This document shows, piece by piece, positions 1-64,000 of a stretch of DNA of 64,000 nucleotides (position 1 is the first letter of the stretch; the number at the start of each line of letters is the position of its first letter). The stretch comes from a virus. Lineage: Duplodnaviria > Heunggongvirae > Uroviricota > Caudoviricetes. The stretch is from positions 109,858 through 173,857 of the IMG/VR virus record IMGVR_UViG_3300028048_001412; one strand, given 5' to 3'. The position numbers were made by a program, and so were the translations under genes. A model generated the notes under the pieces. It made no database searches. It saw only the letters and a list, made by a program, of their open reading frames with translations, and was not told where the DNA came from.

Positions 1-492
1 ACTTGTATAAAACATTATGGCATAGAATATTCTTCTCAATCAAAAGAAGTAATAAATAAAATAATAGAATCAAAAAGAAAAAATGGAACATTTAATACAT
101 CAAAACCTGAAGAGAAAATTTACGAAAGATTATGTAAAGATTTCGGAAAAAGAGATATAAAAAGACAATGCAAAGAAGAACGATACCCATATATGGTTGA
201 TTTTTATATTAAATCAAAAGATCTGTTCATAGAGTGTAATTTTTCTTGGACTCATGGAAGTCATTGGTTTAATAAGGATTCAAAAGAAGACAGAAAAATC
301 TTACAAAAATGGAAAGAGAAATCTGAAAATTCAGATTTTTATAAAAATGCAATAAAGACATGGTCGAAAAAAGATGTAGAAAAGCGAGATATTGCAAATA
401 AAAATAAACTTAACTATGTAGTATTCTGGATCGAAGGTGATTATGATAAATGGAAAAATAAAAAATATCCTAATAAATTTCAAAATAAATAA
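1..492 (+). CDS. Putative homing endonuclease (paralog family A), 5'-truncated at window edge; C-terminal Vsr/DUF559-like PD-(D/E)xK nuclease domain
   Basis: Frame 1 is open from nt 1. C-terminus RYPYMVDFYIKSKDLFIECNFSWTHGSHWF ... KRDIANKNKLNYVVFW is about 80% nt-identical to the C-termini of 6598..7980, 17541..18503 and 25338..26462. The xECNFxWTHGxHW motif resembles the Vsr DGCFWHGH motif. Confidence 0.6.
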   Translation, partial: TCIKHYGIEYSSQSKEVINKIIESKRKNGTFNTSKPEEKIYERLCKDFGKRDIKRQCKEERYPYMVDFYIKSKDLFIECNFSWTHGSHWFNKDSKEDRKILQKWKEKSENSDFYKNAIKTWSKKDVEKRDIANKNKLNYVVFWIEGDYDKWKNKKYPNKFQNK

Positions 493-493
493 A

Positions 494-506
494 GTATAAT
501 ATAAAT
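494..506 (+). promoter_or_regulatory. GTATAATATAAAT phage promoter-like motif
   Basis: One instance of a motif recurring at least 13 times upstream of + strand genes. Confidence 0.4.
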
Positions 507-545
507 GGAAACACATATCAAAAAACAAAGGAGAATTGAAAAATA

Positions 546-1277
546 ATGATTAAGGAATGTAAAAACTGTTGGTATTTTACAAAATGTCAACAAAAAGACA
601 AAATGGAAACTGTATGTCTAGAATATGAACATACTTTAAAAGGATTTAAGAATTCTAATATTCCTCCTGTTTTATGGAGTAGTAGATCAATCAAAATAGA
701 TCCTAACAATAAAAAACATCAAGAATTAAAAGCATTAGTTAGTGATATGAATGAACTTTACAATAATAATAGAAATATTCTCCTTTATACTCATAATCAA
801 TACGGAGATAATTTAAATGGTTGGATGATTAAAACTCTTCAAAATTATATCTTTGCTTTTAGAAAATATCAATTCAATAATGAGAACGAAAATAGTGTAT
901 TTTATATAGATGCAGGTAAATTTAAAGAGATATGTCAATTACAAGTAGATAATAAAGAATTATTTTTATCTACTATAAATAAAATGCAAGGTTGTGAATT
1001 ATTAGGAATAGACAACATAGATAAGTTAAAAGGATTAAAGAATTTTAACTTTCAAGAGAAATTAGTAAATATATTAGAATATAGACAATACAGAAAACAT
1101 AAATCTAATATATTTACTTCACATATTCCTCCTTCATTATTAGATGCTAAAAATAATGATGAATGGAATTCATGGATAAATTATTTAACTAGATTTATTC
1201 TTAAAGATGGTATAAATGGACAATATGAAATTGAAGAAGATGGTGAAAATAGTTATAATGCAGGAGGTCAAGAATAA
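546..1277 (+). CDS. Hypothetical protein; stop overlaps the helicase start (TAATG), possible helicase-associated or loader protein
   Basis: 243-aa ORF with an AAGGAG RBS. Translational coupling to the DnaB-like gene. No recognisable motifs. Confidence 0.45.
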   Translation: MIKECKNCWYFTKCQQKDKMETVCLEYEHTLKGFKNSNIPPVLWSSRSIKIDPNNKKHQELKALVSDMNELYNNNRNILLYTHNQYGDNLNGWMIKTLQNYIFAFRKYQFNNENENSVFYIDAGKFKEICQLQVDNKELFLSTINKMQGCELLGIDNIDKLKGLKNFNFQEKLVNILEYRQYRKHKSNIFTSHIPPSLLDAKNNDEWNSWINYLTRFILKDGINGQYEIEEDGENSYNAGGQE

Positions 1278-2731
1278 TGAGTGAGATAAGAACAGAAAGA
1301 AATAATTCTGAATTAAAAATTCTTACTAAAATTATAAAAGATAAAGATTATAATATTCTTTCTGAAAATAATTTAACAAAGAATGATTTTAAAGATTATT
1401 TTGTTAAAGAAGGCCAGAAATTATATTTAATTTCAGATATAGTAGATTATATTGACTCTTATTATAAAACCTCTTCTCAAGTTCCAGACGAAACTACTAT
1501 TAAAACTAAATTTCCATTACTTGAATTAAATAATGATGATTATTCTAGTGAAAATAAAACATTTATAGATAATTTGAAGAAATTAAATAAAGATGATGAT
1601 TTAATAAATGCAATGACTCAAGCTAATAGAATTCATCAAACTAAAGGTGCAAGAGATGCTATTAGTTTTCTTCAAGGAGAATTGGAAAAGTTAGAAGGTA
1701 GAGGTTCTGAAGTTAAAGGATATGACTTAATTCAAAATGTAGATGACAGAATTAATGAATATGAAGAATTATTAAAAAATCCAAATAAAGCATTTGTAAC
1801 TACTGGATTAAAAGAATTAGATAATTGCATTAAAGGTTGGTTAAGAGATGAAGAATTAGTTCTTATTCAAGGTAGATCTGGTCAATCTAAAACATTCTTC
1901 TTATTAAAGTTTTTATGGGAAGCATTTGCTAGAGGAGAAAATGTTTTATTATTTGAACCAGAAATGTCTTCTAAAGTTATTGGATATAGATTAGACGTAT
2001 TAGCAGATGATAATCATGAGATATCTAATTTTTCTTTATTAAGAGGTGAAAGATTTATAGATGCTAATAAATATAAAGCTTGTTGTGCTAGATTAAAAGA
2101 ACATAAGAATCATTTCTATTATTTATGTCCTGATGATTTTGAAGATGGTTTAACTGTTTCTCAATTAAAAGCTTGGTGTAAAAAGAATAAAATTACTATA
2201 GTGGGAATAGATGGTATTGAAATTCCTGATATTATAGATGAAAGAAAAGGTTTCAAGGACGAAGAACACCTTCAGTTAACACATATAGCCGCTGATCTTC
2301 TTAGGATGTCTAAAACTTTAAAAGTTCCTGTTATTGTTACTACTCAAGCTAAAAGAACTGATAAGAAAGAAGAGTTAAGTATTAATACTATTGGCTCTTC
2401 CTACGGCATGGCGAGAAAATGCACCATCATGATTACAATTAAGAAAGAAGATAGAGAAGTAGAAATAAGAATTGAAAAGAGTAGAAATAGTACTGATAAT
2501 CAAGTTCTTAATTACAAGGTTGATCTCGATAAAGGTATATTTGAATGGGATGGAATGCCTACAATAGATGAACAAACAAATCAATCTATAAATAATAGAG
2601 AGGCTCAACCTATAACAGACGTAGATAAGGATAAGTCAGGAATAACAGAAGAGAATATAAAATTTACAGACGAGAATGGCAAACCTTACGGAGAAGATGT
2701 CTTTCTAGATGGAGGAAAAGGATTAGAATAA
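1277..2731 (+). CDS. DnaB-like replicative DNA helicase
   Basis: Walker A GRSGQSKT, and the RecA-fold C-terminal domain motif VPVIVTTQAKR (compare DnaB SQLNR). 484 aa. Confidence 0.7.
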   Translation: MSEIRTERNNSELKILTKIIKDKDYNILSENNLTKNDFKDYFVKEGQKLYLISDIVDYIDSYYKTSSQVPDETTIKTKFPLLELNNDDYSSENKTFIDNLKKLNKDDDLINAMTQANRIHQTKGARDAISFLQGELEKLEGRGSEVKGYDLIQNVDDRINEYEELLKNPNKAFVTTGLKELDNCIKGWLRDEELVLIQGRSGQSKTFFLLKFLWEAFARGENVLLFEPEMSSKVIGYRLDVLADDNHEISNFSLLRGERFIDANKYKACCARLKEHKNHFYYLCPDDFEDGLTVSQLKAWCKKNKITIVGIDGIEIPDIIDERKGFKDEEHLQLTHIAADLLRMSKTLKVPVIVTTQAKRTDKKEELSINTIGSSYGMARKCTIMITIKKEDREVEIRIEKSRNSTDNQVLNYKVDLDKGIFEWDGMPTIDEQTNQSINNREAQPITDVDKDKSGITEENIKFTDENGKPYGEDVFLDGGKGLE

Positions 2732-3804
2732 TGAAAATTACAGATAAATATATTTTAGAAGAAATGTTGGATTCTGTAAATTCTCCTAATGGAAGAAAAG
2801 CAATAGATACAATATTAAAAGGAAAACCATTACAATTATTCTATTGGAGTAGAAATGATGACGGAAAGAAAACTACTTATGAATTAATGGATGGACAACA
2901 AAGAACTCTATCTATTATGCAATTTTTAGACCATAAATTTAGTATTTTAGATGCAAATGGAAATACTCAATATGAAAATACTATATCAAAAGAAGATAAA
3001 GATAAGATTTTAGATTATGATTTATCAGTTTATATATGCGAAGGAACAGATCAAGAAAAATTAGAATGGTTTAATACAATAAATATAGCAGGATTAAAAT
3101 TAACAGATCAAGAATTAAGAAATGCAGTATATACAGGACCTTGGTTAACAGATGCGAAGTTACACTTTAGTAAACGAAATTGTGCCGGATATAAATTAAC
3201 TGAAAAATATTTTAACGGAGATCCAGCAAGACAAGAATTATTAGAGAAATTCTTAAAAGGAATAATAGAAAAAGAAGGATTAAAAACAATAGAAGATTAT
3301 ATGGCTCAACATAGAAATGATAAAGATGCAGATGAATTATGGCAATATGCAAACGATATAATCAATTGGATAAATAAAACTTTCACAAATTATAGAAAAA
3401 TAATGGATGGATTAGATTGGTGTCATTTATATAATAAATATCATCAAAATACATATAATACTCAAGATATAGAAAAAACAATAGATAAATTAATGAAAGA
3501 TGAAGATATAGAGAAAAAGAAAGGCATTTATGAATATGTATTAGATGATAAAAATCCATTCCGTGAGAAATATCTGAATTTGAGAGCCTTTCTAGATAAA
3601 GATCAACAAACAGCATATGAAAAACAAAAAGGAATATGTCCAATATGTGGAAAACATTTTAATAAAGATGAAATGGAAGCAGATCATATAATTCCTTGGA
3701 GTAAAGGAGGTTCAACAGATATAAATAACCTTCAAATGCTATGTAAATCTTGTAATAGACAAAAATCATCAGGAAATGCACCTAAAACTACTAAAAAGAA
3801 ATAA
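2731..3804 (+). CDS. DUF262 (ParB/Srx-like, DGQQR) + DUF1524/HNH nuclease fusion, GmrSD-like type IV restriction-like protein
   Basis: N-terminal DGQQRTLSI motif. C-terminal EADHIIPWSKGGSTDINNLQMLCKSCNRQKS HNH motif. Start overlaps the helicase stop (TAATG). Confidence 0.7.
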   Translation: MKITDKYILEEMLDSVNSPNGRKAIDTILKGKPLQLFYWSRNDDGKKTTYELMDGQQRTLSIMQFLDHKFSILDANGNTQYENTISKEDKDKILDYDLSVYICEGTDQEKLEWFNTINIAGLKLTDQELRNAVYTGPWLTDAKLHFSKRNCAGYKLTEKYFNGDPARQELLEKFLKGIIEKEGLKTIEDYMAQHRNDKDADELWQYANDIINWINKTFTNYRKIMDGLDWCHLYNKYHQNTYNTQDIEKTIDKLMKDEDIEKKKGIYEYVLDDKNPFREKYLNLRAFLDKDQQTAYEKQKGICPICGKHFNKDEMEADHIIPWSKGGSTDINNLQMLCKSCNRQKSSGNAPKTTKKK

Positions 3805-3829
3805 CTCCAATAAATTTATCATTTTTAAA

Positions 3830-3841
3830 GTATAATATAAT
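3830..3841 (+). promoter_or_regulatory. GTATAATATAAT motif 3 nt before the primase ATG
   Basis: Motif instance. No SD between the motif and the ATG at 3845. Confidence 0.35.
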
Positions 3842-3844
3842 AAG

Positions 3845-4813
3845 ATGATAAAATTCAACGTGAAAATAGAACAATTCCTAAATGATTTAAGAAGAGAAAG
3901 TGGAAAAGACATATTCAACAACGTCAAACAAAGAGGAGATGATTATCAATGTAGTTGTCCATTTCATAAAGATATAAAACCATCATTTGGAATAAATAAA
4001 GATGGAATATGGCATTGTTTTAGTTGCGGAGAAAAAGGAAATGCTATTCAATTAGTTCAGAAAATATTAGATATTGATAACTATAAAATAGCTGAAAAAT
4101 GGATAGAAGATAAATATTATAAGTTTATTCTTGAAACTCCTACTATTCCAACATTAGATTTTACATTAAAAGAAGAAAATAAAATAGAAGTTCCTAAAAA
4201 ACAATATATACCAAAAGAAGAATTAAATAAATATAAATTCTATCATCCTTATATGTATGAACGTAAATTGACTAATCAAATTATTCAAATGTTTGATATA
4301 GGTTATGATAAAGATTTTATACTAGAAAAGAAAGATCCAAATGGAAATATTAAATACGATCATTTTGGACCTGCTATTACATTTCCAGTTAAAGATATAA
4401 ATGGAAATATTTTATTTATAGCTAGAAGATGTATAAATAATAAGATATTTCATTATCCTGATGGAGCAGAAAAACCTTTATATGGTGTTTATGAATTATT
4501 TAAATATCATAAAGACGTTAAACAAATATGGGTCTGTGAATCAATTTTAGATTCGCTCTATCTATGGACTCAAAATAGAGTTGCAGTAGCATTAAACGGA
4601 TTAGGAAGTTCAGAACAATATAGAGAATTAGAATCATTAGGAATAAAAGAAATGATTTTAGCATTAGATAATGATAAAGCAGGTGAAATAGGAACCAGAG
4701 GAATAATAGATAATGTTAAAAATGTGTATTTTAGAAGAGCTATTTTACCTGAAAATCGTAAAGATATCAATGAATGTACAGAAGAAGAGATAAAAAATTT
4801 AAAAATAGTGTAA
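3845..4813 (+). CDS. DNA primase (DnaG-like: CHC2 zinc finger + Toprim)
   Basis: CSCPFHKDIKPSFGINKDGIWHCFSCGEKGNAIQLV zinc-binding motif. Toprim-like ESILDSL...ALDNDKAGE. Confidence 0.8.
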   Translation: MIKFNVKIEQFLNDLRRESGKDIFNNVKQRGDDYQCSCPFHKDIKPSFGINKDGIWHCFSCGEKGNAIQLVQKILDIDNYKIAEKWIEDKYYKFILETPTIPTLDFTLKEENKIEVPKKQYIPKEELNKYKFYHPYMYERKLTNQIIQMFDIGYDKDFILEKKDPNGNIKYDHFGPAITFPVKDINGNILFIARRCINNKIFHYPDGAEKPLYGVYELFKYHKDVKQIWVCESILDSLYLWTQNRVAVALNGLGSSEQYRELESLGIKEMILALDNDKAGEIGTRGIIDNVKNVYFRRAILPENRKDINECTEEEIKNLKIV

Positions 4814-4830
4814 ATTTTTATAAAAAATAG

Positions 4831-4842
4831 GTATAATATAAT
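4831..4842 (+). promoter_or_regulatory. GTATAATATAAT motif upstream of HD-domain gene
   Basis: Motif instance, followed by an AAGGAG RBS and the ATG at 4898. Confidence 0.4.
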
Positions 4843-4897
4843 TATATAAAAGATCTGGGTAAAAATAGCCAGGGAAACAAATAAGGAGAAAATATCA

Positions 4898-5527
4898 ATG
4901 GAAACAACTTTAACAAAAGAAATTATGAATCAAAACAAAGAGAGATTTATTTCTCTTTTACAGAAAGCCGGTGAACTAGAACCTAAAAAGAAACCAGGAA
5001 TTGATAGGTTACTTAATTGGTTAGAGGGGACCGACTTTTATTATGCTCCAGCTTCTACTAAATATCATGGCAATTATGAAGGTGGATTATGTGAGCATTC
5101 TATTAAAGTATATGATAATTTGTGTACTTTAAATACTGCTTTTAATGAAGATATGAAAGAGTATGATATAATTATATGTGCTCTTTTACATGATCTTTGT
5201 AAAATTGATTTCTATAAGAAAGTAGTTAAAGGTGCTTATAAGAAAGATGAAAATGGCGCTACTATTCAACCTAAAGTTTGGGAAGAAAAAGAAGTTTATG
5301 ATTATGGTGAGGAGAAAACTATATTAGGGCATTCTCCAAAATCAATATTTATAATTCAACATTTCTTCTTACTTTCAGATGAACAAGCAGAAGCAATATA
5401 TGCTCATATGGGTGGAATGGAATGTAGTGATCAAATGGAGAAGAATACTTATTCTAAAATATATAATAAGAATAAGTTAGCTTTCTATCTTCATTTAGCA
5501 GATTATAAACAAGCATATTATGGTTAA
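4898..5527 (+). CDS. HD-domain phosphohydrolase (YfbR-like 5'-deoxynucleotidase?)
   Basis: HD motif ICALLHDLCK with upstream His residues. 209 aa. Confidence 0.6.
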   Translation: METTLTKEIMNQNKERFISLLQKAGELEPKKKPGIDRLLNWLEGTDFYYAPASTKYHGNYEGGLCEHSIKVYDNLCTLNTAFNEDMKEYDIIICALLHDLCKIDFYKKVVKGAYKKDENGATIQPKVWEEKEVYDYGEEKTILGHSPKSIFIIQHFFLLSDEQAEAIYAHMGGMECSDQMEKNTYSKIYNKNKLAFYLHLADYKQAYYG

Positions 5528-5939
5528 AAATTAGAAGTTCAATGAACTACCATTAACCTAAAGGTATAATGGCTTCCGTTAAATAGTTCATTAGACTCAG
5601 TTTTGAGAAATCTTAACTACGTTAGAAAAATCATAACACCTTCGATTACCGGACTAGATTGAAGCTCTGTTGAATATTTTTAAGTTAGGTCGGAGTAAGA
5701 AAAGCCTTGTGAAATATTTGTAAAAAGTTTTTCTAACGTTGTCGAAGTCAAGTAGGATTTTTGATTTGGTAACAGAATCAAAATACTCATTAAGGTTTTA
5801 AGTCTTGAACCTGCTTGCAGCAAAAATCAAGACTATTTCAAAAATTATCTTTCAATTCATCTATTTGTCTAAAGACTAAATAGTTTTCTTGAAAGAAAAA
5901 ATATAAAAAATTGTATTCTAAAAAGGAGAAAAAACAGTT
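5528..5939 (+). other. 412-nt non-coding region, GC-richer than surroundings, multiple nested inverted repeats; candidate structured RNA / regulatory leader / origin
   Basis: No ORF. Hairpins include CCATTAACCTAAAGGTATAATGG, AGTCTTGA...TCAAGACT and AACGTTAGAAAA...TTTTCTAACGTT. The first 40 nt are shared with 56991-57030. Confidence 0.4.
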
Positions 5940-6521
5940 ATGAAAATAGCAATGATGAATGACAAAATGTTGCAATTAGATGATTGCAGTATTATTTTCA
6001 AGAATTTTTCAGGAAAAGCAGGAATGTACAATAAGGAAGGAGATAAGAATTTCTGTATTAAGGTAGATGAGGAATTAATATCTCAATTGGAAAACTGCAA
6101 GAACAAAGATGGTAAGGGTTGGAATGTAAAACTTTATACTCCAAAGCCAGATGATAAGTTTAAGGATAAGGATTTAACTCCATTCCACTATCTTAAGGTT
6201 AAAATTGGTAATGGTAATATTCCAGTTCAAATTGAAATTGATGGCGTTACTTCAGTTTGTCAAGATATTACTTCTTTAGATGGATTGCATATAGACCATG
6301 CAGACGTAGATTTGAGCGCATATGATGGTATCGTTAATGGAGCACCTTTTAGAGCCGCTTACTTAAAAGGAATGAAGGTATATGCAACTAGAAGTTCAAG
6401 ATTTGACACAATAGGAATGACTCCTTCAACTCCAGTATCAAATAATGCAACAGCACCAGTAACACCACAAGAAGCATTAGGTGATGACTATGAAAATTTA
6501 GACAATGTAGAGATTGTCTAG
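5940..6521 (+). CDS. Hypothetical protein; candidate single-stranded DNA-binding protein (acidic C-terminal tail)
   Basis: Strong AAAAGGAGAAAA RBS. Acidic tail EALGDDYENLDNVEIV. Followed by an intrinsic terminator. Sits in the replication module. Confidence 0.3.
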   Translation: MKIAMMNDKMLQLDDCSIIFKNFSGKAGMYNKEGDKNFCIKVDEELISQLENCKNKDGKGWNVKLYTPKPDDKFKDKDLTPFHYLKVKIGNGNIPVQIEIDGVTSVCQDITSLDGLHIDHADVDLSAYDGIVNGAPFRAAYLKGMKVYATRSSRFDTIGMTPSTPVSNNATAPVTPQEALGDDYENLDNVEIV

Positions 6522-6536
6522 TTAAAAAATAAATAA

Positions 6537-6575
6537 GAAAGAGGGATTTTAATAATCTCTCTTTCTCTTTTTATT
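6537..6575 (+). terminator. Rho-independent terminator
   Basis: GAAAGAGGGATT/AATCTCTCTTTC hairpin followed by a T-run. Confidence 0.6.
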
Positions 6576-6597
6576 TATATAAAAGGAAAATAAAATT

Positions 6598-7980
6598 TTG
6601 AAAATTAATGATGAATATATTATTAAAATATTTACTAGAAAAGATAATAGAATAGATAGCCATAAATGTAATGATAAATGGTTGAATGAAAATATAGAAA
6701 TCAAAAAATATTTAGAATCTCGATTTGATTATTTCAATGGAAAATATTCAGATGTAATAAATCTTATAAAAAATAAAGTTAAAGAATGGCCTAAATGCCC
6801 GATTTGTAAAGAATATTTAAATCATCCTGAAAATAAGCATTGTTCTTATGCTTGCGAACAAAAAGATCCTTTAGTTAATGATAAAAAGAAAAATACTTAT
6901 TTAAATAATTATGGTGTAGAACATCCTTTAAAATCAAAAGAAATAAAGAAAAAAATAAAACAGACTAATTTGCAAAAATATGGAGTAGAAAATCCTTCTC
7001 AAAACGAAGAAATTAAAGAGAAGAAAAGACAAACTAGTTTAAAAAATTATGGAGTTGATAATCCATTTAAATCTGAAGATATTAAAGAAAAAATAAAAGA
7101 AATAAATTTACAAAGATATGGATTTGAAAATGTCTTTCAAAATGAACAAATAAGACAAAAATATAAAAGCACATGTAAAGAAAAATACGGTGTAGAAAAT
7201 CCATCTCAATCTGAAAAAATAAAGAAAAAGAAAGAAAATACTAATTTAAAAAACATAGGATTCAAAAATCCATTACAATCAGAAGAAATAAAGAAAAAAG
7301 TAAAAAATACTAACTTACAAAAATACGGTGTAGAAAATCCATCTCAATTGGAAGAAATTAAGAAGAAAAAAGAAGATTCTTGTCTGAAACATTATGGAGT
7401 AAAGAGTCCATTACAATCGGAAGAAGTAAAAGAGAAAAGTAAAAAAACATGTCTTAAAAAATATGGAGTTGAAGTAGCAGCTAAATCAGAAATAGTAAAA
7501 GAGAAATTATCAAAAACTCTTTCAACTATGGAATCAAAAGAAAAACAATATAATACCAAAAAGAAAAATAATTCCTTTAATACTTCAAAACCCGAAGAAG
7601 AAATATATGAAAAATTATGTAAACAATTAGGAAAAAATAATATTTTAAGAAATTATAATAAAGATTCTAGATATCCGTTTATGGTGGATTTCTACATTAA
7701 ATCAAAAGATCTATTCATTGAATGTAATTTTAACTGGACACATGGTGAACATTGGTTTAATGAAAACTCTAAAAGCGATTTAAAAATTTCACAAAAATGG
7801 AACGAAAAATCTAAAGATTCAGATTTTTATAAAATAGCATTAAAAGTATGGACAGTAAAAGATGTAGAAAAACGAGATACTGCCAATAAAAACGGATTAA
7901 ATTACATAGTATTTTGGAAAGAATCTGATTATGAAAAGTGGATTAGTAAAGGATGTCCAAAGAAATTTCAAAATAAATAG
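6598..7980 (+). CDS. Putative homing endonuclease (family A): N-terminal Cys/His zinc finger, nine tandem ~25-aa YGVENPxQSEEIKKK repeats, C-terminal Vsr/DUF559-like nuclease; TTG start
   Basis: N-terminus KINDEYIIKIF shared with 17541 and 25338. CPICKEYLNHPENKHCSYAC zinc finger. Repeats from aa ~98-305. C-terminus DFYIKSKDLFIECNFNWTHGEHWF. Confidence 0.65.
   Translation: MKINDEYIIKIFTRKDNRIDSHKCNDKWLNENIEIKKYLESRFDYFNGKYSDVINLIKNKVKEWPKCPICKEYLNHPENKHCSYACEQKDPLVNDKKKNTYLNNYGVEHPLKSKEIKKKIKQTNLQKYGVENPSQNEEIKEKKRQTSLKNYGVDNPFKSEDIKEKIKEINLQRYGFENVFQNEQIRQKYKSTCKEKYGVENPSQSEKIKKKKENTNLKNIGFKNPLQSEEIKKKVKNTNLQKYGVENPSQLEEIKKKKEDSCLKHYGVKSPLQSEEVKEKSKKTCLKKYGVEVAAKSEIVKEKLSKTLSTMESKEKQYNTKKKNNSFNTSKPEEEIYEKLCKQLGKNNILRNYNKDSRYPFMVDFYIKSKDLFIECNFNWTHGEHWFNENSKSDLKISQKWNEKSKDSDFYKIALKVWTVKDVEKRDTANKNGLNYIVFWKESDYEKWISKGCPKKFQNK
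6889..7520 (+). repeat. Nine tandem ~75-nt coding repeats (TxLxKYGVENPxQSEEIKKKxKx)
   Basis: Periodic repeats are visible at both the protein and nucleotide level inside 6598..7980. Confidence 0.7.
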
Positions 7981-7991
7981 GGATAAAATAA

Positions 7992-8885
7992 ATGGAAAAA
8001 TTTGAAGGAATAACAAAAGAACAATTATTAGAAGAATGTTTAAATTATCCATTTCCAGGTAATACTAAATGGGAATCTAATAATCCGATATGGGATTCAT
8101 TTGTTCCTCCAAATAAAAGTCCTAGAGAAGCATGGAAAGATAGAGAATGTTTAAAAAAAGCGATAGATAATTTATATTGGATATTAGATAAATCGATAAA
8201 AGAAAATAAATATGAAGATTTTGTAGAAAAACATAGAAAAGAATTTAAAAACTTTAAAAAAGGCGATAAATTAAGATTAATGCAATTAATACTTTTTAGA
8301 TTTACTGTAGTAAAAATAGCACCTAAAGTAACAGCATTAAAAGCAACTGATATGTTAAAGATAATAGATGAAAGTGAAATTGATTTATCATCTGGAGTAT
8401 ATTGTCCAATGGCCGGATTTGGAGGAATAGTAGAAGCAAGCAAAAGATGGTTTAAAGAAAGAAAATTAGATTATGAAGATAAAATAGAAAGTTATGATAT
8501 AAATAAATCATTTGTAGATTATTATCATTTCACGGGACAAAGAGATATATTTGAAAAAGTAATAAAAACCAATAAAATATGTATAGTATGTCCACCATTT
8601 GGAAAACAATTTGAACATTGGAAAGGAACTCCTGATAAAATGTCAGATATAACATTTCTAGAATGGTATAATATAATAAAAAAACAAATAAAAGCGAAAG
8701 ATTACATAATAATTGGTCCTGAAATAGATAAAACAGGGACAGGATCTAATAAAGGATTAGATTCTCAAGGTAAAAAAATTAATGGATTATTTTCCAAAAC
8801 AATAGGAATTCAAAGATGGACAGATGATTTAGTAAAAGACGCAATAAATAATCCTGAAAAATACAAAAAAATATTAAAAAATTAA
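7992..8885 (+). CDS. Hypothetical protein; weak resemblance to gamma-class N6-adenine methyltransferase motifs
   Basis: VYCPMAGFGG (FxGxG-like) then ~68 aa later IVCPPFG (xPPF). Cys in place of D/N/S is atypical. Confidence 0.25.
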   Translation: MEKFEGITKEQLLEECLNYPFPGNTKWESNNPIWDSFVPPNKSPREAWKDRECLKKAIDNLYWILDKSIKENKYEDFVEKHRKEFKNFKKGDKLRLMQLILFRFTVVKIAPKVTALKATDMLKIIDESEIDLSSGVYCPMAGFGGIVEASKRWFKERKLDYEDKIESYDINKSFVDYYHFTGQRDIFEKVIKTNKICIVCPPFGKQFEHWKGTPDKMSDITFLEWYNIIKKQIKAKDYIIIGPEIDKTGTGSNKGLDSQGKKINGLFSKTIGIQRWTDDLVKDAINNPEKYKKILKN

Positions 8886-8886
8886 G

Positions 8887-8899
8887 GTATAATATAAAT
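8887..8899 (+). promoter_or_regulatory. GTATAATATAAAT motif immediately abutting the polymerase ATG
   Basis: Motif ends at 8899 and the ATG is at 8900. Confidence 0.35.
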
Positions 8900-10753
8900 A
8901 TGAATGAATTTACATCTTTTCACAAATTAATAGAAGATAAGAAATTAGATGAAAACGTAGCAAAACAGTTAATATTTTATGATGCTGAAGTTTTTCAAAA
9001 TGATTGGATGTTCGTAATAATAAATCCTTATACAAAAGAAACTAAAGTAATAGCTAATAATAGGGATGAATTATTTAAATATTTTTTGTCTCATAAGGAA
9101 TTTATTTGGATAGGATATAATACAACTCATTATGACCAATATATATTAAAATGTATATTGATGAATCTTAATCCTAAAGAAATGAGTGATTTCTTAATTA
9201 AAGATGGAGAAATGGGATGGAACTTCTTCAGAAAGAAAAAAATATACACTGCTGATTTAGCTCAATGTGAATATAATAACTATGATTTATTCCAAATAAA
9301 TGATGGTGGATTAAAAAAACTAGAATCATTTATGGGAAATGACATAGAAGAAACAGATGTGGATTTTGATATAGATAGAAAATTAACAGAAGAAGAATTA
9401 AAACAAACTGAAAAGTATTGTATTCATGATGTAGAACAAACAATAGAAGTATTTGTAAAAAGAATAGATTCATTTAATGCAAGATTGAGTTTATTAAAAA
9501 TATTCAATCTTAATTATAGTTATATGAATAAATCTGATGCTCAATTAACTGCAACTATATTAGGAGCAAAAAGACCTGCAGGAAGAGGAGAAGATGAATT
9601 TAATATAACATTACTTCCAAATATTAAGTTAGATAAATATAAAGAAGTATTAGAATGGTATAAAAATCCAGAAAATAGAGATTATAAGAAATCTTTAAAT
9701 ATAGATGTAGCAGGGGTTCCTCATACATTTGCTTGGGGTGGATTACATGGAGCAATAAAGAAATTTCACGAAGATGGATACTTTGTAAATATGGACGTTA
9801 CTTCATATTATCCTTCTTTAATGATAGAATATAATTTATTATCTAGAAACGTAGATCAACCAAGTAAATTTAAAAATATTTATAATCAAAGAGTATTATT
9901 TAAGAAACAAAAAGATGTAAGAGAAAAACCATTAAAAATTCCGCTAAATGCAACTTATGGTGCTTGTAAAGATAAATTTAGTCAATTATATGACCCTCTT
10001 CAAGCTAATAACGTCTGTTGTAATGGGCAATTATTTTTATTGGATTTAATAGAAAAATTAGAACCATATTGCAAAATAATACAAAGTAATACCGATGGTA
10101 TTTTAATTCAAGTAGTTCCAGCAACTAAAGCTCAATGGGTTAAAATATATGAAGTTACTCAAGAATGGCAAAAAAGAACAAAAATGAATCTTGATTTTGA
10201 AAGATTTGTTTCTGTATATCAAAAAGACGTAAATAACTATATCATTGTAGGAGAAGATGGTAAATATAAATCAAAAGGCTCATATGTTAAAAAGCAAAAT
10301 GATTTAGATAACGATCTTCCAGTGGTAAATAAAGCAATGAAAGATTATATGATAAATAAAGTTCCAGTAGAGGATACTATAAATAATTGTGATAATTTAT
10401 TAGATTTTGCTAAAACGGTTAAAGTTACAAGTGCTTATTTATATGGAGAAAAAGGAACATTTGATGATAATGGAGTAGAACAATACGAAAAACAAACCAA
10501 TAAAACTTTTAGAATATTTGCATCTAAAAATCCTAAAGATGGTGGAATATATAAAGCAAAAATGAAAGATAAGAAAGATAAAGAAACTGGAAATATTACT
10601 AAAGAATTATCTCATGATAAATTTGCTAATACTCCAATAAAGTGCTTTTTTAGAAATGGAAATATTCAAGGTGAAAAATGTCCAGAAGATTTAGATAAAC
10701 AATGGTATATTGATTTAGCAAATGAAAGATTAAAACAATTTGGTGTAAAATAA
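8900..10753 (+). CDS. Compact family-B DNA polymerase with 3'-5' exonuclease motifs
   Basis: Exo I FYDAEVF, Exo II YNTTHYDQYIL, Exo III YCIHDVEQT. Motif A DVTSYYPSLM, motif B KIPLNATYGACKDKFS, motif C region IIQSNTDGILI (NTD instead of DTD). Confidence 0.6.
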   Translation: MNEFTSFHKLIEDKKLDENVAKQLIFYDAEVFQNDWMFVIINPYTKETKVIANNRDELFKYFLSHKEFIWIGYNTTHYDQYILKCILMNLNPKEMSDFLIKDGEMGWNFFRKKKIYTADLAQCEYNNYDLFQINDGGLKKLESFMGNDIEETDVDFDIDRKLTEEELKQTEKYCIHDVEQTIEVFVKRIDSFNARLSLLKIFNLNYSYMNKSDAQLTATILGAKRPAGRGEDEFNITLLPNIKLDKYKEVLEWYKNPENRDYKKSLNIDVAGVPHTFAWGGLHGAIKKFHEDGYFVNMDVTSYYPSLMIEYNLLSRNVDQPSKFKNIYNQRVLFKKQKDVREKPLKIPLNATYGACKDKFSQLYDPLQANNVCCNGQLFLLDLIEKLEPYCKIIQSNTDGILIQVVPATKAQWVKIYEVTQEWQKRTKMNLDFERFVSVYQKDVNNYIIVGEDGKYKSKGSYVKKQNDLDNDLPVVNKAMKDYMINKVPVEDTINNCDNLLDFAKTVKVTSAYLYGEKGTFDDNGVEQYEKQTNKTFRIFASKNPKDGGIYKAKMKDKKDKETGNITKELSHDKFANTPIKCFFRNGNIQGEKCPEDLDKQWYIDLANERLKQFGVK

Positions 10754-10766
10754 GAGGATAAATTAT

Positions 10767-10982
10767 ATGATTCAAAGAGATAATGGAAGTCCTGGAATAA
10801 CAAAAGAAGTAACATATTTAATTCAAGTTAAAAATTCTCATTCTATAGTTAATGAATTAGTAGAATTAAATAATGCATTAATGTCAGATGGATATTTATT
10901 AAAAGAATTACATACTAAAAGAGGAACTAATTTTAAAGAATATTTAGTTACTTTTAAATCATTTAAAGAAGGTTTGAAATAA
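10767..10982 (+). CDS. Hypothetical small protein
   Basis: 71-aa ORF with RBS. Confidence 0.35.
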   Translation: MIQRDNGSPGITKEVTYLIQVKNSHSIVNELVELNNALMSDGYLLKELHTKRGTNFKEYLVTFKSFKEGLK

Positions 10983-11495
10983 TTGAATATTATAGAAGAA
11001 AAAGTAGAAGATAAAGTAAAACAAACATTAAAAGATTTAGGATTAAGATTCTATGCTAAATCTGAATCAATTAATTCTGAAATAGATAAAGCTTTAAAAT
11101 TATTTCCTTCTAAATCCGGAGGAGATGGTGGAAATTATCCAGATATCAAGCTTTTAATAGATGATATTCCAGTAATGATAGAAATAAAAGGTGATACTGA
11201 TTTCATAAGAAAATGTAAATTTACTAATAATGGATTAGAATTAGATATGTCTAAATATGCAATTCAGAAATATGCTACAAATGGAGCAATTCATTATGGA
11301 TTAGCAATATTAACTCATACACATTATGATAAATGTATAGCAATAGGAATCGGAGGAAATATGTTTAATGATTTATTTCCTTGGTCATATTTAATAGAAA
11401 GAAGTAAACCTATAAAAATATTAGAAGATGTTACTAATAAACATGATTTATCTTATTTAAAAGATTTGAAAAATTATTTATTAAATATAAAATAA
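10983..11495 (+). CDS. Putative PD-(D/E)xK nuclease
   Basis: YPDIKLLIDDIPVMIEIKGD has a D...E-x-K arrangement. TTG start. Confidence 0.35.
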   Translation: MNIIEEKVEDKVKQTLKDLGLRFYAKSESINSEIDKALKLFPSKSGGDGGNYPDIKLLIDDIPVMIEIKGDTDFIRKCKFTNNGLELDMSKYAIQKYATNGAIHYGLAILTHTHYDKCIAIGIGGNMFNDLFPWSYLIERSKPIKILEDVTNKHDLSYLKDLKNYLLNIK

Positions 11496-11517
11496 ATGTA
11501 ATATAAGGAGATTTTAA

Positions 11518-13500
11518 ATGTCTAAAGAGTATGGTAATAATTCTGCTAGAAAACAAGACGATAGAGAAATTTGTAGAACAAGAATTCAAACTTACTTTGG
11601 TACCACTGAATTAGCAGGAGCGACTCACTCTATAGTTGAAATTTTATCAAACGCTATAGATGAAGAGAAAGTAAAAGATAAAAAAGGAAAAGTAAAACTT
11701 ACTATTCATAAAGATAATTCTGTTACTATTGAAGATGAAGGTAGAGGATTGCCTTTAGATTGGAATAATAATGAAAAATGTTATAATGCTGAATTGATGT
11801 TAGCCACTCTTCATGCTGGAGCCAAATTTGATGATAATAGAGATAATTTTAAAGATTCAGCAGGTATGAATGGAGTAGGTTTAACTGTTACTGCTTTATC
11901 TTCTGAATGGTGTAAAGTAGAATCAAGAAGAGATGGATATATTTATACTATAGAAATGAAAAAAGGATATTTTTCTAATGATAATAATGTAGAAAAATCT
12001 CTTAAAAAGATAAAAGATCCTAAAGGAAAACAACAAAAAACGGGAACTATTGTTTCTTGGAAATGTGATACTGATGAAGTTTATTTAGATGATAACTTTG
12101 ATTTAGAAGAAATTAAAGATTGGGTTGATATGCAAGCAAGATTAGCAGACGGAGTAGTAATAGAATTAACAGATGAAAGAAGTAATTTTAAACAAAGTTA
12201 TTGTTATAAAGACGGATTAAGAACATTTATGGAATCTCAAGTAAATGATCCTAAATCAATAGTAGAATTTGAATTTAAAGGTTCTGGTAAAGATTCTGCT
12301 AAACAAACAAAGAATTATGAAGTAAGAGGAAGAATATTATTTGCATTTACAGATGGAAAGAAAACTGATTCTATGTGGTATCATAATTCTCTTCCAATGA
12401 CTTTAGGTGGTTCTCCAAAAAATGCAGAACAAAATGCTTTCCTTAATTTCTTTTCTAAAAGATGTAAAGGAGCAAAAAAATTAGAATTTAGTGATATACA
12501 AGAAAATCTTTTATTCTATTCTAATACATTGACTCAAGTAGCTCCAGCATATAAAAATCAAACTAAAGATGCTTTAGGAATGCCTTTTATAGAGCAATGC
12601 ATGCAAGGACATCTAGAAAAAGAATTAGAAAAATGGGCAAAAGAAAATAAATTAGAATTAGAAAAAGTAGTAAAACAAATTGAAATAAATAACCAAGCGA
12701 GATTATCTTCAGCATCACAAAGACAATTAAATAAAGAAAAATTATCAGGTAAAATAAAATTATCAGATAAAATAGAAAAATTAACTGAATGTGAAAGCGA
12801 CGATGTAAATATAAATGAAGTTTTCTTTTGTGAGGGTGACAGCGCATCTTCAATTAAAGGAGCAAGAGATGCTAAATTTCAAGCTATATATGCATTGAGA
12901 GGAAAAGTATTAAATATTCAAAAAGCAAATATAAATGCATTATTAGAAAGACCAGTATTAATGGAACTTATAAAAGTAGTAGGAACTGGAATACATCTAG
13001 CTAATGGAAAAAACAAAATAGGTGAGTTTGATATAAATAATAGAAGATTTGGTAAATATATAATTGCTTCAGATGCAGATATTGATGGGGATCATATAGC
13101 TTGTCTATTATTAAATTTATTTTATTGGTTTATGCCTGATTTAATAAATGAAGGAATGGTATATAGATTAATATCACCTTTATTTGTTAATAAATTAAAA
13201 GATGGTTCCATTAAAGAAGCATATACTGATGTAGAACAGGATGAAATATTAAAAAAATACGGAAAAGATATAAAAGATACTGCAAGATATAAAGGTTTAG
13301 GTGAATGGAACGCTGAAGATTTTGAACCTTATATAGCACCTGAAACAAGAAGATTAACTAGATATACTATAAAAGATGCTAAAGATGCAGCTAAACAATT
13401 AGAATTATGGATGGGAAAAGATTCTGATGTAAGAAAAGAATATATTTCCAAACATGGTTCTGAATATAGTGATATAGATTTCAATGTAAGTGAGGAGTAA
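11518..13500 (+). CDS. Type II DNA topoisomerase ATPase/Toprim subunit (GyrB/ParE/T4 gp39-like)
   Basis: GHKL N-box EILSNAIDE, G-box SAGMNGVGLTV, Toprim FFCEGDSAS, IASDADIDGDHI. Confidence 0.85.
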   Translation: MSKEYGNNSARKQDDREICRTRIQTYFGTTELAGATHSIVEILSNAIDEEKVKDKKGKVKLTIHKDNSVTIEDEGRGLPLDWNNNEKCYNAELMLATLHAGAKFDDNRDNFKDSAGMNGVGLTVTALSSEWCKVESRRDGYIYTIEMKKGYFSNDNNVEKSLKKIKDPKGKQQKTGTIVSWKCDTDEVYLDDNFDLEEIKDWVDMQARLADGVVIELTDERSNFKQSYCYKDGLRTFMESQVNDPKSIVEFEFKGSGKDSAKQTKNYEVRGRILFAFTDGKKTDSMWYHNSLPMTLGGSPKNAEQNAFLNFFSKRCKGAKKLEFSDIQENLLFYSNTLTQVAPAYKNQTKDALGMPFIEQCMQGHLEKELEKWAKENKLELEKVVKQIEINNQARLSSASQRQLNKEKLSGKIKLSDKIEKLTECESDDVNINEVFFCEGDSASSIKGARDAKFQAIYALRGKVLNIQKANINALLERPVLMELIKVVGTGIHLANGKNKIGEFDINNRRFGKYIIASDADIDGDHIACLLLNLFYWFMPDLINEGMVYRLISPLFVNKLKDGSIKEAYTDVEQDEILKKYGKDIKDTARYKGLGEWNAEDFEPYIAPETRRLTRYTIKDAKDAAKQLELWMGKDSDVRKEYISKHGSEYSDIDFNVSEE

Positions 13501-13503
13501 TTT

Positions 13504-15657
13504 ATGCCTAAGAAAAATAATAAGAAAACTACTAAAAAATCATCTTCTAAAAAAGAAGTTAAAGAAACTAAATTAAATAAAGAGGTTAAAGAAAAAGAAG
13601 TAAAAGAAATAAAAAATACTTCTTCTAATTCTCATAATAATATTATTGATCAAGAAGTAGGACCAATGATTAATGATAATATGATGAGATATTCCATTTC
13701 TACCTTAACAGCAAGAGCTTTGCCAGACGTAATAGATGGATTTATTCCAGGTCAAAGATGTTTCATTTGGGGAGCAAAACAAGCTCATGCAGATGGAGAA
13801 AAAACTATTAAATCTGCAACAATAGTTGGAGAAGTAATGGGAAAATATCATCCTCACGGAGATAAAAGTATATATGGAACAGGATGTAGAATGGTAGATA
13901 GTGCTTTACATTTAAATGTTCCTTTTATGAGAGGAAAAGGTGGATTCGGAAAACATTATGATTCCAATAATAATCCAGCTGCTTCTAGATATACAGAAAT
14001 GGCCTTAAGTCAAATATCTAAAGATCTCATAAATGAATGTGTAAAATATCATCCAAATAATATGATAGATAATTTTGATGGAACTCATAAATTACCTAGA
14101 TATATAAGTGCTCCATTTCCAATGGTATTAGCAAATGCACAAGAAGGAATAGCTGTAGGATTCGCATGTAAATTCGGAAGTTTTAATGTAAATGAAATAT
14201 GTGAAGCTACTAAAATAGTAATAAAAAATTATAAAAAATCAGATAAAGAATTATTAAAAGAAATAAAAAAAGTAATGCCTACTATGGATTTCCCAACAGG
14301 AGGAGAAACTTGCATAGATGATGAACAAATAAATAATCTTTATTTAACAGGCGAAGGACAAATTACTTGTAGAGTAATATTTGAAAATATAAAAGAGAAA
14401 AGAGTATTAAAAATAAAAGAAGTTCCTTATTCTACTGATATTCAAGCAATAATGAAAGCAGTAATGAATATGGTAGATGCAGGAAAAATAACTGAAATAA
14501 GTAATATAAAGAATCTTGATGGTAAAACAGGATTTGATTTGTCTATCTATTATAAAACAGGAACAGATATAGAAGAATTAAAGAAAAAATTATATGCATT
14601 AACTCCTTGCCAATCTACTTTAAATGTAAAAATGTACGTAGTTAATCATAATGCTCCTATGATGATGGGCCCTATTTCTTGTATAAAAGCTTGGTTAGAA
14701 CATAGAAAACTTTGGGTGAAAGAATCATTAGAAGGGCAAATAAAAGAATTAAAAGATAAATTACATCTATTAGAAGCATTACAAGCTATTCTATTAGATA
14801 TTGATAAAGCAATTAAAATTATAAGACAATCTAAATCAGACGAAGAATCTTTAACGGGATTGATGAAATCATTTAAAATAGATAGGATTCAAGCAGAATA
14901 TGTATCAAATATTAAATTGATAAATTTAAATAAAGATTATATCTTAAACAGAACTAAAGATATAAATGATATAAAGAAAAATATAAAAGATTTAGAAAAT
15001 AGATTAAAAAATATTGATCAAGAAATAATAAATGATTTAGATGATGCTAAAAAGAAATATGGTCAAGAAAGAAGAACAAAAATAGTAGATAAATGGGAAG
15101 AACTTCCAATATTTGCTAAAAATTCAAAGCCAGAAGTAAAATTAGATGGAGAATCTACTTTATTCTGTAGTGCAGATGCTGTTAAGAGAGTTCCACCTGA
15201 TTCTGGAGCAAAAGCATTTAATGGTGCAACTAAATATGATAATGTTCCTAATAGTGGAGAATTATTGATATTTACTAATACTTCTAATGTATTTAAGATA
15301 GTAATAGGAACTATTCCAAATAATAATCAAATTAAATTGGGTGATATAAAGAAAATAAAGAAGAAAGTTCAAACTGGTATGCAAGCAACTTTAATGGCTC
15401 CTTTATTAGATAAACATAAAATAGTTATAATATTTGATAATGGAAAAGCAGTTAAAATTCCAACTGATGCTTGGAAAACAACAGGACCAAAAACCCTATT
15501 CCCAAAAGGAATAAATCCAAAAGCAAATATAGAATTTATAACTATGATTGATAAAGATAAAATTATAGATGTAAATGGTAAAAAGTTAGATACATCTAAA
15601 ATAAAAGAGGTTGGAAATAAAACCGGTCAAGGTGCTAAATTCAAATATGAAAAATAG
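13504..15657 (+). CDS. Type II DNA topoisomerase DNA-cleavage subunit (GyrA/ParC/T4 gp52-like)
   Basis: MRYSISTLTARALPDVIDGFIPGQR, HPHGD, and the active-site region SRYTEMAL. Confidence 0.85.
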   Translation: MPKKNNKKTTKKSSSKKEVKETKLNKEVKEKEVKEIKNTSSNSHNNIIDQEVGPMINDNMMRYSISTLTARALPDVIDGFIPGQRCFIWGAKQAHADGEKTIKSATIVGEVMGKYHPHGDKSIYGTGCRMVDSALHLNVPFMRGKGGFGKHYDSNNNPAASRYTEMALSQISKDLINECVKYHPNNMIDNFDGTHKLPRYISAPFPMVLANAQEGIAVGFACKFGSFNVNEICEATKIVIKNYKKSDKELLKEIKKVMPTMDFPTGGETCIDDEQINNLYLTGEGQITCRVIFENIKEKRVLKIKEVPYSTDIQAIMKAVMNMVDAGKITEISNIKNLDGKTGFDLSIYYKTGTDIEELKKKLYALTPCQSTLNVKMYVVNHNAPMMMGPISCIKAWLEHRKLWVKESLEGQIKELKDKLHLLEALQAILLDIDKAIKIIRQSKSDEESLTGLMKSFKIDRIQAEYVSNIKLINLNKDYILNRTKDINDIKKNIKDLENRLKNIDQEIINDLDDAKKKYGQERRTKIVDKWEELPIFAKNSKPEVKLDGESTLFCSADAVKRVPPDSGAKAFNGATKYDNVPNSGELLIFTNTSNVFKIVIGTIPNNNQIKLGDIKKIKKKVQTGMQATLMAPLLDKHKIVIIFDNGKAVKIPTDAWKTTGPKTLFPKGINPKANIEFITMIDKDKIIDVNGKKLDTSKIKEVGNKTGQGAKFKYEK

Positions 15658-15675
15658 GAGTAAATATTAAATAAT

Positions 15676-15906
15676 ATGCAAAGAATATATGGAACATATA
15701 AAAGAAATGATTCAAATGACATATTTACTTTTAATACTACTGTTAGAGATATGGAAGAAGGAAATGAAATCATAAATCGCTATAAATCTATGTATAAAAA
15801 TGTAGAAATAAGATATTATGATATCAATCCTTCTACTCTAAAAGGTTCAGATTATGCAGAAGAATGCTATAATTATTTTCTAAATAATAAGGAATTCAAA
15901 AATTAA
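15676..15906 (+). CDS. Hypothetical small protein
   Basis: 76-aa ORF. Confidence 0.35.
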   Translation: MQRIYGTYKRNDSNDIFTFNTTVRDMEEGNEIINRYKSMYKNVEIRYYDINPSTLKGSDYAEECYNYFLNNKEFKN

Positions 15907-16632
15907 ATGAGAAAAATAATATGTTTTATATTATGTTTAATAATAATTTCAAATAATAATTATAGTAGAGAAGTATTTCCAGTTGAAGGGACTATAGATT
16001 ATAGATTTGTTAGAATGATTTCTAATTTAAATCAAGAACATATAGAAAAATCAAAAAATTATTTTCTTTTAACAGATAAAATAGGAATTAGTGGAATATT
16101 GTTATATAAAGATCCTGTTAACCAAATAATTCCTGAAAAAATAGCATTATCAATAAATAGATTAACTAAAACTTTAACTATATGGGCTTATAATAAAGAA
16201 GAAGATAATTATAATATTCCTTATAAAACTATATTATGCAGTCCTAATCCCATAAGAACTCCTATAGGTGTATTTCATATAGAACAATTTATAAATGGAT
16301 TTCATAAAATGTTTGGAGAAGATAATTATTGTCAATATTGTATGAGATACAAAGATCATTTTTTAATACATAGTCCTTTATTTAGTAATAAAAATGATCA
16401 TAATTCATTAAAAACATATAGTTATAATGGTTTAGGAGTTAGAGAAAGTGGAGGATGCATTAGATTAAGTACAGGAGATGCTTATTGGATATTTAATAAT
16501 TTAGATGAAAATAGTCCAGTTTTAATATATGATTCCGATTATATTGGACCTTTATCAATAACTCCATTAGAATCTATACCTGAAGATCAAATATGGGATC
16601 CTACAGATCCTCATTGGTTATTAGAAAAATAA
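15907..16632 (+). CDS. Secreted L,D-transpeptidase (YkuD-like) domain protein
   Basis: N-terminal signal peptide MRKIICFILCLIIIS. Catalytic motif SGGCIRLSTGDAYWIF preceded by a His region. Confidence 0.5.
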   Translation: MRKIICFILCLIIISNNNYSREVFPVEGTIDYRFVRMISNLNQEHIEKSKNYFLLTDKIGISGILLYKDPVNQIIPEKIALSINRLTKTLTIWAYNKEEDNYNIPYKTILCSPNPIRTPIGVFHIEQFINGFHKMFGEDNYCQYCMRYKDHFLIHSPLFSNKNDHNSLKTYSYNGLGVRESGGCIRLSTGDAYWIFNNLDENSPVLIYDSDYIGPLSITPLESIPEDQIWDPTDPHWLLEK

Positions 16633-16702
16633 GATTGTTTCTTTCATAAGATATATAACATGGAGGGCATGTTTAAAAAATTACAAGGAGGAAAATACAA
16701 TA

Positions 16703-16966
16703 ATGTATGAAAAATATTCTGAAGAAAGAATTAATGTAGTACAAAGATATTGTTTATTAGGATATTCATTAGAAGAAACTATAGATAGAGTTGCTTTTAC
16801 AAAAGCTAATTATAAAAGCATTGAACCTTATACTGTAGATGAAATAGAAGAATATTATAATGATTTTTTTGAACACGTATATAATGATAAATTAGGGAAA
16901 ATATTTAAAGAATGTAAAAAAAGACATGATTTAATCAAAAAGAGCAAAGAAAATAAAAAGAAATAA
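16703..16966 (+). CDS. Hypothetical protein
   Basis: 87-aa ORF with a GGAGG RBS. Confidence 0.4.
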   Translation: MYEKYSEERINVVQRYCLLGYSLEETIDRVAFTKANYKSIEPYTVDEIEEYYNDFFEHVYNDKLGKIFKECKKRHDLIKKSKENKKK

Positions 16967-16967
16967 A

Positions 16968-16979
16968 GTATAATATAAT
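16968..16979 (+). promoter_or_regulatory. GTATAATATAAT motif
   Basis: Motif instance upstream of 17008. Confidence 0.4.
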
Positions 16980-17007
16980 TATAAATTATTTTTAAAGGAA
17001 ACAAATT

Positions 17008-17523
17008 ATGAAGGAAAATGTAAAAGTAATATTAAATAGGGTAAAAGAAGAAGGAATAGATTTAAATGAAGAAATTCATAATATTATAGGTGAATATGCT
17101 GATCCTTTTGACGCTAAAAATAAAGAAATAAGAGAATCTTCTTTAAAATCAAAAGGAGATTTAAGTATAGATGAATTATCTGCTTACGTAGTAGAATTAC
17201 AATCATATCTTTCCTATATAGCGGCAGGAATAGAAAAAATAGGAATAATGGTTGATAATTCTAAACTTATTTATACTGAACAATATAATAAAGCATTTGA
17301 TTCTATTGCTGGAACTGAAAAAATTAGAACTGCTTTTGCGGAAAATAATTCATTAGATGAACAATTAGTTAATTATATTTATACGAGAGCATATAAATCT
17401 TTACAAAACAGAATGACTATGGGATTAGAGAGTTTAAGCGACCTTAAAAAATCTTTATCTGTTAAATCAGAACAAGTAATTTTAGAGAAAAGAAGTATTA
17501 CATTAGCTTCTCAAATGCAGTAA
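17008..17523 (+). CDS. Hypothetical protein
   Basis: 171-aa ORF, AAAGGAAAC RBS. Confidence 0.45.
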   Translation: MKENVKVILNRVKEEGIDLNEEIHNIIGEYADPFDAKNKEIRESSLKSKGDLSIDELSAYVVELQSYLSYIAAGIEKIGIMVDNSKLIYTEQYNKAFDSIAGTEKIRTAFAENNSLDEQLVNYIYTRAYKSLQNRMTMGLESLSDLKKSLSVKSEQVILEKRSITLASQMQ

Positions 17524-17540
17524 AAGAAAAGGTTTAAATT

Positions 17541-18503
17541 GTGAATATTAATGATGAATATATATTATCTTTAGATATATTTGATACTAAAGGAAGACTT
17601 AAAGCAATATCATTTGAAAAAATACTTGAGAACAATTCTGAAATTAAAGAATATCTTAAAAATAGATATAATGATAAATTTGTAGATTATAAAACCGCTT
17701 TATGGAGAATTAGAAATAATATAGATGAATGGCCTAAATGTCCAACTTGTGGAAAATTATTAGATAATTTAGAACATAAACATTGTTCTCCAAGATGTGC
17801 TTCATTAGATCCGGAAGTGCAAAAGAAAAATGAAGAAACTAATTTAAAATTATATGGTGTTAGAAATGTATTTTGTTTAGAATCAGAACATAAAAAAGCA
17901 AAGAAAGAATGGGTAAAATCAATAGTTAAGAAATATGGTTCATTAAAGAATTTCTATAAAATACGTTCAGATTTAGGAAATAAAACGATTAAAGAAAAAA
18001 TAGAAGAAGATGAACATTTTTGGGATAAAAGAAATGAAAAGAAAAAAGAAACTATAGATTCTATATTAAAGAATGATCCTGATTGGTATAAAAGATTAAA
18101 AGAGAAAGAGATTGAAACTAAAAAGAAAAATAATTCTTTAAATGCTTCGAAAGAAGAAGATAGAATATATGAAAAATTATTAAATATATTTAACAAAGAT
18201 GATATTATAAGAGAATATTCTGAAAAAAGATATCCATTTCATTGCGACTTTTATATTAAATCAAAGGATTTATTCATTGAATGTAATTTTCATTGGACTC
18301 ATGGCTTTCATTGGTTTGATAAAAATAATAAATCTGATTTGGAAATAGTACAAAAATGGAAAGATAAAAATACTAAATTCTATGATATCGCAATAGAAGT
18401 TTGGACTAAGCGTGATATACTAAAACGAGATACTGCATTAAAAAATAAATTGAATTATTTGGTATTTTGGAACACAAAAGAATTTAAAAATTACAGTTTT
18501 TAA
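17541..18503 (+). CDS. Putative homing endonuclease (family A, short form with ~2 degenerate repeats); GTG start
   Basis: N-terminus NINDEYI. CPTCGKLLDNLEHKHCSPRC zinc finger. C-terminus RYPFHCDFYIKSKDLFIECNFHWTHGFHWF. Confidence 0.6.
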   Translation: MNINDEYILSLDIFDTKGRLKAISFEKILENNSEIKEYLKNRYNDKFVDYKTALWRIRNNIDEWPKCPTCGKLLDNLEHKHCSPRCASLDPEVQKKNEETNLKLYGVRNVFCLESEHKKAKKEWVKSIVKKYGSLKNFYKIRSDLGNKTIKEKIEEDEHFWDKRNEKKKETIDSILKNDPDWYKRLKEKEIETKKKNNSLNASKEEDRIYEKLLNIFNKDDIIREYSEKRYPFHCDFYIKSKDLFIECNFHWTHGFHWFDKNNKSDLEIVQKWKDKNTKFYDIAIEVWTKRDILKRDTALKNKLNYLVFWNTKEFKNYSF

Positions 18504-18504
18504 G

Positions 18505-18515
18505 GTATAATATAT
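18505..18515 (+). promoter_or_regulatory. GTATAATATAT motif
   Basis: Motif instance upstream of the recA-like gene. Confidence 0.35.
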
Positions 18516-18611
18516 TATAAAACAATAAATATATTTCACAATTCAACAACATTTTAGGCATCATTAAAAATTGAATTGATTTAAAAAATTTGTTTAAAGG
18601 AGAAATTAACA

Positions 18612-19757
18612 ATGGGATTAACAAAAGAAGAAATCGCTAAAAAAATGGCGAAGATGCAAGAGAAGATGGCTAAATCATATGGCGATACTGTAGTTAAAGG
18701 AACTGAAGTTGAAAGAGTATCTTTTTTTCCTAGCGGTATTGCAAGTATAGATAGAGCATTAGGGGGAGGTTGGGCTGTCGGTAGATTATGTTCAATATAT
18801 GGTTATCCATCAGCTGGAAAAACAACTTTCTTATTGCAAAGTATAGCAAATATGCAAAAAATTGATCCAAGAGCTTGTTTATATGCAGATGCAGAAGCAT
18901 CATTGGATTTAGATTATGCTCAAAGATTAGGAGTAGATTTAGATAGACTTATAGTAGTTCAAGCTGATACTGCAGAAAATATGACTACTATTCTTCGTAA
19001 TTATTGTTTAGAAGAATATGAAGAAAAAGGAAAGACTATAAAAAATGATATGTTTGGTTGTATATCATTAGCAGTACTAGATTCTACTAATGCTTTAGTT
19101 CCAGCCGCTGACTATGGAAAAGAAGTTAATAGAACAGGTGGAACAATGGCAGGAACAGCAGGATTATTAAGTAACTGGGTTAAACAAATGTATGGTCCGT
19201 TAAGAAAATCAGGAATGACTCTAATATGTATAGAACAAGTAAGAGATAATGTAGGTGAATTATATGGTCCAAAAATTAAAGTCGGAAACGGTTGGGGTGT
19301 TGCATTTGCCGCTTCACAAAGACTTGAATTAGTTAAAGGCCAAAATATAATGAATAAAGATGATTGGGCTGGACAACATATTAAATTCAAAGTTGTTAAA
19401 AATAAATGTGCAGTTCCTCAAATTAAAGGTGAAACTATTATGTCACCAGGAAGAGGATTTGATGCTGAAGCCGATGAAGCTTACTTCTTACAAGAATCTG
19501 GATTATTTGTAAGACTTAATAATATAAAATGGTCTTATACAACTAATCAAGGAGAAGTAATTGAAATAAAAGGAAAAGATAATATAATACCTACTCTTAA
19601 AGAAAAAGGATTATATGATGAAGCTGTAGCTAATGCAAAAAGATTAACTGTAGAAAGAGCAAATAAAGGTCCTAAAGGTTCAGAAGAATTAGATTATGCT
19701 AATGCTGAAGGAGAAGAAGGTGCTAAAAATGCTCCGGATGAAGAACCAGTAGTATAA
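18612..19757 (+). CDS. RecA/UvsX-like recombinase
   Basis: SIDRALGGGWAVGRLCSIYGYPSAGKTTFLLQ is near-canonical for the RecA N-terminal core and Walker A. Confidence 0.85.
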   Translation: MGLTKEEIAKKMAKMQEKMAKSYGDTVVKGTEVERVSFFPSGIASIDRALGGGWAVGRLCSIYGYPSAGKTTFLLQSIANMQKIDPRACLYADAEASLDLDYAQRLGVDLDRLIVVQADTAENMTTILRNYCLEEYEEKGKTIKNDMFGCISLAVLDSTNALVPAADYGKEVNRTGGTMAGTAGLLSNWVKQMYGPLRKSGMTLICIEQVRDNVGELYGPKIKVGNGWGVAFAASQRLELVKGQNIMNKDDWAGQHIKFKVVKNKCAVPQIKGETIMSPGRGFDAEADEAYFLQESGLFVRLNNIKWSYTTNQGEVIEIKGKDNIIPTLKEKGLYDEAVANAKRLTVERANKGPKGSEELDYANAEGEEGAKNAPDEEPVV

Positions 19758-19885
19758 TTTAAATAATTGAACTATTTGACGGAATAGGTAAAAATAATGA
19801 TTAAAATAATGGGTAAAATTAAATTAATTTAGAGCCGTCACTCTTCATTAATTGATTTTATCCATTTTTTAATAAATGCTAAAAT

Positions 19886-20380
19886 ATGAAAGATTATATA
19901 AAAGAAAAATTATTATCATATTCAAGTAATGAATATATGAAAAAATATATTGAGATATGTGAGTTTTATCAAGAAAAACCTTGTAAAACTAACAAATATA
20001 ATTTTCATCATATATTTCCAGCATTTTTATATAGACAAGAACACAATGCGAAGAATAGAAATAAAATTATAGATGATTTAGATAAAGAATATATTCCAAA
20101 AGATAATATAGTAAAATTACCTAATAAATGGCATTTCATAGTTCATTATTTTCTAGGAAAAGCATTATTAACTAAAGAAGCTATAAATAGTTTTCAAATA
20201 TTTATAGGTGATTTTAATAAAAACATAAATGATTATACATTAGATGAAGTTAAATTATTAGGACAAGAATATGAAGATACCTCTCAACCTAATACATTAA
20301 ATGAATATATGACAAATAAAGAAAAACAGAAATATTATTATCAACAATATAAAGAATATATGAAATCTAAAAAGAAATAG
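19886..20380 (+). CDS. Small HNH-like endonuclease
   Basis: NFHHIFPAFLY ... N...LPNKWH pattern. Confidence 0.35.
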   Translation: MKDYIKEKLLSYSSNEYMKKYIEICEFYQEKPCKTNKYNFHHIFPAFLYRQEHNAKNRNKIIDDLDKEYIPKDNIVKLPNKWHFIVHYFLGKALLTKEAINSFQIFIGDFNKNINDYTLDEVKLLGQEYEDTSQPNTLNEYMTNKEKQKYYYQQYKEYMKSKKK

Positions 20381-20402
20381 TTGATTTATATTTCAAAATA
20401 TA

Positions 20403-20414
20403 GTATAATATAAT
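20403..20414 (+). promoter_or_regulatory. GTATAATATAAT motif
   Basis: Motif instance upstream of queE. Confidence 0.4.
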
Positions 20415-20443
20415 TATAAAATAAATAGGAAGGAAATTAAAAT

Positions 20444-21193
20444 ATGGTAAAAGATGGAAAAATAGCATTAGTTGAAATTTTTAAATCTATTGATGGAGAA
20501 GGTTTTCACTCAGGTCAACCTACTGTTTTCATAAGAACTTTCGGATGCAATCTCCACTGCAGTTTCTGTGATACTTCATATTCTTTAAATGAAGAAGAAT
20601 ATAAGAAAACATATAATAAAGATTTATTATGGATGACAGCTGAAGAAATAGTAAATAAGTGTAATGAATTGGAAAAAGATTTTAAATATAAATCTGTTTG
20701 TTTAACAGGTGGAGAACCTTTAATAGAAGAAAATAAAGATTTTATGTTAAATCATCTTATACCATTATTATTAGATAATAAATATGCAGTGAATATAGAA
20801 ACAAATGGTGCTGTAGATTATAAACCATATAAAGATAAATTCGGAGAACCTGTAATATTAGACCCTTATGGAAATAGATATGGAGTAAGTATTATAGCAG
20901 ATTATAAACTTCCATATTCTAAAATGAATAAATTGATGAAATGGGAAAATTTATCAATTTATAGTGAATATGATTTAATTAAAATGGTAATTAGTGATGA
21001 TCCTGAAGATTGGAAAGAGTTAGAAAAAGTATGTCAATCAGGAACCAAAGCAAAGTTGTATTTAAGTCCTTGTTTTGGAGAAGTGACAATGTCAAAAATA
21101 CCGGAATTTGTAATGAATCATCCAGAATATAATATCACGGCTCAATTGCAAATCCATAAATTCTTCTGGGACAAAGATAAGATAGGAGTGTAA
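20444..21193 (+). CDS. queE: 7-carboxy-7-deazaguanine synthase (radical SAM)
   Basis: IDGEGFHSGQPTVFIRTFGCNLHCSFCDT (CxxxCxxC and the QueE-type N-terminus). Confidence 0.8.
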   Translation: MVKDGKIALVEIFKSIDGEGFHSGQPTVFIRTFGCNLHCSFCDTSYSLNEEEYKKTYNKDLLWMTAEEIVNKCNELEKDFKYKSVCLTGGEPLIEENKDFMLNHLIPLLLDNKYAVNIETNGAVDYKPYKDKFGEPVILDPYGNRYGVSIIADYKLPYSKMNKLMKWENLSIYSEYDLIKMVISDDPEDWKELEKVCQSGTKAKLYLSPCFGEVTMSKIPEFVMNHPEYNITAQLQIHKFFWDKDKIGV

Positions 21194-21197
21194 AGAA

Positions 21198-22085
21198 ATG
21201 ATGAATATAAATCAAGAATTATTAGAATTTATTAAAGACAATTATCAGAAGAAATTCGGAAGTTTAGATACATTTGAAGAAAATTATAAATTATATTGTT
21301 CTTTACCTTCTTTTAAAGCAAGTGAAAATTTTCATGAAGTATTTGGACAATTAAATGTAATAAATTCAGAAGATCCAAATGCTTTAGATAAAGAGAGTGA
21401 ATTTGTAAATAGAGAAGAAAAATTAGGAGATAATACTAAATATACTGATTATTTAGATTGTCAAAAAGAATTAAAACCTGAAATACATTGGATAATGAGA
21501 TCTGTCGCTCAATTCTATATGATAAAAGTATTTGATGCATTAAAAATAGATCAAAAAGATCCAAATATAGCAATAAATGCTTTAGGTAAAGGAACTCCAG
21601 GCAGAATTGTTAAAATGTGGAGTGGCGCTAATCCAGAAGATACATCAGAATTATTATCAGGAAGGTGGAATAAAGAACCTGCGCTATCAGTATTTCCAAA
21701 TGATGGTTCAACTACAGGAGGAGAAATAATCACTACTCCTATTACTAAAGAAGTAGATGTAGTTGCTGTTTGTAGTCACCATTTTCTTCCATTTTCAACA
21801 TTAGAACCAAATGCAAAAGCAATAATTACATATATACCACAAAAGCATTTAATTGGAATATCTAAATTGCAAAGATTTACTAAATGGGCTAGTGCAAGAG
21901 GATGGTTACAAGAAGATTTAACAACTTATTTAGGAACAACAATTAAAAGAATAAGTGAATCTGAAGATGTAAAAGTAGAACTGATCAATTTAGTTCATGG
22001 ATGTGAAAAGTTTAGAGGTGCTTATTCTAAAAATGGTAATTTAACAACTTATTATAAATCAGGAGTGTTCAAAGATGTCAAGTAA
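21198..22085 (+). CDS. folE: GTP cyclohydrolase I with ~100-aa N-terminal extension
   Basis: GTPGRIVKMW, VCSHHFLPF (CEHH zinc motif), TYIPQKHLIGISKLQRF, HGCEKFRG. Confidence 0.85.
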   Translation: MMNINQELLEFIKDNYQKKFGSLDTFEENYKLYCSLPSFKASENFHEVFGQLNVINSEDPNALDKESEFVNREEKLGDNTKYTDYLDCQKELKPEIHWIMRSVAQFYMIKVFDALKIDQKDPNIAINALGKGTPGRIVKMWSGANPEDTSELLSGRWNKEPALSVFPNDGSTTGGEIITTPITKEVDVVAVCSHHFLPFSTLEPNAKAIITYIPQKHLIGISKLQRFTKWASARGWLQEDLTTYLGTTIKRISESEDVKVELINLVHGCEKFRGAYSKNGNLTTYYKSGVFKDVK

Positions 22086-22959
22086 AGAATATTTTTCTAA
22101 AGAGTATCAAAAAGATCTTTATGAATATATGGCTGATAGAACGTGGCTTAAAAAAGGTAAAGAAATGCATTTACCTGAAAAAAAATTAAAACGTAAGTTT
22201 GATATGATAAATTTTGAAAAATATCCTGGTGTAAATGAGGAGAGAATTTGGAATGTTAAAGAAAATACTAAAGAACAATATACTAATCCTAAATTCTTAC
22301 AAAATTATAAAGCTGCAAATAAAGAACAATTAAAATTATTAAAAAAAGCTGATAAAAAAGATATTCTATTATTATCTCTATGTGCAAATAATAAACCTTA
22401 TTCTGATAATGCTACTATAAGATGTGTAAAAAACATTGCTGATAAAAATAATATGGATTATGCTATATTATCAAAAACGGTTTGGTTTATAGAACCTTTT
22501 GATTTTTCAGTTAGACCTCCCGCATTATGTTATAATGAACCTCATGATTGGTTCTATTATAGTATAGCATTTAAGAAATATTGTGATAAAAAGAAATTAA
22601 AAGAAAAATTCGAAGAATTTAATAATAGTTGGTTTCCTGGATTTGAAATGCCTCAATATATGGTAGAAGAAATATCTAAACAATATAAAGCAATAGTGAT
22701 TTTTCATAATGGTGGGGCTAATGAATATTTAAGAAGATTTGGGAGTGAACATTATAAGCCATTTGAACCTAGTTGTCCAGTTTATAATATAGATACTTCT
22801 AAAGAAATATATATGAAAGAATTAAGGCCTATATTTCATTCAGGTGGATTATGCCATCAAAGATATTATACCAGTAAAAAAGCAACTAATGAAATAGCAA
22901 ATATTTGTAAAAATATAAGAAAAGATGTTATTCCTCAAAAAAATCTTATGAATAAGTAA
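22075..22959 (+). CDS. Hypothetical protein embedded in 7-deazaguanine cluster (overlaps folE by 11 nt)
   Basis: 294-aa ORF with no recognisable motif. Translationally coupled to folE. Confidence 0.5.
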   Translation: MSSKEYFSKEYQKDLYEYMADRTWLKKGKEMHLPEKKLKRKFDMINFEKYPGVNEERIWNVKENTKEQYTNPKFLQNYKAANKEQLKLLKKADKKDILLLSLCANNKPYSDNATIRCVKNIADKNNMDYAILSKTVWFIEPFDFSVRPPALCYNEPHDWFYYSIAFKKYCDKKKLKEKFEEFNNSWFPGFEMPQYMVEEISKQYKAIVIFHNGGANEYLRRFGSEHYKPFEPSCPVYNIDTSKEIYMKELRPIFHSGGLCHQRYYTSKKATNEIANICKNIRKDVIPQKNLMNK

Positions 22960-22978
22960 TCAGTAAAGGAGAATATAA

Positions 22979-23668
22979 ATGAAACCAGATCTAAAAATAA
23001 AGAATAGTGATTTTAAATACTTTGAGATAAATCCAGAGAAATATAGTAGAGAATATGTAATGTTATTAGCTCAGGATTATCATAAAAATCCCAATAAAGA
23101 AATTCCAAAAGCTGATTATAAGATGCTGGACAATGGAGCTGCCGAAGGAGAACAACTATCTAATAAAGATTTGATAGAAGTAATTAAATTAGTAAAGCCG
23201 GATGAAATTATATATCCTGATATAATGGGAGATAAAGATGCTACTATAAAATCATCTACTGAATTTTATAATGAATTACCTGATGATTTAAAGAATTCTT
23301 TATCTAAACTAGGTGTAATTCATGGAAAAACATTTAAAGAATTTCAAGAATGTGCTGAATATTATATGGAAAGCGGTAAAATTAAAGTAGATGTAATAGG
23401 AGTTCCTAAATATTCTGTATATTCTTTAAAGAATATGTTTGTTAGAGTTAAATTAGCAAAATGGTTGAATGAGAAATATCCAAATGTAAAAATTCATTTT
23501 TTAGGAATGAATGAACCTTTTTATATTATAAAACAAGCAATAGAAAAAGGAATGATTATAAGAAGTATAGATAGTATTGTTCCTTATCAATGGGAAAAAG
23601 AAAATTCAAGTATTCCATTTGATTATTATTTAAGAGATCCAGATATTTCTTATAATGAATTAAAGTAG
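22979..23668 (+). CDS. Hypothetical protein; weak TGT/DpdA-like (DNA-guanine transglycosylase) resemblance
   Basis: MLDNGAAEG (compare TGT DSGGFQ) and IRSIDSIVPYQW (compare TGT MFDCVLPTR). 229 aa is short for TGT. Genomic context supports the assignment. Confidence 0.3.
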   Translation: MKPDLKIKNSDFKYFEINPEKYSREYVMLLAQDYHKNPNKEIPKADYKMLDNGAAEGEQLSNKDLIEVIKLVKPDEIIYPDIMGDKDATIKSSTEFYNELPDDLKNSLSKLGVIHGKTFKEFQECAEYYMESGKIKVDVIGVPKYSVYSLKNMFVRVKLAKWLNEKYPNVKIHFLGMNEPFYIIKQAIEKGMIIRSIDSIVPYQWEKENSSIPFDYYLRDPDISYNELK

Positions 23669-23676
23669 AAATATAA

Positions 23677-23688
23677 GTATAATATAAT
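23677..23688 (+). promoter_or_regulatory. GTATAATATAAT motif
   Basis: Motif instance upstream of the mazG-like gene. Confidence 0.4.
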
Positions 23689-23719
23689 TAGAGAATATTT
23701 TCAGGAGGTTTTAGTTAAT

Positions 23720-24073
23720 ATGACAATACAAGAATATCAAAAGTATGTAAAAGAAGGTGCTAGTAAAGATTATACTAAAGAATTAGCCATAATTGGAGTT
23801 ATGGGAGAATTAGGTGAGCTTTCAGATGTAGTGAAAAAAGAGGCAATTTTTAAGGATATGTCTAAATTTATAGAAAAATATGGCATGTCAGTAGAAGACA
23901 AAATGACTTCAGAGATAGGTGACATTATGTGGCAAGTATTTAATTTAGCCAATATGTATAATATAGATATGGAAAAAATATTAGAACATAATGTAGAAAA
24001 ATTAAATAAAAGACATGGTGGAGCAGGTAAAACAGCAATTGATGGTGGAATAAGATTAAATCCAAACGAATAA
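23720..24073 (+). CDS. MazG-like nucleoside triphosphate pyrophosphohydrolase
   Basis: ELGELSDVVKKE ... EIGDIMWQVFNLANMYNID. Confidence 0.6.
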   Translation: MTIQEYQKYVKEGASKDYTKELAIIGVMGELGELSDVVKKEAIFKDMSKFIEKYGMSVEDKMTSEIGDIMWQVFNLANMYNIDMEKILEHNVEKLNKRHGGAGKTAIDGGIRLNPNE

Positions 24074-24092
24074 AAATTTAAAGGAGAAAATA

Positions 24093-24539
24093 ATGAGATT
24101 AATTTTAATTGGACCTGATTGTTGTGGGAAATCAACCTTAGCAAAAAAATTATCAAAACAGTTAAATGTTCCTATAATAAAAGGAATAAGAGGTGATTTT
24201 GATCAAATAAATAGACAAAAAGAACCATGTATATTTGATAGAATTCCTAATATAGATGAAAGAATCTATACTAATTCTAAAATAACGGATAAAGATATAG
24301 AACCTTTAAAAGATAATTGTATTGTTCTTTATATAGAAACTCCTTTATCAGTATTAAAAGAAAGATTTGAAATTAGAGGAGATGAAGAAGTTAATTTAGA
24401 TGATATCCAAAGAGTAAAAGAAAATTATGAAAAATGGCTATTTATGGAAAATAGAATAAATTTAATGATGATCACTTATGATTATACTAAAAAAGATATA
24501 GATAGAATAATTGAAGCATTTAATAAATATGGTAAATAA
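24093..24539 (+). CDS. P-loop nucleotide/nucleoside kinase (dNMP kinase or polynucleotide-kinase-like)
   Basis: N-terminal MRLILIGPDCCGKSTLAKKL Walker A. Confidence 0.5.
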   Translation: MRLILIGPDCCGKSTLAKKLSKQLNVPIIKGIRGDFDQINRQKEPCIFDRIPNIDERIYTNSKITDKDIEPLKDNCIVLYIETPLSVLKERFEIRGDEEVNLDDIQRVKENYEKWLFMENRINLMMITYDYTKKDIDRIIEAFNKYGK

Positions 24540-24552
24540 GAGGTGAAAAGAT

Positions 24553-25314
24553 ATGAAAGCAATAGTTAGTCTTTCTGGCGGTAGAGATTCTGCAACTTGT
24601 TTAGGAGTGGCTGTAGAAAAATATGGAAAAGAAAATGTATTTGCTATGGGATTTGAATATGGAAGTACTCACCCACAAGAATTAGAAGCAGCACAAAAAA
24701 TAGCTGATTATTATGGCGTTCCTTATCAAATAGTTAAAATAGATCCAAGTATATTTGAAGGTTCAGGTTGTTCTATGTTAGAATCAGAAGGATTATCTCC
24801 TGAAAAAGGAAAAACATATGAGCAATTACAAGCAGAAAATGAAGGAAAAGTAGCAACTTATGTTCCAGCAAGAAATACATTATTTTCAGCATATGTATTA
24901 GCAAAAGCAGAATCATTAGCCCAAAAATATAATGATGAAGTAACTATTATTTTAGGTCAACACGCAGATGATTCAGGATTTTATGTAGATGAAAATGGAG
25001 TAGAACATTTAGATTATACTAAATCAGCATATCCAGATACTTCAGTAGAATTTGTAGAAGCTTTTGCAAAAGTAGCTGAAATTAGTTCGGTTGGAAAAGT
25101 AAAATATTGGTCACCATTTATAAAGAATCATAAATATGAATTATTACAAATAGGTTCAAAATTAAAGAAACCTGTTCCATATAATTTATGTATATCTTGT
25201 TATAAACCAGAATTAGGTGAAGATGGTAAATATCATGAGTGCGGATTATGTGCAACCTGCTTGGACACTTTGAAAGCATTAAAGAAAGCAGGATTACCAG
25301 AAAAATTAAATTAA
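24553..25314 (+). CDS. queC: 7-cyano-7-deazaguanine (preQ0) synthase
   Basis: PP-loop SLSGGRDS. C-terminal zinc-cluster cysteines (CISC...C, CGLCATC). Confidence 0.8.
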   Translation: MKAIVSLSGGRDSATCLGVAVEKYGKENVFAMGFEYGSTHPQELEAAQKIADYYGVPYQIVKIDPSIFEGSGCSMLESEGLSPEKGKTYEQLQAENEGKVATYVPARNTLFSAYVLAKAESLAQKYNDEVTIILGQHADDSGFYVDENGVEHLDYTKSAYPDTSVEFVEAFAKVAEISSVGKVKYWSPFIKNHKYELLQIGSKLKKPVPYNLCISCYKPELGEDGKYHECGLCATCLDTLKALKKAGLPEKLN

Positions 25315-25337
25315 AATAAAGAAAAGGAATAATTTAT

Positions 25338-26462
25338 TTGAAAATTAATGATAAATACATCTTGAAAATTTTTATTGGAGAGAATCAAAGAGTTAATGGT
25401 TGGAGATGTTCTTATAATTGGATAAATGAAAATCCAGAAATCAAAGAATATCTAGAGACTAGATTTAATTATTTCAATGGAAAATACGGAGATGTAGTTA
25501 GATTAATAAGAGATGGATTTGATGAATGGCCTAAATGTAAAACATGTAATGAATTTTTAAAAGAACCATTTACTCAAGATAAACAACCTTCATATCATAT
25601 TTATTGCAGCAATAAATGTAAGAATATAAATGAAGAAAAGAAACAGAAATCTATAAATACTTGTTTGGAAAAATACGGAACTCCAGTTTCTTCTCAATCC
25701 GAAATAGTTAAAGAAAAAGAGAGAAATACTATAAATTCTAGAACTGAAGAAGAGAAAAATAAAATAACTTCTAGAGCTAGAAAAACTTATATTAAAAAAT
25801 ATGGAGTAAATTGGATTTCAAAATCAAAGGAATTTAAAGATAAATTCAAAGAGACTTGGGATAATAAATCAGAAGAAGAATTACAAGACATAAAAAATAA
25901 AAAAGAAAATACTTGCTTAGAAAAATACGGCGTGAAATATTATTTTGAAACAGAAGAATTTCAAGAAAAATCAAAACAAACTATTCTAGATAAATACGGA
26001 GTAGAGTACACGCATCAATGCAAAGAAATATTAGATAAAGTTAATGAAACTAAACATAAAAATGGAACATTTAATACATCGAGGCCTGAAGAAGAATTTT
26101 ATAAATATCTTTTAAATAATTTTTCGGAAAATGATGTAAAAAGACAATATTATAAAGATTCTAGATATCCATTCAGATGTGATTTCTATATTAAATCTTT
26201 GGATTTATTTATAGAGTTAAATCTTTCTTGGGTTCATGGTGGACATTGGTTTAATAAAAATTCAAAAGAAGATTTAAAAATATTAGATAAATGGAAAAAT
26301 AAAAATACAGATTATTATAATGCGGCTATAAATACATGGACGAAGAGAGATTTATTAAAAAAGAAAACAGCAATAAAAAATAAGATTAATTATCTTGTTT
26401 TCTGGACTGAAAAAGAAATAAATAATTTAATAAAAGGAGAAAATAAATTATGTATAGTTTAA
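25338..26462 (+). CDS. Putative homing endonuclease (family A, ~4 degenerate repeats); TTG start; inserted between queC and queD
   Basis: N-terminus KINDKYILKIF. CKTCNEFL zinc finger. C-terminus RYPFRCDFYIKSLDLFIELNLSWVHGGHWF. Confidence 0.6.
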   Translation: MKINDKYILKIFIGENQRVNGWRCSYNWINENPEIKEYLETRFNYFNGKYGDVVRLIRDGFDEWPKCKTCNEFLKEPFTQDKQPSYHIYCSNKCKNINEEKKQKSINTCLEKYGTPVSSQSEIVKEKERNTINSRTEEEKNKITSRARKTYIKKYGVNWISKSKEFKDKFKETWDNKSEEELQDIKNKKENTCLEKYGVKYYFETEEFQEKSKQTILDKYGVEYTHQCKEILDKVNETKHKNGTFNTSRPEEEFYKYLLNNFSENDVKRQYYKDSRYPFRCDFYIKSLDLFIELNLSWVHGGHWFNKNSKEDLKILDKWKNKNTDYYNAAINTWTKRDLLKKKTAIKNKINYLVFWTEKEINNLIKGENKLCIV

Positions 26463-26878
26463 GAATTAAATTCGAAATTGCCTACGCTCATAGATTAATG
26501 ACTTCCTATTCCGCCAGTTGCAGGGGACTCCACGGACATAACGGAGTGTGTGAAATATTAATAGGAAATGATAAATTAAATGAAGATATGATGGTGGTAG
26601 ATTTCAAAAAAATTAAAGAAATTGTGAAAGAAACTTTAGAAGAAAAATATGATCATTCAACTATTCTTTATAAAGATGATCCATTAGCAGAAGCAGTAAA
26701 ACCTTTCTGTAATCCAGCTAAATTTCATTTATTTGAAAAGAATCCAACAGCTGAATATATGGCTGAAAGATTTACAAATGAATTACAAGAAATATTAGAT
26801 AAAGAGTTACCGGGAACTAAAGTATTATCATTTAGTTTTGAAGAAACATCAAATAATAAAGCAATATTTGAAAGTTAA
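26450..26878 (+). CDS. queD: 6-carboxy-5,6,7,8-tetrahydropterin synthase
   Basis: FEIAYAHRL and CRGLHGHN motifs. Confidence 0.8.
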   Translation: MYSLRIKFEIAYAHRLMTSYSASCRGLHGHNGVCEILIGNDKLNEDMMVVDFKKIKEIVKETLEEKYDHSTILYKDDPLAEAVKPFCNPAKFHLFEKNPTAEYMAERFTNELQEILDKELPGTKVLSFSFEETSNNKAIFES

Positions 26879-26899
26879 GAGAAAAAGGATATAATTATA

Positions 26900-27694
26900 A
26901 TGAGTGAAAATTCAAGATTTGCTCCTTCTGGAAATACTGAAAATTTTGCATTTGTAGAAGAAGTAAAGAAAGCAATAGAAGTATTTACAAGAGAAGGAGC
27001 AAAAACTCCTTCAAAGTTTTTTAAACCATCAATGATGAAATGCCCAAGATCAATGTTTTTTGTAGGAATGGGGTATGAACAAGCTCCAGGAGAAATAAGA
27101 TATAATTGGACTAATTCAGCAGATACAGGTTCAAGAAGACATGAAGGAATACAAGAGACTTTATTAAAAATGACTAAAGATGCTAGATTTAGTTGGGAAT
27201 ATGTAGATGTAGCAAAATATGTAGAAGAAATGCAAAAGAATGGTAAATGTAAAGGTTTAAGAATTGGTGAACAAAAAGGAGCGGAAACTCATTTATATCA
27301 CGATGAATTAAATCTATCATTCTTCTGTGATGGAATTTTAAGAAATAAAAATACAGGTGAATATTATTTATTCGAGTTTAAGAATAAAAAATCAGAAAAG
27401 TTTGTTAAATCAGCAGGTTCATTTCCAATGGAACACTATGATCAATGTGTAATATATTGTACTGTATTAGATTTAGAAAAAGTATTTCTTTTAATGGAAG
27501 ACAGAAATACTTTAGAATTAGCATGTCCGGAATTATTTGTAGTTACTAAAGAAATGAAAGATGCTATGATTAAAAAGATTAAAAATGTATTAAGTTGTAT
27601 GGAAAAGAATAAAGTTCCTGCTAAACCAGCTTTAACTGATTATGAATTAGGATGTTTCTTTTGTCCTTATCAAAGATATTGCGTAGGTTCCTAA
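26900..27694 (+). CDS. Cas4/RecB-like PD-(D/E)xK exonuclease with Fe-S cysteine cluster
   Basis: N-terminal Cys (MMKCPR). FCDGIL...YYLFEFKNKK (D...E.K). C-terminal CFFCPYQRYC. Confidence 0.5.
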   Translation: MSENSRFAPSGNTENFAFVEEVKKAIEVFTREGAKTPSKFFKPSMMKCPRSMFFVGMGYEQAPGEIRYNWTNSADTGSRRHEGIQETLLKMTKDARFSWEYVDVAKYVEEMQKNGKCKGLRIGEQKGAETHLYHDELNLSFFCDGILRNKNTGEYYLFEFKNKKSEKFVKSAGSFPMEHYDQCVIYCTVLDLEKVFLLMEDRNTLELACPELFVVTKEMKDAMIKKIKNVLSCMEKNKVPAKPALTDYELGCFFCPYQRYCVGS

Positions 27695-27703
27695 AATTAG
27701 AAG

Positions 27704-28273
27704 ATGTATAATGAAGGAATTTTAATATCAATAGATCCTGGAGATTTTGGAGCATTAACTGTTTTTAAAGATAGCAAAAGAATTAAAACTATTGATTTTG
27801 ATATTATAGAATACTTAAAAATATTCAAAGAATATAAAAAAGGTGTTATTGCTATAGAAACAGTTAATCCTTTTCCTGGTAGAATAAATCAATTTGGTTC
27901 ATTAAAAGAATCAATAGGTGAAATAAAAGGACTAGCAAAATCTACAGGAGATTTTCTTATTATAAATGAAGGATTAGGACCATCTCAATGGAAAAGACCT
28001 TATGGATTAGTAAAGCCAAAAGATGAAAAATGGAAAGAATATGAAGAAAAAACAAGAACTATAAATAAATGTAAAGAATTATACCCAGATATAGATATTC
28101 CATTTATAAGAACTGTTCATCATAAAGATGGAACTACTACTGATTATTATAAAGATGGTAGGGCTGATAGTTGTATGATAGGTGACTTTGTTTTGAATTA
28201 TTATTCACCTAAACCTTCAAAAAAGTCAAATAAATCAAGTAAAAAATCCAGTAAAAAGAAGAGTAAAAAGTAA
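27704..28273 (+). CDS. RuvC-like Holliday junction resolvase with Lys/Ser-rich tail
   Basis: ILISIDPGDFGALTVF resembles the RuvC motif I. KS-rich C-terminus. Confidence 0.4.
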   Translation: MYNEGILISIDPGDFGALTVFKDSKRIKTIDFDIIEYLKIFKEYKKGVIAIETVNPFPGRINQFGSLKESIGEIKGLAKSTGDFLIINEGLGPSQWKRPYGLVKPKDEKWKEYEEKTRTINKCKELYPDIDIPFIRTVHHKDGTTTDYYKDGRADSCMIGDFVLNYYSPKPSKKSNKSSKKSSKKKSKK

Positions 28274-28291
28274 TATTTTACTAAAATATAA

Positions 28292-28303
28292 GTATAATAT
28301 TAT
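28292..28303 (+). promoter_or_regulatory. GTATAATATTAT motif
   Basis: Motif instance upstream of the mre11-like gene. Confidence 0.35.
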
Positions 28304-28334
28304 ATATAAAGTATTTTAATGAGAGGAAACTTAT

Positions 28335-29402
28335 TTGAAGCTTTTAGTATATTCTGATATTCATACTTCTCCAAAAGATGATGAGATATATGGATTAGAA
28401 AAAAGTCAAAATATTCATAATATATTTAAATCGATGTTATGGGCTAGACAATTAGCCAAAGATTTAAAGTGTGATAAAATAATAAATAATGGTGATTTTC
28501 TAGATTCAGATAAAATAGAAGCAGAAGTAAGTTATTTAGTTTCTAAAATATATGAAAATAATACACAAGAAGAATTGATATTATTAGGTAATCATGAAAT
28601 TAAAGATGTTAAAGGGAAATATAATTCTTTAAATATATTAAAACCTTATCCTAATATAAAGATTATAGATAAAATATCTATGTCTAAAGCAGGAGATACT
28701 ACTTTAATATTTCAACCTTATTCTAAAGATCCAGAAGCAATTAAAAAATTAGTTTATACTTTAGATAAAATAAAAGGTAAAAAAATATTATTTTCTCATT
28801 TAACTTATGTAAATGTTCCAAATGTAATGTTAAATCCAAATATTAAAGGAGAAATCGATTATAGATCAGTTAGAGATAAAGTAGATTTAATATTTAACGG
28901 TCATATTCATATAGGATTAGAATCTGATAAATATGTTCAATGTGGAACTTTAGATGGAATATCATTCAATGATGATTATAAGAGCCCTTATCATAAACCA
29001 GGAGTCATTATATTAGATACTGATACTTTAAAATGGGAAAGAATTGAAAATCCATATGCTATATTATATAAAAAAGTAAAATGGGATAAAATAGACATTA
29101 TTGATAAATCAGAATTAAATAGAACTAGATTATCAGTTGAATGTCCTGCAGAAAAGATAGAAGAAGTCAGAAAACAATTAGAAAATTTAAATGCATTAAG
29201 TTATAGAATTACTTTACAAGCATCTACTATTAAAGATGAAAATGGAAATGAAATAGAAAAAACTGATTTTAATTTATATACTGATCCAAGTCAAGCGCTA
29301 TATGATTTTATAAAAATTGAAAAAGGAATTTATACAGAAGAACTTTTATCAGGATTTATAAAAGAATATGTAGAAGGTGAAAAAGTAGTTTCAGGAGAAT
29401 AA
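28335..29402 (+). CDS. Mre11/SbcD-like nuclease (T4 gp47-like)
   Basis: Calcineurin-like motifs: YSDIHTS, NNGDFLD, LLGNHE, GHIH. Confidence 0.7.
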   Translation: MKLLVYSDIHTSPKDDEIYGLEKSQNIHNIFKSMLWARQLAKDLKCDKIINNGDFLDSDKIEAEVSYLVSKIYENNTQEELILLGNHEIKDVKGKYNSLNILKPYPNIKIIDKISMSKAGDTTLIFQPYSKDPEAIKKLVYTLDKIKGKKILFSHLTYVNVPNVMLNPNIKGEIDYRSVRDKVDLIFNGHIHIGLESDKYVQCGTLDGISFNDDYKSPYHKPGVIILDTDTLKWERIENPYAILYKKVKWDKIDIIDKSELNRTRLSVECPAEKIEEVRKQLENLNALSYRITLQASTIKDENGNEIEKTDFNLYTDPSQALYDFIKIEKGIYTEELLSGFIKEYVEGEKVVSGE

Positions 29403-29408
29403 ATAATA

Positions 29409-31247
29409 GTGAATTTAATTTTTAAGAAAATTTATATACAAAACTTTATGTCTATTCAAGAAGCTACTTTAGATTTAGAAAATAAAGGTAAAGTATTTGT
29501 TAAAGGTATAAATAATAGTGAAGGAACTCTTGATTCTAATGGATCAGGTAAATCAGCAACCACTTCAGAATCTTTATTATGGGTTTTAACAGGTGAAACA
29601 AATAAAGATGCAAAAACAATCAATAATAGAAGAATAAAAGGTGGAGTTGCTAAAGTAACCCTTGATTTTAAGATAGATGATAATGAATTTACTATTACTA
29701 GAATAAATGATACTAATAAAACATTGCAAATTATAAAGAACGGAAAAGATATAACAGGAAATACTTATACTAAAAGTAAAGATATATTAGATAAAGAATT
29801 AGGATTCTTAAATAAAACAGTTCTTACTTCAATTATAATATTAGGTCAAGGATTAGAAGATAGATTTTCTAAATTAAAACCTAGTGAAAGAAAAGGAATG
29901 TTAGAAGGACTTGTAGGAATGGATTCTTTATTGAATAGCATAGGAACTATTTTAGATAATGCAGAAGAAAGAATAAATAAAGGAATTACAGAATCTAATT
30001 TAAAAATTACAGAACAAAATGCAATCATAAATACTTCTAAACAAATCATAGATAATAGTAAAGTATCTAAAGTAATAACAGAAGAAGAATATCAAGATAA
30101 TTTAAATAAATACAATGAATTAGATGGCAAAATAAAAGAATTACAATCTAAATTAAAAAACAATGAAGAAGATATAAAAAAGAAATTAGTAGAGAAAGAC
30201 GAATTTAATAAAAAAATAATTGAATCTACTAATAATATGAATTCTAAAAATTCTATTATATTAAATTATAATAATAAATATAAGAATATTGAAAATAATA
30301 TTAAATCATTGCAATCTCAATTGGATAGTGCTGAAAAATCAGAATGCCCTTTATGCCATCAACATTTATCAGATGATGAATTAAAAAATCATTTGAAAGA
30401 AGAAATAAATAAAAATAATGATGAATTAAATAAACTAACAAAAGAAATAAATGTAGATAATATTAAAAAAGAAATAAATGATATTCAATCTACTATAAAT
30501 GAATATAATTCTTCATTAAATAGTATTCAAGATAATATAAATAAAATAAATTCTAATTCAAATGATATAAATAAAGAATTAAATGAAGTAAATACAAATT
30601 ATTCTCAATATAAAACATTAATTGATGAATATAATAAATACAAGGCAGAAGAAAATAGTTTAGAACAAGTAAAAAAAGAAGCAAAAACTAAAATAGATAA
30701 TGCAAATAAAGAATTATCAATATGGAATACTTCTTTACAAAAATATAATAAAGATAGAGATATAAGTAAGTTCTTTAGAAATAATGTATCTCGTAAATTT
30801 AGAAATTTCCTATTAGAAGGAGTATTCGGATATATAAATGAAAGATTGATTTATTATAGTTCTAAATTATTTGATAATTATTCTGTAAGATTAGAAAATA
30901 ATGGTAATAATATAGATATAGTTATAAAGACTGATGGATTTGATCTTGACTTTAAAGATTTATCTGGTGGAGAACAAAGAAGAGTAGATATGATAATTCA
31001 ATGTTCATTAAGAGATTTGGCTAGAAATCAAAGAGGATTATCATGTAATATGTTAGTATTAGATGAAGTATTTGATTATTTAGATGCTTTAGGAATTGAA
31101 ACTATGGTCCAATTTATTGAAGAAGAGATTAAAGGTGTAAATACTATGTTTATTACTACTCATCAAAAAGATATAAATATTGATTTTGATAGTATGATTG
31201 AAGTAACTAAAGGCGTTGATAAAATATCAACAGTTAAAGTGTATTAA
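29409..31247 (+). CDS. Rad50/SbcC-like ATPase (T4 gp46-like)
   Basis: Walker A SNGSGKSA. Long coiled coil with a CPLC zinc hook. Signature LSGGEQRRV. Walker B LVLDEVF. Confidence 0.8.
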   Translation: MNLIFKKIYIQNFMSIQEATLDLENKGKVFVKGINNSEGTLDSNGSGKSATTSESLLWVLTGETNKDAKTINNRRIKGGVAKVTLDFKIDDNEFTITRINDTNKTLQIIKNGKDITGNTYTKSKDILDKELGFLNKTVLTSIIILGQGLEDRFSKLKPSERKGMLEGLVGMDSLLNSIGTILDNAEERINKGITESNLKITEQNAIINTSKQIIDNSKVSKVITEEEYQDNLNKYNELDGKIKELQSKLKNNEEDIKKKLVEKDEFNKKIIESTNNMNSKNSIILNYNNKYKNIENNIKSLQSQLDSAEKSECPLCHQHLSDDELKNHLKEEINKNNDELNKLTKEINVDNIKKEINDIQSTINEYNSSLNSIQDNINKINSNSNDINKELNEVNTNYSQYKTLIDEYNKYKAEENSLEQVKKEAKTKIDNANKELSIWNTSLQKYNKDRDISKFFRNNVSRKFRNFLLEGVFGYINERLIYYSSKLFDNYSVRLENNGNNIDIVIKTDGFDLDFKDLSGGEQRRVDMIIQCSLRDLARNQRGLSCNMLVLDEVFDYLDALGIETMVQFIEEEIKGVNTMFITTHQKDINIDFDSMIEVTKGVDKISTVKVY

Positions 31248-31267
31248 AATATTAAATTTTATGAGAG

Positions 31268-32740
31268 GTGATTGAGATGATTAAATTAATTCTTATTGGT
31301 TCTCTAGTAGTCATATTTCTACTAGTTTTAACAAGTGGATATGTAAAGAGTCCACCTGATATTGCATTTATTATTTCTGGTTTAGGCAAAAAACCTAAAG
31401 TTCTTATTGGTCAAGCCGGAATTAGAATTCCTTTCTTTGAAAGATTGGATAAATTATTAGTAAAACAAATATCAGTAGATATTAAAACTAATGGAGCTAT
31501 TCCAACTAAAGATTTTATAGGTGTAGATATAGATGCTATTGCAAAAGTTAGAATAATGACTGATCCTGAAGGAATTCAAAAAGCAATGAAAAACTTTTTG
31601 AATATGTCAGAAGAAAGAATTATTCAATCTCTTACAGATTCTTTGCAAGGAAATATGCGTGAAATTATAGGAACAGTTTCTTTAAAAGAATTATGTACTG
31701 ATAGAAAACAATTTGGTGATCAAATACAAGAGAAAGCACAAGCAGATATGAATGCACTTGGAATTGAAATAATTTCTTGTAATATTCAAAAGATAGAAGA
31801 TGAAAAAGGTCTTATAAATGCTTTAGGTCAAGATAATATGTCTCAAATTCAAAAATCAGCAAGTATTGCTAAAGCTGAGGCTGAAAGAGATGTTAAAATT
31901 GCTCAAGCGGAAGCTGATAAGGCCGCTAATGAAGCAGAAGTAAATGCAAAAACAGAAATTGCTAAAAGAAATAATGATTTAGCAATTAAAGAATCTGAAT
32001 TAAAAGCCATTTCAGATAATGAAAAAGCAAAGGCTGATGCTGCATATGAAATTCAAAAAGAAGAGCAAAGAAGAAGTATAGAAACTCAAAAAGTAAATGC
32101 TGATATTGCTAAAGCATCTAAAGAAGCTGAATTAAAAGAACAAGAGATTAAAGTAAAACAAAATACTTTAGCCGCTGAAATTAAAGCAACTGCTGATGCT
32201 GAAAAATATAGAAAAGAAAAAGAAGCAGAAGCTATTAAATTAGTAGCAATGCAAGAAGCAGAAGCAATTAGAGTTAAAGGTGAAGCAGAAGCAGAGGCAA
32301 TTAGAGCAAAAGGTAAAGCAGAAGCTGACGCAATGTTAGAAAGAGCAAAAGCATATCAACAATATAATAAATATGCAGCAATTGAAAAAATAGTTGATAT
32401 ATTACCACAAGTTGCAAAAGAAGTATCTTCTCCAATCACTCAAATTAAAGATATTAAAATCTTTGATGGTGGAAGTGATGGAAATGGTGTTACTCAAGTA
32501 GGCGGATATGTTCCGGGAGTAATGGCTAAGACATTCGAAACAGTAAAAGCAGCTACCGGGATAGATTTAGGCGAAGTTGTAAAAGGTGAAACATATGATG
32601 CTAAAGTAAATAAAAATATAAAGATAGATTCTCAATTAAATTCAAAAACAGCAGAAAGAATTTATGATAAGAAAGCTAAAGCTGAAAAAGAAATGATTGA
32701 GAAAGAAATTAAAAATCAATCAGAAGGAGATGAAGAATAA
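31268..32740 (+). CDS. Flotillin-like SPFH/band-7 membrane protein
   Basis: N-terminal TM. SPFH region. Long Ala/Glu/Lys-rich coiled coil AEAERDVKIAQAEADKAANEAE, typical of FloT/YuaG. Confidence 0.6.
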   Translation: MIEMIKLILIGSLVVIFLLVLTSGYVKSPPDIAFIISGLGKKPKVLIGQAGIRIPFFERLDKLLVKQISVDIKTNGAIPTKDFIGVDIDAIAKVRIMTDPEGIQKAMKNFLNMSEERIIQSLTDSLQGNMREIIGTVSLKELCTDRKQFGDQIQEKAQADMNALGIEIISCNIQKIEDEKGLINALGQDNMSQIQKSASIAKAEAERDVKIAQAEADKAANEAEVNAKTEIAKRNNDLAIKESELKAISDNEKAKADAAYEIQKEEQRRSIETQKVNADIAKASKEAELKEQEIKVKQNTLAAEIKATADAEKYRKEKEAEAIKLVAMQEAEAIRVKGEAEAEAIRAKGKAEADAMLERAKAYQQYNKYAAIEKIVDILPQVAKEVSSPITQIKDIKIFDGGSDGNGVTQVGGYVPGVMAKTFETVKAATGIDLGEVVKGETYDAKVNKNIKIDSQLNSKTAERIYDKKAKAEKEMIEKEIKNQSEGDEE

Positions 32741-33333
32741 TGAGTAATTGGTTTAAAAAACTAATGGAAGAAGGGAAACGCAGATCAAATCAATATAATC
32801 AGGAAAATAATAAATGTACTTGCGGATGTAGTTGCTCATGTAACAATCATCAATCTACTAAAAAAAGTAATGGTATTCATTTAAGTAAAGAAGAAAAAGC
32901 CAGAAGAAGATGTCTAGCAATGACTCTTAATAATACTCCAAAGAAACCTTACATTTATCAAGGAAATGAAATATTAAATGTTAATCCTAATGATAAAACA
33001 GTAACTATTCGTTGGAATGATGGAACTACTACTAAATCTAAAGCTATTGATGGCGATTATTTTGATGTAGGATATGGAATACTTCTTGCAACTTCTAAAA
33101 AATTAATAAAAGGATTATGTATTGATGCTTTAGAAACAATACTTCCTGAAAGATTTCAAAAAGAAGGAATGGTATATGTTCTTGAAACTATGTTATTAAA
33201 TATACCAGGAGCAGGAAAGAAAGTAATAAATGATATTCATAAAGAAAGTAGAAATTATAAGAAAGCATATTTTAATCAAATCAGAAGTGAATTAGCAAAA
33301 AGTCTTATAAATCTACTTGAGCAATTTAAGTAA
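32740..33333 (+). CDS. Hypothetical protein with N-terminal Cys cluster (CTCGCSCSC); TAATG-coupled to flotillin gene
   Basis: 197-aa ORF. Confidence 0.45.
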   Translation: MSNWFKKLMEEGKRRSNQYNQENNKCTCGCSCSCNNHQSTKKSNGIHLSKEEKARRRCLAMTLNNTPKKPYIYQGNEILNVNPNDKTVTIRWNDGTTTKSKAIDGDYFDVGYGILLATSKKLIKGLCIDALETILPERFQKEGMVYVLETMLLNIPGAGKKVINDIHKESRNYKKAYFNQIRSELAKSLINLLEQFK

Positions 33334-33348
33334 GAAGGAGAGGTTTGA

Positions 33349-33564
33349 ATGAAAAATGAAAAACCCTCTAAAACTAATAATAAGAAAACTTTACTTGAAT
33401 TAAGGAAAGAACAAAAAATATCTCGTAATAAATTGGCTGAAATATTAAAAATAAGCCCTCAAAGTATTTATAATTATGAGACATATTGTGTTCAACCTTC
33501 AGTAACTGTTGCTCAAATAATTGCTAAATACTTTAATATGAATGTAGAAGATATACAATGGTAA
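33349..33564 (+). CDS. XRE/Cro-type helix-turn-helix transcriptional regulator
   Basis: LLELRKEQKISRNKLAEILKISPQSIYNYE. Confidence 0.6.
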   Translation: MKNEKPSKTNNKKTLLELRKEQKISRNKLAEILKISPQSIYNYETYCVQPSVTVAQIIAKYFNMNVEDIQW

Positions 33565-33597
33565 TTATCAAGTAAAATTTAATATTTATAAGTAAAA

Positions 33598-33630
33598 GCA
33601 AGGTATTTTTCATTAATATCTTGCTTTTTT
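33598..33630 (+). terminator. Rho-independent terminator
   Basis: GCAAGGTAT/ATATCTTGC hairpin + TTTTTT. Confidence 0.6.
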
Positions 33631-33666
33631 CATTTTATTTAAAGAAATATTTTTTAAAAATTACCC

Positions 33667-33695
33667 TTGATTTTTTGTAATAAATATCATATAAT
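33667..33695 (+). promoter_or_regulatory. Sigma70/SigA-like promoter (-35 TTGATT, 17-nt spacer, -10 TATAAT), followed by GTATAATATAAAT motif at 33700
   Basis: Consensus spacing. A 45-nt block is nearly identical to 63268-63312. Confidence 0.6.
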
Positions 33696-33749
33696 ATTAG
33701 TATAATATAAATATAATATTATCATATTACAAGAAAGGAGATAATTATT

Positions 33750-34196
33750 ATGAGGACTATATGGTTAGACATGGATGGCACAATAATAGACCTCTATGCC
33801 GATCCAAATTGGTTAAAAAGAATAGAAGATGAAGATGTTTCTTTATATGAAGAAGCAAAACCTTTAATTAACATAAAAGATTTTAAAAAATGTTGTAAAA
33901 AATTACAAGATAAAGGTTATAAGATAGGTATTATAAGTTATTTACCTTGGGAAGCATCTAAAAAATATAAGAAAGCAGTTAAGAAAGCAAAAGAAAATTA
34001 TTTGAAAAATTATTTTTCAGATATTACTTTTGATGAAGTTCATATAGAAGATTATACGGTTCCTAAACATTCTTTAGCAAGTAAAGGTGATTGTATTTTT
34101 GACGATGATATTAAAAATAGAAAAGATTGGGATAAAGGAAGAGCATTTACTGAAAAGAATATAATAGAAAAACTTAAAAAATTATATTTGAAGTAG
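33750..34196 (+). CDS. HAD-like hydrolase (5'(3')-deoxyribonucleotidase-like)
   Basis: N-terminal WLDMDGTIIDL (DxDGT motif I). Confidence 0.45.
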   Translation: MRTIWLDMDGTIIDLYADPNWLKRIEDEDVSLYEEAKPLINIKDFKKCCKKLQDKGYKIGIISYLPWEASKKYKKAVKKAKENYLKNYFSDITFDEVHIEDYTVPKHSLASKGDCIFDDDIKNRKDWDKGRAFTEKNIIEKLKKLYLK

Positions 34197-34211
34197 AAAG
34201 GAAACACATAT

Positions 34212-34661
34212 ATGAATTTTGATCAATTAATTTATCTTTTAATTAGTGGATATTTAGGATGTTTCATAACCGGAATATTATTTTTCATAATATTAAATTT
34301 TGAATTATATATTCTCAATGGTTTATTTAAGAAAGTGAATAATTTAAATTCTTTAGCTAAAAAGAATTGGGATGAAATAGGACAAGTAATAACTCTTATT
34401 CAGAAAGATCCTAAACACATTAATTCATATTCAGAAGAAGAATTTAAAAAAGTATGTAAACAAATAGAAGAAATATCATTATTTAGTATTTATATTTGGA
34501 CAGTTCAAATACCATTATTAATGAATAAGATAAAGAAATGGTTAAATTCCACTCAAAATACAATAAATGTTATAAATATGTTTCTAAAATTAATAACATT
34601 TGGTAAAATAAAATTTGAAACTAGGACTAATTTTAAAGGAGGAAACACATATGGAAATTAA
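34212..34661 (+). CDS. Hypothetical membrane protein
   Basis: Two predicted TM stretches. Confidence 0.45.
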   Translation: MNFDQLIYLLISGYLGCFITGILFFIILNFELYILNGLFKKVNNLNSLAKKNWDEIGQVITLIQKDPKHINSYSEEEFKKVCKQIEEISLFSIYIWTVQIPLLMNKIKKWLNSTQNTINVINMFLKLITFGKIKFETRTNFKGGNTYGN

Positions 34662-35604
34662 GAAATTTGTAGATATTGAGAATTTAAGAGAAAAAGATAC
34701 TTTATTGAACGGATTGGTTACTAGAGGAAGAAATGATTTAAATTTCAGACCTGGCAATCAGATTTCAATAACTACTAAAGTAGATGGTTCAAACGCTTCT
34801 GTTGGATATAATGCAGAAACAGATAAATTAGAATGTTGGAGTAGAAGATTGCCATTAAAGTTTGATAATACTTTAAATGGATTTTTTGAATATGTTCAAT
34901 TATTAGATGTTTCTCCTTTCAAAAATCATCCTACATATAGAGTATTTGGTGAATGGATGCCATTTCAAAGAACAAATAAAATAACATATGATGAAAAGAT
35001 GAATCATAGATGGATAATTTATTCTATTTATGATATAAAAGAAGAAAAATGGTTAACTCAAGATATTGTTAAATCTTTCTGTGAAGAATCAGGATTAGAA
35101 TATGTAGAAGTTTTATATGAAGGTCCATTTATTTCATGGGATCATTGTAGAGAATTTATGAATAAATCTAAATACGGTGATAAACAAGAAGGAATAGTAA
35201 TTAGAAATATGGACGGTATTTATAATCCTGATGTTAAATATCCTTGGATTCTTAAAATAGTAGGAGAAGAATTTTCAGAAATAATGAAACATTCTAGAAA
35301 ACCTAAAGATCCTGAAGAAGAAAGAAGAAAACAAGGAGCTAAAGGAAAAGCCGCTGAAATATTATCTACTGTAATTACTAAAAATAGAATTGAAAAAGCA
35401 ATTACTAAATTCCAAGAAGATGGAATATTACCAAAACAATTATCTGATAAAGATATGGGAAATATAGCAAAAATACTTCCAAAAGCAATATATGAAGATA
35501 TATTGAAAGAAGAACCTGAAACTTTACAAGCATCTGGAGAATATGGCCCAAAAGTATTAGGACAAATGGTAATGGCTATAGTAAGACCTATGATATTAGG
35601 ATAA
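34651..35604 (+). CDS. ATP-dependent nucleic-acid ligase, RNA ligase 2-like size and motifs
   Basis: Motif I TTKVDGSNASVGY (KxDG). EGIVIRN (motif IV). KYPWILKIVGEEF (motif V). The likely start at 34651 follows a GGAGG RBS. The track ORF began at 34615. Confidence 0.55.
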   Translation: MEIKKFVDIENLREKDTLLNGLVTRGRNDLNFRPGNQISITTKVDGSNASVGYNAETDKLECWSRRLPLKFDNTLNGFFEYVQLLDVSPFKNHPTYRVFGEWMPFQRTNKITYDEKMNHRWIIYSIYDIKEEKWLTQDIVKSFCEESGLEYVEVLYEGPFISWDHCREFMNKSKYGDKQEGIVIRNMDGIYNPDVKYPWILKIVGEEFSEIMKHSRKPKDPEEERRKQGAKGKAAEILSTVITKNRIEKAITKFQEDGILPKQLSDKDMGNIAKILPKAIYEDILKEEPETLQASGEYGPKVLGQMVMAIVRPMILG

Positions 35605-35623
35605 TAAAATAGGAGAAATAAAA

Positions 35624-35636
35624 GTATAATATAAAT
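35624..35636 (+). promoter_or_regulatory. GTATAATATAAAT motif abutting ATG of small ORF
   Basis: Motif instance. The ATG is at 35637. Confidence 0.35.
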
Positions 35637-35795
35637 ATGGATAATAGAGAGAAAAAAATCAAACAATGTGAATTTTGTACTTCTTTTCTAAATATAGATA
35701 AAGAAAAGAAAGATAGTATATGTACAAATCCAGAAAGTCCTTGTTATAATTGCTGGGTTAGTAGAACTCAAGAAGGATGTGAATGTTTTGAATAA
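35637..35795 (+). CDS. Small Cys-rich protein (52 aa), not in ORF track
   Basis: MDNREKKIKQCEFC...CYNCW...GCECFE. Has the same motif-ATG arrangement as the polymerase gene. Confidence 0.35.
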   Translation: MDNREKKIKQCEFCTSFLNIDKEKKDSICTNPESPCYNCWVSRTQEGCECFE

Positions 35796-35822
35796 ATTGT
35801 AAATAGGAGGATATTATATTTA

Positions 35823-36041
35823 ATGATAGGTGTTAAAACATTAAATAATTTCGGAGGAATCATAGTATTAGGAATAGATGAAGAAATTGTAGAATATTAC
35901 TATGATTTTGGCGGTGAAAATATATCTCCTATTTATAAACAGAAATTAGAATATGATGAAAATGGAAAACCTTATTTTGAAACTAAAGAAGGAAATCAAT
36001 ATTTAGATGAATTTATGACTTCTAATAAAGGAGATAAATAA
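35823..36041 (+). CDS. Hypothetical small protein
   Basis: 72-aa ORF, AGGAGG RBS. Confidence 0.4.
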   Translation: MIGVKTLNNFGGIIVLGIDEEIVEYYYDFGGENISPIYKQKLEYDENGKPYFETKEGNQYLDEFMTSNKGDK

Positions 36042-36239
36042 ATGGAAAAATGGATCATTTATAGAAATAATGGACATGATATAATAGGAAATGAAGATGT
36101 AGGATATCAAATAACAAATGATATAAAAAATGCACTTATTTTTCCAAATGAATCTTCAGCAAGAGATTATAAGAAATTTTATGATGAAGAATCTATAAAA
36201 TCAGGAAATGGAAAATGGATGGTAAAACAAATACAATGA
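36042..36239 (+). CDS. Hypothetical small protein
   Basis: 65-aa ORF. Confidence 0.35.
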   Translation: MEKWIIYRNNGHDIIGNEDVGYQITNDIKNALIFPNESSARDYKKFYDEESIKSGNGKWMVKQIQ

Positions 36240-37504
36240 TTTATCAATATGACAAAAATATAATAGAGCAATATATTAAAGAAGGATGGTTAATAAGAAA
36301 ATGGCATCCTACTTTACCGTTACAAATTCTTAATTACAGCAGAGCTACTGAATATTCAGGAAAATGGGATGATATTACTAAAAACTGCAGAGGATTAGTT
36401 TTAGATGATAATTACAAGGTAGTAAGTCCTTGTATGCCTAAATTTTTTAACTTCTATCAACATCAAACAGAAGATCAGAAAATAATAGAAGAAAAAATGA
36501 AACATGGTTTTTATAATATCATGGCCAAGTACGATGGATGCTTGGGTTCAGTCTTTGAATATAACGGAGAAATTGTTTGTGCTTCTAAAGGCTCTTTTGA
36601 TTCATTTGTTACTAAAGAAATGTATAAAATGATAGATGGAAAATTATTCATAAATGATTTTGAAACCGTAAAATCTAATCTTATAGTAGAAGTTATTCAT
36701 CCAAATACTCATATCTTATGCAATTACGGAGATACAAAAGAATTTAGAGTTATAACTTCTTTTAGATGTGACAGAAAGAATAATGATTATTTCGAATGGT
36801 CTTATGAAGATACTTTAAATATAATTCATAATATGGATCCAAATCAAGAATTATTGAAACCTATAGAATCTTATAATATGACATTTGAACAATTAAGAGA
36901 ATGGCAAAAGAAACATAATGATAAATTAACTGAAGGATTTGTAGTAAGATTTTTAGATGATTCAGACTCAAAAATACAAAGAGTTAAGTTCAAATCAGAA
37001 GAATATTTATCTATCGCGGCAGTAAAATCAAATGCAGATCCAATTCATATATGTAATAATGCATTGGAATTATTTAAAGATAGAAAAAATTGGCCTAAAT
37101 ATGAAAATGGAAAATGGTTGGATTATTTATATGCTCAAGTTAAAGAAATTCCAGAAGATGAATTAAGAGATAAAGCATTTAATATATGTACTAATTTATG
37201 GGTAAAAACAGAATTTATATATGATAAATTCTTTATGATTGCTCAAAAATATAAAGATTTATCTGATAAAGAATTAGGAATGAAAGCAAAAGAAGATTCT
37301 GAATTAAAAAAGAATCTTAATTATATTTTCAATATTAGACACGATAAACCTTTTGATAGAGTTCTTATAGAAATGGCAAAACAAGAATTCATAGAATTTG
37401 AATCTTTACCAGAAGAAGAAAAAGAAAGAATTAGACAAGAAAAAGAAATAAAATTAGAAAAACATAAACAAAAATTAGATGAATGGAGGAAATCTCAATG
37501 TTAG
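36215..37504 (+). CDS. RNA ligase 1-like (T4 RnlA-like) nucleotidyltransferase
   Basis: IMAKYDGCLGSVF (KxDG; T4 Rnl1 has KEDGSLVSTY). EGFVVRF. KFKSEEY. The true start may be the ATG at 36236 (ATGA overlap with the previous stop). Confidence 0.55.
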   Translation: MDGKTNTMIYQYDKNIIEQYIKEGWLIRKWHPTLPLQILNYSRATEYSGKWDDITKNCRGLVLDDNYKVVSPCMPKFFNFYQHQTEDQKIIEEKMKHGFYNIMAKYDGCLGSVFEYNGEIVCASKGSFDSFVTKEMYKMIDGKLFINDFETVKSNLIVEVIHPNTHILCNYGDTKEFRVITSFRCDRKNNDYFEWSYEDTLNIIHNMDPNQELLKPIESYNMTFEQLREWQKKHNDKLTEGFVVRFLDDSDSKIQRVKFKSEEYLSIAAVKSNADPIHICNNALELFKDRKNWPKYENGKWLDYLYAQVKEIPEDELRDKAFNICTNLWVKTEFIYDKFFMIAQKYKDLSDKELGMKAKEDSELKKNLNYIFNIRHDKPFDRVLIEMAKQEFIEFESLPEEEKERIRQEKEIKLEKHKQKLDEWRKSQC

Positions 37505-37995
37505 AATTTTTAAATGCAATTCTTTGGGTAGTAGCTTTTTTAGGATTAGTTGCAGTAATATTAACTTTTTGGTTCATATTTGTTGAGAGTTATAACGATA
37601 AAACATTTACATTTGTATTGCCCTTTATAATTTCAATAATTATATTTTTAGGAACATCATACGGAGCATTTAGAACACAAGTAAAAATAGGAATTATAGA
37701 AGCAGAATCTCAAATTGAATCTTTTGAATTAGTAAAGAAACAAAAAGAAGAATTAGGAGATTCTTATATAATAGAACCTACTATGTTAACTAATTATGAT
37801 AAAGCACTTTCTACTCTAAATAAATATAAAAGATTAGGTTTATATAAAGATGATTATACTCCTAAATCAATAGAAGTCAAAATCATAGATGAAACTGGAC
37901 ATAATAAATATTGTGGTTGTAGTCCTTGTGAATGTATTGGAGAATGCAAATGCACTAAAGATTATCCATTTCCAGGATACGAAAGGACGAAATAA
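37483..37995 (+). CDS. Hypothetical membrane protein with Cys-rich C-terminus
   Basis: Two TM helices. CGCSPCECIGECKC. Confidence 0.45.
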   Translation: MEEISMLEFLNAILWVVAFLGLVAVILTFWFIFVESYNDKTFTFVLPFIISIIIFLGTSYGAFRTQVKIGIIEAESQIESFELVKKQKEELGDSYIIEPTMLTNYDKALSTLNKYKRLGLYKDDYTPKSIEVKIIDETGHNKYCGCSPCECIGECKCTKDYPFPGYERTK

Positions 37996-37996
37996 T

Positions 37997-38413
37997 ATGA
38001 TATTAAAAGATGTATTAGGTCTAATTTCTCCTAAAACTCCTATTTTCATCAAAGATGTAGATTCAGACGATATTTTAAATAAAAATGTATATGTTATATC
38101 ACAATTGGAAATGAGTGAATTTATAGATTGTCCTGTTTATGGAGTAGATCCTGAAAATTGTCAACCAATTGAAATAAATGAAGAAACTGTGGATAAATGC
38201 ATTATTATTACTATTGATCATGAAAAACATGATGATGAAATGGATATGACATTAGAAGAATTAGGAGAAATTCAAGATATAATAATAGAAGAACTTAAAA
38301 ATAATTCTAATTTAAAAGATGTAGATTATCCTGAATATCATCAAAGAAAACATGATAAACTTCATAGATTAGCATCTAAATTAGAAAATGTAATAGGAGA
38401 TAAATCTTTATAA
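37997..38413 (+). CDS. Hypothetical acidic protein
   Basis: The internal ATG at 37997 directly follows the previous stop. The track ORF 37889.. overlaps the upstream gene. Confidence 0.4.
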   Translation: MILKDVLGLISPKTPIFIKDVDSDDILNKNVYVISQLEMSEFIDCPVYGVDPENCQPIEINEETVDKCIIITIDHEKHDDEMDMTLEELGEIQDIIIEELKNNSNLKDVDYPEYHQRKHDKLHRLASKLENVIGDKSL

Positions 38414-38802
38414 TGCCTACTGAATTCAGATATATTACTAAAGAAGAAATGAGCAATAATATATTTAGATATAAAGATTTTCCTGTAGTATTTGGATTAA
38501 GTTCTAAATACTATATTGATAAAGTAGGATATTATGGTTTATTTTTTAAAGATAAACTTATAGCAATAGCTCATATTAAAATAACTAAAGATAATATCTG
38601 TAAATTAAAAGCAATAGAAGTTAAACAATATTATCAAAAGAAAGGTTATGGAAAAGAATTATTATCTAAATTAGAAGAAGTTGCAAGAAATAAAAGATGT
38701 AAAGAAATTAGATTAGTACCTAGAGATTACAGAGTATTTGATTTTTATAAAAAATGTAGGTATGAATATATTCACGAACATTTAATGAAGAAAATATTAT
38801 AG
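38413..38802 (+). CDS. GNAT family N-acetyltransferase
   Basis: QKKGYGKELLSKLEEVARNKRCKEIRL (GNAT motif A). Confidence 0.5.
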   Translation: MPTEFRYITKEEMSNNIFRYKDFPVVFGLSSKYYIDKVGYYGLFFKDKLIAIAHIKITKDNICKLKAIEVKQYYQKKGYGKELLSKLEEVARNKRCKEIRLVPRDYRVFDFYKKCRYEYIHEHLMKKIL

Positions 38803-38812
38803 AGGTGTCCAA

Positions 38813-39271
38813 ATGAAAAGAATAATAGGTTTAACATTGATTTTATCTTTATTATTATCTGTTCCTGTATTTGCAGAAGATTCTATTTTACCGTGGATTG
38901 CTATAGGTTCATCAGTTAGTGCATCCAGTAATGCATCTGAAGCGAATAGAAATGCAGCTAAAGCAAATGAAAAATTAAAAAATTTAGAAGGATTAATTAA
39001 CTCCAATATTAATAATAAACCTTCTCATTTTATTAAATTTACAAACGACTCCAATAATGAACAATATGTAGATATGGCCAATATTATATCAATAAATGGA
39101 AGAGAAGATCAATGGAGTAATAAATATGGATTTGTTTTAAAAGATTGTTTTGGTAATTATTACTATTCTCGATTATATAAATCCAAAGAAGAAGTAAATA
39201 AAATTCAAGAATATATTATTGATGAATATAATAAAGTGTTAAAAGAATATTATAATGACAGGAAGGAGTAA
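38813..39271 (+). CDS. Secreted hypothetical protein
   Basis: Signal peptide MKRIIGLTLILSLLLSVPVFA. Confidence 0.45.
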   Translation: MKRIIGLTLILSLLLSVPVFAEDSILPWIAIGSSVSASSNASEANRNAAKANEKLKNLEGLINSNINNKPSHFIKFTNDSNNEQYVDMANIISINGREDQWSNKYGFVLKDCFGNYYYSRLYKSKEEVNKIQEYIIDEYNKVLKEYYNDRKE

Positions 39272-39275
39272 ATCT

Positions 39276-39653
39276 ATGAAAAAATTAGAATTTTTCGTAT
39301 TAAATTACGACCCTAATGCTAAAAAAGTGGAAAACTTTGATATTTTTAGAAATATTAGAGTTAGAGAAGGTGTAGAAAATGCAGTAAAAGAATATTTGAA
39401 AGATCCAGATAATTATGAATATGATTTAGATGGAATTCATTCTAATAATATAGTTAAAGGATATGAGGCAATTAAATCTCATATTGATAATATTATTAGA
39501 TGGCAAGAATGGGGAAGAAGAGAATATGAAATATCAGTAGGAGATGCTTTTGAAGAAGATTGCTCAAAATTAGAAAAATGGGATTGCTATTCTCAAGCTC
39601 ATCCAAATATAGATTTAATTACTAAAATGTGTATTGATTATTTCAAGAGGTAA
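39276..39653 (+). CDS. Hypothetical protein
   Basis: ATG at 39276 after an AGGAAGGAG RBS. Confidence 0.4.
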   Translation: MKKLEFFVLNYDPNAKKVENFDIFRNIRVREGVENAVKEYLKDPDNYEYDLDGIHSNNIVKGYEAIKSHIDNIIRWQEWGRREYEISVGDAFEEDCSKLEKWDCYSQAHPNIDLITKMCIDYFKR

Positions 39654-39656
39654 CAT

Positions 39657-40058
39657 ATGGATTTTGAATTATCAACAAAAGATTTAAAGAATAAAGTTGC
39701 TCATTTTATTCAAATTGACCCTAATACTTGGGTTGATTTATCTAAAGTAATTGGAATAGAAATAAATCCTGTTCAAAGACAAGCAAATGTTCATTTTGAA
39801 GTTTGTTTTGCTATATCTACTACTTCAAAACAAGAAGCAGAAGAATTTAATACTAACTTTATAGGAGCAGTCCCTTTTATTAAATTTGAAACCTTAAATC
39901 AAGCAATAGAATATTTAAGAGATTTAGGAATAGAAATAAATCAAGATAATAATGAATTATTTAAAAAATATAATTGCACTTCAAGATTAAACAATATAAA
40001 ACAATCTAAAGTAGATGATAACGATGATTTAACTGCAGGAAAATTCGGAGCAGAGTAA
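39657..40058 (+). CDS. Hypothetical protein
   Basis: 133-aa ORF. Confidence 0.4.
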   Translation: MDFELSTKDLKNKVAHFIQIDPNTWVDLSKVIGIEINPVQRQANVHFEVCFAISTTSKQEAEEFNTNFIGAVPFIKFETLNQAIEYLRDLGIEINQDNNELFKKYNCTSRLNNIKQSKVDDNDDLTAGKFGAE

Positions 40059-40062
40059 TATT

Positions 40063-40869
40063 ATGAATGATATAAAACAATATTGGAAAAATAAAGATAC
40101 TAAAGCACAAGAAGCCAAAGTTCATACAGAATTAATGGAAAAATTCAATAAAAAAGAGATTGAGAATTCAATAGAAGGAACTATTGAATATGAAGAACAT
40201 AAAAATATTGAATTAAATACTTCTATTTCTAATCAAATTCCAGAATTTATATTAGATGATATTGATTCTGTTTCTGCAATATTCAAATATAAAGAAGATG
40301 ATGTTAAAATGGCAGTATTAAATTTTGCATCATTTAAATTTGCAGGCGGAGGATTTATTAAAGGTTCTATTGCACAGGAAGAATGTTTATGTCATGAATC
40401 TTTTTTATATAATGTATTATCTAAAAAAGAAGATTTTTATGCAAAAAATAGAACTATATTAAATGATAGCCTTTATAAAAATAGAGGATTATATTCTCCA
40501 GATATTCAATTTAGTAGAAAGATAGAGGATAATAATATCATATGTAATTGCAATGTTATAACAGTTGCAGCTCCTAATAAAAGAGCATATTTACAACATA
40601 ATGAGAAAAGTAAAGAATTGGAAGAGATAAATAAAAGATATTTAGTTTCTAGATGTAATTTTGTACTTACTATTGCTAAACTTCATAATATTAAAACACT
40701 AATATTAGGTGCTTTTGGATGTGGAGTATTTAATCAAGATCCAGAAGAAGTAGCTTTAGCATTTAGAACATTATTAGAACAATACGATTATGGTGTAGAA
40801 AAAGTAATATTTGCTATTCCTAATAAAAATGATCCGAATTATCAAGGATTTTTTAAATATTTTAAGTAA
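40063..40869 (+). CDS. PARG-type macrodomain protein (DUF2263/TIGR02452-like poly/mono-ADP-ribose glycohydrolase)
   Basis: LNFASFKFAGGGFIKGSIAQEE matches the PARG catalytic signature GGG-X6-8-QEE. Confidence 0.55.
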   Translation: MNDIKQYWKNKDTKAQEAKVHTELMEKFNKKEIENSIEGTIEYEEHKNIELNTSISNQIPEFILDDIDSVSAIFKYKEDDVKMAVLNFASFKFAGGGFIKGSIAQEECLCHESFLYNVLSKKEDFYAKNRTILNDSLYKNRGLYSPDIQFSRKIEDNNIICNCNVITVAAPNKRAYLQHNEKSKELEEINKRYLVSRCNFVLTIAKLHNIKTLILGAFGCGVFNQDPEEVALAFRTLLEQYDYGVEKVIFAIPNKNDPNYQGFFKYFK

Positions 40870-40949
40870 AATAGATCTTTTAATATATTTTATATGAAAT
40901 TTCAAGAACTAAATATATAATATATTAATAGATAGGAGGATTACTCTGA

Positions 40950-41120
40950 ATGAAAGTATATATTCTCTGGTATCAACCTCTTCATAATTATGATGATGAA
41001 CCTTGGCAAATATATGATATTTTAAGTTCGGAAGAAAAAGCAAGAATTAGACAAAGAGAAATAGAGGTTGAAAATCCAAAACTATATAAATTCAACATTG
41101 AAGAGTGGTCTGTAAAGTAA
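40950..41120 (+). CDS. Small hypothetical protein (56 aa), not in ORF track
   Basis: Strong ATAGGAGGA RBS, then ATG. MKVYILWYQPLHNYDDEPWQIYDIL... Confidence 0.4.
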   Translation: MKVYILWYQPLHNYDDEPWQIYDILSSEEKARIRQREIEVENPKLYKFNIEEWSVK

Positions 41121-41176
41121 TTTACATTTATCACTCTTTTTAAGTTCAAATAAATAAGGAGAAGCAATTAAAATTA

Positions 41177-42097
41177 ATGAAAATTTATGCACACATAGTA
41201 AAAAACATGACTTTAAATTCTATTACTTATGATGATTTCGTAGAATTATTCAAAGATAATAAACTTGGTCAAAGAACTTGGATGCATTGCAAAGATAAAA
41301 TGGCAAAACAACCTACTAAATATGGAAAAGGAAGATATGTTCAATATAAAGCATTAGGAAATAATTTTATATTTAGTTCAGGATTAACTAAAGAAGAATT
41401 ATTAAAAATAGCAAATTGTGAGACTAAACAAGTTCCTAAAAATATAGAGTCAATAACTACTCCTTATAAAACAGATGATGAAATATATAGAGAAGATTTA
41501 CATATATTTATAAAAGAAAAATATCCAGTAGATTATATACTTAAAGGCAAAGTTGGAGATTATATTATAAAATATGCAAATGTTAAGAAAAAACAAATAC
41601 TATTAGATGGAGATACTATTAAAATTACTTCTAATAATTTAAGATTATTTAAAACTAAAGGATATAAATGTTGTAAGTGCGGAGTAGAAGGAAAATGGTT
41701 TTATAAAATTAGAAGTGATGTAAATGACGGATATCATTTAGAATTATTTGGAGAAAAAGATGGTAAATTAGTAGTAATGACTAAAGATCATATTCTTCCT
41801 CTTTCAAAAGGAGGAGCGGATCATGTGGCGAATCTTCAAACAATGTGCAGTAAATGTAATCAAGAAAAAAGTAATGATGTTAATTTAAAAGATAAAGCAA
41901 ATGGAATATCAAAACAAGAATTATGTTTAGCAAAAATGCAAGCCGTTACTAAATTATGTCAAAAAGAATATAATTCAAAAATGGATAAACAAGAACTTTG
42001 CAGAAAAATATTTGAAATTATAAACGGTAGAGATGAAAAAAATCTCGATAAAAGTAAAGGTTTATTAAGAAAATTAGGTAGATTAATAGGAGTGTAA
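41177..42097 (+). CDS. HNH homing endonuclease
   Basis: DHILPLSKGGADHVANLQTMCSKCNQEKSN. Confidence 0.7.
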   Translation: MKIYAHIVKNMTLNSITYDDFVELFKDNKLGQRTWMHCKDKMAKQPTKYGKGRYVQYKALGNNFIFSSGLTKEELLKIANCETKQVPKNIESITTPYKTDDEIYREDLHIFIKEKYPVDYILKGKVGDYIIKYANVKKKQILLDGDTIKITSNNLRLFKTKGYKCCKCGVEGKWFYKIRSDVNDGYHLELFGEKDGKLVVMTKDHILPLSKGGADHVANLQTMCSKCNQEKSNDVNLKDKANGISKQELCLAKMQAVTKLCQKEYNSKMDKQELCRKIFEIINGRDEKNLDKSKGLLRKLGRLIGV

Positions 42098-42168
42098 ATT
42101 AATTATTGATTTTTCTCCTTAAGTATCTTATAATATTATAATAATATTTTTGAAAGGAGAAAATAAAA

Positions 42169-42696
42169 ATGCAAGAAACAATCATAAAAGAAAAATGTAT
42201 TTATTTAGATATTGATGGAGTACTTAACTCTGATAAAACTTTAGCCAGAACTCCTAATAGGTATATAGGAATAAGTTCGGATAAAGTTAAATTGTTAAAA
42301 GAAATTGTTAAAGCCACTGATGCTTGTATTGTTTTATCTTCTTCTTGGAGACTGATGGAAGAATATGATGAAGATAAAAAATATTTATATAAACAATTAA
42401 GATATAAAGATTTAAAAATAGTGGATCAAACTAAAAAATTATCTATGAATAGAGGACTTGAGATATCAAAGCATTTAGAAGAACATCCAGAAATTAAATC
42501 TTTTGTAATATTAGATGATGAATTTGCATTGCAATTTAAAGAATGTGGATTATCTAAACATTATATTCAAACTGATTATACCACTGGTTTAACTAAAGAT
42601 GATGTAATGAAAGCAATTAAAATATTGAATGATGAATTTGATAATGTAAACTATAAAGATAATTCTAATGAAGAACATTTTGGAAGAGAATTATAA
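42169..42696 (+). CDS. HAD-like phosphatase (polynucleotide 3'-phosphatase-like?)
   Basis: CIYLDIDGVLN motif I. VILDDE motif. Confidence 0.4.
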   Translation: MQETIIKEKCIYLDIDGVLNSDKTLARTPNRYIGISSDKVKLLKEIVKATDACIVLSSSWRLMEEYDEDKKYLYKQLRYKDLKIVDQTKKLSMNRGLEISKHLEEHPEIKSFVILDDEFALQFKECGLSKHYIQTDYTTGLTKDDVMKAIKILNDEFDNVNYKDNSNEEHFGREL

Positions 42697-42722
42697 TGTA
42701 AAATAGGAAAGGAGATATTAAA

Positions 42723-43847
42723 ATGGCTGGTAAAATATTCATGTATGGACTAGATTATAGAACAGGCAGAGCAGAATTTGGTAATATTTCATCTGAAAGA
42801 TTATTATCAAAATTAGATGCTAGTACTAAAAAGAGAATTAATAGTAAATTAGAAGAACGAAAATCATTTATAAATAAACAGGAAATGAATTTAAAGCCAT
42901 TTAAATATTTCAATACTATTTCTCCAGTAGCTCCTAAAAACAAAGAATGTATATTTGGAGATGATTGTGTAATATTAGCATTTTCTTCTGGATTTGATAC
43001 TACTCAAATAGAAGAAGCTTTATATAAAAAAGTGAAATCTTCTAAAGTTCCAAATAAATTATATATACTTAAAGTAAAAGAAGGAATATCTATTGCAGTA
43101 AGTGTAGATAAATCTAATTTAGATAAAGTAAAAGAAAATTATTTAAAAGATAGAGTAGGATATAAAAATATTAAGTTTGAAATACTAGAATTTCCAATTT
43201 GTCCTAATTTTATAGAAGGAAAAACTCCTGTAAAATCTAATTCAAAAACTGAGAATAAAGATGAAATAAATGTAACTAAAGAAGAATTTTTAGCATTTGA
43301 AAAAGTTAGAAAAAGCGGAGTTACTAATATGTTTGCTAAAGATACTGTTTGTAAATTAGCAAATATATCTAAAGAAACATATTATAAAATAGTTAAAGGT
43401 AATAATTATAGCATTTTAGCCGATAAATATTTAAAGAATAATAAAGATAAAGAAGAATCTAAAGATGTAAAATCTAGTAAATTATATGAAGATAAAGAAG
43501 TTACTCTTACTTTAGCTACAGAGAAAGATTTGAAAAGGTTTTATGATGATTGGTCATTTACATTTGAAGGAATGGCTGGAGATAATAAGAATCTTAAAGA
43601 CATAAAGAAATTCTTAAATGATAAATTCAAAGTAAAATTTTCAGGCAATTATTATTTAGTAAAAGGAAAATTGATGAATAGTCATTATGGATTAAAAGGA
43701 GATAATAAATATCCAAATGATTTAGATATATTAGTTTTAATGCAGGGTGAATTTGGAAATATTAATTCTTTACCAATGGCTAAAATGTCTGTAGGAGCGA
43801 GATGGTTTACAGATATAGTGGATAACAACAAGAGGTTTAATAAATAA
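42723..43847 (+). CDS. Hypothetical protein
   Basis: 374-aa ORF, GGAAAGGAG RBS. Confidence 0.45.
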   Translation: MAGKIFMYGLDYRTGRAEFGNISSERLLSKLDASTKKRINSKLEERKSFINKQEMNLKPFKYFNTISPVAPKNKECIFGDDCVILAFSSGFDTTQIEEALYKKVKSSKVPNKLYILKVKEGISIAVSVDKSNLDKVKENYLKDRVGYKNIKFEILEFPICPNFIEGKTPVKSNSKTENKDEINVTKEEFLAFEKVRKSGVTNMFAKDTVCKLANISKETYYKIVKGNNYSILADKYLKNNKDKEESKDVKSSKLYEDKEVTLTLATEKDLKRFYDDWSFTFEGMAGDNKNLKDIKKFLNDKFKVKFSGNYYLVKGKLMNSHYGLKGDNKYPNDLDILVLMQGEFGNINSLPMAKMSVGARWFTDIVDNNKRFNK

Positions 43848-43848
43848 T

Positions 43849-44508
43849 ATGGAAAAGATGAAAGCTTTCAACGTAGAAACTAACTACGGTGGAAAAAGAA
43901 AATGGAGAATTGAACCTATTTCAAAAGAAAAATTACAAAATTTCTTTGGCGGAGAATCTATTCTTAATTATTATTGGGATATTTTTAAATCTAAATTGAA
44001 CGAAATTATATTAAATGATAAAGGTGCAATTGCTTTTAATATTTTCCATTCAGATGATGAAAATATACTTACTAGACATCTTTTATTTACATATGGATAT
44101 AGTTTAAAAGATGCTAGAGATGTGGTGGATGAAATATATCATAACGATTTTAAAACTAATGAGTATTTAAAGTTTGAACAAGATGAACAAAAAAGAGAAG
44201 AAGAAAGAGAAAAAAGCAAACATGAAGAAGAAATAGAACATAAAAATGAAATAAACGATCAATCTAGACCTATAAAAATAATAGTTAATAAATTACCCAA
44301 AACTAAGGATGAATGTCCTTTTTGTGTAGATGGATATTGTAAATTAATGGAAAATTCTTTACCTAGTGTTTCTTGGGATGATTCTCCAGGATTTTATGAT
44401 AGTGGTCCTTCTTTAAATAGTATAGATTTACATTTTGATTATGACGAATGTATATTAAAAGATGATGAGCCTGGAATTAAATGTCCTTGTTTACAAGCGT
44501 CGAATTAA
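43849..44508 (+). CDS. Hypothetical protein
   Basis: 219-aa ORF coupled to the previous gene. Confidence 0.45.
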   Translation: MEKMKAFNVETNYGGKRKWRIEPISKEKLQNFFGGESILNYYWDIFKSKLNEIILNDKGAIAFNIFHSDDENILTRHLLFTYGYSLKDARDVVDEIYHNDFKTNEYLKFEQDEQKREEEREKSKHEEEIEHKNEINDQSRPIKIIVNKLPKTKDECPFCVDGYCKLMENSLPSVSWDDSPGFYDSGPSLNSIDLHFDYDECILKDDEPGIKCPCLQASN

Positions 44509-44527
44509 GAAAAGAAGAAATTTTTAA

Positions 44528-45031
44528 TTGAAAAGATGCGTTAGATTTTTGATTACAATTTTATTATTATTTAGTCTTACTAATATTGCATTTGCTCAAG
44601 ATAATACAGAAATAGAAGAAATTAATATTTCTAAAGATATTAAATCTTCAGACGTACTTATATCAGCAACTTTAATTGATGAAAATGGAAAACAAATATC
44701 AAGGACTATTCCAAATACAGCAACTATTTGCAATAAACAACAAATATTAGAATTTATGCAGTTACATATTCAATGGAGTTCTTGGGTATGGATAGATCAC
44801 GGAAATTACTTTAGTGTATATACTATTCCAACTATATATTATAACGATGAAATTCCTATGATTATAACTTATGAAAAATCGGAATTTGTAAATATAGTTA
44901 GATATACTGATGAAAATATGAAAATAATTACAGATAGAGGAATTTTAGATATAACAAATGAATATTTAAAAAATGAAGAATATTATATGAATATTAAAGA
45001 AGATAGTTCAATATCTATTTGGCCTAAGTAA
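44528..45031 (+). CDS. Secreted hypothetical protein
   Basis: Signal peptide, then AFAQD. Confidence 0.4.
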   Translation: MKRCVRFLITILLLFSLTNIAFAQDNTEIEEINISKDIKSSDVLISATLIDENGKQISRTIPNTATICNKQQILEFMQLHIQWSSWVWIDHGNYFSVYTIPTIYYNDEIPMIITYEKSEFVNIVRYTDENMKIITDRGILDITNEYLKNEEYYMNIKEDSSISIWPK

Positions 45032-45043
45032 AGGAGATATATT

Positions 45044-45436
45044 ATGTTTGAAGTAGAATATGAATATGGTGATTATGAAGGAAACATTACTAAAGTAAAA
45101 ACCACTATGAATGAAATTTCTTTAAAAATGTTAGAACAAAGTCTTCAAAAATATCCTCATTATTCATTAACATATAGAGAAATTGGAGAAACTAATATTA
45201 ATGGTATAAATCCTTGGCAAATAGATGAGGATTATCCTTTAGAAGTTGGAAATGGTAATGATTATTCATTAGATATTGGTAATAATAATGATTATCCTTT
45301 AACTGTAGGTGAAAATGTAGTTCCATTAACTATAGGTGAAGGAATAGTGTCTTTGACCATAGGAGAAAATGTTTCACCATTAATTATAGATTTGAAAATG
45401 ATGAAAGATATGAAAAGAAAGAGGAAAACTAAATGA
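45044..45436 (+). CDS. Hypothetical protein with short G-N-xDY repeats
   Basis: 130-aa ORF. Confidence 0.4.
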   Translation: MFEVEYEYGDYEGNITKVKTTMNEISLKMLEQSLQKYPHYSLTYREIGETNINGINPWQIDEDYPLEVGNGNDYSLDIGNNNDYPLTVGENVVPLTIGEGIVSLTIGENVSPLIIDLKMMKDMKRKRKTK

Positions 45437-45780
45437 AAAGAATAATTAGTTTAATAATTTGTATAATTTGTTTAACTCAAACTATATTTGCTTCTACTAT
45501 TATATGGAGTCCTAATACCAAAAGCGAATATTCTATTCAAGAAGAATGGTATGATAATAGAAAACATGAAGAAATTAAAGGACCTAAATGCATTAAAGGT
45601 AGAACAAAAGAAGAAGTAGTTTCTCAATGGAAAGAAAAACAAAGACAAGAAGCTATAACTAGTTGGAAAAAATATTGTGAATCATATCGAGCATCAATTG
45701 AAAGAATAAAACAGGAAAATCTTAAAACATATGATCCTTATATTATAACTCCATTAGGTGTTATAAATAAAGATAAATAA
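45433..45780 (+). CDS. Secreted hypothetical protein
   Basis: Signal peptide. ATGA overlap. Confidence 0.4.
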   Translation: MKRIISLIICIICLTQTIFASTIIWSPNTKSEYSIQEEWYDNRKHEEIKGPKCIKGRTKEEVVSQWKEKQRQEAITSWKKYCESYRASIERIKQENLKTYDPYIITPLGVINKDK

Positions 45781-45814
45781 AATTATTTCTCTATATTTCT
45801 CTTAAATAGTAGAA

Positions 45815-46087
45815 ATGAAAGGAGATAAAATTATGAAAAATGAATTAGAAAAGAAAGAAAATCAAATTAAAACTCACACAGAAGCCATTAAAAACAAAGA
45901 AGGAAAAGCAGTAGGACATAAGACAACAAAGAAAGCTGAAGGTAAAAACTGGAAAGCAGAATCAACACATGCAAAAGTAAAAGAAGAAAATTACGAGGCA
46001 GAATCATTTTCAGAATCTTATGAATATCATTCTTCTGATTTTGACGAAGACAATGATATATTAGAAGATGATGAAAATAGAGAATGA
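45815..46087 (+). CDS. Hypothetical acidic protein
   Basis: 90-aa ORF, GGAG RBS. Confidence 0.4.
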   Translation: MKGDKIMKNELEKKENQIKTHTEAIKNKEGKAVGHKTTKKAEGKNWKAESTHAKVKEENYEAESFSESYEYHSSDFDEDNDILEDDENRE

Positions 46088-46369
46088 AATTGTTAATTTA
46101 ATTTCTAGTTTAGAAGGAGTATAAAATTCATGAAGAAAACAGATATTGACCATTTTATAAATGAAGGTGAGTGGTTATAAAATATGAAAAAGTATATTGT
46201 AAAAGCATTTAAACAAGGAAAAGAAGCAGGTTATTGGTCTTTTTCTGATGAATATTATGCTAAAAGAACTAAAGAAGATAAAGAAAAAGAAGGATATTTG
46301 GTTACTATAGAAGAAAAGGAAGAGTAGTACATGAAAATGTACTTTTAGAGGAAGAAAAACAGTAAATAT

Positions 46370-46381
46370 AGGTATAATATT
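46370..46381 (+). promoter_or_regulatory. GTATAATATTAT motif immediately upstream of tRNA-Ser
   Basis: The motif ends ~7 nt before the tRNA 5' end, consistent with a -10 element. Confidence 0.45.
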
Positions 46382-46387
46382 ATATAA

Positions 46388-46472
46388 GTTCCTATGGGAG
46401 AGTGGTTGAATCCATATGATTGGAAATCATAAGATCAGAAATGGTCCACAGGTTCGAATCCTGTTAGGAACG
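46388..46472 (+). tRNA. tRNA-Ser (anticodon GGA), class II with long variable arm
   Basis: Acceptor GTTCCTA/TAGGAAC. D-stem GGA/TCC with AGTGGTTGAA loop. Anticodon stem TATGA/TCATA with loop TTGGAAA. T-arm ACAGG-TTCGAAT-CCTGT. Confidence 0.6.
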
Positions 46473-46556
46473 TTAGCTTTATACGTAATTTGTTATAAAG
46501 TGATATTCAGATCTCTGTATTATTGAGACCAATAGAGCCGTAAATTAGGCTCTATA

Positions 46557-46628
46557 TGCGAGTATAGTATAGCGGTTATTATTTCTGGCTTCCACCCAGA
46601 GGAGAAGGGTTCAATTCCCTTTACTCGC
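46557..46628 (+). tRNA. tRNA-Gly (anticodon TCC)
   Basis: Acceptor GCGAGTA/TACTCGC. D-loop AGCGGTTA. Anticodon stem TCTGG/CCAGA with loop CTTCCAC. T-arm AAGGG-TTCAATT-CCCTT. Confidence 0.55.
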
Positions 46629-46655
46629 TTAAATAAATGAAAAGTAGGTAAACAT

Positions 46656-46982
46656 ATGAATGAGTTCAATATTATATTTTTATCAATAGGATTAACTATA
46701 CTTGTATGGGTAGTATATTATTTAATAAGAGGAATTATTAAATATATAAGAGAACATAATAATGATAAAACTATGATTTCTACAGAAGAAGAATATGATT
46801 TAGAAGATGAACAGGATGATGAAGACGAAGAATATTGTTCTAATTTTGAATGTAAAGTAATTAAAATTACTTCTGCAGAACAAGTAGAAGAAGAAATGAA
46901 TAAATTTTTTAAAGATAATAATGATAAAATTGGCGATATTGAAATAAAAATGAATGATAATTATGTTATAATTATTTATTAG
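46656..46982 (+). CDS. Hypothetical membrane-anchored acidic protein
   Basis: N-terminal TM, then a D/E-rich segment. Confidence 0.4.
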   Translation: MNEFNIIFLSIGLTILVWVVYYLIRGIIKYIREHNNDKTMISTEEEYDLEDEQDDEDEEYCSNFECKVIKITSAEQVEEEMNKFFKDNNDKIGDIEIKMNDNYVIIIY

Positions 46983-46992
46983 GAGTAACTAA

Positions 46993-47694
46993 ATGTCTAA
47001 ATTAGGTAAAAAATTAATTAAAGGTATGAAAGAAGCAGTAGAAATTACTAAAAATAAAGTTCCTGCTGGAAGATTAGTTTGTGATGGAAAACATTGGATA
47101 GCAGAAGACGGAACTAAATTTGATACTATAGATGAAATGTGTGATTATGATGCAAAAAAAAGAAAAGAAAAAATAAAAAAACTACCTCTTGAAAAACAAA
47201 AAGCCATTAAGGAAAAAGAAAAGAAAAGATTACAAAAATGGAAAGAAGATGAGAAGAAATTTGAAGAAAAAATGGCTAAACAAAGATATAAAAGAAAATT
47301 TGCAGATGTAGATACTTGGTCAATGAGTGATTGGTTTTGTGATGTGGTTCCTAAAATGATAGAGCAACTTATAAAAAATAAACATGGTTGGCAACCTCAA
47401 TTAGGATATAAAATAGAAAAAGGAAAGTTAGTTAAATTAAAGAAAGTTAAAATGGAACATCCTCATAGTAAAAAGATGGTTATGATGTATCCAGATATTA
47501 CTTTTGAAGATGAACAAAAAGTATTAAAATATTTAGCAGATAAAATAAAAAAGATAGTTGAATTAGATAGTTATGATGCTTTACCTAAAAAATTCACAGC
47601 AAAAGATGTAATTAAAAATCAAAAAGAACTTATTAAAACTAAAGATGAAGCATTAAAATTATTTTCAGATATATTCTTTTCATTAGGAGATTAA
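46993..47694 (+). CDS. Hypothetical K/E-rich protein
   Basis: 233-aa ORF, GGAG RBS. Confidence 0.4.
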   Translation: MSKLGKKLIKGMKEAVEITKNKVPAGRLVCDGKHWIAEDGTKFDTIDEMCDYDAKKRKEKIKKLPLEKQKAIKEKEKKRLQKWKEDEKKFEEKMAKQRYKRKFADVDTWSMSDWFCDVVPKMIEQLIKNKHGWQPQLGYKIEKGKLVKLKKVKMEHPHSKKMVMMYPDITFEDEQKVLKYLADKIKKIVELDSYDALPKKFTAKDVIKNQKELIKTKDEALKLFSDIFFSLGD

Positions 47695-47699
47695 TTATT

Positions 47700-48050
47700 T
47701 TGGATAATAAAAAATCAAAATTACATGCATTTCAAAATTGGAAGAAAGGAACAATTGGTAAAGCTTGGTTATTTTATAATCAAGAATTAAAAGGTCATTT
47801 TGAAAAACGTAATGGTTTATATTCTTTTGTTCCTGATTGGAATAGTAATAAAATAGGAGAAGATGGAAGTGTATTTTTAGGATGTGTTTTAGAATATTCT
47901 CCTTGGAAAAAAGATAGAAAAAGTAAAAGATTAAATAGAATTGAACGAAAAAAGAAATTAAGAGAAAAATTAGAAGCTCAAGGTAAGAAATTTCATAGTA
48001 AACTTCAAAATAAAAAGCATAAGAAGTGTAAATGCTATGAAAAAGAGTAA
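47700..48050 (+). CDS. Hypothetical basic protein
   Basis: 116-aa ORF. Confidence 0.35.
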   Translation: MDNKKSKLHAFQNWKKGTIGKAWLFYNQELKGHFEKRNGLYSFVPDWNSNKIGEDGSVFLGCVLEYSPWKKDRKSKRLNRIERKKKLREKLEAQGKKFHSKLQNKKHKKCKCYEKE

Positions 48051-48327
48051 GAAATACAAAAGATGGAAAGCTAAACAAAATATAATCAAAAAGAATAGAG
48101 AAAAACCTTTATTAGAAAGATGGGTTGGAAATGCTAAAGAAGAATGTTATACTTGTGGATATGCTGGATTATATTTTGACGAAAATGAAATGAGATTTAT
48201 TCCTTTTTGTTTTTATCAACATCATAAAGGAAAGATAGCAAATATTTCTTATTATAAATGGAATGATAAATTAGAAGAAAGAGAAAAGAAATTTGAACAG
48301 AAATTAAGTAATTGTAAAGATAAATGA
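48037..48327 (+). CDS. Hypothetical protein
   Basis: 96-aa ORF. Confidence 0.35.
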   Translation: MKKSKKYKRWKAKQNIIKKNREKPLLERWVGNAKEECYTCGYAGLYFDENEMRFIPFCFYQHHKGKIANISYYKWNDKLEEREKKFEQKLSNCKDK

Positions 48328-48350
48328 ATTAAATATTTCGAGGTAAATTT

Positions 48351-49451
48351 ATGAGAAAAGTTTTTATAATAGGTTTTTTAATATTATTTATAGGAGGAGT
48401 TTTAGGAATAATATTTTTATTACCTGATGACAATTCTTTTAAATTACCAGAAATCAATTTATCAAATATAAAACTTCCAGAATTTAAATTAGAAAATTCT
48501 TCAAATATAGATTCTCAAAACGATATTTTACCAAATATTGATGAAAAACAACTTGTTCTTACAGATGAAGAAGCAAAAGATTTAGTTTCAAAATGGGAAA
48601 AAGAAGGATTAGATTCTAAAGAGATAGTTCATAAATTAACTACTGAATATGGATTTACTAAATTTGCAATAATTAATGATAAACTTTATTTTGGAAAAGA
48701 TTATGATTATTATGCAAAACTAGATGAAGAATTATCTCATGTATTTGATGATGCACCTCCAGTAGAATCAATTGAAAATAAAACAGAAAAGATAGAAGAG
48801 GTTGAACCTAAAAAAGAGACTTCTTTAAATCAAAAAACGGATGAAATAAAGAAAAACAAATCCGAGATAGAACAAGAAATTCAAGATGATATTATAATTT
48901 CATTATTCGGATATGAATTTGCAAATAATAACATAAATGAATATAAAGATGTTAATTCAGAAAATACTAAACTTAAAAATATAGAAGATATTTCAACAAT
49001 ATATTTTGATGATGCAAATAAACAAATATGGTATTTTGATTCGGATTTGAGTGTTACTTTTATATATCCTCAACATACTAAAAATAAAAAATTAAAACCT
49101 TATAATGAAAGTAAAGATTATATATGGAGTTGGGTTACTTCCACATTAGAAGGAAATTATCTAGATATAAATAATGGAAATGTTCAATTCTTAATAAATA
49201 CTAATAAAATTATAGGTGCTGAGGTTGAAAAGAACGGAGAAATAAATATTTATACTGAATATGATATTATAAGTCCTTATAATAATTTTTATAATGAAGG
49301 TTCTTTAAAAAATACAGAAAAAGAAATCAAAATGAATGAATTTACAGTTACAGATGATAATATAAAAAGAGGATGGTTTTATAAAGATAAAATTCATATA
49401 ATTCATGGTGAGGAAATGGATTATGGTGAACCTTATAAAAAAGTATATTAA
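48351..49451 (+). CDS. Hypothetical membrane-anchored protein
   Basis: N-terminal TM helix. 366 aa. Confidence 0.45.
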   Translation: MRKVFIIGFLILFIGGVLGIIFLLPDDNSFKLPEINLSNIKLPEFKLENSSNIDSQNDILPNIDEKQLVLTDEEAKDLVSKWEKEGLDSKEIVHKLTTEYGFTKFAIINDKLYFGKDYDYYAKLDEELSHVFDDAPPVESIENKTEKIEEVEPKKETSLNQKTDEIKKNKSEIEQEIQDDIIISLFGYEFANNNINEYKDVNSENTKLKNIEDISTIYFDDANKQIWYFDSDLSVTFIYPQHTKNKKLKPYNESKDYIWSWVTSTLEGNYLDINNGNVQFLINTNKIIGAEVEKNGEINIYTEYDIISPYNNFYNEGSLKNTEKEIKMNEFTVTDDNIKRGWFYKDKIHIIHGEEMDYGEPYKKVY

Positions 49452-49462
49452 GGAGGTCTGAA

Positions 49463-49726
49463 ATGACAAGACAACAAATAGAAGAAGGATTAAGAGTTTC
49501 TGAAAAAATAACTACTTTAGAAAATGCATTAAATACAGTAACTAATTCAGTATTTGATGGTCAAGATAGAAAAGAAGTAGTATCTAATTATATTCATAAT
49601 GGATGTTTATCAAGTGAAGTATTAGTATTACTTTCTTCAGAAGATTGTAAAAAGATAAATAGTGCTATTTATGATGTACTATGTGAAAATATTAAAAAGT
49701 TACAAGAACAAATGAGCAATATATAA
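49463..49726 (+). CDS. Hypothetical protein
   Basis: 87-aa ORF with a GGAGG RBS. Confidence 0.4.
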   Translation: MTRQQIEEGLRVSEKITTLENALNTVTNSVFDGQDRKEVVSNYIHNGCLSSEVLVLLSSEDCKKINSAIYDVLCENIKKLQEQMSNI

Positions 49727-49753
49727 AAAGAAAGAGAGGTAAATAAAATAATT

Positions 49754-50608
49754 ATGATTAAGATAGCCATAATTACAGTAATAGTTTTATTTGTAGTATT
49801 TAGTTGTGCTTTTATAGTTCCAGAGAAGAAGGAGTTTATAATTGAATTCCTTGGGAAATATAATAGAACTTTAAAAGCAGGAATTCAATTTAAGTTACCA
49901 TTTGTAGAAAGAATCAGAACTAAAACAGATATGAGAGAACATATGCATGATTTTCCGCCTCAACAAGTTATTACTAAAGATAATGTAGGAATATCTATTG
50001 ATACAGTAGTATATTGTAGAGTATTTGATTCTTATAAAGCAACTTATATGATTTCTAATAGTTTAGAAGCTATTGAACAAATTACAGCTACTACTTTAAG
50101 AAATATTGTAGGAACAATGACTTTAGATGAATTATTAACTTCAAGAGATACTATAAATGGTCATCTTTTAAAAGAAGTAGATGAAGCAACTGATCCATGG
50201 GGAATTAAAGTTACTAGAATAGAAGTTAAAAATATTACTCCTCCTCAATCAATCAGAGAATCAATGGAAAAACAAATGAAAGCAGAAAGAGATAAAAGAG
50301 CGGCTATTCTTGAAGCAGAAGCCACTAAACAAAAAGCCATTACTGAAGCTCAAGGAAAGAAAGATGCAATGTTAATGGAAGCAGAAGCTAAAGCAAAAGC
50401 AATTGAAATGGTTGCAACTGCTGAAGCTGAGGCCGTAAAGAAAATAAATGAACAAAAACCTTCAGACGCATATATTAAATTAGAAGCAATTAAGAGTTTG
50501 AAAGATTTAGCAAAAGGCCAAGCTACTAAAATAGTAGTTCCTTCAGATATTGCTTCTTTAACAAGTGGTATTTTAGCAATTAAAGATTCTATTAAGGAAG
50601 GTAAGTAA
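49754..50608 (+). CDS. Stomatin/HflKC-like SPFH (band 7) membrane protein
   Basis: N-terminal TM, then EFIIEFLGKYNRTLKAGIQFKLPFVERI, typical of a stomatin/prohibitin core. Ala/Glu-rich C-terminal helix. Confidence 0.6.
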   Translation: MIKIAIITVIVLFVVFSCAFIVPEKKEFIIEFLGKYNRTLKAGIQFKLPFVERIRTKTDMREHMHDFPPQQVITKDNVGISIDTVVYCRVFDSYKATYMISNSLEAIEQITATTLRNIVGTMTLDELLTSRDTINGHLLKEVDEATDPWGIKVTRIEVKNITPPQSIRESMEKQMKAERDKRAAILEAEATKQKAITEAQGKKDAMLMEAEAKAKAIEMVATAEAEAVKKINEQKPSDAYIKLEAIKSLKDLAKGQATKIVVPSDIASLTSGILAIKDSIKEGK

Positions 50609-50610
50609 CA

Positions 50611-50829
50611 TTGGGAATATTTAGTTGGAGAGAAATGTTTGATGATAATGTAAAAGATTCAAATTATCATTTAAACAAATTGGCAAATTTAGCCAATAAT
50701 AATATAAAACCAACATTAAGATCTGATTATATAGATGTTGTAGATTGGAAAAAATCAGATAATATAGAATATATTCTAGTGTATGCAGTTGGTTTTATAC
50801 TAATGGGATTACTTATGTTTCTAAAATAA
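50611..50829 (+). CDS. Small membrane protein (possible NfeD-like partner of stomatin)
   Basis: 72 aa, C-terminal TM. Immediately downstream of the stomatin gene. TTG start. Confidence 0.3.
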   Translation: MGIFSWREMFDDNVKDSNYHLNKLANLANNNIKPTLRSDYIDVVDWKKSDNIEYILVYAVGFILMGLLMFLK

Positions 50830-50848
50830 ATTGACAAGTTATATTCAT

Positions 50849-50895
50849 ATAGGAAGGATTATTAATAGAATTAGTAATTCCTTCCTATTTTTTGA
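50849..50895 (+). terminator. Rho-independent terminator
   Basis: ATAGGAAGGATTA/TAATTCCTTCCTAT hairpin + TTTTTT. Confidence 0.65.
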
Positions 50896-50916
50896 ATAAA
50901 AAGGAAATTTTTTGAA

Positions 50917-52599
50917 ATGATTAAAAGATTATCTATAATTTTAATAAGTATAATTTTATTATCTAATAATGTTTTTGCGGAAGCTGCTATAATTTATGCT
51001 CCTACTAAACCTGTAGAAATAAAAGAAATAATAACTACTAATAATTATGATAATTATATTCCTGAGGAAAAAGGACCTATAACATCTGAAGTTATAGGAT
51101 ATTCTCTATCTTCTGATCCAGCAATGCAAGATTATATAAATATTTATAATTTATCGGAAGATTCAAATGGATATTTATATATAAAATCATCTAATAATCA
51201 ATATGTAAAGAATGCTTGGAGAAAAGTAAATATTAGAAGTTTTGAAAGAGTTGGTGGAAATACAGAAGGATTCAATAATAATTATGTTTGGGTATATTGC
51301 GGAAGTAATGGTAGATTATTAAAAGCATCATCTGGAAAAATGAAAATATATAAAATAGATAATAAAGCTTATGCTTTTAATGAATATGGCCAAATGATAG
51401 AAGGATATTTTAATGATGAAGGAGAAATATGGGATAAAAGTAATGATTCTGCTCCTTGGGAATTATTAAATGGTTCTAACTATCTATATTATGCTGATAA
51501 AAATGGTAATTTATATTCAGGATGGCTTCAATATAATGGAATTTTTACAGATGATTATGAATGGAAAAATAATATATGGTTCTATTTTGACCCTAAAAAT
51601 TATAAATCAATAAGAGCAAAAAATGATTATTATAAATTACAACAAATAGGTTCTAAAAAATATGCATTTGATAGTAATGGCGTAATGTTAACAGGAATGG
51701 ATGCTCTTAAATATAAATCAGATTCAGACGAATCAATTAAATATTTTAATTCTGATGGTTCAGTAGTAACTAATGGATTTGTTAAACTAAATTGGGATGA
51801 TGAAGTAGTAGAAGAAAACTTTAGTGATTACGATGATTATGATGAAGATATATCTATTTTCTTAAATAAATCAGGAAAAATGTATAAAGATATGATTAAG
51901 AAAATAAATAGTTCTTATTATGGATTTGATGATAATGGAGTAGTTCTTAAAAATTGTTTAGGTATATTCAATAATAATCATTTCGTAGATACAGTTTCAA
52001 TAGAAGATACAAATGGAAGAAGTTTTATATTAAAAGGTAAATATACTAATAAACATGGAAATAATGGAACTTATACTAAAGATTTAGGTAGTTTATATTA
52101 TTTTGATAATTCTGGTAAAAGACAAACTAGTGGAACTTTAAATTTTGATGACGATGATTATAAATGGGGTGCTTCAAATACAGGAGCATATGAAGATAGT
52201 AAACAAGGATATATTTATATTCATGGATTAGCTCTTAAAGCAGATAAAGATTTAAAATATGGAATATATGTTCAAAATCCTACTAAAGATACTTATTCTA
52301 ATAATGAATTATATACTTTGAATGATGTTTATGTTATAAATACTAGTGGAAAAAAAGTTAATGGTGGTTCTTCTACTATTAAAGATTCAGATGATAATTA
52401 TTGGAGAATATCTTCAAATGGATTATTTAGAGGGGTATATTCTGTTAAAGTTAGATCTAATGAATGGTATTCTTATTCTAAAAATGGAAAAGAAGAATGG
52501 ATTCCTATTGATCAGGCAGATGGTAGAGGAAAACATTTAGATGATTATAGAGTTAGATTAAATAATGAATATGGTTTGAATATAAACATTAGAAATTAA
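50917..52599 (+). CDS. Secreted protein with multiple choline/cell-wall-binding (YG) repeats
   Basis: Signal peptide. Repeats such as GWLQYNGIFTDDYEWKNNIWFYFDPKN, YAFDSNGVMLTG, YYGFDDNGVVLKN, LYYFDNSGKRQTSG. Confidence 0.55.
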   Translation: MIKRLSIILISIILLSNNVFAEAAIIYAPTKPVEIKEIITTNNYDNYIPEEKGPITSEVIGYSLSSDPAMQDYINIYNLSEDSNGYLYIKSSNNQYVKNAWRKVNIRSFERVGGNTEGFNNNYVWVYCGSNGRLLKASSGKMKIYKIDNKAYAFNEYGQMIEGYFNDEGEIWDKSNDSAPWELLNGSNYLYYADKNGNLYSGWLQYNGIFTDDYEWKNNIWFYFDPKNYKSIRAKNDYYKLQQIGSKKYAFDSNGVMLTGMDALKYKSDSDESIKYFNSDGSVVTNGFVKLNWDDEVVEENFSDYDDYDEDISIFLNKSGKMYKDMIKKINSSYYGFDDNGVVLKNCLGIFNNNHFVDTVSIEDTNGRSFILKGKYTNKHGNNGTYTKDLGSLYYFDNSGKRQTSGTLNFDDDDYKWGASNTGAYEDSKQGYIYIHGLALKADKDLKYGIYVQNPTKDTYSNNELYTLNDVYVINTSGKKVNGGSSTIKDSDDNYWRISSNGLFRGVYSVKVRSNEWYSYSKNGKEEWIPIDQADGRGKHLDDYRVRLNNEYGLNINIRN

Positions 52600-52614
52600 A
52601 GGAGAAAATTACTT

Positions 52615-53145
52615 TTGAAAAGAATTAATGAATATTTTGGAGAAATTAAAGATGTTAAAGGACCAAGTATAGTAAACGCCCCCGTAAATTGTTATAAACA
52701 AGGAAGAGATTGGACGTGCAGTGTAGCTTGTATAAGAACCGCAATAAGTGCATTTAAAAATATTTCAGAAGAAGAAATCATTAAAGAAGAACAATTAAAA
52801 ATGGGTGGACAATCTATAGAAAATATAAAAAATTGGAAATGTTTAGATGGATTAAAAATAGAAACAAAAGCTACTAGAGAAATAAATGATAGTCAAGGAT
52901 TATATGATTTATTATTAGATAACTATATAGTAATATGTGCTAGTACTTATAATTTATGGCATTATATAGTTTGTTATGGATATTTAACTACTAATGAAAG
53001 AAATAATCCTGAAAATCAATATGTATTATTCTACGATCCATATTTAGATGAGCATAAACTTATAAATGCAGATATATTTGATACTATGTGGTATGATATA
53101 GGAACAAGTAAATATAGAGATTATATTGCTATCAAACAAGATTAA
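52615..53145 (+). CDS. Putative papain-like cysteine peptidase (C39-like?)
   Basis: Cys region CYKQGRDWTCSVACIRTA and His region WHYIVCYGY. Weak call. Confidence 0.25.
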   Translation: MKRINEYFGEIKDVKGPSIVNAPVNCYKQGRDWTCSVACIRTAISAFKNISEEEIIKEEQLKMGGQSIENIKNWKCLDGLKIETKATREINDSQGLYDLLLDNYIVICASTYNLWHYIVCYGYLTTNERNNPENQYVLFYDPYLDEHKLINADIFDTMWYDIGTSKYRDYIAIKQD

Positions 53146-53185
53146 AAAATTATAATATATTTTACGGAGGTTTTACTAAAGAAAA

Positions 53186-55072
53186 GTGAAAATAGAAGAA
53201 ATAATTCAAAACTTAGATAAACCATTCTCTTATATAAATAATAAATGCAAGATAAATAATCAAGCTTTATCTCAATATTTATTTTCTAAATATATTGTAG
53301 ATTTACATAGAAATAATATTCAAAATCAAAGACAATTAGATAATTATATTGAAGAACATAAAAAAGACATTTTTGAAATACTTAAATTAAATACTAAAAA
53401 TTATATTGAAGATAAAATGGACAATATAGATTATGATAAAGAAATGTCTAAATATTTAAAGTCTGATAAAAATAGAGAACTTTTATTATATTTTACAGGA
53501 ACAGCGGTAAATGAAATTATAGATTCCATATTTAATGAAGAAAATAATAAGTTATCATATTCAAAAATATCAAAATTACATCCAGAACTTTATTCTAAAT
53601 TATATGGATATTTTGAAGTATATAAAGAAAACACTACTTGTAATAGACAATTAATTGAAAAAGAATTAGTCAATCTTATTCCTAAAGATTTAGTTAAATT
53701 GTATCCTGAAGCTAGAAAATTACAAAGACATTTTAAGATAATTTGTGGTCCTACTAATTCAGGTAAAACATATGAAGCAATGCAAGAATTAGAAAAATCA
53801 TATAATGGAATATATTTAGGACCCTTAAGATTATTAGCATATGAAAAATATAAAGAATTAAATGATAAAGGAATAATTGCTTCTTTAATTACAGGAGAAG
53901 AAGAAATTATAAACGAAAATAGTAGAATTCAATGTTCTACTGTAGAAATGTGTGATTTAAATAAACAATATGATTGTTTAGTATTAGATGAAGCTCAATT
54001 ATGTGTAGATAAAGATAGAGGATGTTATTGGACTAAAGTAATATTAGGTTCTTTATGTGAAAATATTATTATTTGTTGTGCTCCAGAAGCATTAACTCTA
54101 ATTACTAATTTAATAACTAAATGTAAAGATACTTATGAAATAATTAGAAAAGATAGATTGGTTCCTTTACAATCAACAGGTTCTAATTTTAATGAATCTG
54201 AAAATGGAGATGCTTATATAGTATTTAGTAGAAAACATGTTCATCAATTAGCAAATGAATTAAAACAGGATACTAAAAAGAAAATAAGTATTTTATATGG
54301 AAATCTTCCTTATGATGTAAGACAAGAAGAAGCAAAAAAATTTAATAATGGGGAAACAGATTTATTAGTAGCAACTGATTGTATTGGAATGGGTCTCAAT
54401 TTACCTATTAAAAGGGTAGTAGTAATGGAAACTGAAAAATATGACGGGACAGAAATGAGAAATCTTAATAGAGGAGAATTAAAACAAATAATAGGTAGAG
54501 CAGGAAGATATAATAAATATAAACAAGGTTATTATACAGGTCCTCAAATTAGAAAGATTGAAAATATATTAAATAAATCAGAAAAAGATAATAATATTCC
54601 ATATATTGATATGCCTAAATCATTACTTAAAATAAATGCACCTATTAAAAATATAATTGGTGTATGGAATATGTATAATATAGGAGAAGAATTTAAAAAA
54701 TCAAATAATTCTATATTATTAGATCTTTGTAAATATGCAGAAAGATATATTACTGATAGAAAATTATTATGGAATATCATAAACTTCAAATTTGATTATA
54801 AAGAAGATTTAGAGACAAAATCATTTATTGAATGGAAAAGAATGGTTCAATGTTTATCTAAAAAAGAGACATATGAATATAAAGAAAAATATTGTTCTAC
54901 TTTATTAGAATTAGAAGAAGAATATAAAGTTTATGATTTGATTTATCAATACTATAATTTAACTGGAGATAAAGATAATAAATTAAAAACAGTAGAGATT
55001 CGTAATAGATTATCAAATCTTATTATGAAAGAGTTAGAAGATATCAGAAATGATAAGAAGTGGTTTAAATAA
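53186..55072 (+). CDS. Suv3-like SF2 RNA/DNA helicase
   Basis: ICGPTNSGKTYEAMQ (Suv3-type Walker A), VLDEAQL, LVATDCIGMGLNLP (compare Suv3 ATDAIGMGLNL). Confidence 0.6.
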   Translation: MKIEEIIQNLDKPFSYINNKCKINNQALSQYLFSKYIVDLHRNNIQNQRQLDNYIEEHKKDIFEILKLNTKNYIEDKMDNIDYDKEMSKYLKSDKNRELLLYFTGTAVNEIIDSIFNEENNKLSYSKISKLHPELYSKLYGYFEVYKENTTCNRQLIEKELVNLIPKDLVKLYPEARKLQRHFKIICGPTNSGKTYEAMQELEKSYNGIYLGPLRLLAYEKYKELNDKGIIASLITGEEEIINENSRIQCSTVEMCDLNKQYDCLVLDEAQLCVDKDRGCYWTKVILGSLCENIIICCAPEALTLITNLITKCKDTYEIIRKDRLVPLQSTGSNFNESENGDAYIVFSRKHVHQLANELKQDTKKKISILYGNLPYDVRQEEAKKFNNGETDLLVATDCIGMGLNLPIKRVVVMETEKYDGTEMRNLNRGELKQIIGRAGRYNKYKQGYYTGPQIRKIENILNKSEKDNNIPYIDMPKSLLKINAPIKNIIGVWNMYNIGEEFKKSNNSILLDLCKYAERYITDRKLLWNIINFKFDYKEDLETKSFIEWKRMVQCLSKKETYEYKEKYCSTLLELEEEYKVYDLIYQYYNLTGDKDNKLKTVEIRNRLSNLIMKELEDIRNDKKWFK

Positions 55073-55090
55073 AAATAGAGGTGAAAAGCT

Positions 55091-55588
55091 ATGACAGAAA
55101 AAACTAAACAATTATTCGATTCTTTAAACTTATTAAGATATTCTGCTGAACATAGATTATCAGATATAACCATGGATGAAATTCAAGATGCTTATTATAA
55201 TATATTTGATTTAATATCACAGTTAAAACAAATTGAAGATCAACAACAATTAGCAATTCAAGCTCAAAATGAACAACAAAAGAAATTTGATTCTATTCAT
55301 AAGAAAGTAATGAAAAATTTTGATAATAAAGGTGCAATAGAAATTGCAAAAGATATATCAGATAGAATTGTTAGATTAGGAATAAATAAAACTTATATCA
55401 TATCAGAGATGGATAATGGAAAAATAGGAATTATTTCAGGAACAAATGCAAATGATAAACAGGTAATAAGAACTTATGATGATATTTACGATTTTACTAT
55501 TAACATAGAAGATGATTTAAAATGTGAATTTAAAAGAGAAAAGTTATTTTCTAATATAAAAACATTAAAGAAAGGTGACCACGAATAG
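55091..55588 (+). CDS. Hypothetical protein
   Basis: 165-aa ORF with a GAGGTG RBS. Confidence 0.4.
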   Translation: MTEKTKQLFDSLNLLRYSAEHRLSDITMDEIQDAYYNIFDLISQLKQIEDQQQLAIQAQNEQQKKFDSIHKKVMKNFDNKGAIEIAKDISDRIVRLGINKTYIISEMDNGKIGIISGTNANDKQVIRTYDDIYDFTINIEDDLKCEFKREKLFSNIKTLKKGDHE

Positions 55589-55615
55589 TTTTGAGTAGAG
55601 AAAGGAAATATTAAA

Positions 55616-56203
55616 TTGATATTATTTGTAGGTGGATTATTTTGTTATTATAATTTTAAGAATTATGTAGAAAATTTATTTTATAACATAAAAAGAAAAG
55701 AAGTAATTTATAGGACTTGTAAAGAAGTAAATCAAGCAGATATTGATAATGCAGATATAATTATTGCTTATTCATATGCTATACAATATATGAATACTTT
55801 AAAACTATATAATAAAAAGATAATATTATTAAGTCCTTTATTGAATGATTATAGATTCAAAGACATTATGATAAAAATAGCTGAAAAATTAGTAGATACC
55901 AAATCAGGAATTACTAAATTTGGAACTGAATTATACTGTAAAATGATAGGAGTTAATGAAAAATCATTTAAATATTGGGTGGAAGATGTTCAAGATTGGG
56001 TTAAAGATTATGGAATCAATGAATCTAAAATTCAAAACATTGAGCCTAAAAGCGATTGGATAATAATAGATGGATTTAAGCCAATATGTAAACTTCCAAG
56101 AATAGATGATATAGCTACTGATAATAATGGAAATAAAATAAGACATATTATAAATTACGACAATCATTTATTATTTTTAGATAAATATTTAGGTGTGAAA
56201 TAA
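55616..56203 (+). CDS. Hypothetical protein
   Basis: 195-aa ORF, TTG start. Confidence 0.35.
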   Translation: MILFVGGLFCYYNFKNYVENLFYNIKRKEVIYRTCKEVNQADIDNADIIIAYSYAIQYMNTLKLYNKKIILLSPLLNDYRFKDIMIKIAEKLVDTKSGITKFGTELYCKMIGVNEKSFKYWVEDVQDWVKDYGINESKIQNIEPKSDWIIIDGFKPICKLPRIDDIATDNNGNKIRHIINYDNHLLFLDKYLGVK

Positions 56204-56360
56204 TGAATATTTGGGATGATAAAAAAGAACAAATTGAAAAAGAAGAGTTTAATTCTGAATTGAAAATACAAATAATATTGATATTTGTATTTATTATATT
56301 CATATTATTTATTATAATATTTATGAGAGGAATGGATTTATTAGAAAATCTTTTAATTAG

Positions 56361-56990
56361 ATGAAGAAATTATTAATAGTTATTATATTAATTTTATTTA
56401 ATTGTAATTTTGTCTATTCATTAAATCCAGGATGGAATAATACAGGTGTAAATATTTATTATTCTTTAACAGGATATTGGTGTAATACATTAAAAGGATG
56501 GAATTATATAGATAATAATTGGTATTATTTTGATGAAAGTGGAAGATTACAAATAGATTTATCTTGTAATAATGAATCAAATCCTAAAGATAAAGTAATT
56601 TATTGGTCTCAAATTCTTTATAATAGCAAAAAATGTAAATATGATAATACTCCATCAGGAAGATATGAAGGGTTATCATTTGACTGTAGTTCTTTTGTAG
56701 GTAGATTATATAAAATGGCAGGAATAGATTTCTTTACTAAATATTATAGTTGTGAAAAACAAGCAAATTATTTTAAAGATGAAAATAAATTAATTGACTT
56801 GAATTTGTCAGAGCCAGGAGATTTAGTATATTTTGGAGAAAATTATGCTAATGTAACTCATTGCTCTTTAATAATAGAAAATAATCCTGATATAGGAATA
56901 ATTGTTTTATCTGCTTTTGGAAAAGAAAGAGGATTATATTTAGAAATATTAGATAGAGATGATATTTTATGTATAGCGAGACCATGTTAA
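56361..56990 (+). CDS. Secreted NlpC/P60-family peptidoglycan endopeptidase with N-terminal cell-wall-binding repeat (lysin-like)
   Basis: Signal peptide. GWNYIDNNWYYFDESGRL CW-binding repeat. Catalytic Cys motif FDCSSFVGRLYKMAGIDF. His in NVTHCSLII. Confidence 0.55.
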   Translation: MKKLLIVIILILFNCNFVYSLNPGWNNTGVNIYYSLTGYWCNTLKGWNYIDNNWYYFDESGRLQIDLSCNNESNPKDKVIYWSQILYNSKKCKYDNTPSGRYEGLSFDCSSFVGRLYKMAGIDFFTKYYSCEKQANYFKDENKLIDLNLSEPGDLVYFGENYANVTHCSLIIENNPDIGIIVLSAFGKERGLYLEILDRDDILCIARPC

Positions 56991-57071
56991 TTGAACTACC
57001 ATTAATCTAAAGCTTAATGGTTTTATAGACTCAAAATATAAAAATATTTAAGAGATTTTGGAGGTATTAAA

Positions 57072-57434
57072 TTGAAAGATAACGTAGATGAATTTTTAGT
57101 AGCGTATAAAGCATATGAAATGGTTTGTAGAGCTAAAGGAAAAGAAGTTAAAGATATTGAAGATGAATTAGGTGAAAATAATCCTAAAATGCAGAAGATC
57201 CGAATTTGTAGGCAATTGAGAAACTTCTGCGTTCACAATGAACATGATGATTTCATTCAAATTCATAAAGGAATGATTAAATTCTTAAAAGAAGAAATAA
57301 AATTAAGTAAACAAAAATCAAAGAAAACAAATGTTTCTAATAAAAATACTAAATCTTCTGTTTCTAAAAAGAAAAATGTCAAAATTAATAGTAAATCAAA
57401 TAAAAAGTCCACTATAAAAAAGAAAAGGAAGTAA
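57072..57434 (+). CDS. Hypothetical protein with Lys-rich basic tail
   Basis: 120-aa ORF, TTG start. Confidence 0.4.
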   Translation: MKDNVDEFLVAYKAYEMVCRAKGKEVKDIEDELGENNPKMQKIRICRQLRNFCVHNEHDDFIQIHKGMIKFLKEEIKLSKQKSKKTNVSNKNTKSSVSKKKNVKINSKSNKKSTIKKKRK

Positions 57435-58271
57435 TTGATGACTTTTAGTAATTGGGTTAAAAAGAATTCTAATAAATTAACAAATGTTTCTAAATTAACT
57501 CTTAATGATTGGATAAATAATAGAAATTTACCTGATTGGAAAGAGAGAAATAATATTTTATGGAATAATCATTGTTCAGATGATATAAAAGACGAGGATG
57601 GTTTTACATTTACTGGAAATAAAGCAGGGAAAAATACTAAATTTGATATAAATAATAAAATGCAATATTATAGAAGTGCTACTTGGCAAAAAGTAATGGC
57701 TAGAAAAATTAAATCCACAGGTGGTAAATGTGAAATATGCGGATCAAAAGACAATCTCACTGTTCATCACCGTGAGTATACAGCTAATTGGGGAGGGAAG
57801 GAATCGGACGATGAACTCTTGACTTGTTGCAAGCGTTGCCATATGCTGCAACACAAAGATAAACCAGAATGTGTAAAACAATATAATGAATTAATGTCTC
57901 CAATAAGAAGTATAGTTATAAATGTTAAATCTGATGGTTCAATTACTCCTCATGTATTTACTAATTGTGATGATGATATGATAAGAGCATATATGGTAGA
58001 TATGTATAAAAAAGCAAAAGTAATTAAATATATAAAAAACTGTAGATTATATAAAACCAAATTAGAAGGCGAACCTAATAAAGCAAATGATAGATGGTTT
58101 GCTATAAGTATAAATAATAAAAATGAAGTAGTAGAACTTCATCAATGTAATTCTAAAAAAGAGGCTGAAAAATATAAAAAGAAAAATTTAAAAAATTTCG
58201 TAGTATTTAAGCCTTCTAAAACCATTGATTCGGAAAAGTTAAATCAGATATATCATCCTAAAAAGAAATAA
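57435..58271 (+). CDS. HNH endonuclease
   Basis: CEICGSKDNLTVHHREY...CCKRCHMLQH. Confidence 0.65.
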   Translation: MMTFSNWVKKNSNKLTNVSKLTLNDWINNRNLPDWKERNNILWNNHCSDDIKDEDGFTFTGNKAGKNTKFDINNKMQYYRSATWQKVMARKIKSTGGKCEICGSKDNLTVHHREYTANWGGKESDDELLTCCKRCHMLQHKDKPECVKQYNELMSPIRSIVINVKSDGSITPHVFTNCDDDMIRAYMVDMYKKAKVIKYIKNCRLYKTKLEGEPNKANDRWFAISINNKNEVVELHQCNSKKEAEKYKKKNLKNFVVFKPSKTIDSEKLNQIYHPKKK

Positions 58272-58296
58272 AGGACCGCGAGGAAAACAAAAATAT

Positions 58297-58830
58297 ATGA
58301 AAAATGTATTATCATTTGAATGGTTAACGAAAAAGAATATAAGTGAAATGGATTTAATCCGTAGATTATTATTAAAAAATTATAATCTAGTAGATTTAGA
58401 ACCAGAGATTTTAGATAGTGTAATTAGCGGAGAATGCAAACAATTCTACCCTATTATAGATTATGCTATAATTAAAGTAAATAATAAAAGTGTAGGTCTT
58501 ATTGGTCAATATAATTCATTTTTATTTAAAAATGATTTATGGTTAGGATGGGCTGGAATATTACCTGAATTTCATGATAAGAAAAAATCATATATGAAAA
58601 ATGCAATGAAATTATGGGAAGCATATGTAAAAAAGAAATATCCTAATATTGATCATTTAAGAGCATATATTTCTAAAAGCAAAGAAAAAGACGATTTAAT
58701 TTATCTAAAAGATTTAGGATATAAATTAGAAAAAGGAATGTATAAACATTATCAAGATGATGATATAATAATATTAAGTAAATGTTTAAAAGGAGAATAT
58801 AGACCTTGGACTAGAAAACCCGTTTGGTAA
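58297..58830 (+). CDS. Hypothetical protein (possible acetyltransferase-like)
   Basis: 177-aa ORF. Confidence 0.4.
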   Translation: MKNVLSFEWLTKKNISEMDLIRRLLLKNYNLVDLEPEILDSVISGECKQFYPIIDYAIIKVNNKSVGLIGQYNSFLFKNDLWLGWAGILPEFHDKKKSYMKNAMKLWEAYVKKKYPNIDHLRAYISKSKEKDDLIYLKDLGYKLEKGMYKHYQDDDIIILSKCLKGEYRPWTRKPVW

Positions 58831-58939
58831 AAATTTATTAATATATTTTATTTTGATTTTTCAGTATAAATAGTATAATAATTATAATATATAATATTAA
58901 AATAATATTAAGCAAATGTTTAAAAGGAGAATATAGTGA

Positions 58940-59473
58940 ATGAATAATTCGGGAGCAATAATGGCAGGAGTGTTAATATTTGTAGTTCTTATTGTTTTAT
59001 TTACAATTGTTTTTTCTATAATGTGTTTATGGAAAATATACGAAAAAGCAGGAGAACCAGGTTGGAAATGTTTAGTTCCTATTTATAATACTTGGACTTT
59101 ATATAAGTTTATCAAAATGCCAGTAGTTGTATTTTGGATAGCTTTAGCATCTAGTATATTACAAAATATATTTAGTTCTACTATAACTGTGAATGGAGAA
59201 ATTTATTATCAAAGTATAACTAGTTTAGGACCTGTTGGAACTATTTGTGCAATAATATCATTAATAATCTATGTAATGGTTAGTTATAAATTATCATTAG
59301 CTTTTGGTAAAGGAATAGGATATACTATACTTTTAATTTTTATAATTGGTTATCCTATGTTAGCATTTGGAAGTGCTCAATATCAATATAATTCAATAAA
59401 TGATAATGATTATGGAAATTCTCATTTTAATGATAATAACGATGATGAATTTCAAATGATAGATGAAAATTAA
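58940..59473 (+). CDS. Hypothetical multi-pass membrane protein
   Basis: Four hydrophobic helices. Acidic C-terminus. Confidence 0.45.
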   Translation: MNNSGAIMAGVLIFVVLIVLFTIVFSIMCLWKIYEKAGEPGWKCLVPIYNTWTLYKFIKMPVVVFWIALASSILQNIFSSTITVNGEIYYQSITSLGPVGTICAIISLIIYVMVSYKLSLAFGKGIGYTILLIFIIGYPMLAFGSAQYQYNSINDNDYGNSHFNDNNDDEFQMIDEN

Positions 59474-59605
59474 TATCAACAACCTAGTGGTTAAATACCA
59501 CAAGGTTTGTGAAAACAAACCTTACGTTGATTAGCTTTAATAACAGTTTGTGGGAAATGTCATTCACATAAAAATCATCAAAAAGGTGGAATTTTACATA
59601 AATGG

Positions 59606-60139
59606 ATGCAAAAGAAAAAGAAAGTAAAAACATATAAAGAACCAACATTTATGAATATCTTACAAAGTAGAATTATAAAAGAATACCCAAATGCAAGAAT
59701 AACTTATGGATATGAAACAGAAATTAAAAGAATAGAATTAGGATTAGAAAAAGAACATTATAACGACGCAATAGCCATAACAAATTTAGATAATATAAAA
59801 GAAAACTCAAATGAATTTTTATTTATAAAACAGTTTAGAAAGAAAAAGAGAAGTTTACACGAAGCAACTATACGAAAAGGAAGAAAAGAACCAAATAGAT
59901 CTCAAAAACGAAATTCAAAGAATACGGTGACGAATGGAATACATTATTTAGGAGATACAGTAAAAGTAGGAAATAAAATAGGATATGTAAGTGGTTTTTC
60001 AGGAAAACAGTTATATGTAAAAGATTTTGAAGATAATTACATAACAAAAGAAGGAAAGAAATATAAACAAATTGGAGAAAAAGAATGTCTAATAGTAAAA
60101 CACAACAACAATTGGATTTACCAAGCAATTCATCCTTAG
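59606..60139 (+). CDS. Hypothetical basic protein
   Basis: 177-aa ORF. Confidence 0.4.
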   Translation: MQKKKKVKTYKEPTFMNILQSRIIKEYPNARITYGYETEIKRIELGLEKEHYNDAIAITNLDNIKENSNEFLFIKQFRKKKRSLHEATIRKGRKEPNRSQKRNSKNTVTNGIHYLGDTVKVGNKIGYVSGFSGKQLYVKDFEDNYITKEGKKYKQIGEKECLIVKHNNNWIYQAIHP

Positions 60140-60197
60140 TGCTAAAGACTCAAAGGAATTCTTGCTTGAAAAAGTTAAAAAGTGAGGTAAAAGATTA

Positions 60198-61352
60198 ATG
60201 GGCTTAATAAAAGCAATTTCTGGTTCAGTAACTGGTGCACTTGCTGATCAATGGAAAGAAGTATTTGTATGCGATTCATTACCAAATACAGTTTTAGTTA
60301 AAAAAGGTGTTAAAAAAGTAACTGGAAGAAGTTCTAATACTAAAGGAGAAGATAATATCATCTCTAATGGCTCTTTAATTATAGTAAATAATGAACAATG
60401 TGCTATAATTACAGATAATGGTAAAATTAGAGATGTAGTTATGGAACCGGGAGGATTTGAATATCATAATGATACTCAACCTTCTATTTTTGCAGATCAA
60501 GATATAATAGGTGTATTAAAAGAATCTTGGAAAAGATTAGGATATGGAGGTCAACCAGGTTCAGAACAAAGAGTATATTATGTAAATACAAAAGAGATTC
60601 TTGATAATAAATATGGAACAGAAAGTCCATTTAATTATCATTTTGTAGCTAGAGATGAAAATGGAAATTTAATTCAAGGTGGTTCTCTTGATTTAAATGT
60701 AAGATGTCATGGAGTATATTCATTTAGAATAGTAGATCCAATTAAGTTTTATAATAATATAGCTGGAAATATTAAAGAAGAATATAATATAAGCAATATA
60801 GAAACTCAATTAAAAGAAGAATTTGTAACTGCTTTACCAGATGCTCTTTCAAAATTTGGTTCAGAAGGAATATTACCATCACAATTAGTTTCTAAACAAA
60901 CAAAGATTGCTGATAAGATGGATGAGATATTATCTAATAAATGGAAAGAATTAAGAGGATTAGATATTATTTCAGTAGGTGTTAAAATTACATTAACTTC
61001 AGAAGATGATAAGAGACTTAAAGATATTATGCAAATGGGTTCTGGTAAAGAATCAAGAATGGCAGATATTTTAGAAAAAGCCGCAAGTAATTCAGGTGGT
61101 TCAATGGCTGGATTTATGGGAATGAATATGGCTAATATGGGAATGAATGGTATGTTTGGTGGTGCTGTATCTCAAGGAAACAATAATCAAAATCAAGCTC
61201 AAGGAATTAAATGTCCTAAATGTGGAACAGTAAATAATGGAAAATTCTGTTCTAATTGTGGTTCATCTTTATCAACTAGTTGGAAATGTGAGTGTGGAAC
61301 AGAAAATACAGGTAATTTCTGTAATAATTGTGGAAAAAAGAAACCAGAGTAA
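60198..61352 (+). CDS. SPFH-domain protein of the Band_7_1 type (so-called putative virion core protein family) with C-terminal double zinc ribbon
   Basis: N-terminus MGLIKAISGSVTGALADQWKEVF is the hallmark start of this family. C-terminal CPKCG...CSNCG and CECG...CNNCG. Confidence 0.5.
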   Translation: MGLIKAISGSVTGALADQWKEVFVCDSLPNTVLVKKGVKKVTGRSSNTKGEDNIISNGSLIIVNNEQCAIITDNGKIRDVVMEPGGFEYHNDTQPSIFADQDIIGVLKESWKRLGYGGQPGSEQRVYYVNTKEILDNKYGTESPFNYHFVARDENGNLIQGGSLDLNVRCHGVYSFRIVDPIKFYNNIAGNIKEEYNISNIETQLKEEFVTALPDALSKFGSEGILPSQLVSKQTKIADKMDEILSNKWKELRGLDIISVGVKITLTSEDDKRLKDIMQMGSGKESRMADILEKAASNSGGSMAGFMGMNMANMGMNGMFGGAVSQGNNNQNQAQGIKCPKCGTVNNGKFCSNCGSSLSTSWKCECGTENTGNFCNNCGKKKPE

Positions 61353-61397
61353 TGATAAAAAATAAATAAAATAAGAAATATAGGAGAATTAAAATAT

Positions 61398-61790
61398 ATG
61401 GAAAGAATGGATGAAATATTGTCTGGTGGTGTAAAAATAGGACCAACTTTAGGACTTATAATAGTAATTGCATATATAGGATATTTAATTTGGTTAAATA
61501 GAAAAACAAATTCTCCTATATTTTTCTTATTGTTTTTTATTATGTGGGGTTGCGGATTTATGGGTGGAGGTTTAGCAGCTATGAATTCAAGTTTTCTATT
61601 TGGTTTAATATTTTGTGTTTGTGCTATATTTGCTCCTATCTTATTTATGAGCGCAGGAAGTAGTATGAATAGAAAATCAAGATATAGAAACAATCAACAT
61701 AATGAAAATAAAGAATGGAAACAAAATGATATAGATGATGATTCTCATGATAAAAATGATAAGAATAATGATTGGATAGTAGAAGGATAA
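61398..61790 (+). CDS. Hypothetical membrane protein
   Basis: Three TM helices. Confidence 0.45.
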   Translation: MERMDEILSGGVKIGPTLGLIIVIAYIGYLIWLNRKTNSPIFFLLFFIMWGCGFMGGGLAAMNSSFLFGLIFCVCAIFAPILFMSAGSSMNRKSRYRNNQHNENKEWKQNDIDDDSHDKNDKNNDWIVEG

Positions 61791-61806
61791 TTTAAGGAGA
61801 GAACTA

Positions 61807-62547
61807 ATGAAAATTAAATGTGATTTTTGTGGTAATGAGTTTGAAGAAACATTACAAAATTGTCCATCATGTGGAGCTGTAAATAATAATATAAATAAAA
61901 CGGCAAGCAGTGGTCCTAGAACAATTGAAGAATTAAAAGATTGGTTCTATGTAACTCATGGATTAACTAAAGAAAAAACTCATATTTATATTGGAGAAGA
62001 TTGCAAAGAACCTGCTTGTTTTGGAATATATAGAGATGTTAATACTAATGATATAGTAGTTTATAAAAATAAAGCTAATGGTGAAAGAGCAATTAGATAT
62101 CAAGGTGTAGATGAACAATATGGAGTTAATGAATTATATCAACTAATTCAAAGGCAAGCATTAAGAAATGGTGTAGATTTAAATGGTGCAAAAAATCCAG
62201 GTCAAATAACTAGTAGAAATAGTGCTTTAAATAGTGATAGAAATACTTATTCTAGAAATTATTCAAATAATAGAAGAAATAATCATTATTTTGCAATAAG
62301 TTGGCTAATATTGATAATTTTTATAATTGTAATTTATATTTATGGTAGTATGAATGGGTGGCAGAATACTTCATCACGTAGTAGCGGAAGTTCAGGATCT
62401 TCATATAGCAGAGATTATGATTGGAGTTCAAGTAGAGATGATGATTGGGGTTCTAGTTGGGATGACGATGATGATTGGGATTCAGGAGATTGGGATTCAG
62501 ATTGGGGTGCAAATTTCGAAGAATTTCAATACAAAAGATTATGTTAA
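61807..62547 (+). CDS. Zinc-ribbon membrane protein with Ser/Asp/Trp-rich C-terminal low-complexity tail
   Basis: CDFCGNEF...CPSCGA, one TM, DDDWGSSWDDDDDWDSGDWDSDWG. Confidence 0.45.
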   Translation: MKIKCDFCGNEFEETLQNCPSCGAVNNNINKTASSGPRTIEELKDWFYVTHGLTKEKTHIYIGEDCKEPACFGIYRDVNTNDIVVYKNKANGERAIRYQGVDEQYGVNELYQLIQRQALRNGVDLNGAKNPGQITSRNSALNSDRNTYSRNYSNNRRNNHYFAISWLILIIFIIVIYIYGSMNGWQNTSSRSSGSSGSSYSRDYDWSSSRDDDWGSSWDDDDDWDSGDWDSDWGANFEEFQYKRLC

Positions 62548-62661
62548 ATTTCATAATATATTTTATATGAATTTTTAAAAAATTTGGGTATAATATTAAA
62601 TATGATAAAAATGAGTAGATTAAATTCTACTTTGATTTAAAAATATAAAAAGGAAAAAGAA

Positions 62662-63132
62662 ATGTTAAGAACAAAGAGATTTCAAATAATTACATTATTA
62701 TTTATATTAACTATTAGTTTTAATAGTTTCTCTGCTACTGTTATTTCATCTGAACAAAAGAATAACATTTCTCCTGAAACTAATATTATAAATCAACAAT
62801 TACAACCTAGCCAAAATACTCAATTATCTACAATGCCAGAAGGTGGATTAAATGGTAACTTTACATATGGATTGAGAAGATTAGCGGTTATTTTAGCCAA
62901 AAATAAAGATTTCACTGTCGATTTTGTAGGTTATTTTAAAGAATCAGATGATAAATATAAAGTAATAATTTCATCATCAAACGCCTGGAGAAGTGGTAAT
63001 TGGAGAGTTGATATTTATCCGGCTTTATCTGAATATGAGAAGGTTCTCGATGGTTATCATTGTTGGTTTGGTTTCTATGATGAAAATAGACAAAGAATTG
63101 GTACTGCGCAAGCTGTAAAATTGAAAAGTTAA
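62662..63132 (+). CDS. Secreted hypothetical protein
   Basis: Signal peptide. Confidence 0.4.
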   Translation: MLRTKRFQIITLLFILTISFNSFSATVISSEQKNNISPETNIINQQLQPSQNTQLSTMPEGGLNGNFTYGLRRLAVILAKNKDFTVDFVGYFKESDDKYKVIISSSNAWRSGNWRVDIYPALSEYEKVLDGYHCWFGFYDENRQRIGTAQAVKLKS

Positions 63133-63170
63133 ATGATGTAGAAATATTTAACTTTATAGATAGATTTTAA

Positions 63171-63210
63171 ATAAGGACCAATTCTTTAATAGAAAAGGTC
63201 CTTATTTTTT
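63171..63210 (+). terminator. Rho-independent terminator
   Basis: ATAAGGACC/GGTCCTTAT hairpin + T-run. Confidence 0.65.
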
Positions 63211-63270
63211 ATGTAAAAATAGTTGAAAATATTGAGGAAAATTAATTTATAAAAAAATTTTAAAAAACCC

Positions 63271-63299
63271 TTGATTTTTTCTCAAAAATATCATATAAT
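63271..63299 (+). promoter_or_regulatory. Sigma70/SigA-like promoter (TTGATT-17-TATAAT) followed by GTATAATATTAT motif; drives tRNA cluster
   Basis: Duplicate of the 33667 promoter block. An A/T UP-like tract lies upstream. Confidence 0.55.
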
Positions 63300-63463
63300 A
63301 TTAGTATAATATTATTAAGGCAAAATAATATTAGATCTATTTAAAAAGTTTCTGCCATAGCTTCTTAAATAGATGCCATACTTACCTCCTTTAATTATAA
63401 ATAAAATGTTTGTGATTTAAGTAGGGGTGATTCGAGTATAGTTCAGTTGCCCCTATTTACTCG

Positions 63464-63539
63464 GGCGATATCGGCAAGCGGTTTAAGCCACAGGATTTTC
63501 ATTCCTGCATCTTCGTGGGTTCGAATCCCACTATCGTCA
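63464..63539 (+). tRNA. tRNA, probably Glu (anticodon TTC); noncanonical D-arm
   Basis: Acceptor GGCGATA/TATCGTC (one G.U). Anticodon stem CAGGA/TCCTG with loop TTTTCAT. T-arm GTGGG-TTCGAAT-CCCAC. Confidence 0.4.
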
Positions 63540-63701
63540 TTCGTAAAGAGACAGAAACTTTACGAGACTTTCATAGAAGTCCTCCTATAAAATAAATCCT
63601 AGGTCTTATTAAGTAAAATTAAGTAAGATATATTATTCAGAATATAAGAGGTTCAAATCTCTCCTAGGAATTCAAATCGTTCTATGACAATTGAATATTA
63701 A

Positions 63702-63781
63702 GCTCCATTGGTGGAATTGGTAGACACGCGAGTCTTAGGAACTCGTTCGAAAGAGTGTAAGTTCGAGTCTTACATGGAGTA
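63702..63781 (+). tRNA. tRNA-Leu (anticodon TAG), class II
   Basis: Acceptor GCTCCAT/ATGGAGT (G1.U72). D-arm GTG-GAATTGGTAGA-CAC. Anticodon stem CGAGT/ACTCG with loop CTTAGGA. Long variable arm. T-arm GTAAG-TTCGAGT-CTTAC. Confidence 0.5.
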
Positions 63782-64000
63782 CGCATATCTTTTTACCACG
63801 TTCGATTCGTTGAGAGAATGTTGAAATGATCTGTAATGGTTTACTAAAAAGATCAAGATTAGAGCTTATATTTATAACATTCGTAAATATAAGGTCGAGA
63901 ATCATTAAAAATAAGGGGCTAGGGACTGCAATGGGGTGGTCGCTTCTCTTGCAAAGAAGAAATCAGTCGGAATCATTCTCCGATAGCTCCACTATAATAA

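Follow-up and report, generated by a model that had tools for sequence, protein, structure and literature searches.

Does a short AT-rich motif that recurs between the genes of a phage act as a promoter, and if so, which RNA polymerase reads it, and when during infection? We addressed this question in a 64-kb window, by which we mean the whole stretch of DNA analysed; it represents 23% of a jumbo phage genome of 284,018 bp and, with 9 kb beyond it, is the DNA read of about 284 kb. A low-GC Firmicute of the Clostridia is the probable host.

Recurrence and placement of the motif

The motif had been described as a 13-mer recurring upstream of at least 13 genes. Recurrence itself is borne out, as R-G-TATAAT-A-T is strongly enriched, but the exact 13-mer as first written occurs only four times, and when two mismatches are allowed it is not enriched (37 vs 29.4 expected). 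The site profile conserves R(-14) G(-13) TATAAT A(-6) T(-5), with the information mostly confined to positions -14 to -3, and +1 is an A in 11 of 17 sites; written out in full, the consensus reads R(-14) G(-13) T A T A A T A(-6) T(-5) w A. The window holds 13 copies of GTATAATATA, every one on the + strand, where 1.1 (1.12) were expected. GTATAAT is present 17 times in + strand intergenic DNA (4.2 kb) and six times in + strand coding DNA (59.8 kb; Fisher OR 40.6, p=5e-16), while the intergenic - strand of the window has no copy. In a 7-mer screen without prior bias it showed the top intergenic enrichment, above the Shine-Dalgarno (SD) sequence AAGGAGA, and of the 27 gaps that are 40 nt or longer, 15 contain the motif.

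A 25% GC genome might produce such a motif by chance, and the relaxed 13-mer count could be cited for this, together with a generic sigma70 scan that found no enrichment (162 vs 149 expected). This explanation has practically no probability, given a core that lies 12- to 40-fold above expectation and only in + strand intergenic DNA, and a first-ranked 7-mer for which a first-order Markov model built on intergenic DNA predicts 1.3 copies instead of 17. Enrichment, strand bias and 7-mer rank refute a chance origin in AT-rich DNA.

GTATAAT was found on the + strand, within or bordering an intergenic gap, at each position given in the preliminary description, although the copy placed at 46370 really begins at 46372. 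At 42123, previously called a variant, the letters are GTATCTTATAAT; the real hexamer is at 42129, in a TTGATT-17-TATAAT promoter. Copies missing from the earlier list are at 8666, 23956 and 54673 (within ORFs), at 19752 and at 5564. The last sits within a HEARO RNA and is for this reason probably unrelated. Two promoter classes can be distinguished, TTGATT-17-TATAAT without G at -13 (class I) and G-type sites with a weak -35 element. The sites and the terminators next to them are as follows.

494..506, +, G-type core GTATAATATAAAT, 2 nt past the stop codon of a paralogous DUF7487 homing endonuclease and 46 nt upstream of ORF 546-1277; the DnaB helicase gene comes next
3830..3842, +, G-type core GTATAATATAATA; the primase ATG (3845) is 9 nt past the -10 hexamer
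4831..4843, +, G-type core preceding an HD-domain gene (4898)
8887..8899, +, G-type core GTATAATATAAAT, adjoining the DNA polymerase ATG (8900)
16968..16980, +, G-type core, 2 nt past the upstream ORF stop and 34 nt before ORF 17008
18505..18517, +, G-type core GTATAATATATTA, 2 nt past a homing-endonuclease paralogue's stop and 101 nt upstream of the UvsX/RecA-like gene (18612)
19752..19764, +, variant GTATAATTTAAAT, overlapping the RecA-like gene stop, 128 nt before ORF 19886; uncertain as a promoter
20381..20415, +, complete promoter TTGATT-17-G TATAAT ATAATT, upstream of QueE (20444)
23677..23689, +, G-type core with TGAATT at -34, 37 nt before MazG (23720)
28292..28304, +, G-type core GTATAATATTATA, 37 nt before SbcD (28335)
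33594..33634, +, intrinsic terminator (14-bp stem and U run) ending the upstream transcription unit, followed by a tandem promoter
33667..33717, +, tandem module: TTGATT-17-TATAAT (33690), G TATAAT (33700) and TATAAT (33712), before ORF 33750
35624..35636, +, G-type core GTATAATATAAAT, immediately before the ATG (35637) of a Cys-rich ORF of 52 aa
40892..40921, +, class I-like promoter ATGAAA-16-TATAAT, carrying the block that recurs at 58854 and 62548
42107..42142, +, class I promoter TTGATT-17-TATAAT without G at -13
46372..46384, +, G-type core GTATAATATTATA; tRNA-Ser (46388) begins 10 nt past the end of its -10
58854..58895, +, promoter with the shared upstream block, TTGATT, G TATAAT and two more TATAAT
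62548..62600, +, promoter combining the shared block with ATGAAT at about -35 and GGG TATAAT ATT, preceding ORF 62662
63175..63210, +, intrinsic terminator upstream of the second tandem promoter
63271..63316, +, second tandem module TTGATT-17-TATAAT-5-G TATAAT, ahead of a tRNA array

The -35 region and the tandem modules

Being strand-specific and intergenic, at sensible distances from genes and tRNAs and downstream of terminators, the sites behave as promoters, in agreement with the earlier proposal. They are almost certainly a promoter family, and most likely one of sigma70-family promoters dominated by the -10 element. A -35 element had been reported as lacking, which is true for about half of the sites; T[GA]A[AT]T begins at -34 to -32 in eight of 15 (0.84 expected), with a spacing of 15-17 bp, and at 20403 a perfect TTGATT stands 17 bp from the -10. 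Such a correctly spaced -35-like element fits a sigma70-family holoenzyme, as the intrinsic terminators fit a bacterial-type RNA polymerase. What speaks against a -10-type promoter is that the TG at -15/-14, the usual compensator for a weak -35, is found in none of the 16 sites. The 20403 promoter joins the G-type class to the -35-containing class, and its region is 71% identical to the 4831 promoter region (52 nt). The block shared by the 40875, 58854 and 62548 promoters is AATATATTTTATwTGAwTTT.

The tandem promoter pairs noted earlier at 33667 and 63271 are real: both have the arrangement TTGATT-17-TATAAT-5-TATAAT, with about 80% identity across 72 nt. The first contains three TATAAT hexamers 11 nt apart, and the second is followed by at least 21 tRNA genes. 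At the lambda PR' promoter, a -10-like element in the initially transcribed region causes sigma-dependent promoter-proximal pausing, and within these two modules the hexamers at 33700, 33712 and 63304 might be pause elements of this kind instead of promoters. The second hexamer would then fall at about -1 to +5 of the first promoter's transcript; the 11-nt intervals and the retention of the 72-nt module at two unit-initial positions downstream of terminators also agree with pausing. However, we consider it unlikely, as G TATAAT AT stands alone at 13 other sites without a full promoter upstream, and no antiterminator is known here.

An RNA-level role has a still smaller chance. A cleavage site for an endoribonuclease, or an AU-rich element that enhances translation of polycistronic transcripts, would share the strand specificity, the intergenic position and the AU-richness of the motif, which is often found inside long runs of co-directional genes that have no terminator upstream. 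Such a role would not account for the exact -10 consensus or the correctly spaced -35-like element, and copies lying right after terminators would be transcribed only if the start were inside the motif. Furthermore, one copy precedes a tRNA gene, the ATG-abutting copies leave no leader sequence, and start codons follow the -10 at distances between 7 and 137 nt (34-137 nt in genes led by an SD). The tRNA copy and these distances likewise make the dual transcription/translation role suggested before unnecessary.

Start codons next to the motif

The ATG-abutting copies are as had been described: at 8887 and 35624 the end of the 13-mer meets the ATG, and at 3830 the two are separated by two nt. 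The DNA polymerase, primase and 52-aa ORF genes have their ATG 7-9 nt past the -10 and a weak SD or none; their pairing energies (-0.8, -1.6 and -4.0 kcal/mol) are among the weakest in the window, where the median is -8.2. Since these two features coincide, leaderless or near-leaderless mRNAs are plausible for the three genes, as proposed earlier. The A of the DNA polymerase ATG is exactly 7 nt past the -10, which predicts a leaderless mRNA, and the start Met is kept in a 71%-identical homologue. The 52-aa Cys-rich ORF is also predicted to be leaderless, while the primase, without an SD (dG -0.8), has a predicted leader of 0-2 nt. Besides these three genes, the arrangement is seen, with the ATG at 7-9 nt, in an 88-aa ORF immediately outside the window, and it is recorded at L125:8692. 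In such genes the transcript would begin at the AUG or 1-2 nt before it, and translation would be leaderless.

Lambda cI, transcribed from PRM, and many genes in Actinobacteria and Deinococcus are known to yield leaderless mRNAs from a -10 box placed 6-7 nt before the start codon. The phage cases resemble them in having the ATG at the predicted +1 (T at -1, A at +1) and no SD. Here, however, the arrangement concerns a minority of three or four genes, nearly all others having a strong SD, and it is not conserved in the closest relative: the polymerase gene there is without the motif, has AAGGA and overlaps the upstream stop. In C. difficile leaderless mRNAs are rare as well (15 genes; PMC7438776).

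Timing and the polymerase that reads the motif

R-G-TATAAT-A-T precedes about 15 replication, nucleotide-metabolism and tRNA genes, and the G-type sites are concentrated in the replication module. Downstream lie genes for helicase, primase, DNA polymerase, recombinase, SbcCD, 7-deazaguanine synthesis, MazG and tRNAs, and the G-type sites would therefore be early or middle, not late, promoters. This does not agree with the late timing and T4 analogy considered previously. The T4 late promoter, TATAAATA, is used with gp55, gp33 and gp45; a similar system, with a gp55-like late sigma and the sliding clamp, is highly improbable here. Both elements are single, AT-rich, at -10 and without a -35, and three copies (8887, 33700, 35624) happen to hold TATAAATA, but the phage motif differs in sequence and in the class of genes served, with no virion genes downstream. 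The conserved unit is TATAAT with a G before it, TATAAATA itself is barely, if at all, enriched in the window (5 intergenic vs 26 coding, + strand), and no gp55/gp33 homologue was found there.

We estimate a probability of roughly 0.65 that the motif is the core of -10-dependent sigma70-family promoters serving early or middle genes, some of them leaderless. The host RNA polymerase with its primary sigma would be the most probable reader, perhaps once the phage has remodelled sigma region 4. Sigma region 2 would recognise the perfect TATAAT, the weak T(G/A)A(A/T)TT near -33 would add little, and transcription would start about 7 nt past the hexamer.

The main competitor, clearly less probable, is that phage-encoded machinery and not the unmodified host holoenzyme reads the motif: a virion or non-virion multisubunit RNA polymerase as in phiKZ-/AR9-type jumbo phages, a phage-encoded sigma factor, or host sigmaA with its region 4 appropriated or blocked (T4 AsiA/MotA, P23-45 gp39/gp76). 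In the last case class I promoters would be early and G-type promoters middle. The jumbo genome, the coexistence of the two classes, the clustering of G-type sites in the replication module, and the position of the tandem class I and G-type modules after terminators are consistent with this. In agreement with the preliminary description, the motif appears specific to this phage lineage: G TATAAT ATAT(A/T) occurs in intergenic DNA of the closest relatives (L002, L128, L129), with near-identical copies of the 18505 core at L002:3196 and L128:20353, and is absent from more distant relatives, a conservation that favours the preferred reading. The comparison with bacteria does favour phage machinery: G precedes intergenic TATAAT at -13 in 49% of phage cases vs 20% in 80 bacterial loci (p=0.003), a low-power set of gene-oriented sites from the clade with the nearest flotillins, which may not be the host's. 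As G-13 is not enriched in this clade and the TGn extension is missing, the extension seems to be a trait of the phage, and a phage factor could account for it.

Early promoters of phiKZ-/AR9-type phages share this anatomy, with a conserved AT-rich element of about 10-13 nt centred at -10, in AR9 AAATATATATTAT-N6-G+1, and jumbo phages without their own RNA polymerase usually encode sigma factors (PMC7598289, PMC5312081). Both elements can be detected bioinformatically upstream of operons, with a start, predicted in the present phage, 6-7 nt downstream. The phage element, however, is a perfect sigma70 -10 with a -35-like box in half of the sites, unexpected for such polymerases, and the replication proteins are like those found in ordinary Firmicute phages and unlike the phiKZ-type ones. 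No split beta/beta' genes were seen in the 23% of the genome examined, and Pfam and PHROGs gave no homologue of an RNA polymerase subunit, sigma, AsiA, MotA or gp55 among the window ORFs, most of the small ones being without any hit.

Host-type promoters offer a close parallel to the reading that we prefer. C. difficile, an AT-rich clostridium, uses TGNTATAAT and has 245 extended -10 (TGnTATAAT) transcription start sites (PMC7438776). Bacterial extended -10 promoters and the phage sites have in common TATAAT, little or no -35, a start predicted 7 nt downstream and the AT-rich Firmicute setting, but all phage sites are without TG at -15/-14 and are instead flanked by G at -13, R at -14 and A-T at -6/-5. 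In Thermus phage P23-45, gp39/gp76 remodel sigma region 4 in favour of extended -10 promoters. As in the middle promoters of P23-45 and T4 (MotA/AsiA), the sigma70 -10 is retained, the -35 is dispensable, the sites stand within early units ahead of replication genes, and they coexist with canonical -35/-10 promoters, some in tandem; on the other hand, no MotA box (TGCTT) was found near -30, and no AsiA, MotA or gp39 homologue in the window. The phage sites would serve co-directionally arrayed genes as promoters both inside transcription units and at their start, a promoter family that is real but an ordinary kind of feature.

Enrichment and placement of a GTATAAT core

A 13-nt motif had been described upstream of at least 13 genes, and every coordinate listed for it proved right to within 2 nt. 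However, the 13-mer itself has only four exact copies (494, 8887, 33700 and 35624) and shows no enrichment when two mismatches are allowed, whereas a shorter core is strongly enriched. The 10-mer GTATAATATA occurs 13 times, always on the + strand, against 1.1 expected. On the + strand, the 4.2 kb of intergenic sequence has 17 copies of GTATAAT and the 59.8 kb of coding sequence has 6, while the - strand of intergenic DNA has none (intergenic versus coding, odds ratio 40.6, p=5e-16). A first-order Markov model of the intergenic DNA predicts 1.3 copies of GTATAAT; the frequency exceeds the AT-rich background, and a chance origin of the motif is excluded. TATAAT without the preceding G is merely 2.3-fold enriched, thus the G matters. 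In an unbiased screen of 7-mers for intergenic enrichment GTATAAT ranked first, above Shine-Dalgarno (SD) words; a generic sigma70 scan of the window was uninformative in 25% GC DNA.

The copies listed had all been placed in intergenic positions; three copies of GTATAATATA within reading frames had been missed, along with two others. The three in-ORF copies are possible internal promoters.

Copies missed in the preliminary description
8666, in-ORF GTATAATATA copy, TGG TATAAT, 220 nt ahead of the polymerase gene
23956, in-ORF GTATAATATA copy within MazG, followed by an in-frame ATG
54673, in-ORF GTATAATATA copy within the Suv3-like helicase gene
19752, variant copy
5564, copy inside the HEARO RNA

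A regulator-binding site was ruled out because the motif is non-palindromic and strictly oriented, and so was a repeat or mobile-element origin, since longer homology is limited to two tandem modules, three class I (-35-containing) promoters and the 494/7981 pair. Literature searches for the strings GTATAATA and TATAATAT returned nothing specific, and an IMG/VR scan with a motif-only 16-mer gave single chance matches only, among the matches listed.

The GC content of the window is 25-26% throughout, and its credible genes all lie on the + strand at a coding density of 93%. Its DNA polymerase and recombinase proteins are identical to those on a 284,018-bp contig, which identifies an uncultured jumbo phage. 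The window encodes a module for replication and nucleotide metabolism: DnaB-type helicase, primase, family-B DNA polymerase, ssDNA-binding protein and a GmrSD/HNH protein; gyrase B and A, SbcD/SbcC, a UvsX/RecA-like recombinase, a resolvase and a Cas4-like nuclease; the preQ0 pathway enzymes FolE, QueD, QueE and QueC; and MazG, two RNA ligases, a Suv3-like helicase and a deoxynucleoside kinase. Four tRNA genes lie inside it and 21 in the following 9 kb (contig L125), which is the sequence covered downstream; upstream, the Logan contig begins 236 nt before the window. GenBank phages include no close relative, a 12-kb megablast query having given zero matches there, and a query of GTDB genomes with the DNA polymerase for mis-binned relatives or prophages found none. 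The polymerase and gyrase share 33-47% identity with Firmicute phage counterparts, a phage-borne flotillin shares 55-62% with flotillins of rumen/gut Lachnospiraceae and other Clostridia, and strong AAGGAG/GGAGG ribosome-binding sites precede nearly all genes. From these features we reasonably infer a low-GC Firmicute host, probably a clostridial one.

Further features of the window and of contig L125
1-492, 6598-7980, 17541-18503 and 25338-26462, four DUF7487/homing-endonuclease-like paralogues
5542-5757, + strand, HEARO RNA (RF02033, IscB omega-RNA family), 96.4 bits, full length
31268-32740, 49754-50608 and 60198-61352, SPFH/Band7/flotillin-family genes, three in one phage
33349-33564, Cro/CI-type HTH protein of 71 aa, directly upstream of the 33.6-kb terminator and tandem promoter
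34615-37504, two differing RNA ligase genes, either side of a 52-aa ORF predicted to be leaderless
40063-40869, PARG-like gene
58297-60139, three paralogous ORFs of 177 aa in tandem, weak DUF5684 match
40875-40922, 58833-58880 and 62548-62595, three promoters with the common upstream block AATATATTTTATwTGAwTTT
63464-64000 and L125:4564-9121, at least 21 tRNA genes arrayed over ~4.6 kb, with the second tandem promoter at their head

The DUF7487 paralogues show 61-77% DNA identity over 124-300-nt repeat families, and eight tandem repeats of 69 nt (6814-7542) lie within the copy at 6598-7980. The first two copies have homologous 3' flanks, with a perfect motif in one (494) and a decayed motif in the other (7981, GGATAAAATAAAT). 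The HEARO RNA lies in the 412 nt that separate an HD-domain gene from the gene for the ssDNA-binding protein, with no IscB-sized ORF adjoining it, and a fragment like its 5' part is found again at 56991-57071. The 46-nt leaders of two of the 177-aa ORFs (58757 and 58891) are 89% identical.

As for placement, there are 27 intergenic gaps 40 nt or longer, of which 15 carry a G-type copy (TATAAT preceded by G at -13) and 3 more carry plain TATAAT. Ahead of SD-led genes, 34-137 nt separate the end of the hexamer from the start codon, enough for a 5'UTR of at least 27 nt. One copy ends 10 nt upstream of tRNA-Ser, so the signal is not a translational one, and the dual transcription/translation role proposed earlier is unnecessary. 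Two of the four clear intrinsic terminators are followed within ~40-70 nt by a conserved 72-nt module, made of a canonical TTGATT-17-TATAAT promoter and a G TATAAT 5 nt on (33667 and 63271; one heads the tRNA array). The tandem arrangement noticed at these two loci is real; the downstream hexamers could be sigma-dependent pause elements instead of second promoters. The majority of G-type sites are embedded in long runs of co-directional genes that have no terminator upstream, where they would add extra internal starts before key genes. T4 middle promoters likewise add internal starts ahead of key genes, but their MotA box, (a/t)(a/t)TGCTT(t/c)A centred at -30, is lacking in this phage: TGCTT is absent between -48 and -21 at every site.

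The string TATAATAT also stands just 3 nt before tRNA-Val (L125:5182) and tRNA-Tyr (L125:6907), which is too near the tRNA for a -10 element of usual geometry. The block shared by the three listed promoters may be an UP-like element plus a -35, and these promoters differ from the G-type sites of the replication module.

Anatomy of the probable promoters and the polymerase that may read them

Alignment of the sites gave R(-14) G(-13) TATAAT A(-6) T(-5) w A(-3), with a perfect TATAAT at every site, as expected of a sigma70-family -10 hexamer, and very little information farther upstream. This low upstream conservation is explained in part by four copies that begin exactly 2 nt past the TAA stop of the preceding ORF, so that their spacer/-35 region is coding sequence. 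The sites had been said to lack a -35 element, which is only partly true. TTGATT at 17 bp spacing occurs among G-type sites at 20403 only, but 8 of 15 sites have T[GA]A[AT]T (TGATT, TGAAT or TAAAT) starting between -34 and -32, against 0.84 expected from genome frequency; the implied spacers are 15-17, and other offsets are almost empty. Taken overall, a Gibbs search for motifs did no better than shuffled controls. Over 52 nt, the regions at 4831 and 20403 share 71% identity. Conversely, the TATAAT hexamers with a good -35 (33690, 42129, 63294, 26890 and 40916) have no G at -13. There is therefore either a continuum or two classes, one with a -35 but no G and the other, the G-type, with a degenerate -35.

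An extended -10 element, TG at -15/-14, the usual stand-in for a -35, was found in none of 16 sites; alternative registers yielding TGn were ruled out, as A-11 is lost or T-15 G-14 is not produced. In this the phage differs from the AT-rich clostridium C. difficile, which has TGNTATAAT at 245 mapped starts (PMC7438776). The combination of G-13, no TG, a degenerate -35 and A-T at -6/-5 makes the anatomy mildly unusual. The analogy to T4 late promoters is not supported: these carry TATAAATA at -10 before virion genes, whereas TATAAATA is not itself enriched here, with 5 intergenic and 26 coding occurrences, and replication and tRNA genes lie downstream of the G-type sites. Judged by their predicted products, the genes served (replication, recombination, nucleotide, DNA-modification and tRNA genes) have early/middle and not late functions.

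We consider it probable (roughly 0.65) that the sites are sigma70-family promoters used by host sigmaA, with or without phage help. The perfect -10, the residual -35 at canonical spacing, A at +1 and hairpin-plus-U terminators together point to a sigma70-family holoenzyme, and the reader would most simply be the host RNA polymerase (RNAP) with its primary sigma. Transcription would be predicted to start ~7 nt past the hexamer, where A stands in 11 of 17 sites and the ATG itself in two genes.

Dedicated phage machinery (a sigma, another factor or an RNAP) is a rather unlikely reader, although the G-13 extension appears tied to the phage lineage (see below) and so keeps a phage specificity factor in consideration. 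Jumbo phages that encode RNAPs have AT-rich early elements of ~10-13 nt centred at -10, such as the AR9 early promoter AAATATATATTAT-N6-G, and in those that lack an RNAP gene set, sigma factors are usually encoded instead (PMC7598289, PMC5312081). The profile of our phage matches such an AT-rich conserved element at -10, a feature not exclusive to promoters of phage RNAPs. Pfam/PHROGs searches of the window ORFs, many of them matchless, detected no homologue of a sigma, an RNAP subunit, gp55, AsiA or MotA in this 23% of the genome, nor split beta/beta' subunits. Split multisubunit RNAP subunits are hard to detect. A role at the RNA level, as a processing site or a translation enhancer, is unlikely: copies lie downstream of terminators, one is ahead of a tRNA, the spacing to the start codon varies, and the -35-like box would have no rationale in RNA.

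Predicted leaderless genes

The preliminary description also placed the motif at or near the ATG of three genes, and this geometry was borne out. At 8887 (DNA polymerase) and 35624 (the 52-aa Cys-rich ORF) the A of the ATG is the 7th base past the hexamer and is preceded by T, while at 3830 (primase) the ATG occupies bases 9-11. Just outside the window, GTATAATATATAAT-ATG precedes an 88-aa ORF (L125:8692). In the three window genes, pairing with the anti-SD (-0.8, -1.6 and -4.0 kcal/mol) is among the weakest of 86 genes, whose median is -8.2. The polymerase start codon is backed by the N-terminus of a 71%-identical homologue (MNEFTSF here, MNNFESF there). Taken together, these observations make leaderless mRNAs, or leaders of 1-2 nt, a reasonable prediction for the three genes. 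The polymerase gene of the relative has no motif and begins 2 nt after the upstream ORF, behind AAGGA, so the leaderless arrangement is not conserved; alternatively, these genes could be translated from read-through polycistronic RNA. The in-frame internal ATG of MazG (23969) has the same geometry, which is probably incidental. The relative's polymerase, the closest homologue (L002:121-3147), has a C-terminal extension of ~390 aa that is not present in our phage.

Relatives, possible DNA modification and significance

The close relatives found carry the motif. The contig with the 71%-identical polymerase has GGG TATAAT ATATTATATAAAA before an SD-led ORF, and two contigs whose flotillin is 75% identical (L128, L129) have ATG TATAAT ATATAAG before gyrB, and AAGG TATAAT ATATTATAAC. 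No motif was seen in the distant relatives L001 and L004-L006 (recombinase/polymerase 45-49% identical). In one of these, L005 (20.9 kb), TAACTAT (in ATAACTATATA) is intergenic in 8 of 11 + strand occurrences and is a possible promoter motif of that phage. A low-power test on a candidate host clade, the one whose flotillins are nearest, covered 514 kb from 80 bacterial genomes: G-13 was present at 20% of gene-oriented intergenic TATAAT (background 23%) versus 49% in the phage (p=0.003). This suggests that G-13 belongs to the phage lineage and not to clostridial promoters generally. A scan of JGI metagenomes, a collection that does not contain the phage's own contig, with the 21-mer ATCATATAATATTAGTATAAT of the tandem promoter found 21 copies of one orthologous locus and 4 singletons. 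The locus precedes a MazG-like gene in another 25%-GC phage lineage from many gut metagenomes (L131-L154, contigs up to 290 kb and one noisy 1.27-Mb long-read contig). Since the MazG proteins of the two lineages are unrelated, this is probably convergence on tandem TATAAT boxes.

The window also holds a 7-deazaguanine (preQ0) gene set (20444-26878), which suggests that G may be modified in the phage DNA.

The preQ0 gene set
20444, QueE-like radical SAM
21198, FolE
24553, QueC
26450, QueD/PTPS

A homing-endonuclease ORF (25338-26462) lies between QueC and QueD. No DpdA transglycosylase was recognised within the window, where the ORF 22075-22959 is matchless. One could combine these elements into a single scheme, to which we give little credence: a phage sigma, sigma-remodelling factor or polymerase would tell phage from host DNA through a lineage-specific G-type class, the invariant motif G being a candidate modified base linked to 7-deazaguanine; G-containing elements read in the duplex (-35, TG) would be disfavoured, and DNA polymerase and primase would owe their leaderless expression to the same class. 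The link between modification and promoter is speculative, and nothing here demands it.

Both conserved promoter motifs and leaderless transcripts are well known among phages, and a lineage-specific consensus is of this familiar kind; neither it nor the leaderless mRNAs would overturn current understanding. The motif does serve as a working guide to the transcription units of an uncultured 284-kb gut/rumen Clostridia phage, and gives a compact, strong, -35-independent predicted promoter consensus for AT-rich Firmicutes. It raises the questions of whether large phages without recognisable RNAP genes shift from -35-dependent to -10-only promoters in the course of infection, and whether key replication genes may be translated leaderless in a host where such mRNAs are rare.

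Follow-up and report, generated by a model that had tools for sequence, protein, structure and literature searches.

An orphan DUF262-HNH nuclease gene in a phage replication operon, predicted to be a mobile restriction-type nuclease

Described systems and their relation to the nuclease

Modules in which a PF13651 methylase is paired with a DUF262-HNH nuclease are described by the PADLOC model PDLC03418, with examples in Flavobacterium phage vB_FspS_laban6-1 (gp07/gp08), the Lactiplantibacillus pentosus plasmid NZ_CP016495.1, and the chromosomes of Ruminococcus bromii and Lactococcus cremoris. We analyzed a 64-kb stretch of DNA of a Caudoviricetes virus (the window; positions 109,858 to 173,857 of IMG/VR record IMGVR_UViG_3300028048_001412), and found that it encodes a nuclease homologous to those of the PDLC03418 modules from residue 22 to the C-terminus, sharing with them the DGQQR motif, the middle domain and the Cys4 HNH. 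Unlike the module nucleases, it is methylase-less, lies within a phage replication operon, and has an N-terminus about 34 residues shorter than the methylase-linked members, the IKVKD...RPxYQREFxY segment being gone.

The DUF262-DUF1524 proteins GmrSD, BrxU and SspE likewise join a DGQQR-bearing N-domain of the ParB/Srx-like type to a His-Me nuclease. The window nuclease differs from them in having a zinc-ribbon HNH (PF01844) in place of DUF1524, in being about 200 residues shorter, and in belonging to a methylase-linked family; the nucleotide site of their DUF262 domain is complete, whereas in the window nuclease the N-terminal loop that precedes the first helix is missing. EndoII and EndoIV of T4, whose DNA contains hmC, and the chlorovirus restriction-modification enzymes destroy unmodified DNA, while the virus's own hypermodified DNA is immune. 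A similar combination of an early nuclease with hypermodification pathway genes, here FolE, QueE and QueC, is predicted for this phage, but the protein families are unrelated and DpdA was not found in the window. Free-standing phage HNH homing endonucleases, such as the T4 Mob proteins and I-HmuI of SPO1/SP82, are also lone nuclease genes between conserved essential genes, patchy in relatives and with copies in unrelated neighborhoods. Homing by the window nuclease would be hypothetical, and the protein differs from these in its descent from a family of restriction enzymes that carry a ParB-like domain; neither NUMOD nor any other DNA-binding module typical of homing enzymes was detected in it.

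The nuclease belongs to a family with over 7,700 homologues, which are about 374 aa long and about 55% identical, and with 317 clusters at 50% identity and E<1e-30. We inspected 80 IMG/VR loci, two of which were without upstream sequence, and found an EcoRI-family methylase adjoining the nuclease in all 78 informative ones. A methylase of the EcoRI family lies directly 5' of the nuclease in these loci, in the chromosomes of R. bromii, L. cremoris and others, in phages laban6-1, MT835503 and MT838873 and on plasmids from several phyla, and in one protein the two are fused. Because of the adjacent methylase gene in 78 of 78 loci and the fusion, the family represents the R gene of a restriction-modification module and does not consist of free-standing Type IV enzymes of the GmrSD kind. 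The earlier note had pointed to the architecture of Type IV enzymes that attack modified DNA; a stand-alone, modification-dependent enzyme of that type is not supported, given the methylase linkage and the best match in the defense library, a 'Type II REase' model (PDLC03418 'REase_II', E=1.7e-104), which aligned residues 24-346 with positions 52-370 of 372 and left its first 51 positions without a match. The PADLOC Type IV model mREase_IV matched the HNH part alone (E=2e-4). A literature search returned no activity data, biochemical characterization or recognition sequence for any family member, and no named REBASE enzyme or recognition site behind PDLC03418.

Domain content and the missing N-terminal loop

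The PF03235 and PF01844 (HNH, E=4e-18) matches to ORF 2731-3804 were far beyond chance. DGQQR occupies residues 54-58 (nt 2890-2904), and D54, G55, Q56, Q57 and R58 are invariant across the family alignment. The CxxC...CxxC zinc ribbon is formed by C303, C306, C338 and C341, and these residues together with D318, H319, N333 and N342 of the HNH are invariant in 43 aligned sequences including the window copy. DUF1524 (PF07510) is absent from the ORF, for which Pfam gave HNH, HNH_5 and HNH_4 only; its nuclease domain is an HNH of the classical zinc-ribbon type (PF01844). Of the DGQQR plus DUF1524/HNH architecture proposed earlier, DGQQR, the DUF262 match and the HNH stand, whereas DUF1524 does not and the DUF262 match is partial. 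At the level of the fold, BrxU and SspE were the nearest solved structures, being the top structural neighbors of the full-length sister protein.

Homology to L001 and its protein P0001 begins, at both the nucleotide and the protein level, at window 2793/2794, and all full-length representatives have some 28 or more additional residues ahead of the shared region. The first 63 nt of the ORF showed no significant similarity to the ancestral primase 5' end or to the full-length nuclease 5' end (local alignments, null fractions 0.13-0.95), and the missing N-terminal segment is encoded nowhere else in the window. In the 43-sequence alignment, RPxYQREFxY is at least 90% conserved among the 42 homologues and absent in the window copy. 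The lost loop is located between the first strand and the first helix of the ParB/Srx-like domain and is likely the counterpart of the ParB Q-x-R catalytic loop. The corresponding loop of ParB contains Q52 and R54, which act in catalysis or phosphate binding (10.1101/2021.05.05.442810). An hhalign comparison of the family profile with an approximate sequence of B. subtilis Spo0J gave E=0.72, not significant alone; in this non-significant register, IRPxYQREF falls on LRPNPYQPR and DGQQR on GERR. The AlphaFold confidence for the N-domain was lower in the window copy than in the sister protein. With respect to the loss of catalytic residues considered in the earlier note, the DGQQR and HNH residues are kept, and the second conserved DUF262 motif is gone. 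Cleavage by BrxU requires NTP binding and hydrolysis (PMC8565348), and by this analogy the loop deletion could inactivate the window enzyme rather than free it.

The substitution pattern indicates strong purifying selection on the window nuclease (dN/dS about 0.09). The ratio was 0.095 at dS 0.65, a value summed over both lineages that cannot date the deletion, and it was 0.05-0.10 in each of three protein regions. We counted 10 derived substitutions in the window copy and 13 in the full-length sister.

Gene order around the nuclease and possible self-protection

The + strand ORFs 546-1277, 1277-2731 and 2731-3804 are all real on sequence check (Table 1), and the TAATG one-base overlaps reported in the earlier note are present at both junctions (1275-1279 and 2729-2733). 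One-base overlaps occur at 4 of the 68 junctions in the window and overlaps of any length at 11, and the one-base overlap is not special here. The GC content of the genome is 25.6%, and the nuclease ORF is intact over 1,074 nt. Ten copies of the AAGTATAATATAA-type motif were found in the window against 2.7 expected, all ten on the + strand and all ten intergenic; the copy preceding the primase is flanked by a 14-nt inverted repeat (I5: 3812-3825 / 3842-3855). The first ORF had zero matches in Pfam, PHROG and NCBIfam; it is 61-62% identical to a 224-aa ORF 5' of the helicase in L018 and L019, and its counterpart in GCA_016648615.1 has a weak Bac_DnaA match. A 284,018-bp contig encodes a protein identical to the window helicase, and the exact 357-aa nuclease sequence is present on two independent contigs. 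SSB, RecA and SbcCD-like genes lie near the helicase-nuclease-primase region.

Table 1. Coordinates of the features at the helicase-nuclease-primase locus
Feature	Position	Strand	Remarks
Promoter-like motif AAGTATAATATAA	492..504	+	5' of the loader-helicase-nuclease genes; putative promoter
243-aa ORF, probably a degenerate helicase loader	546..1277	+	Stop overlaps helicase start
DnaB-like replicative helicase	1277..2731	+	PF03796 E=1.8e-15; phrog_19 E=1.3e-43; TIGR03600 E=2.3e-21
Shine-Dalgarno-like GGAGGAAAAGGA	2711..2722	+	Within helicase 3' end; ATG 2731 lies 8 nt further on
Orphan nuclease, 357 aa	2731..3804	+	Partial DUF262 (ParB/Srx-like), helical middle domain, Zn-ribbon HNH
5' segment, 21 codons	2731..2793	+	Without detectable homology; replaces ~50 family N-terminal codons including RPxYQREFxY
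Retained DUF262/GmrSD_N part	2803..3132	+	PF03235 E=3e-11; residues 25-134 = profile positions 32-198 of 199
HNH nuclease domain with Cys4 zinc ribbon	3637..3771	+	
Spacer, 40 nt	3805..3844	+	Now parts primase from upstream genes; second promoter-like motif copy at 3828-3840
DnaG-type primase	3845..4813	+	PF01807 and PF13155; probably displaced from an ancestral coupled start

In the relatives L018-L021 (helicase 64%, loader 62% and primase 61% identical to those of the window) and in GCA_016648615.1 (helicase 45%), the primase start overlaps the helicase stop, and the spacer and a nuclease homologue are absent. Helicase followed by primase is also the order in the cultured distant relatives Dp-1, MS1 and phiCTP1. 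The helicase relatives were drawn from the protein database; an IMG/VR scan with the window helicase gave no relative, and window 1-8000 had no megablast match among GenBank phages. Residue 3 of the window primase aligns to residue 8 of the L019 primase (61% identity), indicating that about 5-7 N-terminal residues were changed or lost. The tail codons of the helicase (DGG..) are the same in L019, where they stand just before the overlapping primase start, suggesting that the coupled start is ancestral and was first used by the primase. L001 is 87% identical to the window in nucleotides across the nuclease gene alone (window 2793-3791), with unrelated flanks, and L023 shows the same pattern of homology limited to the nuclease gene. 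A tblastx comparison of L001 and L023 with the window gave low-complexity noise and no genuine flank homology, and there were no target-site duplications or flanking repeats of note around the cassette. The nuclease gene is an insertion, to judge from the gene order in the relatives, and the cassette took over an inherited coupled start. The earlier note had regarded it as not an isolated insertion, a view at odds with the direct primase-helicase overlap in the relatives and with the nearest copy lying in an unrelated neighborhood. The L018 primase contains an intein, and the window also holds three DUF7487 'homing endonuclease' genes and two further HNH genes.

The gene 5' of the window nuclease is the helicase, not a methylase. 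A tblastn search with four partner methylases gave no match in the 64-kb window, and the canonical amino-methyltransferase motif IV, (D/N/S)PP(Y/F/W), occurs in no ORF of it; the other 220 kb or so of the genome may encode a methylase. One candidate for a hidden methylase that would protect the phage is ORF 7992-8885, in which a motif-I-like GxG is conserved and a CPPF is invariant; it had zero matches in any library. The window nuclease is 38-58% identical to methylase-linked members and 64-89% identical to its two closest relatives, the sisters P0002 and P0001, which are likewise methylase-less, yet complete. Palindrome counts showed moderate depletion of CATG, GATC and GTAC; no palindrome was absent, and no site was clearly avoided. 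The window encodes a QueE-like radical SAM enzyme, FolE and QueC of the 7-deazaguanine pathway, and because these genes are present, self-protection by 7-deazaguanine is plausible. Restriction enzymes are blocked by 7-deazaguanines (PMC6884629). The DNA transglycosylase DpdA was not detected in the window, and ORFs 22075-22959 and 22979-23668, checked for it via Pfam, PHROGs, NCBIfam and PDB sequences, gave no match; phage DpdA3 and DpdA4 are detectable by HHpred alone (PMC10516641). The deazaguanine-modified phage of the earlier note holds in its FolE, QueE and QueC genes, with DpdA not found in the window and the modification itself presumed.

Candidate explanations for the orphan nuclease

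We give slightly better than even chances to a predicted account in which the gene is a horizontally acquired R-gene copy encoding an active, mobile orphan HNH weapon, not a part of the replisome. Its source would be a two-gene restriction-modification module of an EcoRI-family N6-adenine methyltransferase and a DUF262-HNH nuclease. As the comparisons show, the cassette landed exactly at the ancestral overlap of helicase stop and primase start in an AT-rich phage with a contig of about 284 kb, apparently captured the translationally coupled start of the primase, and pushed the primase 40 nt downstream, behind a promoter-like motif of its own. The cassette is without its methylase partner, as are the two closest relatives, and the window copy uniquely has also lost the RPxYQREFxY loop, with DGQQR, the whole middle domain and the complete HNH/zinc site retained under strong purifying selection. 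The nuclease may be a sequence-specific HNH endonuclease acting on DNA and expressed early, along with the loader and helicase, and its targets would be DNA without the phage's protection, namely the host chromosome and/or co-infecting relatives, including their uninterrupted helicase-primase junction; such cutting of unprotected DNA would make the gene a mobile or selfish weapon cassette rather than a replisome component. The phage genome itself would be spared because 7-deazaguanine replaces G or because a protector is encoded outside the window, unlinked to the nuclease. The loop deletion would most likely abolish ParB-like NTP hydrolysis, uncoupling the nuclease from NTP control of the BrxU/SspE type. 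A more specific version, in which the phage kept the nuclease half of the module, genome-wide 7-deazaguanine replaces methylation as self-immunity, and the loop-less, unregulated nuclease acts as a helicase-timed weapon against the host and unmodified rivals, seems unlikely to us.

If the enzyme is active, it would be a natural case of a restriction nuclease that, separated from its methylase, has been put to new use by a virus, and DNA hypermodification may stand in as immunity. DUF262 nucleases such as BrxU, SspE and GmrSD are controlled by a ParB/Srx-type nucleotide switch, of which the window nuclease is a natural deletion mutant; a comparison with the full-length sister, 89% identical, would be a direct test of the role of this switch. 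Its family is large, shows tight linkage to EcoRI-type methylases and, to judge from the literature search, is uncharacterized. Should the enzyme be inactive or no more than selfish, the gene would be ordinary, one more mobile HNH gene among phage replication genes.

Co-transcription and translational coupling with the helicase, beside the primase, SSB, RecA and SbcCD-like genes, would suit a co-opted replisome or recombination accessory nuclease, supplying for example nicks or ends for recombination-dependent replication. This co-option, which the earlier note had raised, is extremely unlikely: relatives with the same module replicate without the nuclease gene, the coupling was apparently inherited from the primase, and the same gene is found outside replication modules. 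We regard as very unlikely the GmrSD/BrxU-like Type IV enzyme acting on modified host or competitor DNA, with which the DUF262 domain with DGQQR, the His-Me nuclease, the BrxU and SspE neighbors of the full-length sister and the lack of an adjacent methylase in the window copy are all consistent. DUF1524 is absent and the N-terminal DUF262 motif deleted, the Type IV model matched far more weakly than the Type II model, and homologues at about 38-58% identity are co-encoded with, overlapping or fused to an adenine methylase, a pairing incompatible with methyl-dependent cleavage at the same mark.

An inactivated remnant or non-catalytic derivative, either a harmless DNA-binding protein or a decaying gene, tolerated for preserving translational coupling, would explain why a near-invariant loop could be deleted, and it agrees with the NTPase dependence of BrxU cleavage, the weaker AlphaFold N-domain and the expectation that a short-site nuclease, if active and lacking a methylase, should kill. 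The ORF, however, is intact in a genome of low GC content, its catalytic and zinc residues and DGQQR are all retained, the low dN/dS extends throughout with derived changes not in excess of the full-length sister, and the two nearest relatives are methylase-less yet complete; we consider this explanation quite improbable. A purely selfish homing-type endonuclease, which would cut the empty helicase-primase junction at one long target and be copied by repair with no benefit to the phage, is a stronger contender, though still rather unlikely. The linkage of the family to a methylase in all informative viral loci argues for short, frequent sites needing genome-wide protection, a dN/dS of 0.09 is tighter than would normally be expected for decaying homing genes, and flanking repeats and co-converted flanks were not seen. 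A long target site would nevertheless account for survival without a methylase, and the homing explanation overlaps the predicted weapon account and does not exclude it. Two essential, conserved genes flank the insertion, which is missing in relatives, single-gene copies occur in unrelated contexts, and other homing-type nuclease genes in the genome and the intein in the L018 primase are in keeping with homing.

The nuclease family and its methylase partner

The window protein matched GmrSD_N/DUF262 (PF03235, E=3e-11), the match beginning only at profile position 32, and a classical HNH domain (PF01844, E=4e-18) at residues 303-347. The DGQQR motif claimed by the earlier note was found at residues 54-58; the claimed DUF1524 gave no match, the nuclease domain being the classical HNH. 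Using predicted structures of P0001, the closest full-length homologue (89% identical; pLDDT 74), and of the window protein (pLDDT 72), we found that the proposed GmrSD-like architecture is right at the superfamily level, whereas membership fails on DUF1524, size and the methylase linkage of this family. In the defence library, the best match was the Type II restriction enzyme model PDLC03418 (full-length, E=1.7e-104), and the Menshen NsnA and Type IV models scored far lower.

The protein database held >7,700 homologues, mostly of 374 aa and ~55% identical, from Ruminococcus, Blautia, Lactococcus, Veillonella, Paenibacillus and others, and an exhaustive search gave 317 clusters at 50% identity (E<1e-30). 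In every bacterial locus examined (R. bromii L003-L008, L. cremoris L009-L013, L014-L017 and L024-L026), an EcoRI-family adenine methyltransferase gene (PF13651) lies directly upstream of the nuclease gene, often overlapping it. The pair is annotated as gp07/gp08 in Flavobacterium phage laban6-1, and is also carried by phage records MT835503 and MT838873 and by plasmids of Firmicutes, Proteobacteria, Actinobacteria and Bacteroidota. A same-strand methylase was present in 78 of 80 IMG/VR loci, the other two being without upstream sequence, and in one representative, P0158 (688 aa), a single chain joins methylase, DUF262 and HNH. These results indicate that the family is the nuclease half of a two-gene R-M module, and not the stand-alone, modification-dependent Type IV enzyme proposed earlier. 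A literature search returned no paper characterising a family member or giving a recognition site. Among the R. bromii loci (L003-L008, about 6441-8011), the methylase gene is intact (496 aa) in some assemblies and split or shortened (408+88, 384+88, 446 aa) in others, with the nuclease gene identical throughout; this may reflect phase variation or decay of the methylase's C-terminal repeat region.

Insertion at the helicase-primase junction

The three ORFs described in the earlier note, from 546 to 3804, were all present on the + strand, and both junctions (TAATG, 1275-1279 and 2729-2733) overlap by one base. Across the window, 4 of 68 junctions have a one-base overlap and 11 of 68 an overlap of any kind, a general trait of this tightly packed phage genome. 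All real-looking genes of at least 100 aa are on the + strand, and the composition (25.6% GC; A 43.6%, T 30.8%, G 16.3%, C 9.3%) has a strong strand asymmetry.

Features of the window and their positions
Feature	Position	Strand	Match
ORF upstream of helicase	546-1277	+	
DnaB-type helicase	1277-2731	+	PF03796 E=1.8e-15; phrog_19 E=1.3e-43
DUF262-HNH nuclease, 357 aa	2731-3804	+	PF03235, PF01844
DnaG-type primase	3845-4813		
QueE-like radical SAM enzyme	20444-21193		
FolE, ~160-aa N-terminal extension	21198-22085		
QueC	24553-25314		
DUF7487 paralogues (3)	1-492 (partial), 6598-7980, 25338-26462		PHROG 'homing endonuclease' families
Further HNH endonuclease ORFs (2)	41177-42097, 57435-58271		
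SPFH/Band-7 (flotillin-like) genes (3)	31268-32740, 49754-50608, 60198-61352		
Microbial-type PARG (poly-ADP-ribose glycohydrolase)	40063-40869		
RNA ligase	34615-35604		
Repeated motif copies	492, 3828, 4829, 8885, 16966, 20401, 23675, 28290, 33698, 35622	+	

In related phages (L018-L021, helicase identity 64%; GCA_016648615.1, 45%), the loader-like ORF (62% identical), helicase and primase (61% identical) are syntenic, and the 9-13 kb flanking them contained no DUF262-HNH homologue. In each of these phages the first codon of the primase overlaps the stop of the helicase, as TAATG in L019-L021 and GCA_016648615.1. Helicase is likewise followed by primase in Dp-1, MS1 and phiCTP1, which are distant cultured relatives. 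In the window, the cassette sits on the ancestral coupled start, with an SD-like GGAGGAAAAGGA within the helicase tail. Compared with the relatives, the window helicase tail and primase N-terminus are a few residues shorter, and a 40-nt spacer containing the motif AAGTATAATATAA now precedes the primase. The closest nuclease copy, L001 (87% nt identity), is similar only over window 2793-3791, and the next, L023, has 64% aa identity; both lie in unrelated, equally AT-rich surroundings without a methylase, indicating that the gene moves as a single cassette. Methylase-less copies are 3 exceptions among roughly 100 loci examined. The gene is therefore an insertion with inherited translational coupling, contrary to the earlier view that it was not an isolated one. 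The ORF at 546-1277 resembles a DnaC/DnaA-type loader with a degenerate Walker A ('LLYTHNQYGDNLNG') and a kept Walker B-like 'LLGIDNID'.

The motif (A/T)(A/G)GTATAATATAA occurs 10 times versus 2.7 expected, all copies being intergenic and within the first 36 kb, one of them just 5' of ORF 546. Two copies end 2-4 nt ahead of start codons (3845, 8900), which suggests leaderless transcripts there.

Loss of the N-terminal loop and the probable role

Alignments showed that all full-length homologues share the segment 'IKVKDvF..G..D.GddGVfAY.GkL.IRPxYQREFvY..eQ', in which R, P, Y, Q, R, E and Y of RPxYQREFxY are at least 90% conserved. In the window protein ~50 family residues are replaced by 21 (MKITDKYILEEMLDSVNSPNG), so that RPxYQREFxY is absent. 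Similarity to P0001 starts at nt 2793/2794, residue ~22 aligns to residue ~50 of every full-length representative, and the missing segment is encoded nowhere in the 64 kb window. The exact 357-aa protein was found on two independent contigs, indicating that the loss is not an assembly artefact.

From its position about 45 residues ahead of DGQQR and from the fold, the loop is the counterpart of the N-terminal 'PxQPR' loop of ParB, with DGQQR matching GERR; hhalign reproduced this register with a match that was not significant. In M. xanthus ParB, Q52 and R54 of the loop and E93 of GERR are catalytic or phosphate-contacting (10.1101/2021.05.05.442810), and DNA cleavage by BrxU requires nucleotide binding and hydrolysis by DUF262 (PMC8565348). 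We infer that the window protein would be unable to hydrolyse NTP in the usual way.

The ORF itself is intact, and alignment confirmed that DGQQR, all HNH/zinc residues and the RLFDS-equivalent helix (..AIDT..) are kept. Against L001, dN/dS was 0.095 at dS 0.65 (DUF262 remainder 0.10, middle domain 0.10, HNH domain 0.05). When substitutions were polarised with the sister protein P0002 and the consensus of the family, 10 derived changes fell on the window lineage versus 13 on full-length P0001. These values give no sign of relaxed constraint, a test that does not date the deletion.

The account with the best support makes the gene an orphan R gene of an EcoRI-type-methylase/DUF262-HNH module that has lost its N-terminal loop and sits, as an inserted mobile cassette, between helicase and primase. 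Its product would most likely act early as an HNH endonuclease in conflicts between genomes, serving as a weapon, as a homing element or in both roles. It may instead be an inactive remnant. A Type IV GmrSD function is poorly supported in a methylase-linked family; a replication role, put forward earlier as an alternative, is likewise poorly supported at a junction empty in relatives.

Modification genes and selfish elements

The 64 kb window contains no homologue of the partner methylase and no ORF with the canonical amino-methyltransferase motif IV. A 7-deazaguanine gene cluster spans 20444-25314, with MazG-like pyrophosphatase and nucleotide kinase genes amid QueE, FolE and QueC. Such bases protect phage DNA against restriction (PMC6884629). 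Searches of the window did not detect DpdA, of which divergent phage families are missed by ordinary profile searches (PMC10516641). The earlier premise of deazaguanine-modified phage DNA is thus plausible but unproven. Unannotated ORFs 22075-22959 and 22979-23668 in this cluster are possibly a divergent DpdA or QueD. Palindrome statistics singled out no clearly avoided sequence as a candidate recognition site for the nuclease.

ORF 7992-8885 (297 aa), flanked by a homing-endonuclease gene and the DNA polymerase, has no match in Pfam, PHROG, NCBIfam or PDB but 172 homologues on phage-size contigs. Two motifs are invariant: 'YxPMAGFGGI', which resembles SAM-methyltransferase motif I, and 'CPPF', which resembles motif IV with Cys for D/N/S. 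The product may represent a new enzyme that modifies DNA or nucleotides, and could bear on self-protection.

Selfish nuclease genes already abound in the genome that received the cassette (three DUF7487, two further HNH). The DUF7487 genes have a C-terminal domain in common, contain tandem ~33-aa repeats and are dispersed among core replication and nucleotide-metabolism genes, and the HNH of ORF 41177-42097 shares 53% identity over 32 aa with the HNH of the window nuclease's family. In L018, the primase (3450-5501) reaches 683 aa owing to an intein-like insert of about 325 aa (CFDDSVEV...ILTHN|C) within its CHC2 zinc-finger motif, a further selfish element of this replication module. The SPFH/Band-7, PARG and RNA ligase genes form an accessory set uncommon in phage.

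Follow-up and report, generated by a model that had tools for sequence, protein, structure and literature searches.

An orphan HEARO (omega) RNA in a probable iscB-less transposon remnant among the replication genes of an uncultivated phage

A structured gap among replication genes

Within the window, by which we mean the whole 64-kb stretch of DNA analysed here, positions 5528-5939 separate an HD-domain ORF (4898-5527) from an ORF at 5940-6521 that matches the Pfam family PF24083 (Phage_ssDNA_bind) with E 5e-18. Both neighbours are on the + strand, as are all the RNA, element and iscB features described below. A preliminary description of this DNA, made from the letters alone, had taken the downstream gene for a candidate single-stranded DNA-binding protein (SSB) gene, which the Pfam match confirms, and had singled out the gap as the only long ORF-free stretch of the replication module. 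The gap does lack + strand ORFs of at least 40 aa. No other gap between + strand genes from position 1 to about 15.6 kb is as long, and none in the helicase-primase-gyrase cluster. In 5528-5939 a simple promoter scan found no excess of promoters and a consensus terminator scan found no terminator.

By blastn, the region 4800-6600 has no DNA relatives among 50,697 phage records, and no match was found in IMG/VR for the SSB protein or for an exact 20-nt module. The best gyrase-A matches in a collection of isolates were Bacillus phages, at 33%. An identical intergenic region is present on a 50.5-kb Logan contig. A contig of 284,018 bp encodes the flanking SSB protein, and one of 245,530 bp a protein from the right end of the window, so that the source is apparently a very large uncultivated phage.

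The gap folds with a minimum free energy of -87.1 kcal/mol, against -71.5 +/- 4.4 kcal/mol for shuffled sequences (z = -3.5), and none of 100 shuffles folded as well. The strong structure that had been proposed is hence real, and so is the long-range complementarity, which pairs 5616-5630 with 5728-5742 (15 nt, 93%). The description of the gap as GC-richer holds weakly: its GC content is 0.286, the window averaging 0.256 (sd 0.031), and 15% of all stretches of 412 nt have a value at least this high. A value of 0.33 is reached in the core alone (5542-5757), the tail (5837-5939) being at 0.19.

Identity and integrity of the RNA

A scan of the window against Rfam 15 returned a single match other than tRNAs, to HEARO (RF02033). 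This match covers 5542-5757 on the + strand and the full length of the model (positions 1-211 of 211), with 96.4 bits, the gathering score of the family being 83 bits, and E 1.7e-18. The core of the gap is thus a HEARO, the scaffold of an IscB omega RNA. HEARO is the name of an RNA that precedes IscB genes in elements of the IS200/IS605 type and is now called omega RNA (Meers et al., bioRxiv 10.1101/2023.03.14.532601; PMC13565253). This scaffold, of roughly 215-295 nt, serves IscB nucleases as guide RNA, and in the window it is complete. An Rfam scan and covariation in relatives had both been suggested as checks on the gap, and both were decisive, the former through this match and the latter through compensatory changes in 30 of 54 predicted pairs.

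At the 5′ end of the scaffold the P1 stem (5542-5549 with 5584-5591) encloses a subterminal hairpin (5550-5572; CCATTAA-CCTAAAGGT-ATAATGG), and 5542-5591 as a whole corresponds to the omega-RNA-proximal transposon end (RE in Meers et al.). Further along, a long-range closing stem (5616-5631 with 5727-5742) holds two internal hairpins, and several of its pairs covary; it is this long stem of the HEARO model that appears as the complementarity between 5616-5630 and 5728-5742. RF02033 leaves out the downstream structural elements (Meers et al., bioRxiv 10.1101/2023.03.14.532601). Past the end of the model, homology with IscB-linked relatives defines a 3′ extension of the scaffold (5758-5836), which contains a hairpin with a conserved GGTAACAG loop and a covarying stem (5759-5783), and the last hairpin of the scaffold (5801-5834), in which AGTCTTGA and TCAAGACT enclose CTGCTTGCAG (5811-5820). 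Similarity to the IscB-linked relatives begins at 5543 and continues to approximately 5836, which is where these relatives have the RBS and start of iscB.

These relatives were found with two patterns. A generic HEARO core pattern occurs at 109 sites in IMG/VR, most of them followed approximately 100-170 nt later by an ORF of 400-450 aa. A 19-nt motif common to the window and its nearest relatives, GGCTTCCNTTAAATAGTTCA, yielded 7 viral, 38 metagenomic and 6 genome loci, several of which are chance matches with no HEARO around them. The best true relatives are 71-75% identical at the nucleotide level over 180-260 nt, and most have a 408-427-aa ORF downstream; the nearest HEAROs sampled stand at approximately 73-75% identity, and no parent element is among them. 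Those of the downstream ORFs that were tested are IscBs, as their homologues carry the Pfam domains RRXRR and HNH and bear the NCBI name 'RNA-guided endonuclease IscB'. A profile built from 11 IscBs gave at least 8000 matches in a database of 5.8 billion proteins, and those listed all belong to the common subfamily.

To assess the integrity of the RNA we aligned 14 sequences, namely the window copy and 13 related HEAROs, 10 of which precede an iscB of 418-427 aa. RNAalifold predicts 54 pairs for this subfamily alignment, and it is among these that the compensatory double changes were counted. The window copy keeps 51 of the 54 consensus pairs, the IscB-linked copies between 49 and 54. Of the 103 columns in which the other 13 sequences do not vary, it keeps 96, and four of its seven deviations make up two compensated pairs, in which G-C has become A-U (5542/5591 and 5635/5671). 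The first P1 pair, for instance, which is G-C in 13 of 13 relatives, has become A-U in the window. Finally, its bit score of 96.4 falls inside the range of the IscB-linked copies of the subfamily (94.6-123.8). By these measures the window RNA has decayed no further than IscB-linked copies, a state that fits continued selection and a recent loss of iscB equally well.

What sets the locus apart is the gene that follows: where a co-oriented iscB would be expected directly downstream of the RNA, the next gene is the PF24083 gene. Lacking an adjacent iscB, the window copy is an orphan, which is a known state of the HEARO family and leaves its membership in that family unaffected.

Element ends, insertion site and further copies

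In the relatives, the stop codon of iscB is followed by a module that consists of a short outer stem, the motif ATTCAT and an inner hairpin with a CTAAAG(A/G) loop, then TTTTC, the 3′ strand of the outer stem and a tail ending in T(T/A)TATAAA. Loci that share the element and not its flank (L117 and L133; L123 and L126) diverge right after this tail. A module of the same kind lies at 5849-5907 in the window, its outer boundary being uncertain by a few nucleotides. Its outer stem pairs CTTTCAA (5849-5855) with TTGAAAG (5889-5895); the conserved ATTCAT is at 5855-5860, the inner hairpin with its CTAAAGAC loop at 5861-5883, with a T-run after it, and the terminal ATATAAA at 5901-5907. All nine predicted pairs of the module covary in an alignment of 15 sequences, and its pattern occurs in the window only at 5855 and 60128, against 0.05 occurrences expected by chance. 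The distance between the last hairpin of the omega RNA and this distal module is approximately 15 nt.

Elements of the ISC group have subterminal hairpins and are mobilized in trans by Y1 transposases (PMC4810608). The loops of the distal and proximal hairpins of the window are alike (CTAAAG), as expected for two subterminal hairpins recognized by a Y1 transposase (PMC4810608). Imperfect subterminal hairpins are thus present at both ends (5550-5572 and 5861-5883) and terminal inverted repeats are absent, as in non-autonomous ISC elements and PATEs, and 5542-5907 contains neither a + strand ORF of at least 40 aa nor an IscB-like frame, so that it is protein-less, as such elements are. Omega RNAs are a frequent cargo of PATEs, the protein-less derivatives of IS200/IS605 elements (Meers et al., bioRxiv 10.1101/2023.03.14.532601). 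Its two ends and its guide RNA being in place and iscB cleanly gone, 5542 to approximately 5907 reads as an IscB-type element that has lost its iscB. We consider it highly probable that these approximately 366 nt derive by internal deletion from an IscB-type IS200/IS605 (ISC) element and are a protein-less, PATE-like, non-autonomous remnant. The same iscB-less layout was found independently at two other loci (L128 and L119). The last of the three readings in the preliminary description, a small ncRNA or the remnant of a mobile miniature element, was therefore the correct one, the ncRNA being a HEARO that sits in an iscB-less element with both end modules present.

The site into which the element would have inserted can be seen in a relative, L002 (together with L003), whose HD and SSB homologues share 58% and 56% amino acid identity with those of the window and are separated by 64 nt only. 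No HEARO-like sequence was found in this HD-SSB spacer in L002 or L003, and the spacers differ in length by 348 nt, which fits an element of approximately 366 nt. At 56-58% amino acid identity L002 is too distant for the spacers to be aligned, so that the boundaries given here for the insertion, and any target-adjacent motif, are putative. The comparison suggests that the block is an insertion absent from the relative; a loss in L002 is formally possible too. Downstream of the element, 5908-5939 is the native leader of the SSB gene, in which the sequence gives an RBS (AGGAG) at 5924-5928.

This comparison also bears on the two other readings that had been proposed for the gap. One is an autoregulatory translational operator of the SSB gene, in the manner of T4 gene 32. 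The position directly upstream of a gene for a ssDNA-binding protein speaks for it, and at an unrelated locus (L154) an orphan HEARO likewise precedes an ORF that looks OB-fold/SSB-like by eye. However, the SSB homologue of L002 is preceded by its 64-nt spacer without any such RNA, the structure ends at approximately 5895-5907, at least 17 nt before the RBS, which lies in unstructured A-rich sequence, the RNA family has another, established role, and wherever else this RNA occurs it stands before unrelated genes, mostly iscB. The T4 gene 32 operator is likewise a structured RNA upstream of a phage gene for a ssDNA-binding protein, but the two have no kinship in sequence or structure, the window structure being a transposon guide RNA that is absent from a relative and stays clear of the RBS. 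We consider a leader of this kind very improbable.

The other reading, a phage replication origin beside the helicase and primase genes, draws on the location in the replication cluster and on the hairpins. Yet no iterons were found, nor significant families of direct repeats beyond two-copy chance matches; the cumulative GC skew rises steadily through the region with no inflection; the block is missing at the syntenic site of L002; and all the hairpins are explained by the HEARO model and the transposon-end module. We consider an origin here very improbable as well. One concrete reading, the guide RNA of a mobile element, can hence take the place of three speculative ones.

A hairpin module at the start of the gap had been noticed to recur right after an NlpC/P60 gene, and this recurrence is genuine. 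The 21-nt sequence TGAACTACCATTAAYCTAAAG occurs only at 5543-5563 and 56992-57012, with a chance expectation of 0.01 (none of 100 shuffles had two matches), and 56992 adjoins the stop codon of an ORF at 56361-56990 that matches NLPC_P60. The extent of the duplication, put at 40 nt, has to be revised. It holds for the initial approximately 30 nt, comprising the 5′ strand of P1 and the hairpin, in which the second copy shows three differences from the first (two substitutions and a 1-nt gap). The next approximately 19 nt are missing, the 3′ strand of P1 among them, and sharing resumes with TAGACTCA. What the two loci share is therefore the first hairpin of HEARO and the 5′ strand of P1. The decayed second copy thus spans 56992-57042 and consists of the P1 5′ strand, the subterminal hairpin (56998-57021) and a tail with TTTTA, TAGACTCA (57026-57033) and ATATAAA (57036-57042). 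The remainder of the omega RNA is absent there, and a sensitive Rfam scan of the whole window found no second HEARO.

Since both copies stand immediately after stop codons, the hairpins could have been co-opted as transcript punctuation, acting as terminators, attenuators or RNase sites behind the HD and NlpC/P60 genes. The second copy forms a perfect 8-bp hairpin followed by TTTTAT, and the distal module a hairpin followed by TTTTCT, in keeping with this. On the other hand, the stems are AT-rich and the terminator scan was negative for 5528-5939. Besides, omega RNA depends on transcription of the upstream gene, which explains the bias of insertions towards positions behind co-oriented genes (Meers et al., bioRxiv 10.1101/2023.03.14.532601), so that the biology of IscB elements already accounts for where the copies stand. 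We regard co-option as punctuation as improbable, and keep to the reading of transposon ends.

The second occurrence of the distal pattern, at 60128, belongs to a further piece of an IscB element. The module there (60124-60168; AGCAATTCAT-CCTTAGTGCTAAAGACTCAAAGG-AATTCTTGCTTG) overlaps the stop codon of a 3′ fragment of iscB at 59531-60139, identified by hmmsearch and tblastn, which encodes the end of the HNH domain, RuvC-III and the C-terminal domain. Its frame opens directly after a stop codon, and the ORF listed for the region is one of 177 aa (59606-60139). In a six-frame hmmsearch with the profile of 11 IscBs the fragment was the one true match, with E 6e-15; it aligned to profile positions 232-316, where HNH ends and the RuvC-III motif lies. 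By tblastn it is 38-40% identical to most IscB queries (27-40% overall), and its closest homologues, approximately 60% identical, have HNH and RRXRR domains and are in some cases named 'RNA-guided endonuclease IscB'. L166, the full locus closest to the fragment, has a strong HEARO upstream (137.7 bits), of another subtype than that of the window. An origin of the fragment in a compact IscB subfamily of approximately 340 aa was considered and rejected, as the 340-aa call of L166 reflects an in-frame stop near the N-terminus of a gene of normal length. The 177-aa ORFs at 58297, 58940 and 59606 were likewise discarded as paralogues, given that they do not align with one another.

We conclude that the 56992 copy (45-50 nt) and 59531-60168 are further decayed relics of elements of the same kind. 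The former could be either a drastically deleted element that retains both termini or the left end of an element that ends in the iscB fragment 2.5 kb downstream. As regards the reading of 56992 and 59531 as one disrupted element, the IscBs nearest to the fragment go with a different HEARO subtype, and the second copy has a terminal ATATAAA of its own; both observations weaken it. IscB elements have thus entered this phage lineage on repeated occasions, and a single genome shows them at different stages of decay, a pattern that is useful for understanding the turnover of OMEGA systems in viruses.

Possible working, present state and related systems

The sequence inspected for effectors comprises the 64-kb window and approximately 10 kb beyond it, out of a genome of approximately 245-284 kb. 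In the window, Pfam searches of most ORFs of at least 108 aa found no protein with RRXRR or RuvC plus HNH and no Y1 transposase; the HNH proteins detected are encoded at 2731-3804 (with GmrSD_N), 41177-42097 and 57435-58271. A six-frame profile search found no intact IscB in the window, and there is none in the approximately 10 kb beyond. To the 120 best homologues of the iscB fragment the 284,018-bp contig contributes no sequence other than this fragment, which makes a close intact paralogue on the 284-kb genome unlikely and leaves room for a distant one.

The guide used by IscB is the stretch that immediately precedes the scaffold in the omega RNA, and it lies beyond the end of the transposon (Meers et al., bioRxiv 10.1101/2023.03.14.532601). 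In the window this would place the putative guide, AAAAATTAGAAGTTCA, at 5526-5541, outside the element and overlapping the stop codon of the HD gene. Guides of IscB systems are approximately 16 nt long. Allowing for up to one mismatch, the only other match to this guide in the window is at 47965-47980; we treat it as a chance match and not as a second target, since it lies in lysine-rich coding sequence and has its mismatch near the 3′ end of the guide. No TATAAA-like motif follows 47965-47980.

All the genes neighbouring the element are on the + strand, and the element has the same orientation and comes directly after a stop codon; the RNA is therefore expected to be produced by read-through of the replication genes. 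IscB guided by omega RNA cuts the site that is free of the element, and repair of the cut restores the element (Meers et al., bioRxiv 10.1101/2023.03.14.532601). By analogy, read-through from the HD gene would give an omega RNA after processing, with the approximately 16 nt before 5542 serving as guide. If an IscB were provided in trans, it could take up this RNA and cut the uninterrupted HD-SSB junction, that is, genomes free of the insertion, and repair of the cut junction would copy the element back in. A Y1 TnpA, also acting in trans, could move the element. Without IscB the omega RNA would be inert.

Whether the orphan is more than a relic depends on such an effector. It may be a selected guide that acts in trans with an IscB provided by a part of the phage genome beyond that seen here, by the host or by a co-infecting phage, and that drives homing or excludes competitors. 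The scaffold is as intact as in the linked copies, with its 51 of 54 pairs, its two lineage-specific compensated pairs and its bit score within range. The GC content of the core has come down to 0.33, towards that of the phage, with pairing kept (the relatives are GC-richer by eye), and a GC drop with preserved pairing suggests a long residence under structural constraint. The RNA is co-oriented with and directly behind its upstream gene, as the biogenesis of omega RNA requires, and PMC9581776 mentions, citing Altae-Tran et al. 2021, that standalone omega RNAs can work with IscB. Against this stand the lack of an intact IscB in the window and the 10 kb beyond, and the outcome of the search for paralogues on the 284,018-bp contig. 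Moreover, the structural constraint may predate the loss of iscB, decay is plain in the two other relics of the window, and the sequence matching the guide is absent from L002, the only relative known with an empty site. On balance we consider a selected trans-acting guide unlikely. The fuller proposition, that the phage keeps a guide-only OMEGA element without nuclease under selection so that a borrowed IscB cuts rival genomes with an uninterrupted HD-SSB junction, we hold to be improbable.

Two other fragments in decay and no effector found make a relic the most likely present state of the element, and the absence of extra decay in its RNA makes use in trans a serious minority option. The most likely condition is that of a non-autonomous remnant, inert or active from time to time at most. 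Roughly apportioned, our confidence lies for the larger part with a relic, to about half that extent with an RNA still usable in trans, and for a small remainder with recruitment to some other task, such as the processing or termination of transcripts.

If the fuller proposition were true, a guide-only OMEGA element would be a protein-free device for homing or for excluding competitors, in which the RNA guide is decoupled from its effector, and an orphan RNA active in trans would represent a natural separation of guide and nuclease in a virus. For the annotation of large uncultivated phage genomes, in which structured gaps are common, a signature of two modules makes iscB-less relics easier to spot: the HEARO scaffold, and the distal end made of ATTCAT, a hairpin with a CTAAAG loop, TTTTC and, further on, TATAAA.

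Compared with the HEARO family at large, the window RNA keeps P1, the subterminal hairpin, the long closing stem and the internal hairpins, and it likewise lies at one end of an IS200/IS605-type element in the orientation of the upstream gene. It differs in that the usual iscB ORF is absent and the distal transposon end follows directly, and in being AT-rich (33% GC). The second small hairpin of the Rfam consensus (model positions approximately 33-44) is absent too, in the window as in the whole GGCTTCC-TTAAATAGTTCA subfamily. To that same subfamily belong the IscB-omega RNA elements of large uncultivated phages (L027, L042 and L060, on IMG/VR contigs of 127-141 kb), which are 71% identical to the window RNA, share its distal-end module and also reside in large viral contigs. 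Unlike the window, they have an intact IscB of 420-427 aa between the RNA and the distal end.

The element resembles PATEs in its two ends with subterminal hairpins, in its lack of coding capacity and in its dependence on TnpA and a nuclease in trans, and L128 and L119 provide independent examples of the IscB-type layout. PATEs, however, form multi-copy families, whereas here there is one complete copy, of putative mobility, accompanied by fragments; the window element differs also by residing in a phage genome. The standalone omega RNAs mentioned in PMC9581776 are, like the RNA of the window, scaffolds without an adjacent effector gene. In the cases described there IscB genes occur in the same genome, whereas here none is intact in the sequence available. 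Standalone omega RNAs having already been described, the window element adds a member to them and not a new kind.

Remnants of the omega RNA and of iscB

Directly 3′ of the NlpC/P60 gene lies a relic of the omega-RNA 5′ end, 45-50 nt long (window 56992-57042), which consists of the 5′ strand of P1 and a hairpin, and which shares a terminal ATATAAA with the complete element. The sequence of its hairpin, followed by TTTTAT, looks like a terminator. Further downstream (window 59531-60168) lies an iscB 3′ fragment, which comprises the last part of HNH together with RuvC-III and the C-terminal domain. Its 5′ limit falls immediately 3′ of a stop codon, the listed ORF spans 59606-60139 (177 aa), and the fragment's own distal transposon-end hairpin occupies 60124-60168.

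Relic and fragment are separated by four unrelated ORFs (57072-59473): a lysine-rich ORF of 120 aa, an ORF of 278 aa with an HNH motif (57435-58271), an ORF of 177 aa and a DUF5684 membrane protein, also of 177 aa. Three ORFs of exactly 177 aa follow one another, at 58297, 58940 and 59606; paralogy among them was considered and rejected.

Comparison of the iscB fragment with the nearest IscBs gave approximately 60% identity. In the related locus that holds its closest homologue (L166:3760-4030), the iscB reading frame is interrupted by a stop codon close to the N-terminus. Many database homologues of the fragment are short (160-340 aa), for which frequent pseudogenisation is one possible reason, and many of these short homologues come from very short contigs.

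A near-match to the putative guide

The putative 16-nt guide, AAAAATTAGAAGCTCA, has a single other near-match in the window, with one mismatch, at 47965-47980 within the ORF at 47700-48050; 0.05 such matches per window are expected by chance. Because no TATAAA-like motif is found 3′ of this site, the match is probably fortuitous.

Other genes of the phage window

Wedged between the primase and DnaB-like helicase genes, a 357-aa ORF (2731-3804) combines a GmrSD_N domain with a C-terminal HNH domain and could be a free-standing nuclease or a homing-type gene. Homologues of GTP cyclohydrolase I and of 6-pyruvoyl-tetrahydropterin synthase (QueD-like) (21198-22085 and 26450-26878) lie near MazG (23720-24073) and an ORF that resembles deoxynucleoside kinases; as a set, these genes point to a module for DNA modification of the 7-deazaguanine type or for nucleotide metabolism. 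Two paralogous DUF7487 ORFs (6598-7980 and 25338-26462) show two matched stretches each, and related repeats are also present in the compared loci L107 and L030. Four tRNA genes (Ser-GGA, Gly-TCC, Glu-TTC and Leu-TAG) lie at 46388-46629 and 63464-63782. For locus L163, about 3.3 kb without called genes was noted just past the window end.

Structured RNAs and iscB-less elements in other loci

Related viral or metagenome loci also hold two twister-sister ribozymes (L027:3443-3522 and 5658-5737), a group I intron (L138:5378-5658) and a RAGATH-30 RNA (L167:4866-4924).

An orphan HEARO without iscB was found on Ga0247611_10004272 (L154:3822-4100, 125.9 bits). Directly downstream is a 116-aa ORF, judged by eye to be OB-fold/SSB-like; on that judgement, the order HEARO then SSB is a curious parallel with the window. 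Two independent iscB-less elements (L128:3678-3977 and L119:12280-12579) come from fermentation and other metagenome contigs and share the layout of the window's element, in which the omega RNA, the last hairpin and a distal ATTCAT-hairpin module follow one another.

Follow-up and report, generated by a model that had tools for sequence, protein, structure and literature searches.

Four related genes are scattered over a 64,000-nt stretch of DNA (hereafter the 64-kb window) from a large, uncultured phage represented by a 245-kb contig of 25% G+C, and one of them is immediately followed by a methyltransferase-like gene. What these genes encode, and whether they are mobile, is the question raised by this locus. 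A sequence-only reading had proposed a four-member paralog family of homing-endonuclease-like genes. The family was recovered with exactly the ORF boundaries given there, all on the + strand, and tblastn detected exactly four copies in the window, with no fragments or frameshifted remnants. The features referred to below are as follows.

1..492, + strand: paralog 1, 3′ part, cut by the window edge; its translation contains the last repeat and a complete predicted Vsr-like nuclease domain
6536..6566, + strand: terminator-like hairpin with a 13-bp stem and a T tail, just upstream of paralog 2
6580..6597, + strand: ribosome-binding region AAAAGGAAA, part of the duplicated unit as judged from DNA similarity between paralogs
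6598..7980, + strand: paralog 2, 460 aa, TTG start
Paralog 2, aa 1-90: N-terminal helical domain and putative Cys4 zinc ribbon
Paralog 2, aa ~99-311 (nt 6876-7473 by Tandem Repeats Finder): nine 23-aa DUF7487 units
Paralog 2, aa ~326-450: predicted Vsr-like nuclease (E333, D364, E375, N377, H382, H385, D422, K425)
7992..8885, + strand: methyltransferase-like partner, 297 aa, 11 nt (7981-7991) after paralog 2
17541..18503, + strand: paralog 3, 320 aa, GTG start; putative zinc ribbon, two degenerate repeats and an intact predicted nuclease domain
18612-19757: RecA/UvsX gene, directly downstream of paralog 3
24553..25314, + strand: queC, left flank of paralog 4 (Pfam QueC, E 3e-37)
25338..26462, + strand: paralog 4, 374 aa, TTG start; four repeats
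26450..26878, + strand: queD (PTPS family), right flank of paralog 4 (Pfam PTPS, E 7e-25)

Paralogs, start codons and expression

Full-length identity to copy 2 was 44-48% for copies 3 and 4 and 66% for the truncated copy 1 (66-69% over the part common to copies 1 and 2), and the C-terminal ~140 aa were 53-69% identical across the window copies, with 49 invariant columns. Paralog 2 is less similar to the cassette-type nucleases of other phages (34-37% identity) than to the other window copies (44-66%), and a closer kinship with the former was therefore rejected. Between paralogs, DNA similarity sets in ~18 nt before the start codon and continues to the stop codon, so that the duplicated unit includes the ribosome-binding site. 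The window copies occupy intergenic slots among replication, recombination and deazaguanine-pathway genes (the last encoding QueC, QueD, QueE and GTP cyclohydrolase). The slots lie between the SSB and polymerase genes, upstream of uvsX, and between queC and queD, where the final 13 nt of paralog 4 overlap the start of queD.

The three complete copies do start with TTG, GTG and TTG, respectively, as had been read from the sequence. No in-frame ATG is present in copies 3 and 4, and the first in copy 2 is at codon 311; the conserved protein sequence starts immediately after the TTG or GTG, and the starts are preceded, at a distance of 8-10 nt, by an AAAGG(A) ribosome-binding site. Non-ATG starts are possible in at most ~10% of the other ~68 window ORFs of at least 100 codons. 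As a trait of the whole family the non-ATG start was rejected: homologs sampled in three other phage lineages begin with ATG, and the non-ATG starts, which are genuine, are confined to the source phage. The hairpin upstream of paralog 2 was the one terminator-like site observed in 5800-9000, versus 0.6 expected from shuffles. Sigma-70 promoter scans were uninformative: the DNA is AT-rich, and shuffled versions of it gave as many matches. In RNA folding, the regions of the three start codons were no more structured than shuffles, and thus gave no evidence of sequestration of the ribosome-binding site. The weak TTG/GTG starts, together with the upstream terminator in the case of copy 2, probably hold the protein level low.

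Domain architecture and the predicted nuclease

The N-terminus common to the paralogs takes the form (K/N)IND(E/K)YI. A conserved cysteine motif is also present as proposed; its earlier wording, CxxC...H..C, was imprecise, and the actual motif, CxxC-x11-17-CxxxC, is that of a putative four-Cys ribbon. In the family, C67, C70 and C82 of this ribbon are nearly invariant, and matches to zinc-ribbon models were weak (DUF2116, E 0.21; YacG, E 0.002).

The period of the tandem repeats turned out to be 23 aa (69 nt), not the 25 aa first counted: Tandem Repeats Finder gave a period of 69 and 8.7 copies for copy 2, in which the Y-G positions occur nine times at exact 23-aa spacing. The paralogs differ in repeat number, as claimed; the numbers are nine in copy 2, two (degenerate) in copy 3, four in copy 4 and at least one in copy 1, instead of the 0-9 initially given. 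The repeats correspond to Pfam DUF7487 (PF24308; E 1e-45 for copy 2 and 9e-21 for copy 4), which was below Pfam detection in copy 3, where there are only two degenerate units. Their suggested kinship to a homing-endonuclease-associated repeat was correct, DUF7487 being present in the Hef-like proteins of phage LIMEstone1 (PMC3296691). No window copy gave a Pfam match to NUMOD. Across the family the repeat number ranges from 0 to 14, and a few positions are hypervariable, the variable positions of the unit being 7, 10, 16, 18 and 20. With its regular 23-residue units and changing length, the array is a candidate scaffold for modular recognition of DNA, and repeat number may set the length of the target, as first suggested; paralog 3, with just two degenerate repeats, may be a poor DNA binder.

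The C-terminal domain of ~130 aa noted in the sequence-only reading is indeed common to the paralogs. Its AF2 model (pLDDT 91.7) has an alpha-beta-beta-beta-alpha-alpha-beta topology, and the best structural match was Vsr, which supports the earlier assignment to a Vsr-like branch of the PD-(D/E)xK superfamily. No Pfam model, Vsr and DUF559 included, reached threshold for the domain in the window copies; among 28 diverse family members, one matched Vsr (PF03852, E 0.002) and one DUF559 (PF04480, E 0.04), both below threshold. A profile search of PDB sequences with the nuclease domain returned nothing below E 0.01 (the marginal matches were 3k93 at E 0.015-0.15 and one de novo NTF2), and 3r3p was not found at E up to 10. 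As the sequence-level links to Vsr/DUF559 are not significant, the fold assignment is based on predicted structure. In the alignment of the 28 members E21, D52, D59, E63, H70, D110 and K113 are invariant, and all four window copies, with intact ORFs, retain every invariant catalytic position. The spacing D52-13-N65-5-H70 equals D51-13-H64-5-H69 of Vsr, and the two are placed in register by hhalign of the domain profile against the single Vsr sequence, an alignment that is not significant (E 0.11) and was used for register only. N65 falls at the position of Vsr H64 and of N208 in I-Bth0305I, whose corresponding catalytic positions are E170/D196/N208/H213/D222 (PMC3239194). The C-terminal domain is predicted to be a Vsr-like (EDxHD-type) PD-(D/E)xK domain, and as such would cut DNA.

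Mobility, the partner gene and rival explanations

Paralog 4 separates queC from the PTPS/queD gene, in agreement with the earlier claim that one copy splits this pair. In three related phages queC is directly followed by queD with a gap of 73-100 bp, and one of these three contigs bears a family member elsewhere. The three phages are distant from the source phage (QueC 68-70% and QueD about 30% identical), and the uninterrupted pair indicates an insertion or a deletion, not homing per se. That presence and absence in related phages would reveal mobility had also been proposed, and the Lak phages supported this, as the copies are not fixed everywhere. A clean ~1.16-kb presence/absence was observed there, the copy being present in five genomes (Lak-A1/A2) and precisely absent, with the flanks joined, from ten (nine Lak-B genomes and Lak-C1). 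Of the two outcomes named beforehand as refuting the sequence-only reading, a C-terminal domain without any nuclease-fold match and copies fixed in place in all related phages, neither was obtained. Lak genomes carry 5-8 family copies each. The family comprises ~3,700 clusters at 50% identity, with at least 335 matches in IMG/VR viral contigs, and occurs in jumbo phages, in Lak megaphages and, by structure match, in giant eukaryotic viruses.

A megablast search with 5900-9000 gave no match in the 50,697 phage records, so no near relative was available for this region. For the other three sites, no close relative of the source phage was found in searches with UvsX, the 7992 and 17008 proteins and DNA polymerase: the best UvsX match in viral and metagenome contigs was 47% on a 2.7-kb contig, single queries of viral contigs with the 7992 and 17008 proteins gave no close relative, and the polymerase search gave one 49% relative with uninformative synteny. 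The family genes appear to mark insertion hot spots (between nrdD and nrdG, tail sheath and tail tube, and queC and queD) and would explain broken synteny in large phage genomes.

The product of 7992..8885 belongs to a family with the invariant motifs PMAGFGG (motif I) and CPPF (motif IV). This family itself had no PDB or Pfam match; in hhalign it matched the extensions fused to other nucleases of this type with a probability of 90% and E 1.8e-6, and these extensions match methyltransferases, including Type II methyltransferase models. In at least 22 of 29 IMG/VR loci, the gene in front of the partner homolog encodes a Zn-ribbon/DUF7487 nuclease; in two more loci an HNH-motif ORF takes this place. 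The linkage recurs in unrelated genome contexts, fused versions occur, and a methyltransferase-like domain is fused or adjacent after the nuclease in ~23 of 79 family loci; in the window, copy 2 is the only one with such a neighbour. The nuclease-partner unit was also found between nrdD and nrdG (locus L172) and between the tail sheath and tail tube genes gp18 and gp19 (L175), a slot also used by F-LimVIII. 7992..8885 is predicted to encode a methyltransferase-like protein recurrently paired with such nucleases, an association that is new here and had been missed in the sequence-only reading. A restriction-modification-like logic accommodates the recurrence of this partner no less well than classical homing does, and the pairing and fusion suggest a connection of homing endonucleases with restriction-modification systems.

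We consider it likely that the four genes encode free-standing homing endonucleases of the Hef-like/EDxHD type. The N-terminal helical domain, the putative Cys4 zinc ribbon and the array of 23-residue helix-loop repeats would bind a long DNA site, and the Vsr-like domain would cut it, with conserved Asp/Glu holding the metal and His acting as general base by analogy with Vsr and I-Bth0305I. When the copy-less allele of a co-infecting relative is cut, recombinational repair from the copy-bearing genome would install the gene, along with its own ribosome-binding site, in an intergenic spot beside a conserved gene. Copy 2 and the methyltransferase-like gene would act as a two-gene unit, in which the partner most likely modifies the cassette-bearing genome against cutting.

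The same genes could instead form a restriction-modification-like or exclusion system, in which repeat-guided nucleases degrade DNA without the phage's own modification, such as that of the host or of competing phages, and phage DNA is shielded by the 7992..8885 enzyme and/or by 7-deazaguanine modification. Such exclusion is how T4 endonuclease II, a relative of the GIY-YIG homing enzymes, acts. The methyltransferase-like gene just behind paralog 2, the frequency of pairing and fusion in the sampled loci, the Type II methyltransferase models matched by the fused part, and the QueC, QueD, QueE and GTP cyclohydrolase genes of the window all argue for it. We nevertheless judge it unlikely: three of the four window copies and ~70% of family loci are without an adjacent methyltransferase, the nuclease-partner unit itself sits at classic homing sites (L172, L175), close relatives gain and lose copies one gene at a time, and no PADLOC defence model matched the window proteins. 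It is more improbable still that the genes are domesticated or decaying relics, that is, non-cutting DNA-binding proteins kept or drifting after an old invasion, with copy 3 furthest along. At an identity of only 44-48%, the paralogs must stem from old duplications, most repeats have been lost from copy 3, and the start codons are weak; against this, none of the four copies, whose ORFs are intact, has lost an invariant catalytic position, and the window is free of frameshifted fragments.

Hardly any weight is given to the view of the proteins as Vsr-type nickases that are coupled to a methyltransferase and repair mismatches at modified bases. In the E. coli chromosome, vsr adjoins dcm. Vsr, the best structural match here, repairs T/G mismatches at Dcm-methylated CCWGG sites and is functionally tied to the Dcm methyltransferase (PMC3384342), and the neighbour of copy 2 would fit such a tie. 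However, the columns of the Vsr zinc site (C66, H71, C73, C117) and of its two intercalating Trp residues (W68, W86) are not conserved in the family alignment (residues in part after PMC3239194, register from hhalign), Vsr has nothing that corresponds to the long repeat array, and multiple copies with variable repeats and presence/absence are unlike the behaviour of a repair gene.

Returning to homing endonucleases, we tentatively raise a further possibility, which we regard as doubtful: the nuclease family and the 7992-type protein may constitute a widespread, undescribed type of selfish module in phages, in which a homing endonuclease brings along its own immunity by methylation. The repeat array would steer the nuclease to long sites, and the partner, either separate or fused to the same zinc-ribbon/repeat reader, would mark these sites in the carrier, leaving only naive genomes open to cutting. 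If so, the variable-number 23-residue repeats might be a modular DNA-reading code.

Comparison with known systems

Type IIG/IIL enzymes (BpuSI, DrdV) combine nuclease and methyltransferase in one chain, and are resembled by the fused relatives (P0009, P0031 and others), in which a PD-(D/E)xK nuclease is joined to an amino-methyltransferase-like domain with a CPPY motif. The domain order and the recognition module differ, the fused relatives having an N-terminal zinc ribbon and repeats, and in the window the nuclease and the methyltransferase-like protein are encoded by separate genes. RAP-domain/FASTKD organelle proteins also combine helical repeats with a Vsr-like (RAP) domain, but they are eukaryotic and RNA-binding, their repeats are unrelated, and the match is limited mainly to the nuclease-like domain. 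Vsr (PDB 1cw0) has Asp, position 64 and His 69 in the same register, at 11-12% identity to the window domain; unlike the window genes, it is a single-copy repair gene without a repeat array.

I-Bth0305I (EDxHD; PDB 3r3p) likewise has a Vsr-like catalytic domain C-terminal to a DNA-binding region (PMC3239194, PMC3384342), and the E/D/N/H/D positions are conserved. Its gene lies in a group I intron of recA, and the protein carries NUMOD motifs and acts as a dimer on a 14-bp pseudopalindromic core (known for I-Bth0305I), whereas the window genes are intergenic and encode a putative zinc ribbon and DUF7487 repeats. The EDxHD family includes free-standing members (PMC3384342).

The experimentally active prototype of the Hef-like group is Hef of the T-even-like phage U5 (Sandegren et al. 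2005; PMC2988022, PMC3322345), and, as cited in these two papers, it is for U5 Hef only that cutting close to the resident gene and homing during crosses are reported. Membership of the group was judged here against F-LimIII, VII, VIII and X of the Dickeya phage LIMEstone1, which the LIMEstone1 authors assigned to the Hef-like free-standing homing endonucleases (PMC3296691). In these proteins as in those of the window, a putative zinc ribbon is followed by DUF7487 repeats and then by a predicted Vsr/DUF559-like nuclease, each of the four F-Lim proteins giving a sub-threshold Vsr/DUF559/MTES_1575 match. In both sets the genes are free-standing and multi-copy, in intergenic slots between conserved phage genes, and the window family shares the Hef-like feature of variable presence between related phages. 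Compared with F-Lim, the window nuclease forms a separate larger-insert subfamily, in which ~40 residues separate His from the final Asp and IExN..WTHGxHWF replaces the motif IEFNG.YWH, and the F-Lim proteins have a further, unrelated C-terminal region. In hhalign with F-LimVIII only the D...IExN..H core was aligned (E 0.14, not significant and used for register only), and tblastn of the window nuclease domain against the 50,697 phage records matched Lak phages only. PHROGs 3339 and 12131, annotated as homing endonuclease, match the window proteins. By its predicted structure, a large unannotated protein family gains a fold and a probable activity, and is thereby linked to the little-studied Hef-like homing endonucleases.

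Four paralogous genes and their start codons

The window (G+C 25%) derives from a metagenomic contig of 245,530 bp and carries nearly all of its genes on the + strand. These include replication genes (primase, HD protein, phage ssDNA-binding protein, DNA polymerase and RecA/UvsX), a gene for a Cas4-like exonuclease, and genes for QueE-like protein, GTP cyclohydrolase, QueC and QueD (20444-22085 and 24553-26878), which indicate a 7-deazaguanine pathway; therefore, the phage DNA is probably modified. In a single 357-aa protein (2731-3804), a GmrSD N-terminal (DUF262-type) domain is joined to an HNH nuclease domain. The four ORFs proposed in the sequence-only reading were confirmed at their coordinates and are clearly paralogous.

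Putative nuclease genes and partner gene in the window
1-492, + strand: copy 1, truncated by the window edge
6598-7980, + strand: copy 2
7992-8885: putative methyltransferase-like partner, 11 nt downstream of copy 2
17541-18503, + strand: copy 3, directly upstream of phage recA/uvsX (region to 19757)
25338-26462, + strand: copy 4

Identity to copy 2 was 44-48% over the full length, and the last ~140 residues of the copies were 53-69% identical. The duplicated DNA unit extends from the ribosome-binding site to just beyond the stop codon, and no further copies or fragments were found in the 64-kb window.

The TTG/GTG starts assigned to the three complete copies are genuine, because in-frame ATG is absent from copies 3 and 4 and first occurs at codon 311 in copy 2, the conserved N-terminus starts directly after the TTG/GTG codon, and an AAAGG(A) site precedes that codon by 8-10 nt. 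A non-ATG start is possible in at most ~10% of the other ~68 window ORFs of at least 100 codons. As ATG is the start codon of homologs from three other phage lineages, the non-ATG start is a trait of the paralogs of this phage and not of the nuclease family, and since the three genes are paralogs it may have been inherited a single time. Low translation from these codons is a reasonable supposition; a terminator-like hairpin lies upstream of copy 2, and no RNA structure hiding the start sites of the paralogs was found. Met accounts for 3 of the 1,314 residues of the paralogs, compared with a window background of 2.0% (pooled binomial, 1.5e-8), and is wholly absent from two copies; the wider nuclease family is likewise Met-poor (median 0.9%).

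Predicted nuclease domain, zinc ribbon and repeats

The C-terminal domain has no model of its own in Pfam, PHROG, NCBIfam or PADLOC and constitutes a large unannotated family: an exhaustive profile search returned 3,728 cluster representatives, 3,146 of them with E < 1e-10. Residues E21, Y47, P48, D52, D59, E63, H70, D110 and K113 are invariant in a 28-sequence alignment, where E21/D52/D59/E63/H70/D110/K113 correspond to E333/D364/D371/E375/H382/D422/K425 of copy 2. AlphaFold2 modelled the domain confidently (pLDDT 91.7, pTM 0.80) with the topology alpha-beta-beta-beta-alpha-alpha-beta. The D51-13-H64-5-H69 spacing of Vsr equals D52-13-N65-5-H70 of the family, a register with which hhalign agreed, and the residue set E170/D196/N208/H213/D222 of the EDxHD homing endonuclease I-Bth0305I (PMC3239194) is matched by E21, D52, N65, H70 and D110. 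Since sequence evidence taken alone is weak, the predicted Vsr-like (EDxHD-type) assignment rests on the modelled structure and the motif register.

The repeats of the paralogs are Pfam DUF7487. Their unit, initially taken as 25 aa, is 23 residues (69 nt): Tandem Repeats Finder gave a period of 69 and 8.7 copies in copy 2, where Tyr-Gly pairs recur nine times at exact 23-residue steps. There are four units in copy 4, two degenerate ones in copy 3 and at least one in the truncated copy. The zinc finger also required correction, from CxxC...H..C to CxxC-x11-17-CxxxC. Among 864 unique units drawn from 265 proteins, the repeat consensus is YGVENPxQSxEIKEKIKQTCLEK, best conserved at Y1, G2, K15 and T19 and most variable at positions 7, 16, 20, 10 and 18; the number of units varies from 0 to 14. 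In the full-length predicted model (pLDDT 87.4, pTM 0.42), each repeat forms a 15-residue helix followed by a YGV.NP loop and a short turn, and the repeats build an elongated array, which had no match among solved structures. From their position and by analogy, the zinc ribbon and repeats would bind DNA.

Insertion polymorphism and a recurrent partner gene

The proposal that copy 4 splits queC-queD as a mobile insert is supported by related contigs. Among IMG/VR contigs, four have a QueC of 68-70% identity; three of the four place queD 73-100 bp after queC with no gene between, and one carries a nuclease-family member elsewhere (L128). No close relatives of the window phage were found for the other three insertion sites. 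In Lak megaphages, which have 5-8 family copies per genome, a complete member present in Lak-A2 and four Lak-A1 genomes is precisely absent, with flanks joined, from Lak-C1 and nine Lak-B genomes, and the end of its ORF leads into a stretch with homology to the empty site. Lak phages use a recoded stop codon, which fits the in-frame TAG codons in their family genes (L166 and other Lak loci); because of these codons, table-11 ORF lists split the genes. Lak-B1 also has an extra 1.8-kb segment outside the nuclease family (L168 5777-7611) where Lak-A2 is continuous (L166 2482/2483). In a related phage, the QueE homolog (L002 5374-6915, IMGVR_UViG_3300001525_000584) is split by ~780 bp between alignment residues 42 and 34; the intervening DNA may represent an intron, an intein or some other gene insertion.

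Copy 2 belongs to a two-gene cassette, the second gene of which (7992-8885) probably modifies DNA. Its product had no match in Pfam or PHROG. In about 16 of ~253 nuclease-family representatives, the nuclease domain is followed by ~290 further residues that contain the motifs 'DPCAGWGER' and 'TCPPY'. A profile of these extensions matched methyltransferases (5e71, E 1.8e-5; N4-cytosine DNA methyltransferases, 2e-3), TIGR01177 (2.5e-7), Type II methyltransferase models (3.5e-6) and the 7992 protein itself (probability 90%, E 1.8e-6); 'PMAGFGG' and 'CPPF' are invariant in the 7992 family. As that family alone had no match to PDB sequences, the 7992 protein is regarded with moderate confidence as methyltransferase-like.

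Homologs of the 7992 protein are mostly stand-alone (270-320 residues), and almost always lie right downstream of a homing-endonuclease-like gene in unrelated contexts (7992-8885; L172, L175, L123, L177-L205). A same-strand zinc-ribbon/DUF7487 gene precedes the partner in at least 22 of 29 IMG/VR loci, and an HNH-motif ORF in 2 more. The preceding nuclease module varies by locus: many loci have the window subfamily, L172 has a classical PD...ExK motif and L202 a canonical Vsr-like one. Conversely, a methyltransferase-like domain is fused or adjacent in ~23 of 79 loci found by the nuclease domain. Zinc ribbon, DUF7487, Vsr-like nuclease and the ~290-aa CPPY domain are fused in P0009, P0031, P0038, P0093, P0151 and P0161, and further in P0176, P0188, P0191, P0196, P0208, P0215, P0227, P0236, P0244 and P0253; the 7992-type domain is fused to DUF7487 in P0340 and to NUMOD3 in P0367. 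No description of the 7992-type partner was found in the literature searched.

A DUF7487 gene and partner separate nrdD from nrdG in L172 and the tail sheath gene from the tail tube gene in L175; in LIMEstone1 this sheath/tube slot is occupied by F-LimVIII. Beside these cassettes, the anaerobic ribonucleotide reductase gene nrdD of L172 is split in two by a 272-aa unknown-function ORF (198-3824), and an IS605 OrfB/TnpB-like gene directly follows the tail tube gene of L175 (6609-7652). L123 (127-2195, IMGVR_UViG_3300045988_137511), a region dense in mobile elements, has another Vsr/RAP-like ORF of a different kind, immediately followed by a helicase-like ORF whose N-terminus ends in an intein-like '...ANGLISHNT' motif.

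Homing, restriction-modification and known Hef-like elements

The best-supported interpretation is that the paralogs are free-standing homing endonuclease genes with Hef-like architecture and an EDxHD-type (Vsr-like) nuclease. The main rival, a restriction-modification-like or exclusion function instead of homing, draws on the partner gene and the nuclease-methyltransferase fusions; however, other copies have no partner (in the window it lies beside copy 2 only), classic homing slots are occupied, and gain and loss proceed gene by gene between relatives. The two readings may also be compatible, with a homing element shielding its carrier by methylation.

In whole-protein tblastn, the window genes matched annotated homing endonucleases of Dickeya, Salmonella, Klebsiella, Lactococcus and Campylobacter phages via the repeats. 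In tblastn with the nuclease domain, the window subfamily was found among sequenced phages only in Lak megaphages. BFVD matches were named 'Endonuclease-like protein' or 'Zinc-ribbon-containing protein' and included Marseillevirus, iridovirus and Klosneuvirus. F-LimIII, VII, VIII and X were described as 'Hef-like' free-standing homing endonucleases by the LIMEstone1 authors (PMC3296691), and Hef of phage U5 is reported to cut near nrdB (PMC2988022, PMC3322345). All four F-Lim proteins gave a weak zinc-ribbon match, DUF7487 and a sub-threshold Vsr/DUF559/MTES_1575 match, so the window genes appear Hef-like in architecture. Their nuclease domain forms a separate subfamily. F-LimVIII (L169 1015-2805) and P0127 carry another C-terminal region of 180-285 aa after the nuclease domain, which does not resemble methyltransferases and matched no model. 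The characterised EDxHD enzyme I-Bth0305I targets phage recA, and copy 3 lies directly upstream of recA/uvsX, which may be coincidence or a common target preference.

Homing endonuclease genes are ordinary in large phages, and cultured phages already have proteins of this architecture with a Hef-like annotation. What is new is the fold-level assignment for a very large unannotated nuclease subfamily, its documented insertion polymorphisms, and the recurrent methyltransferase-like partner.
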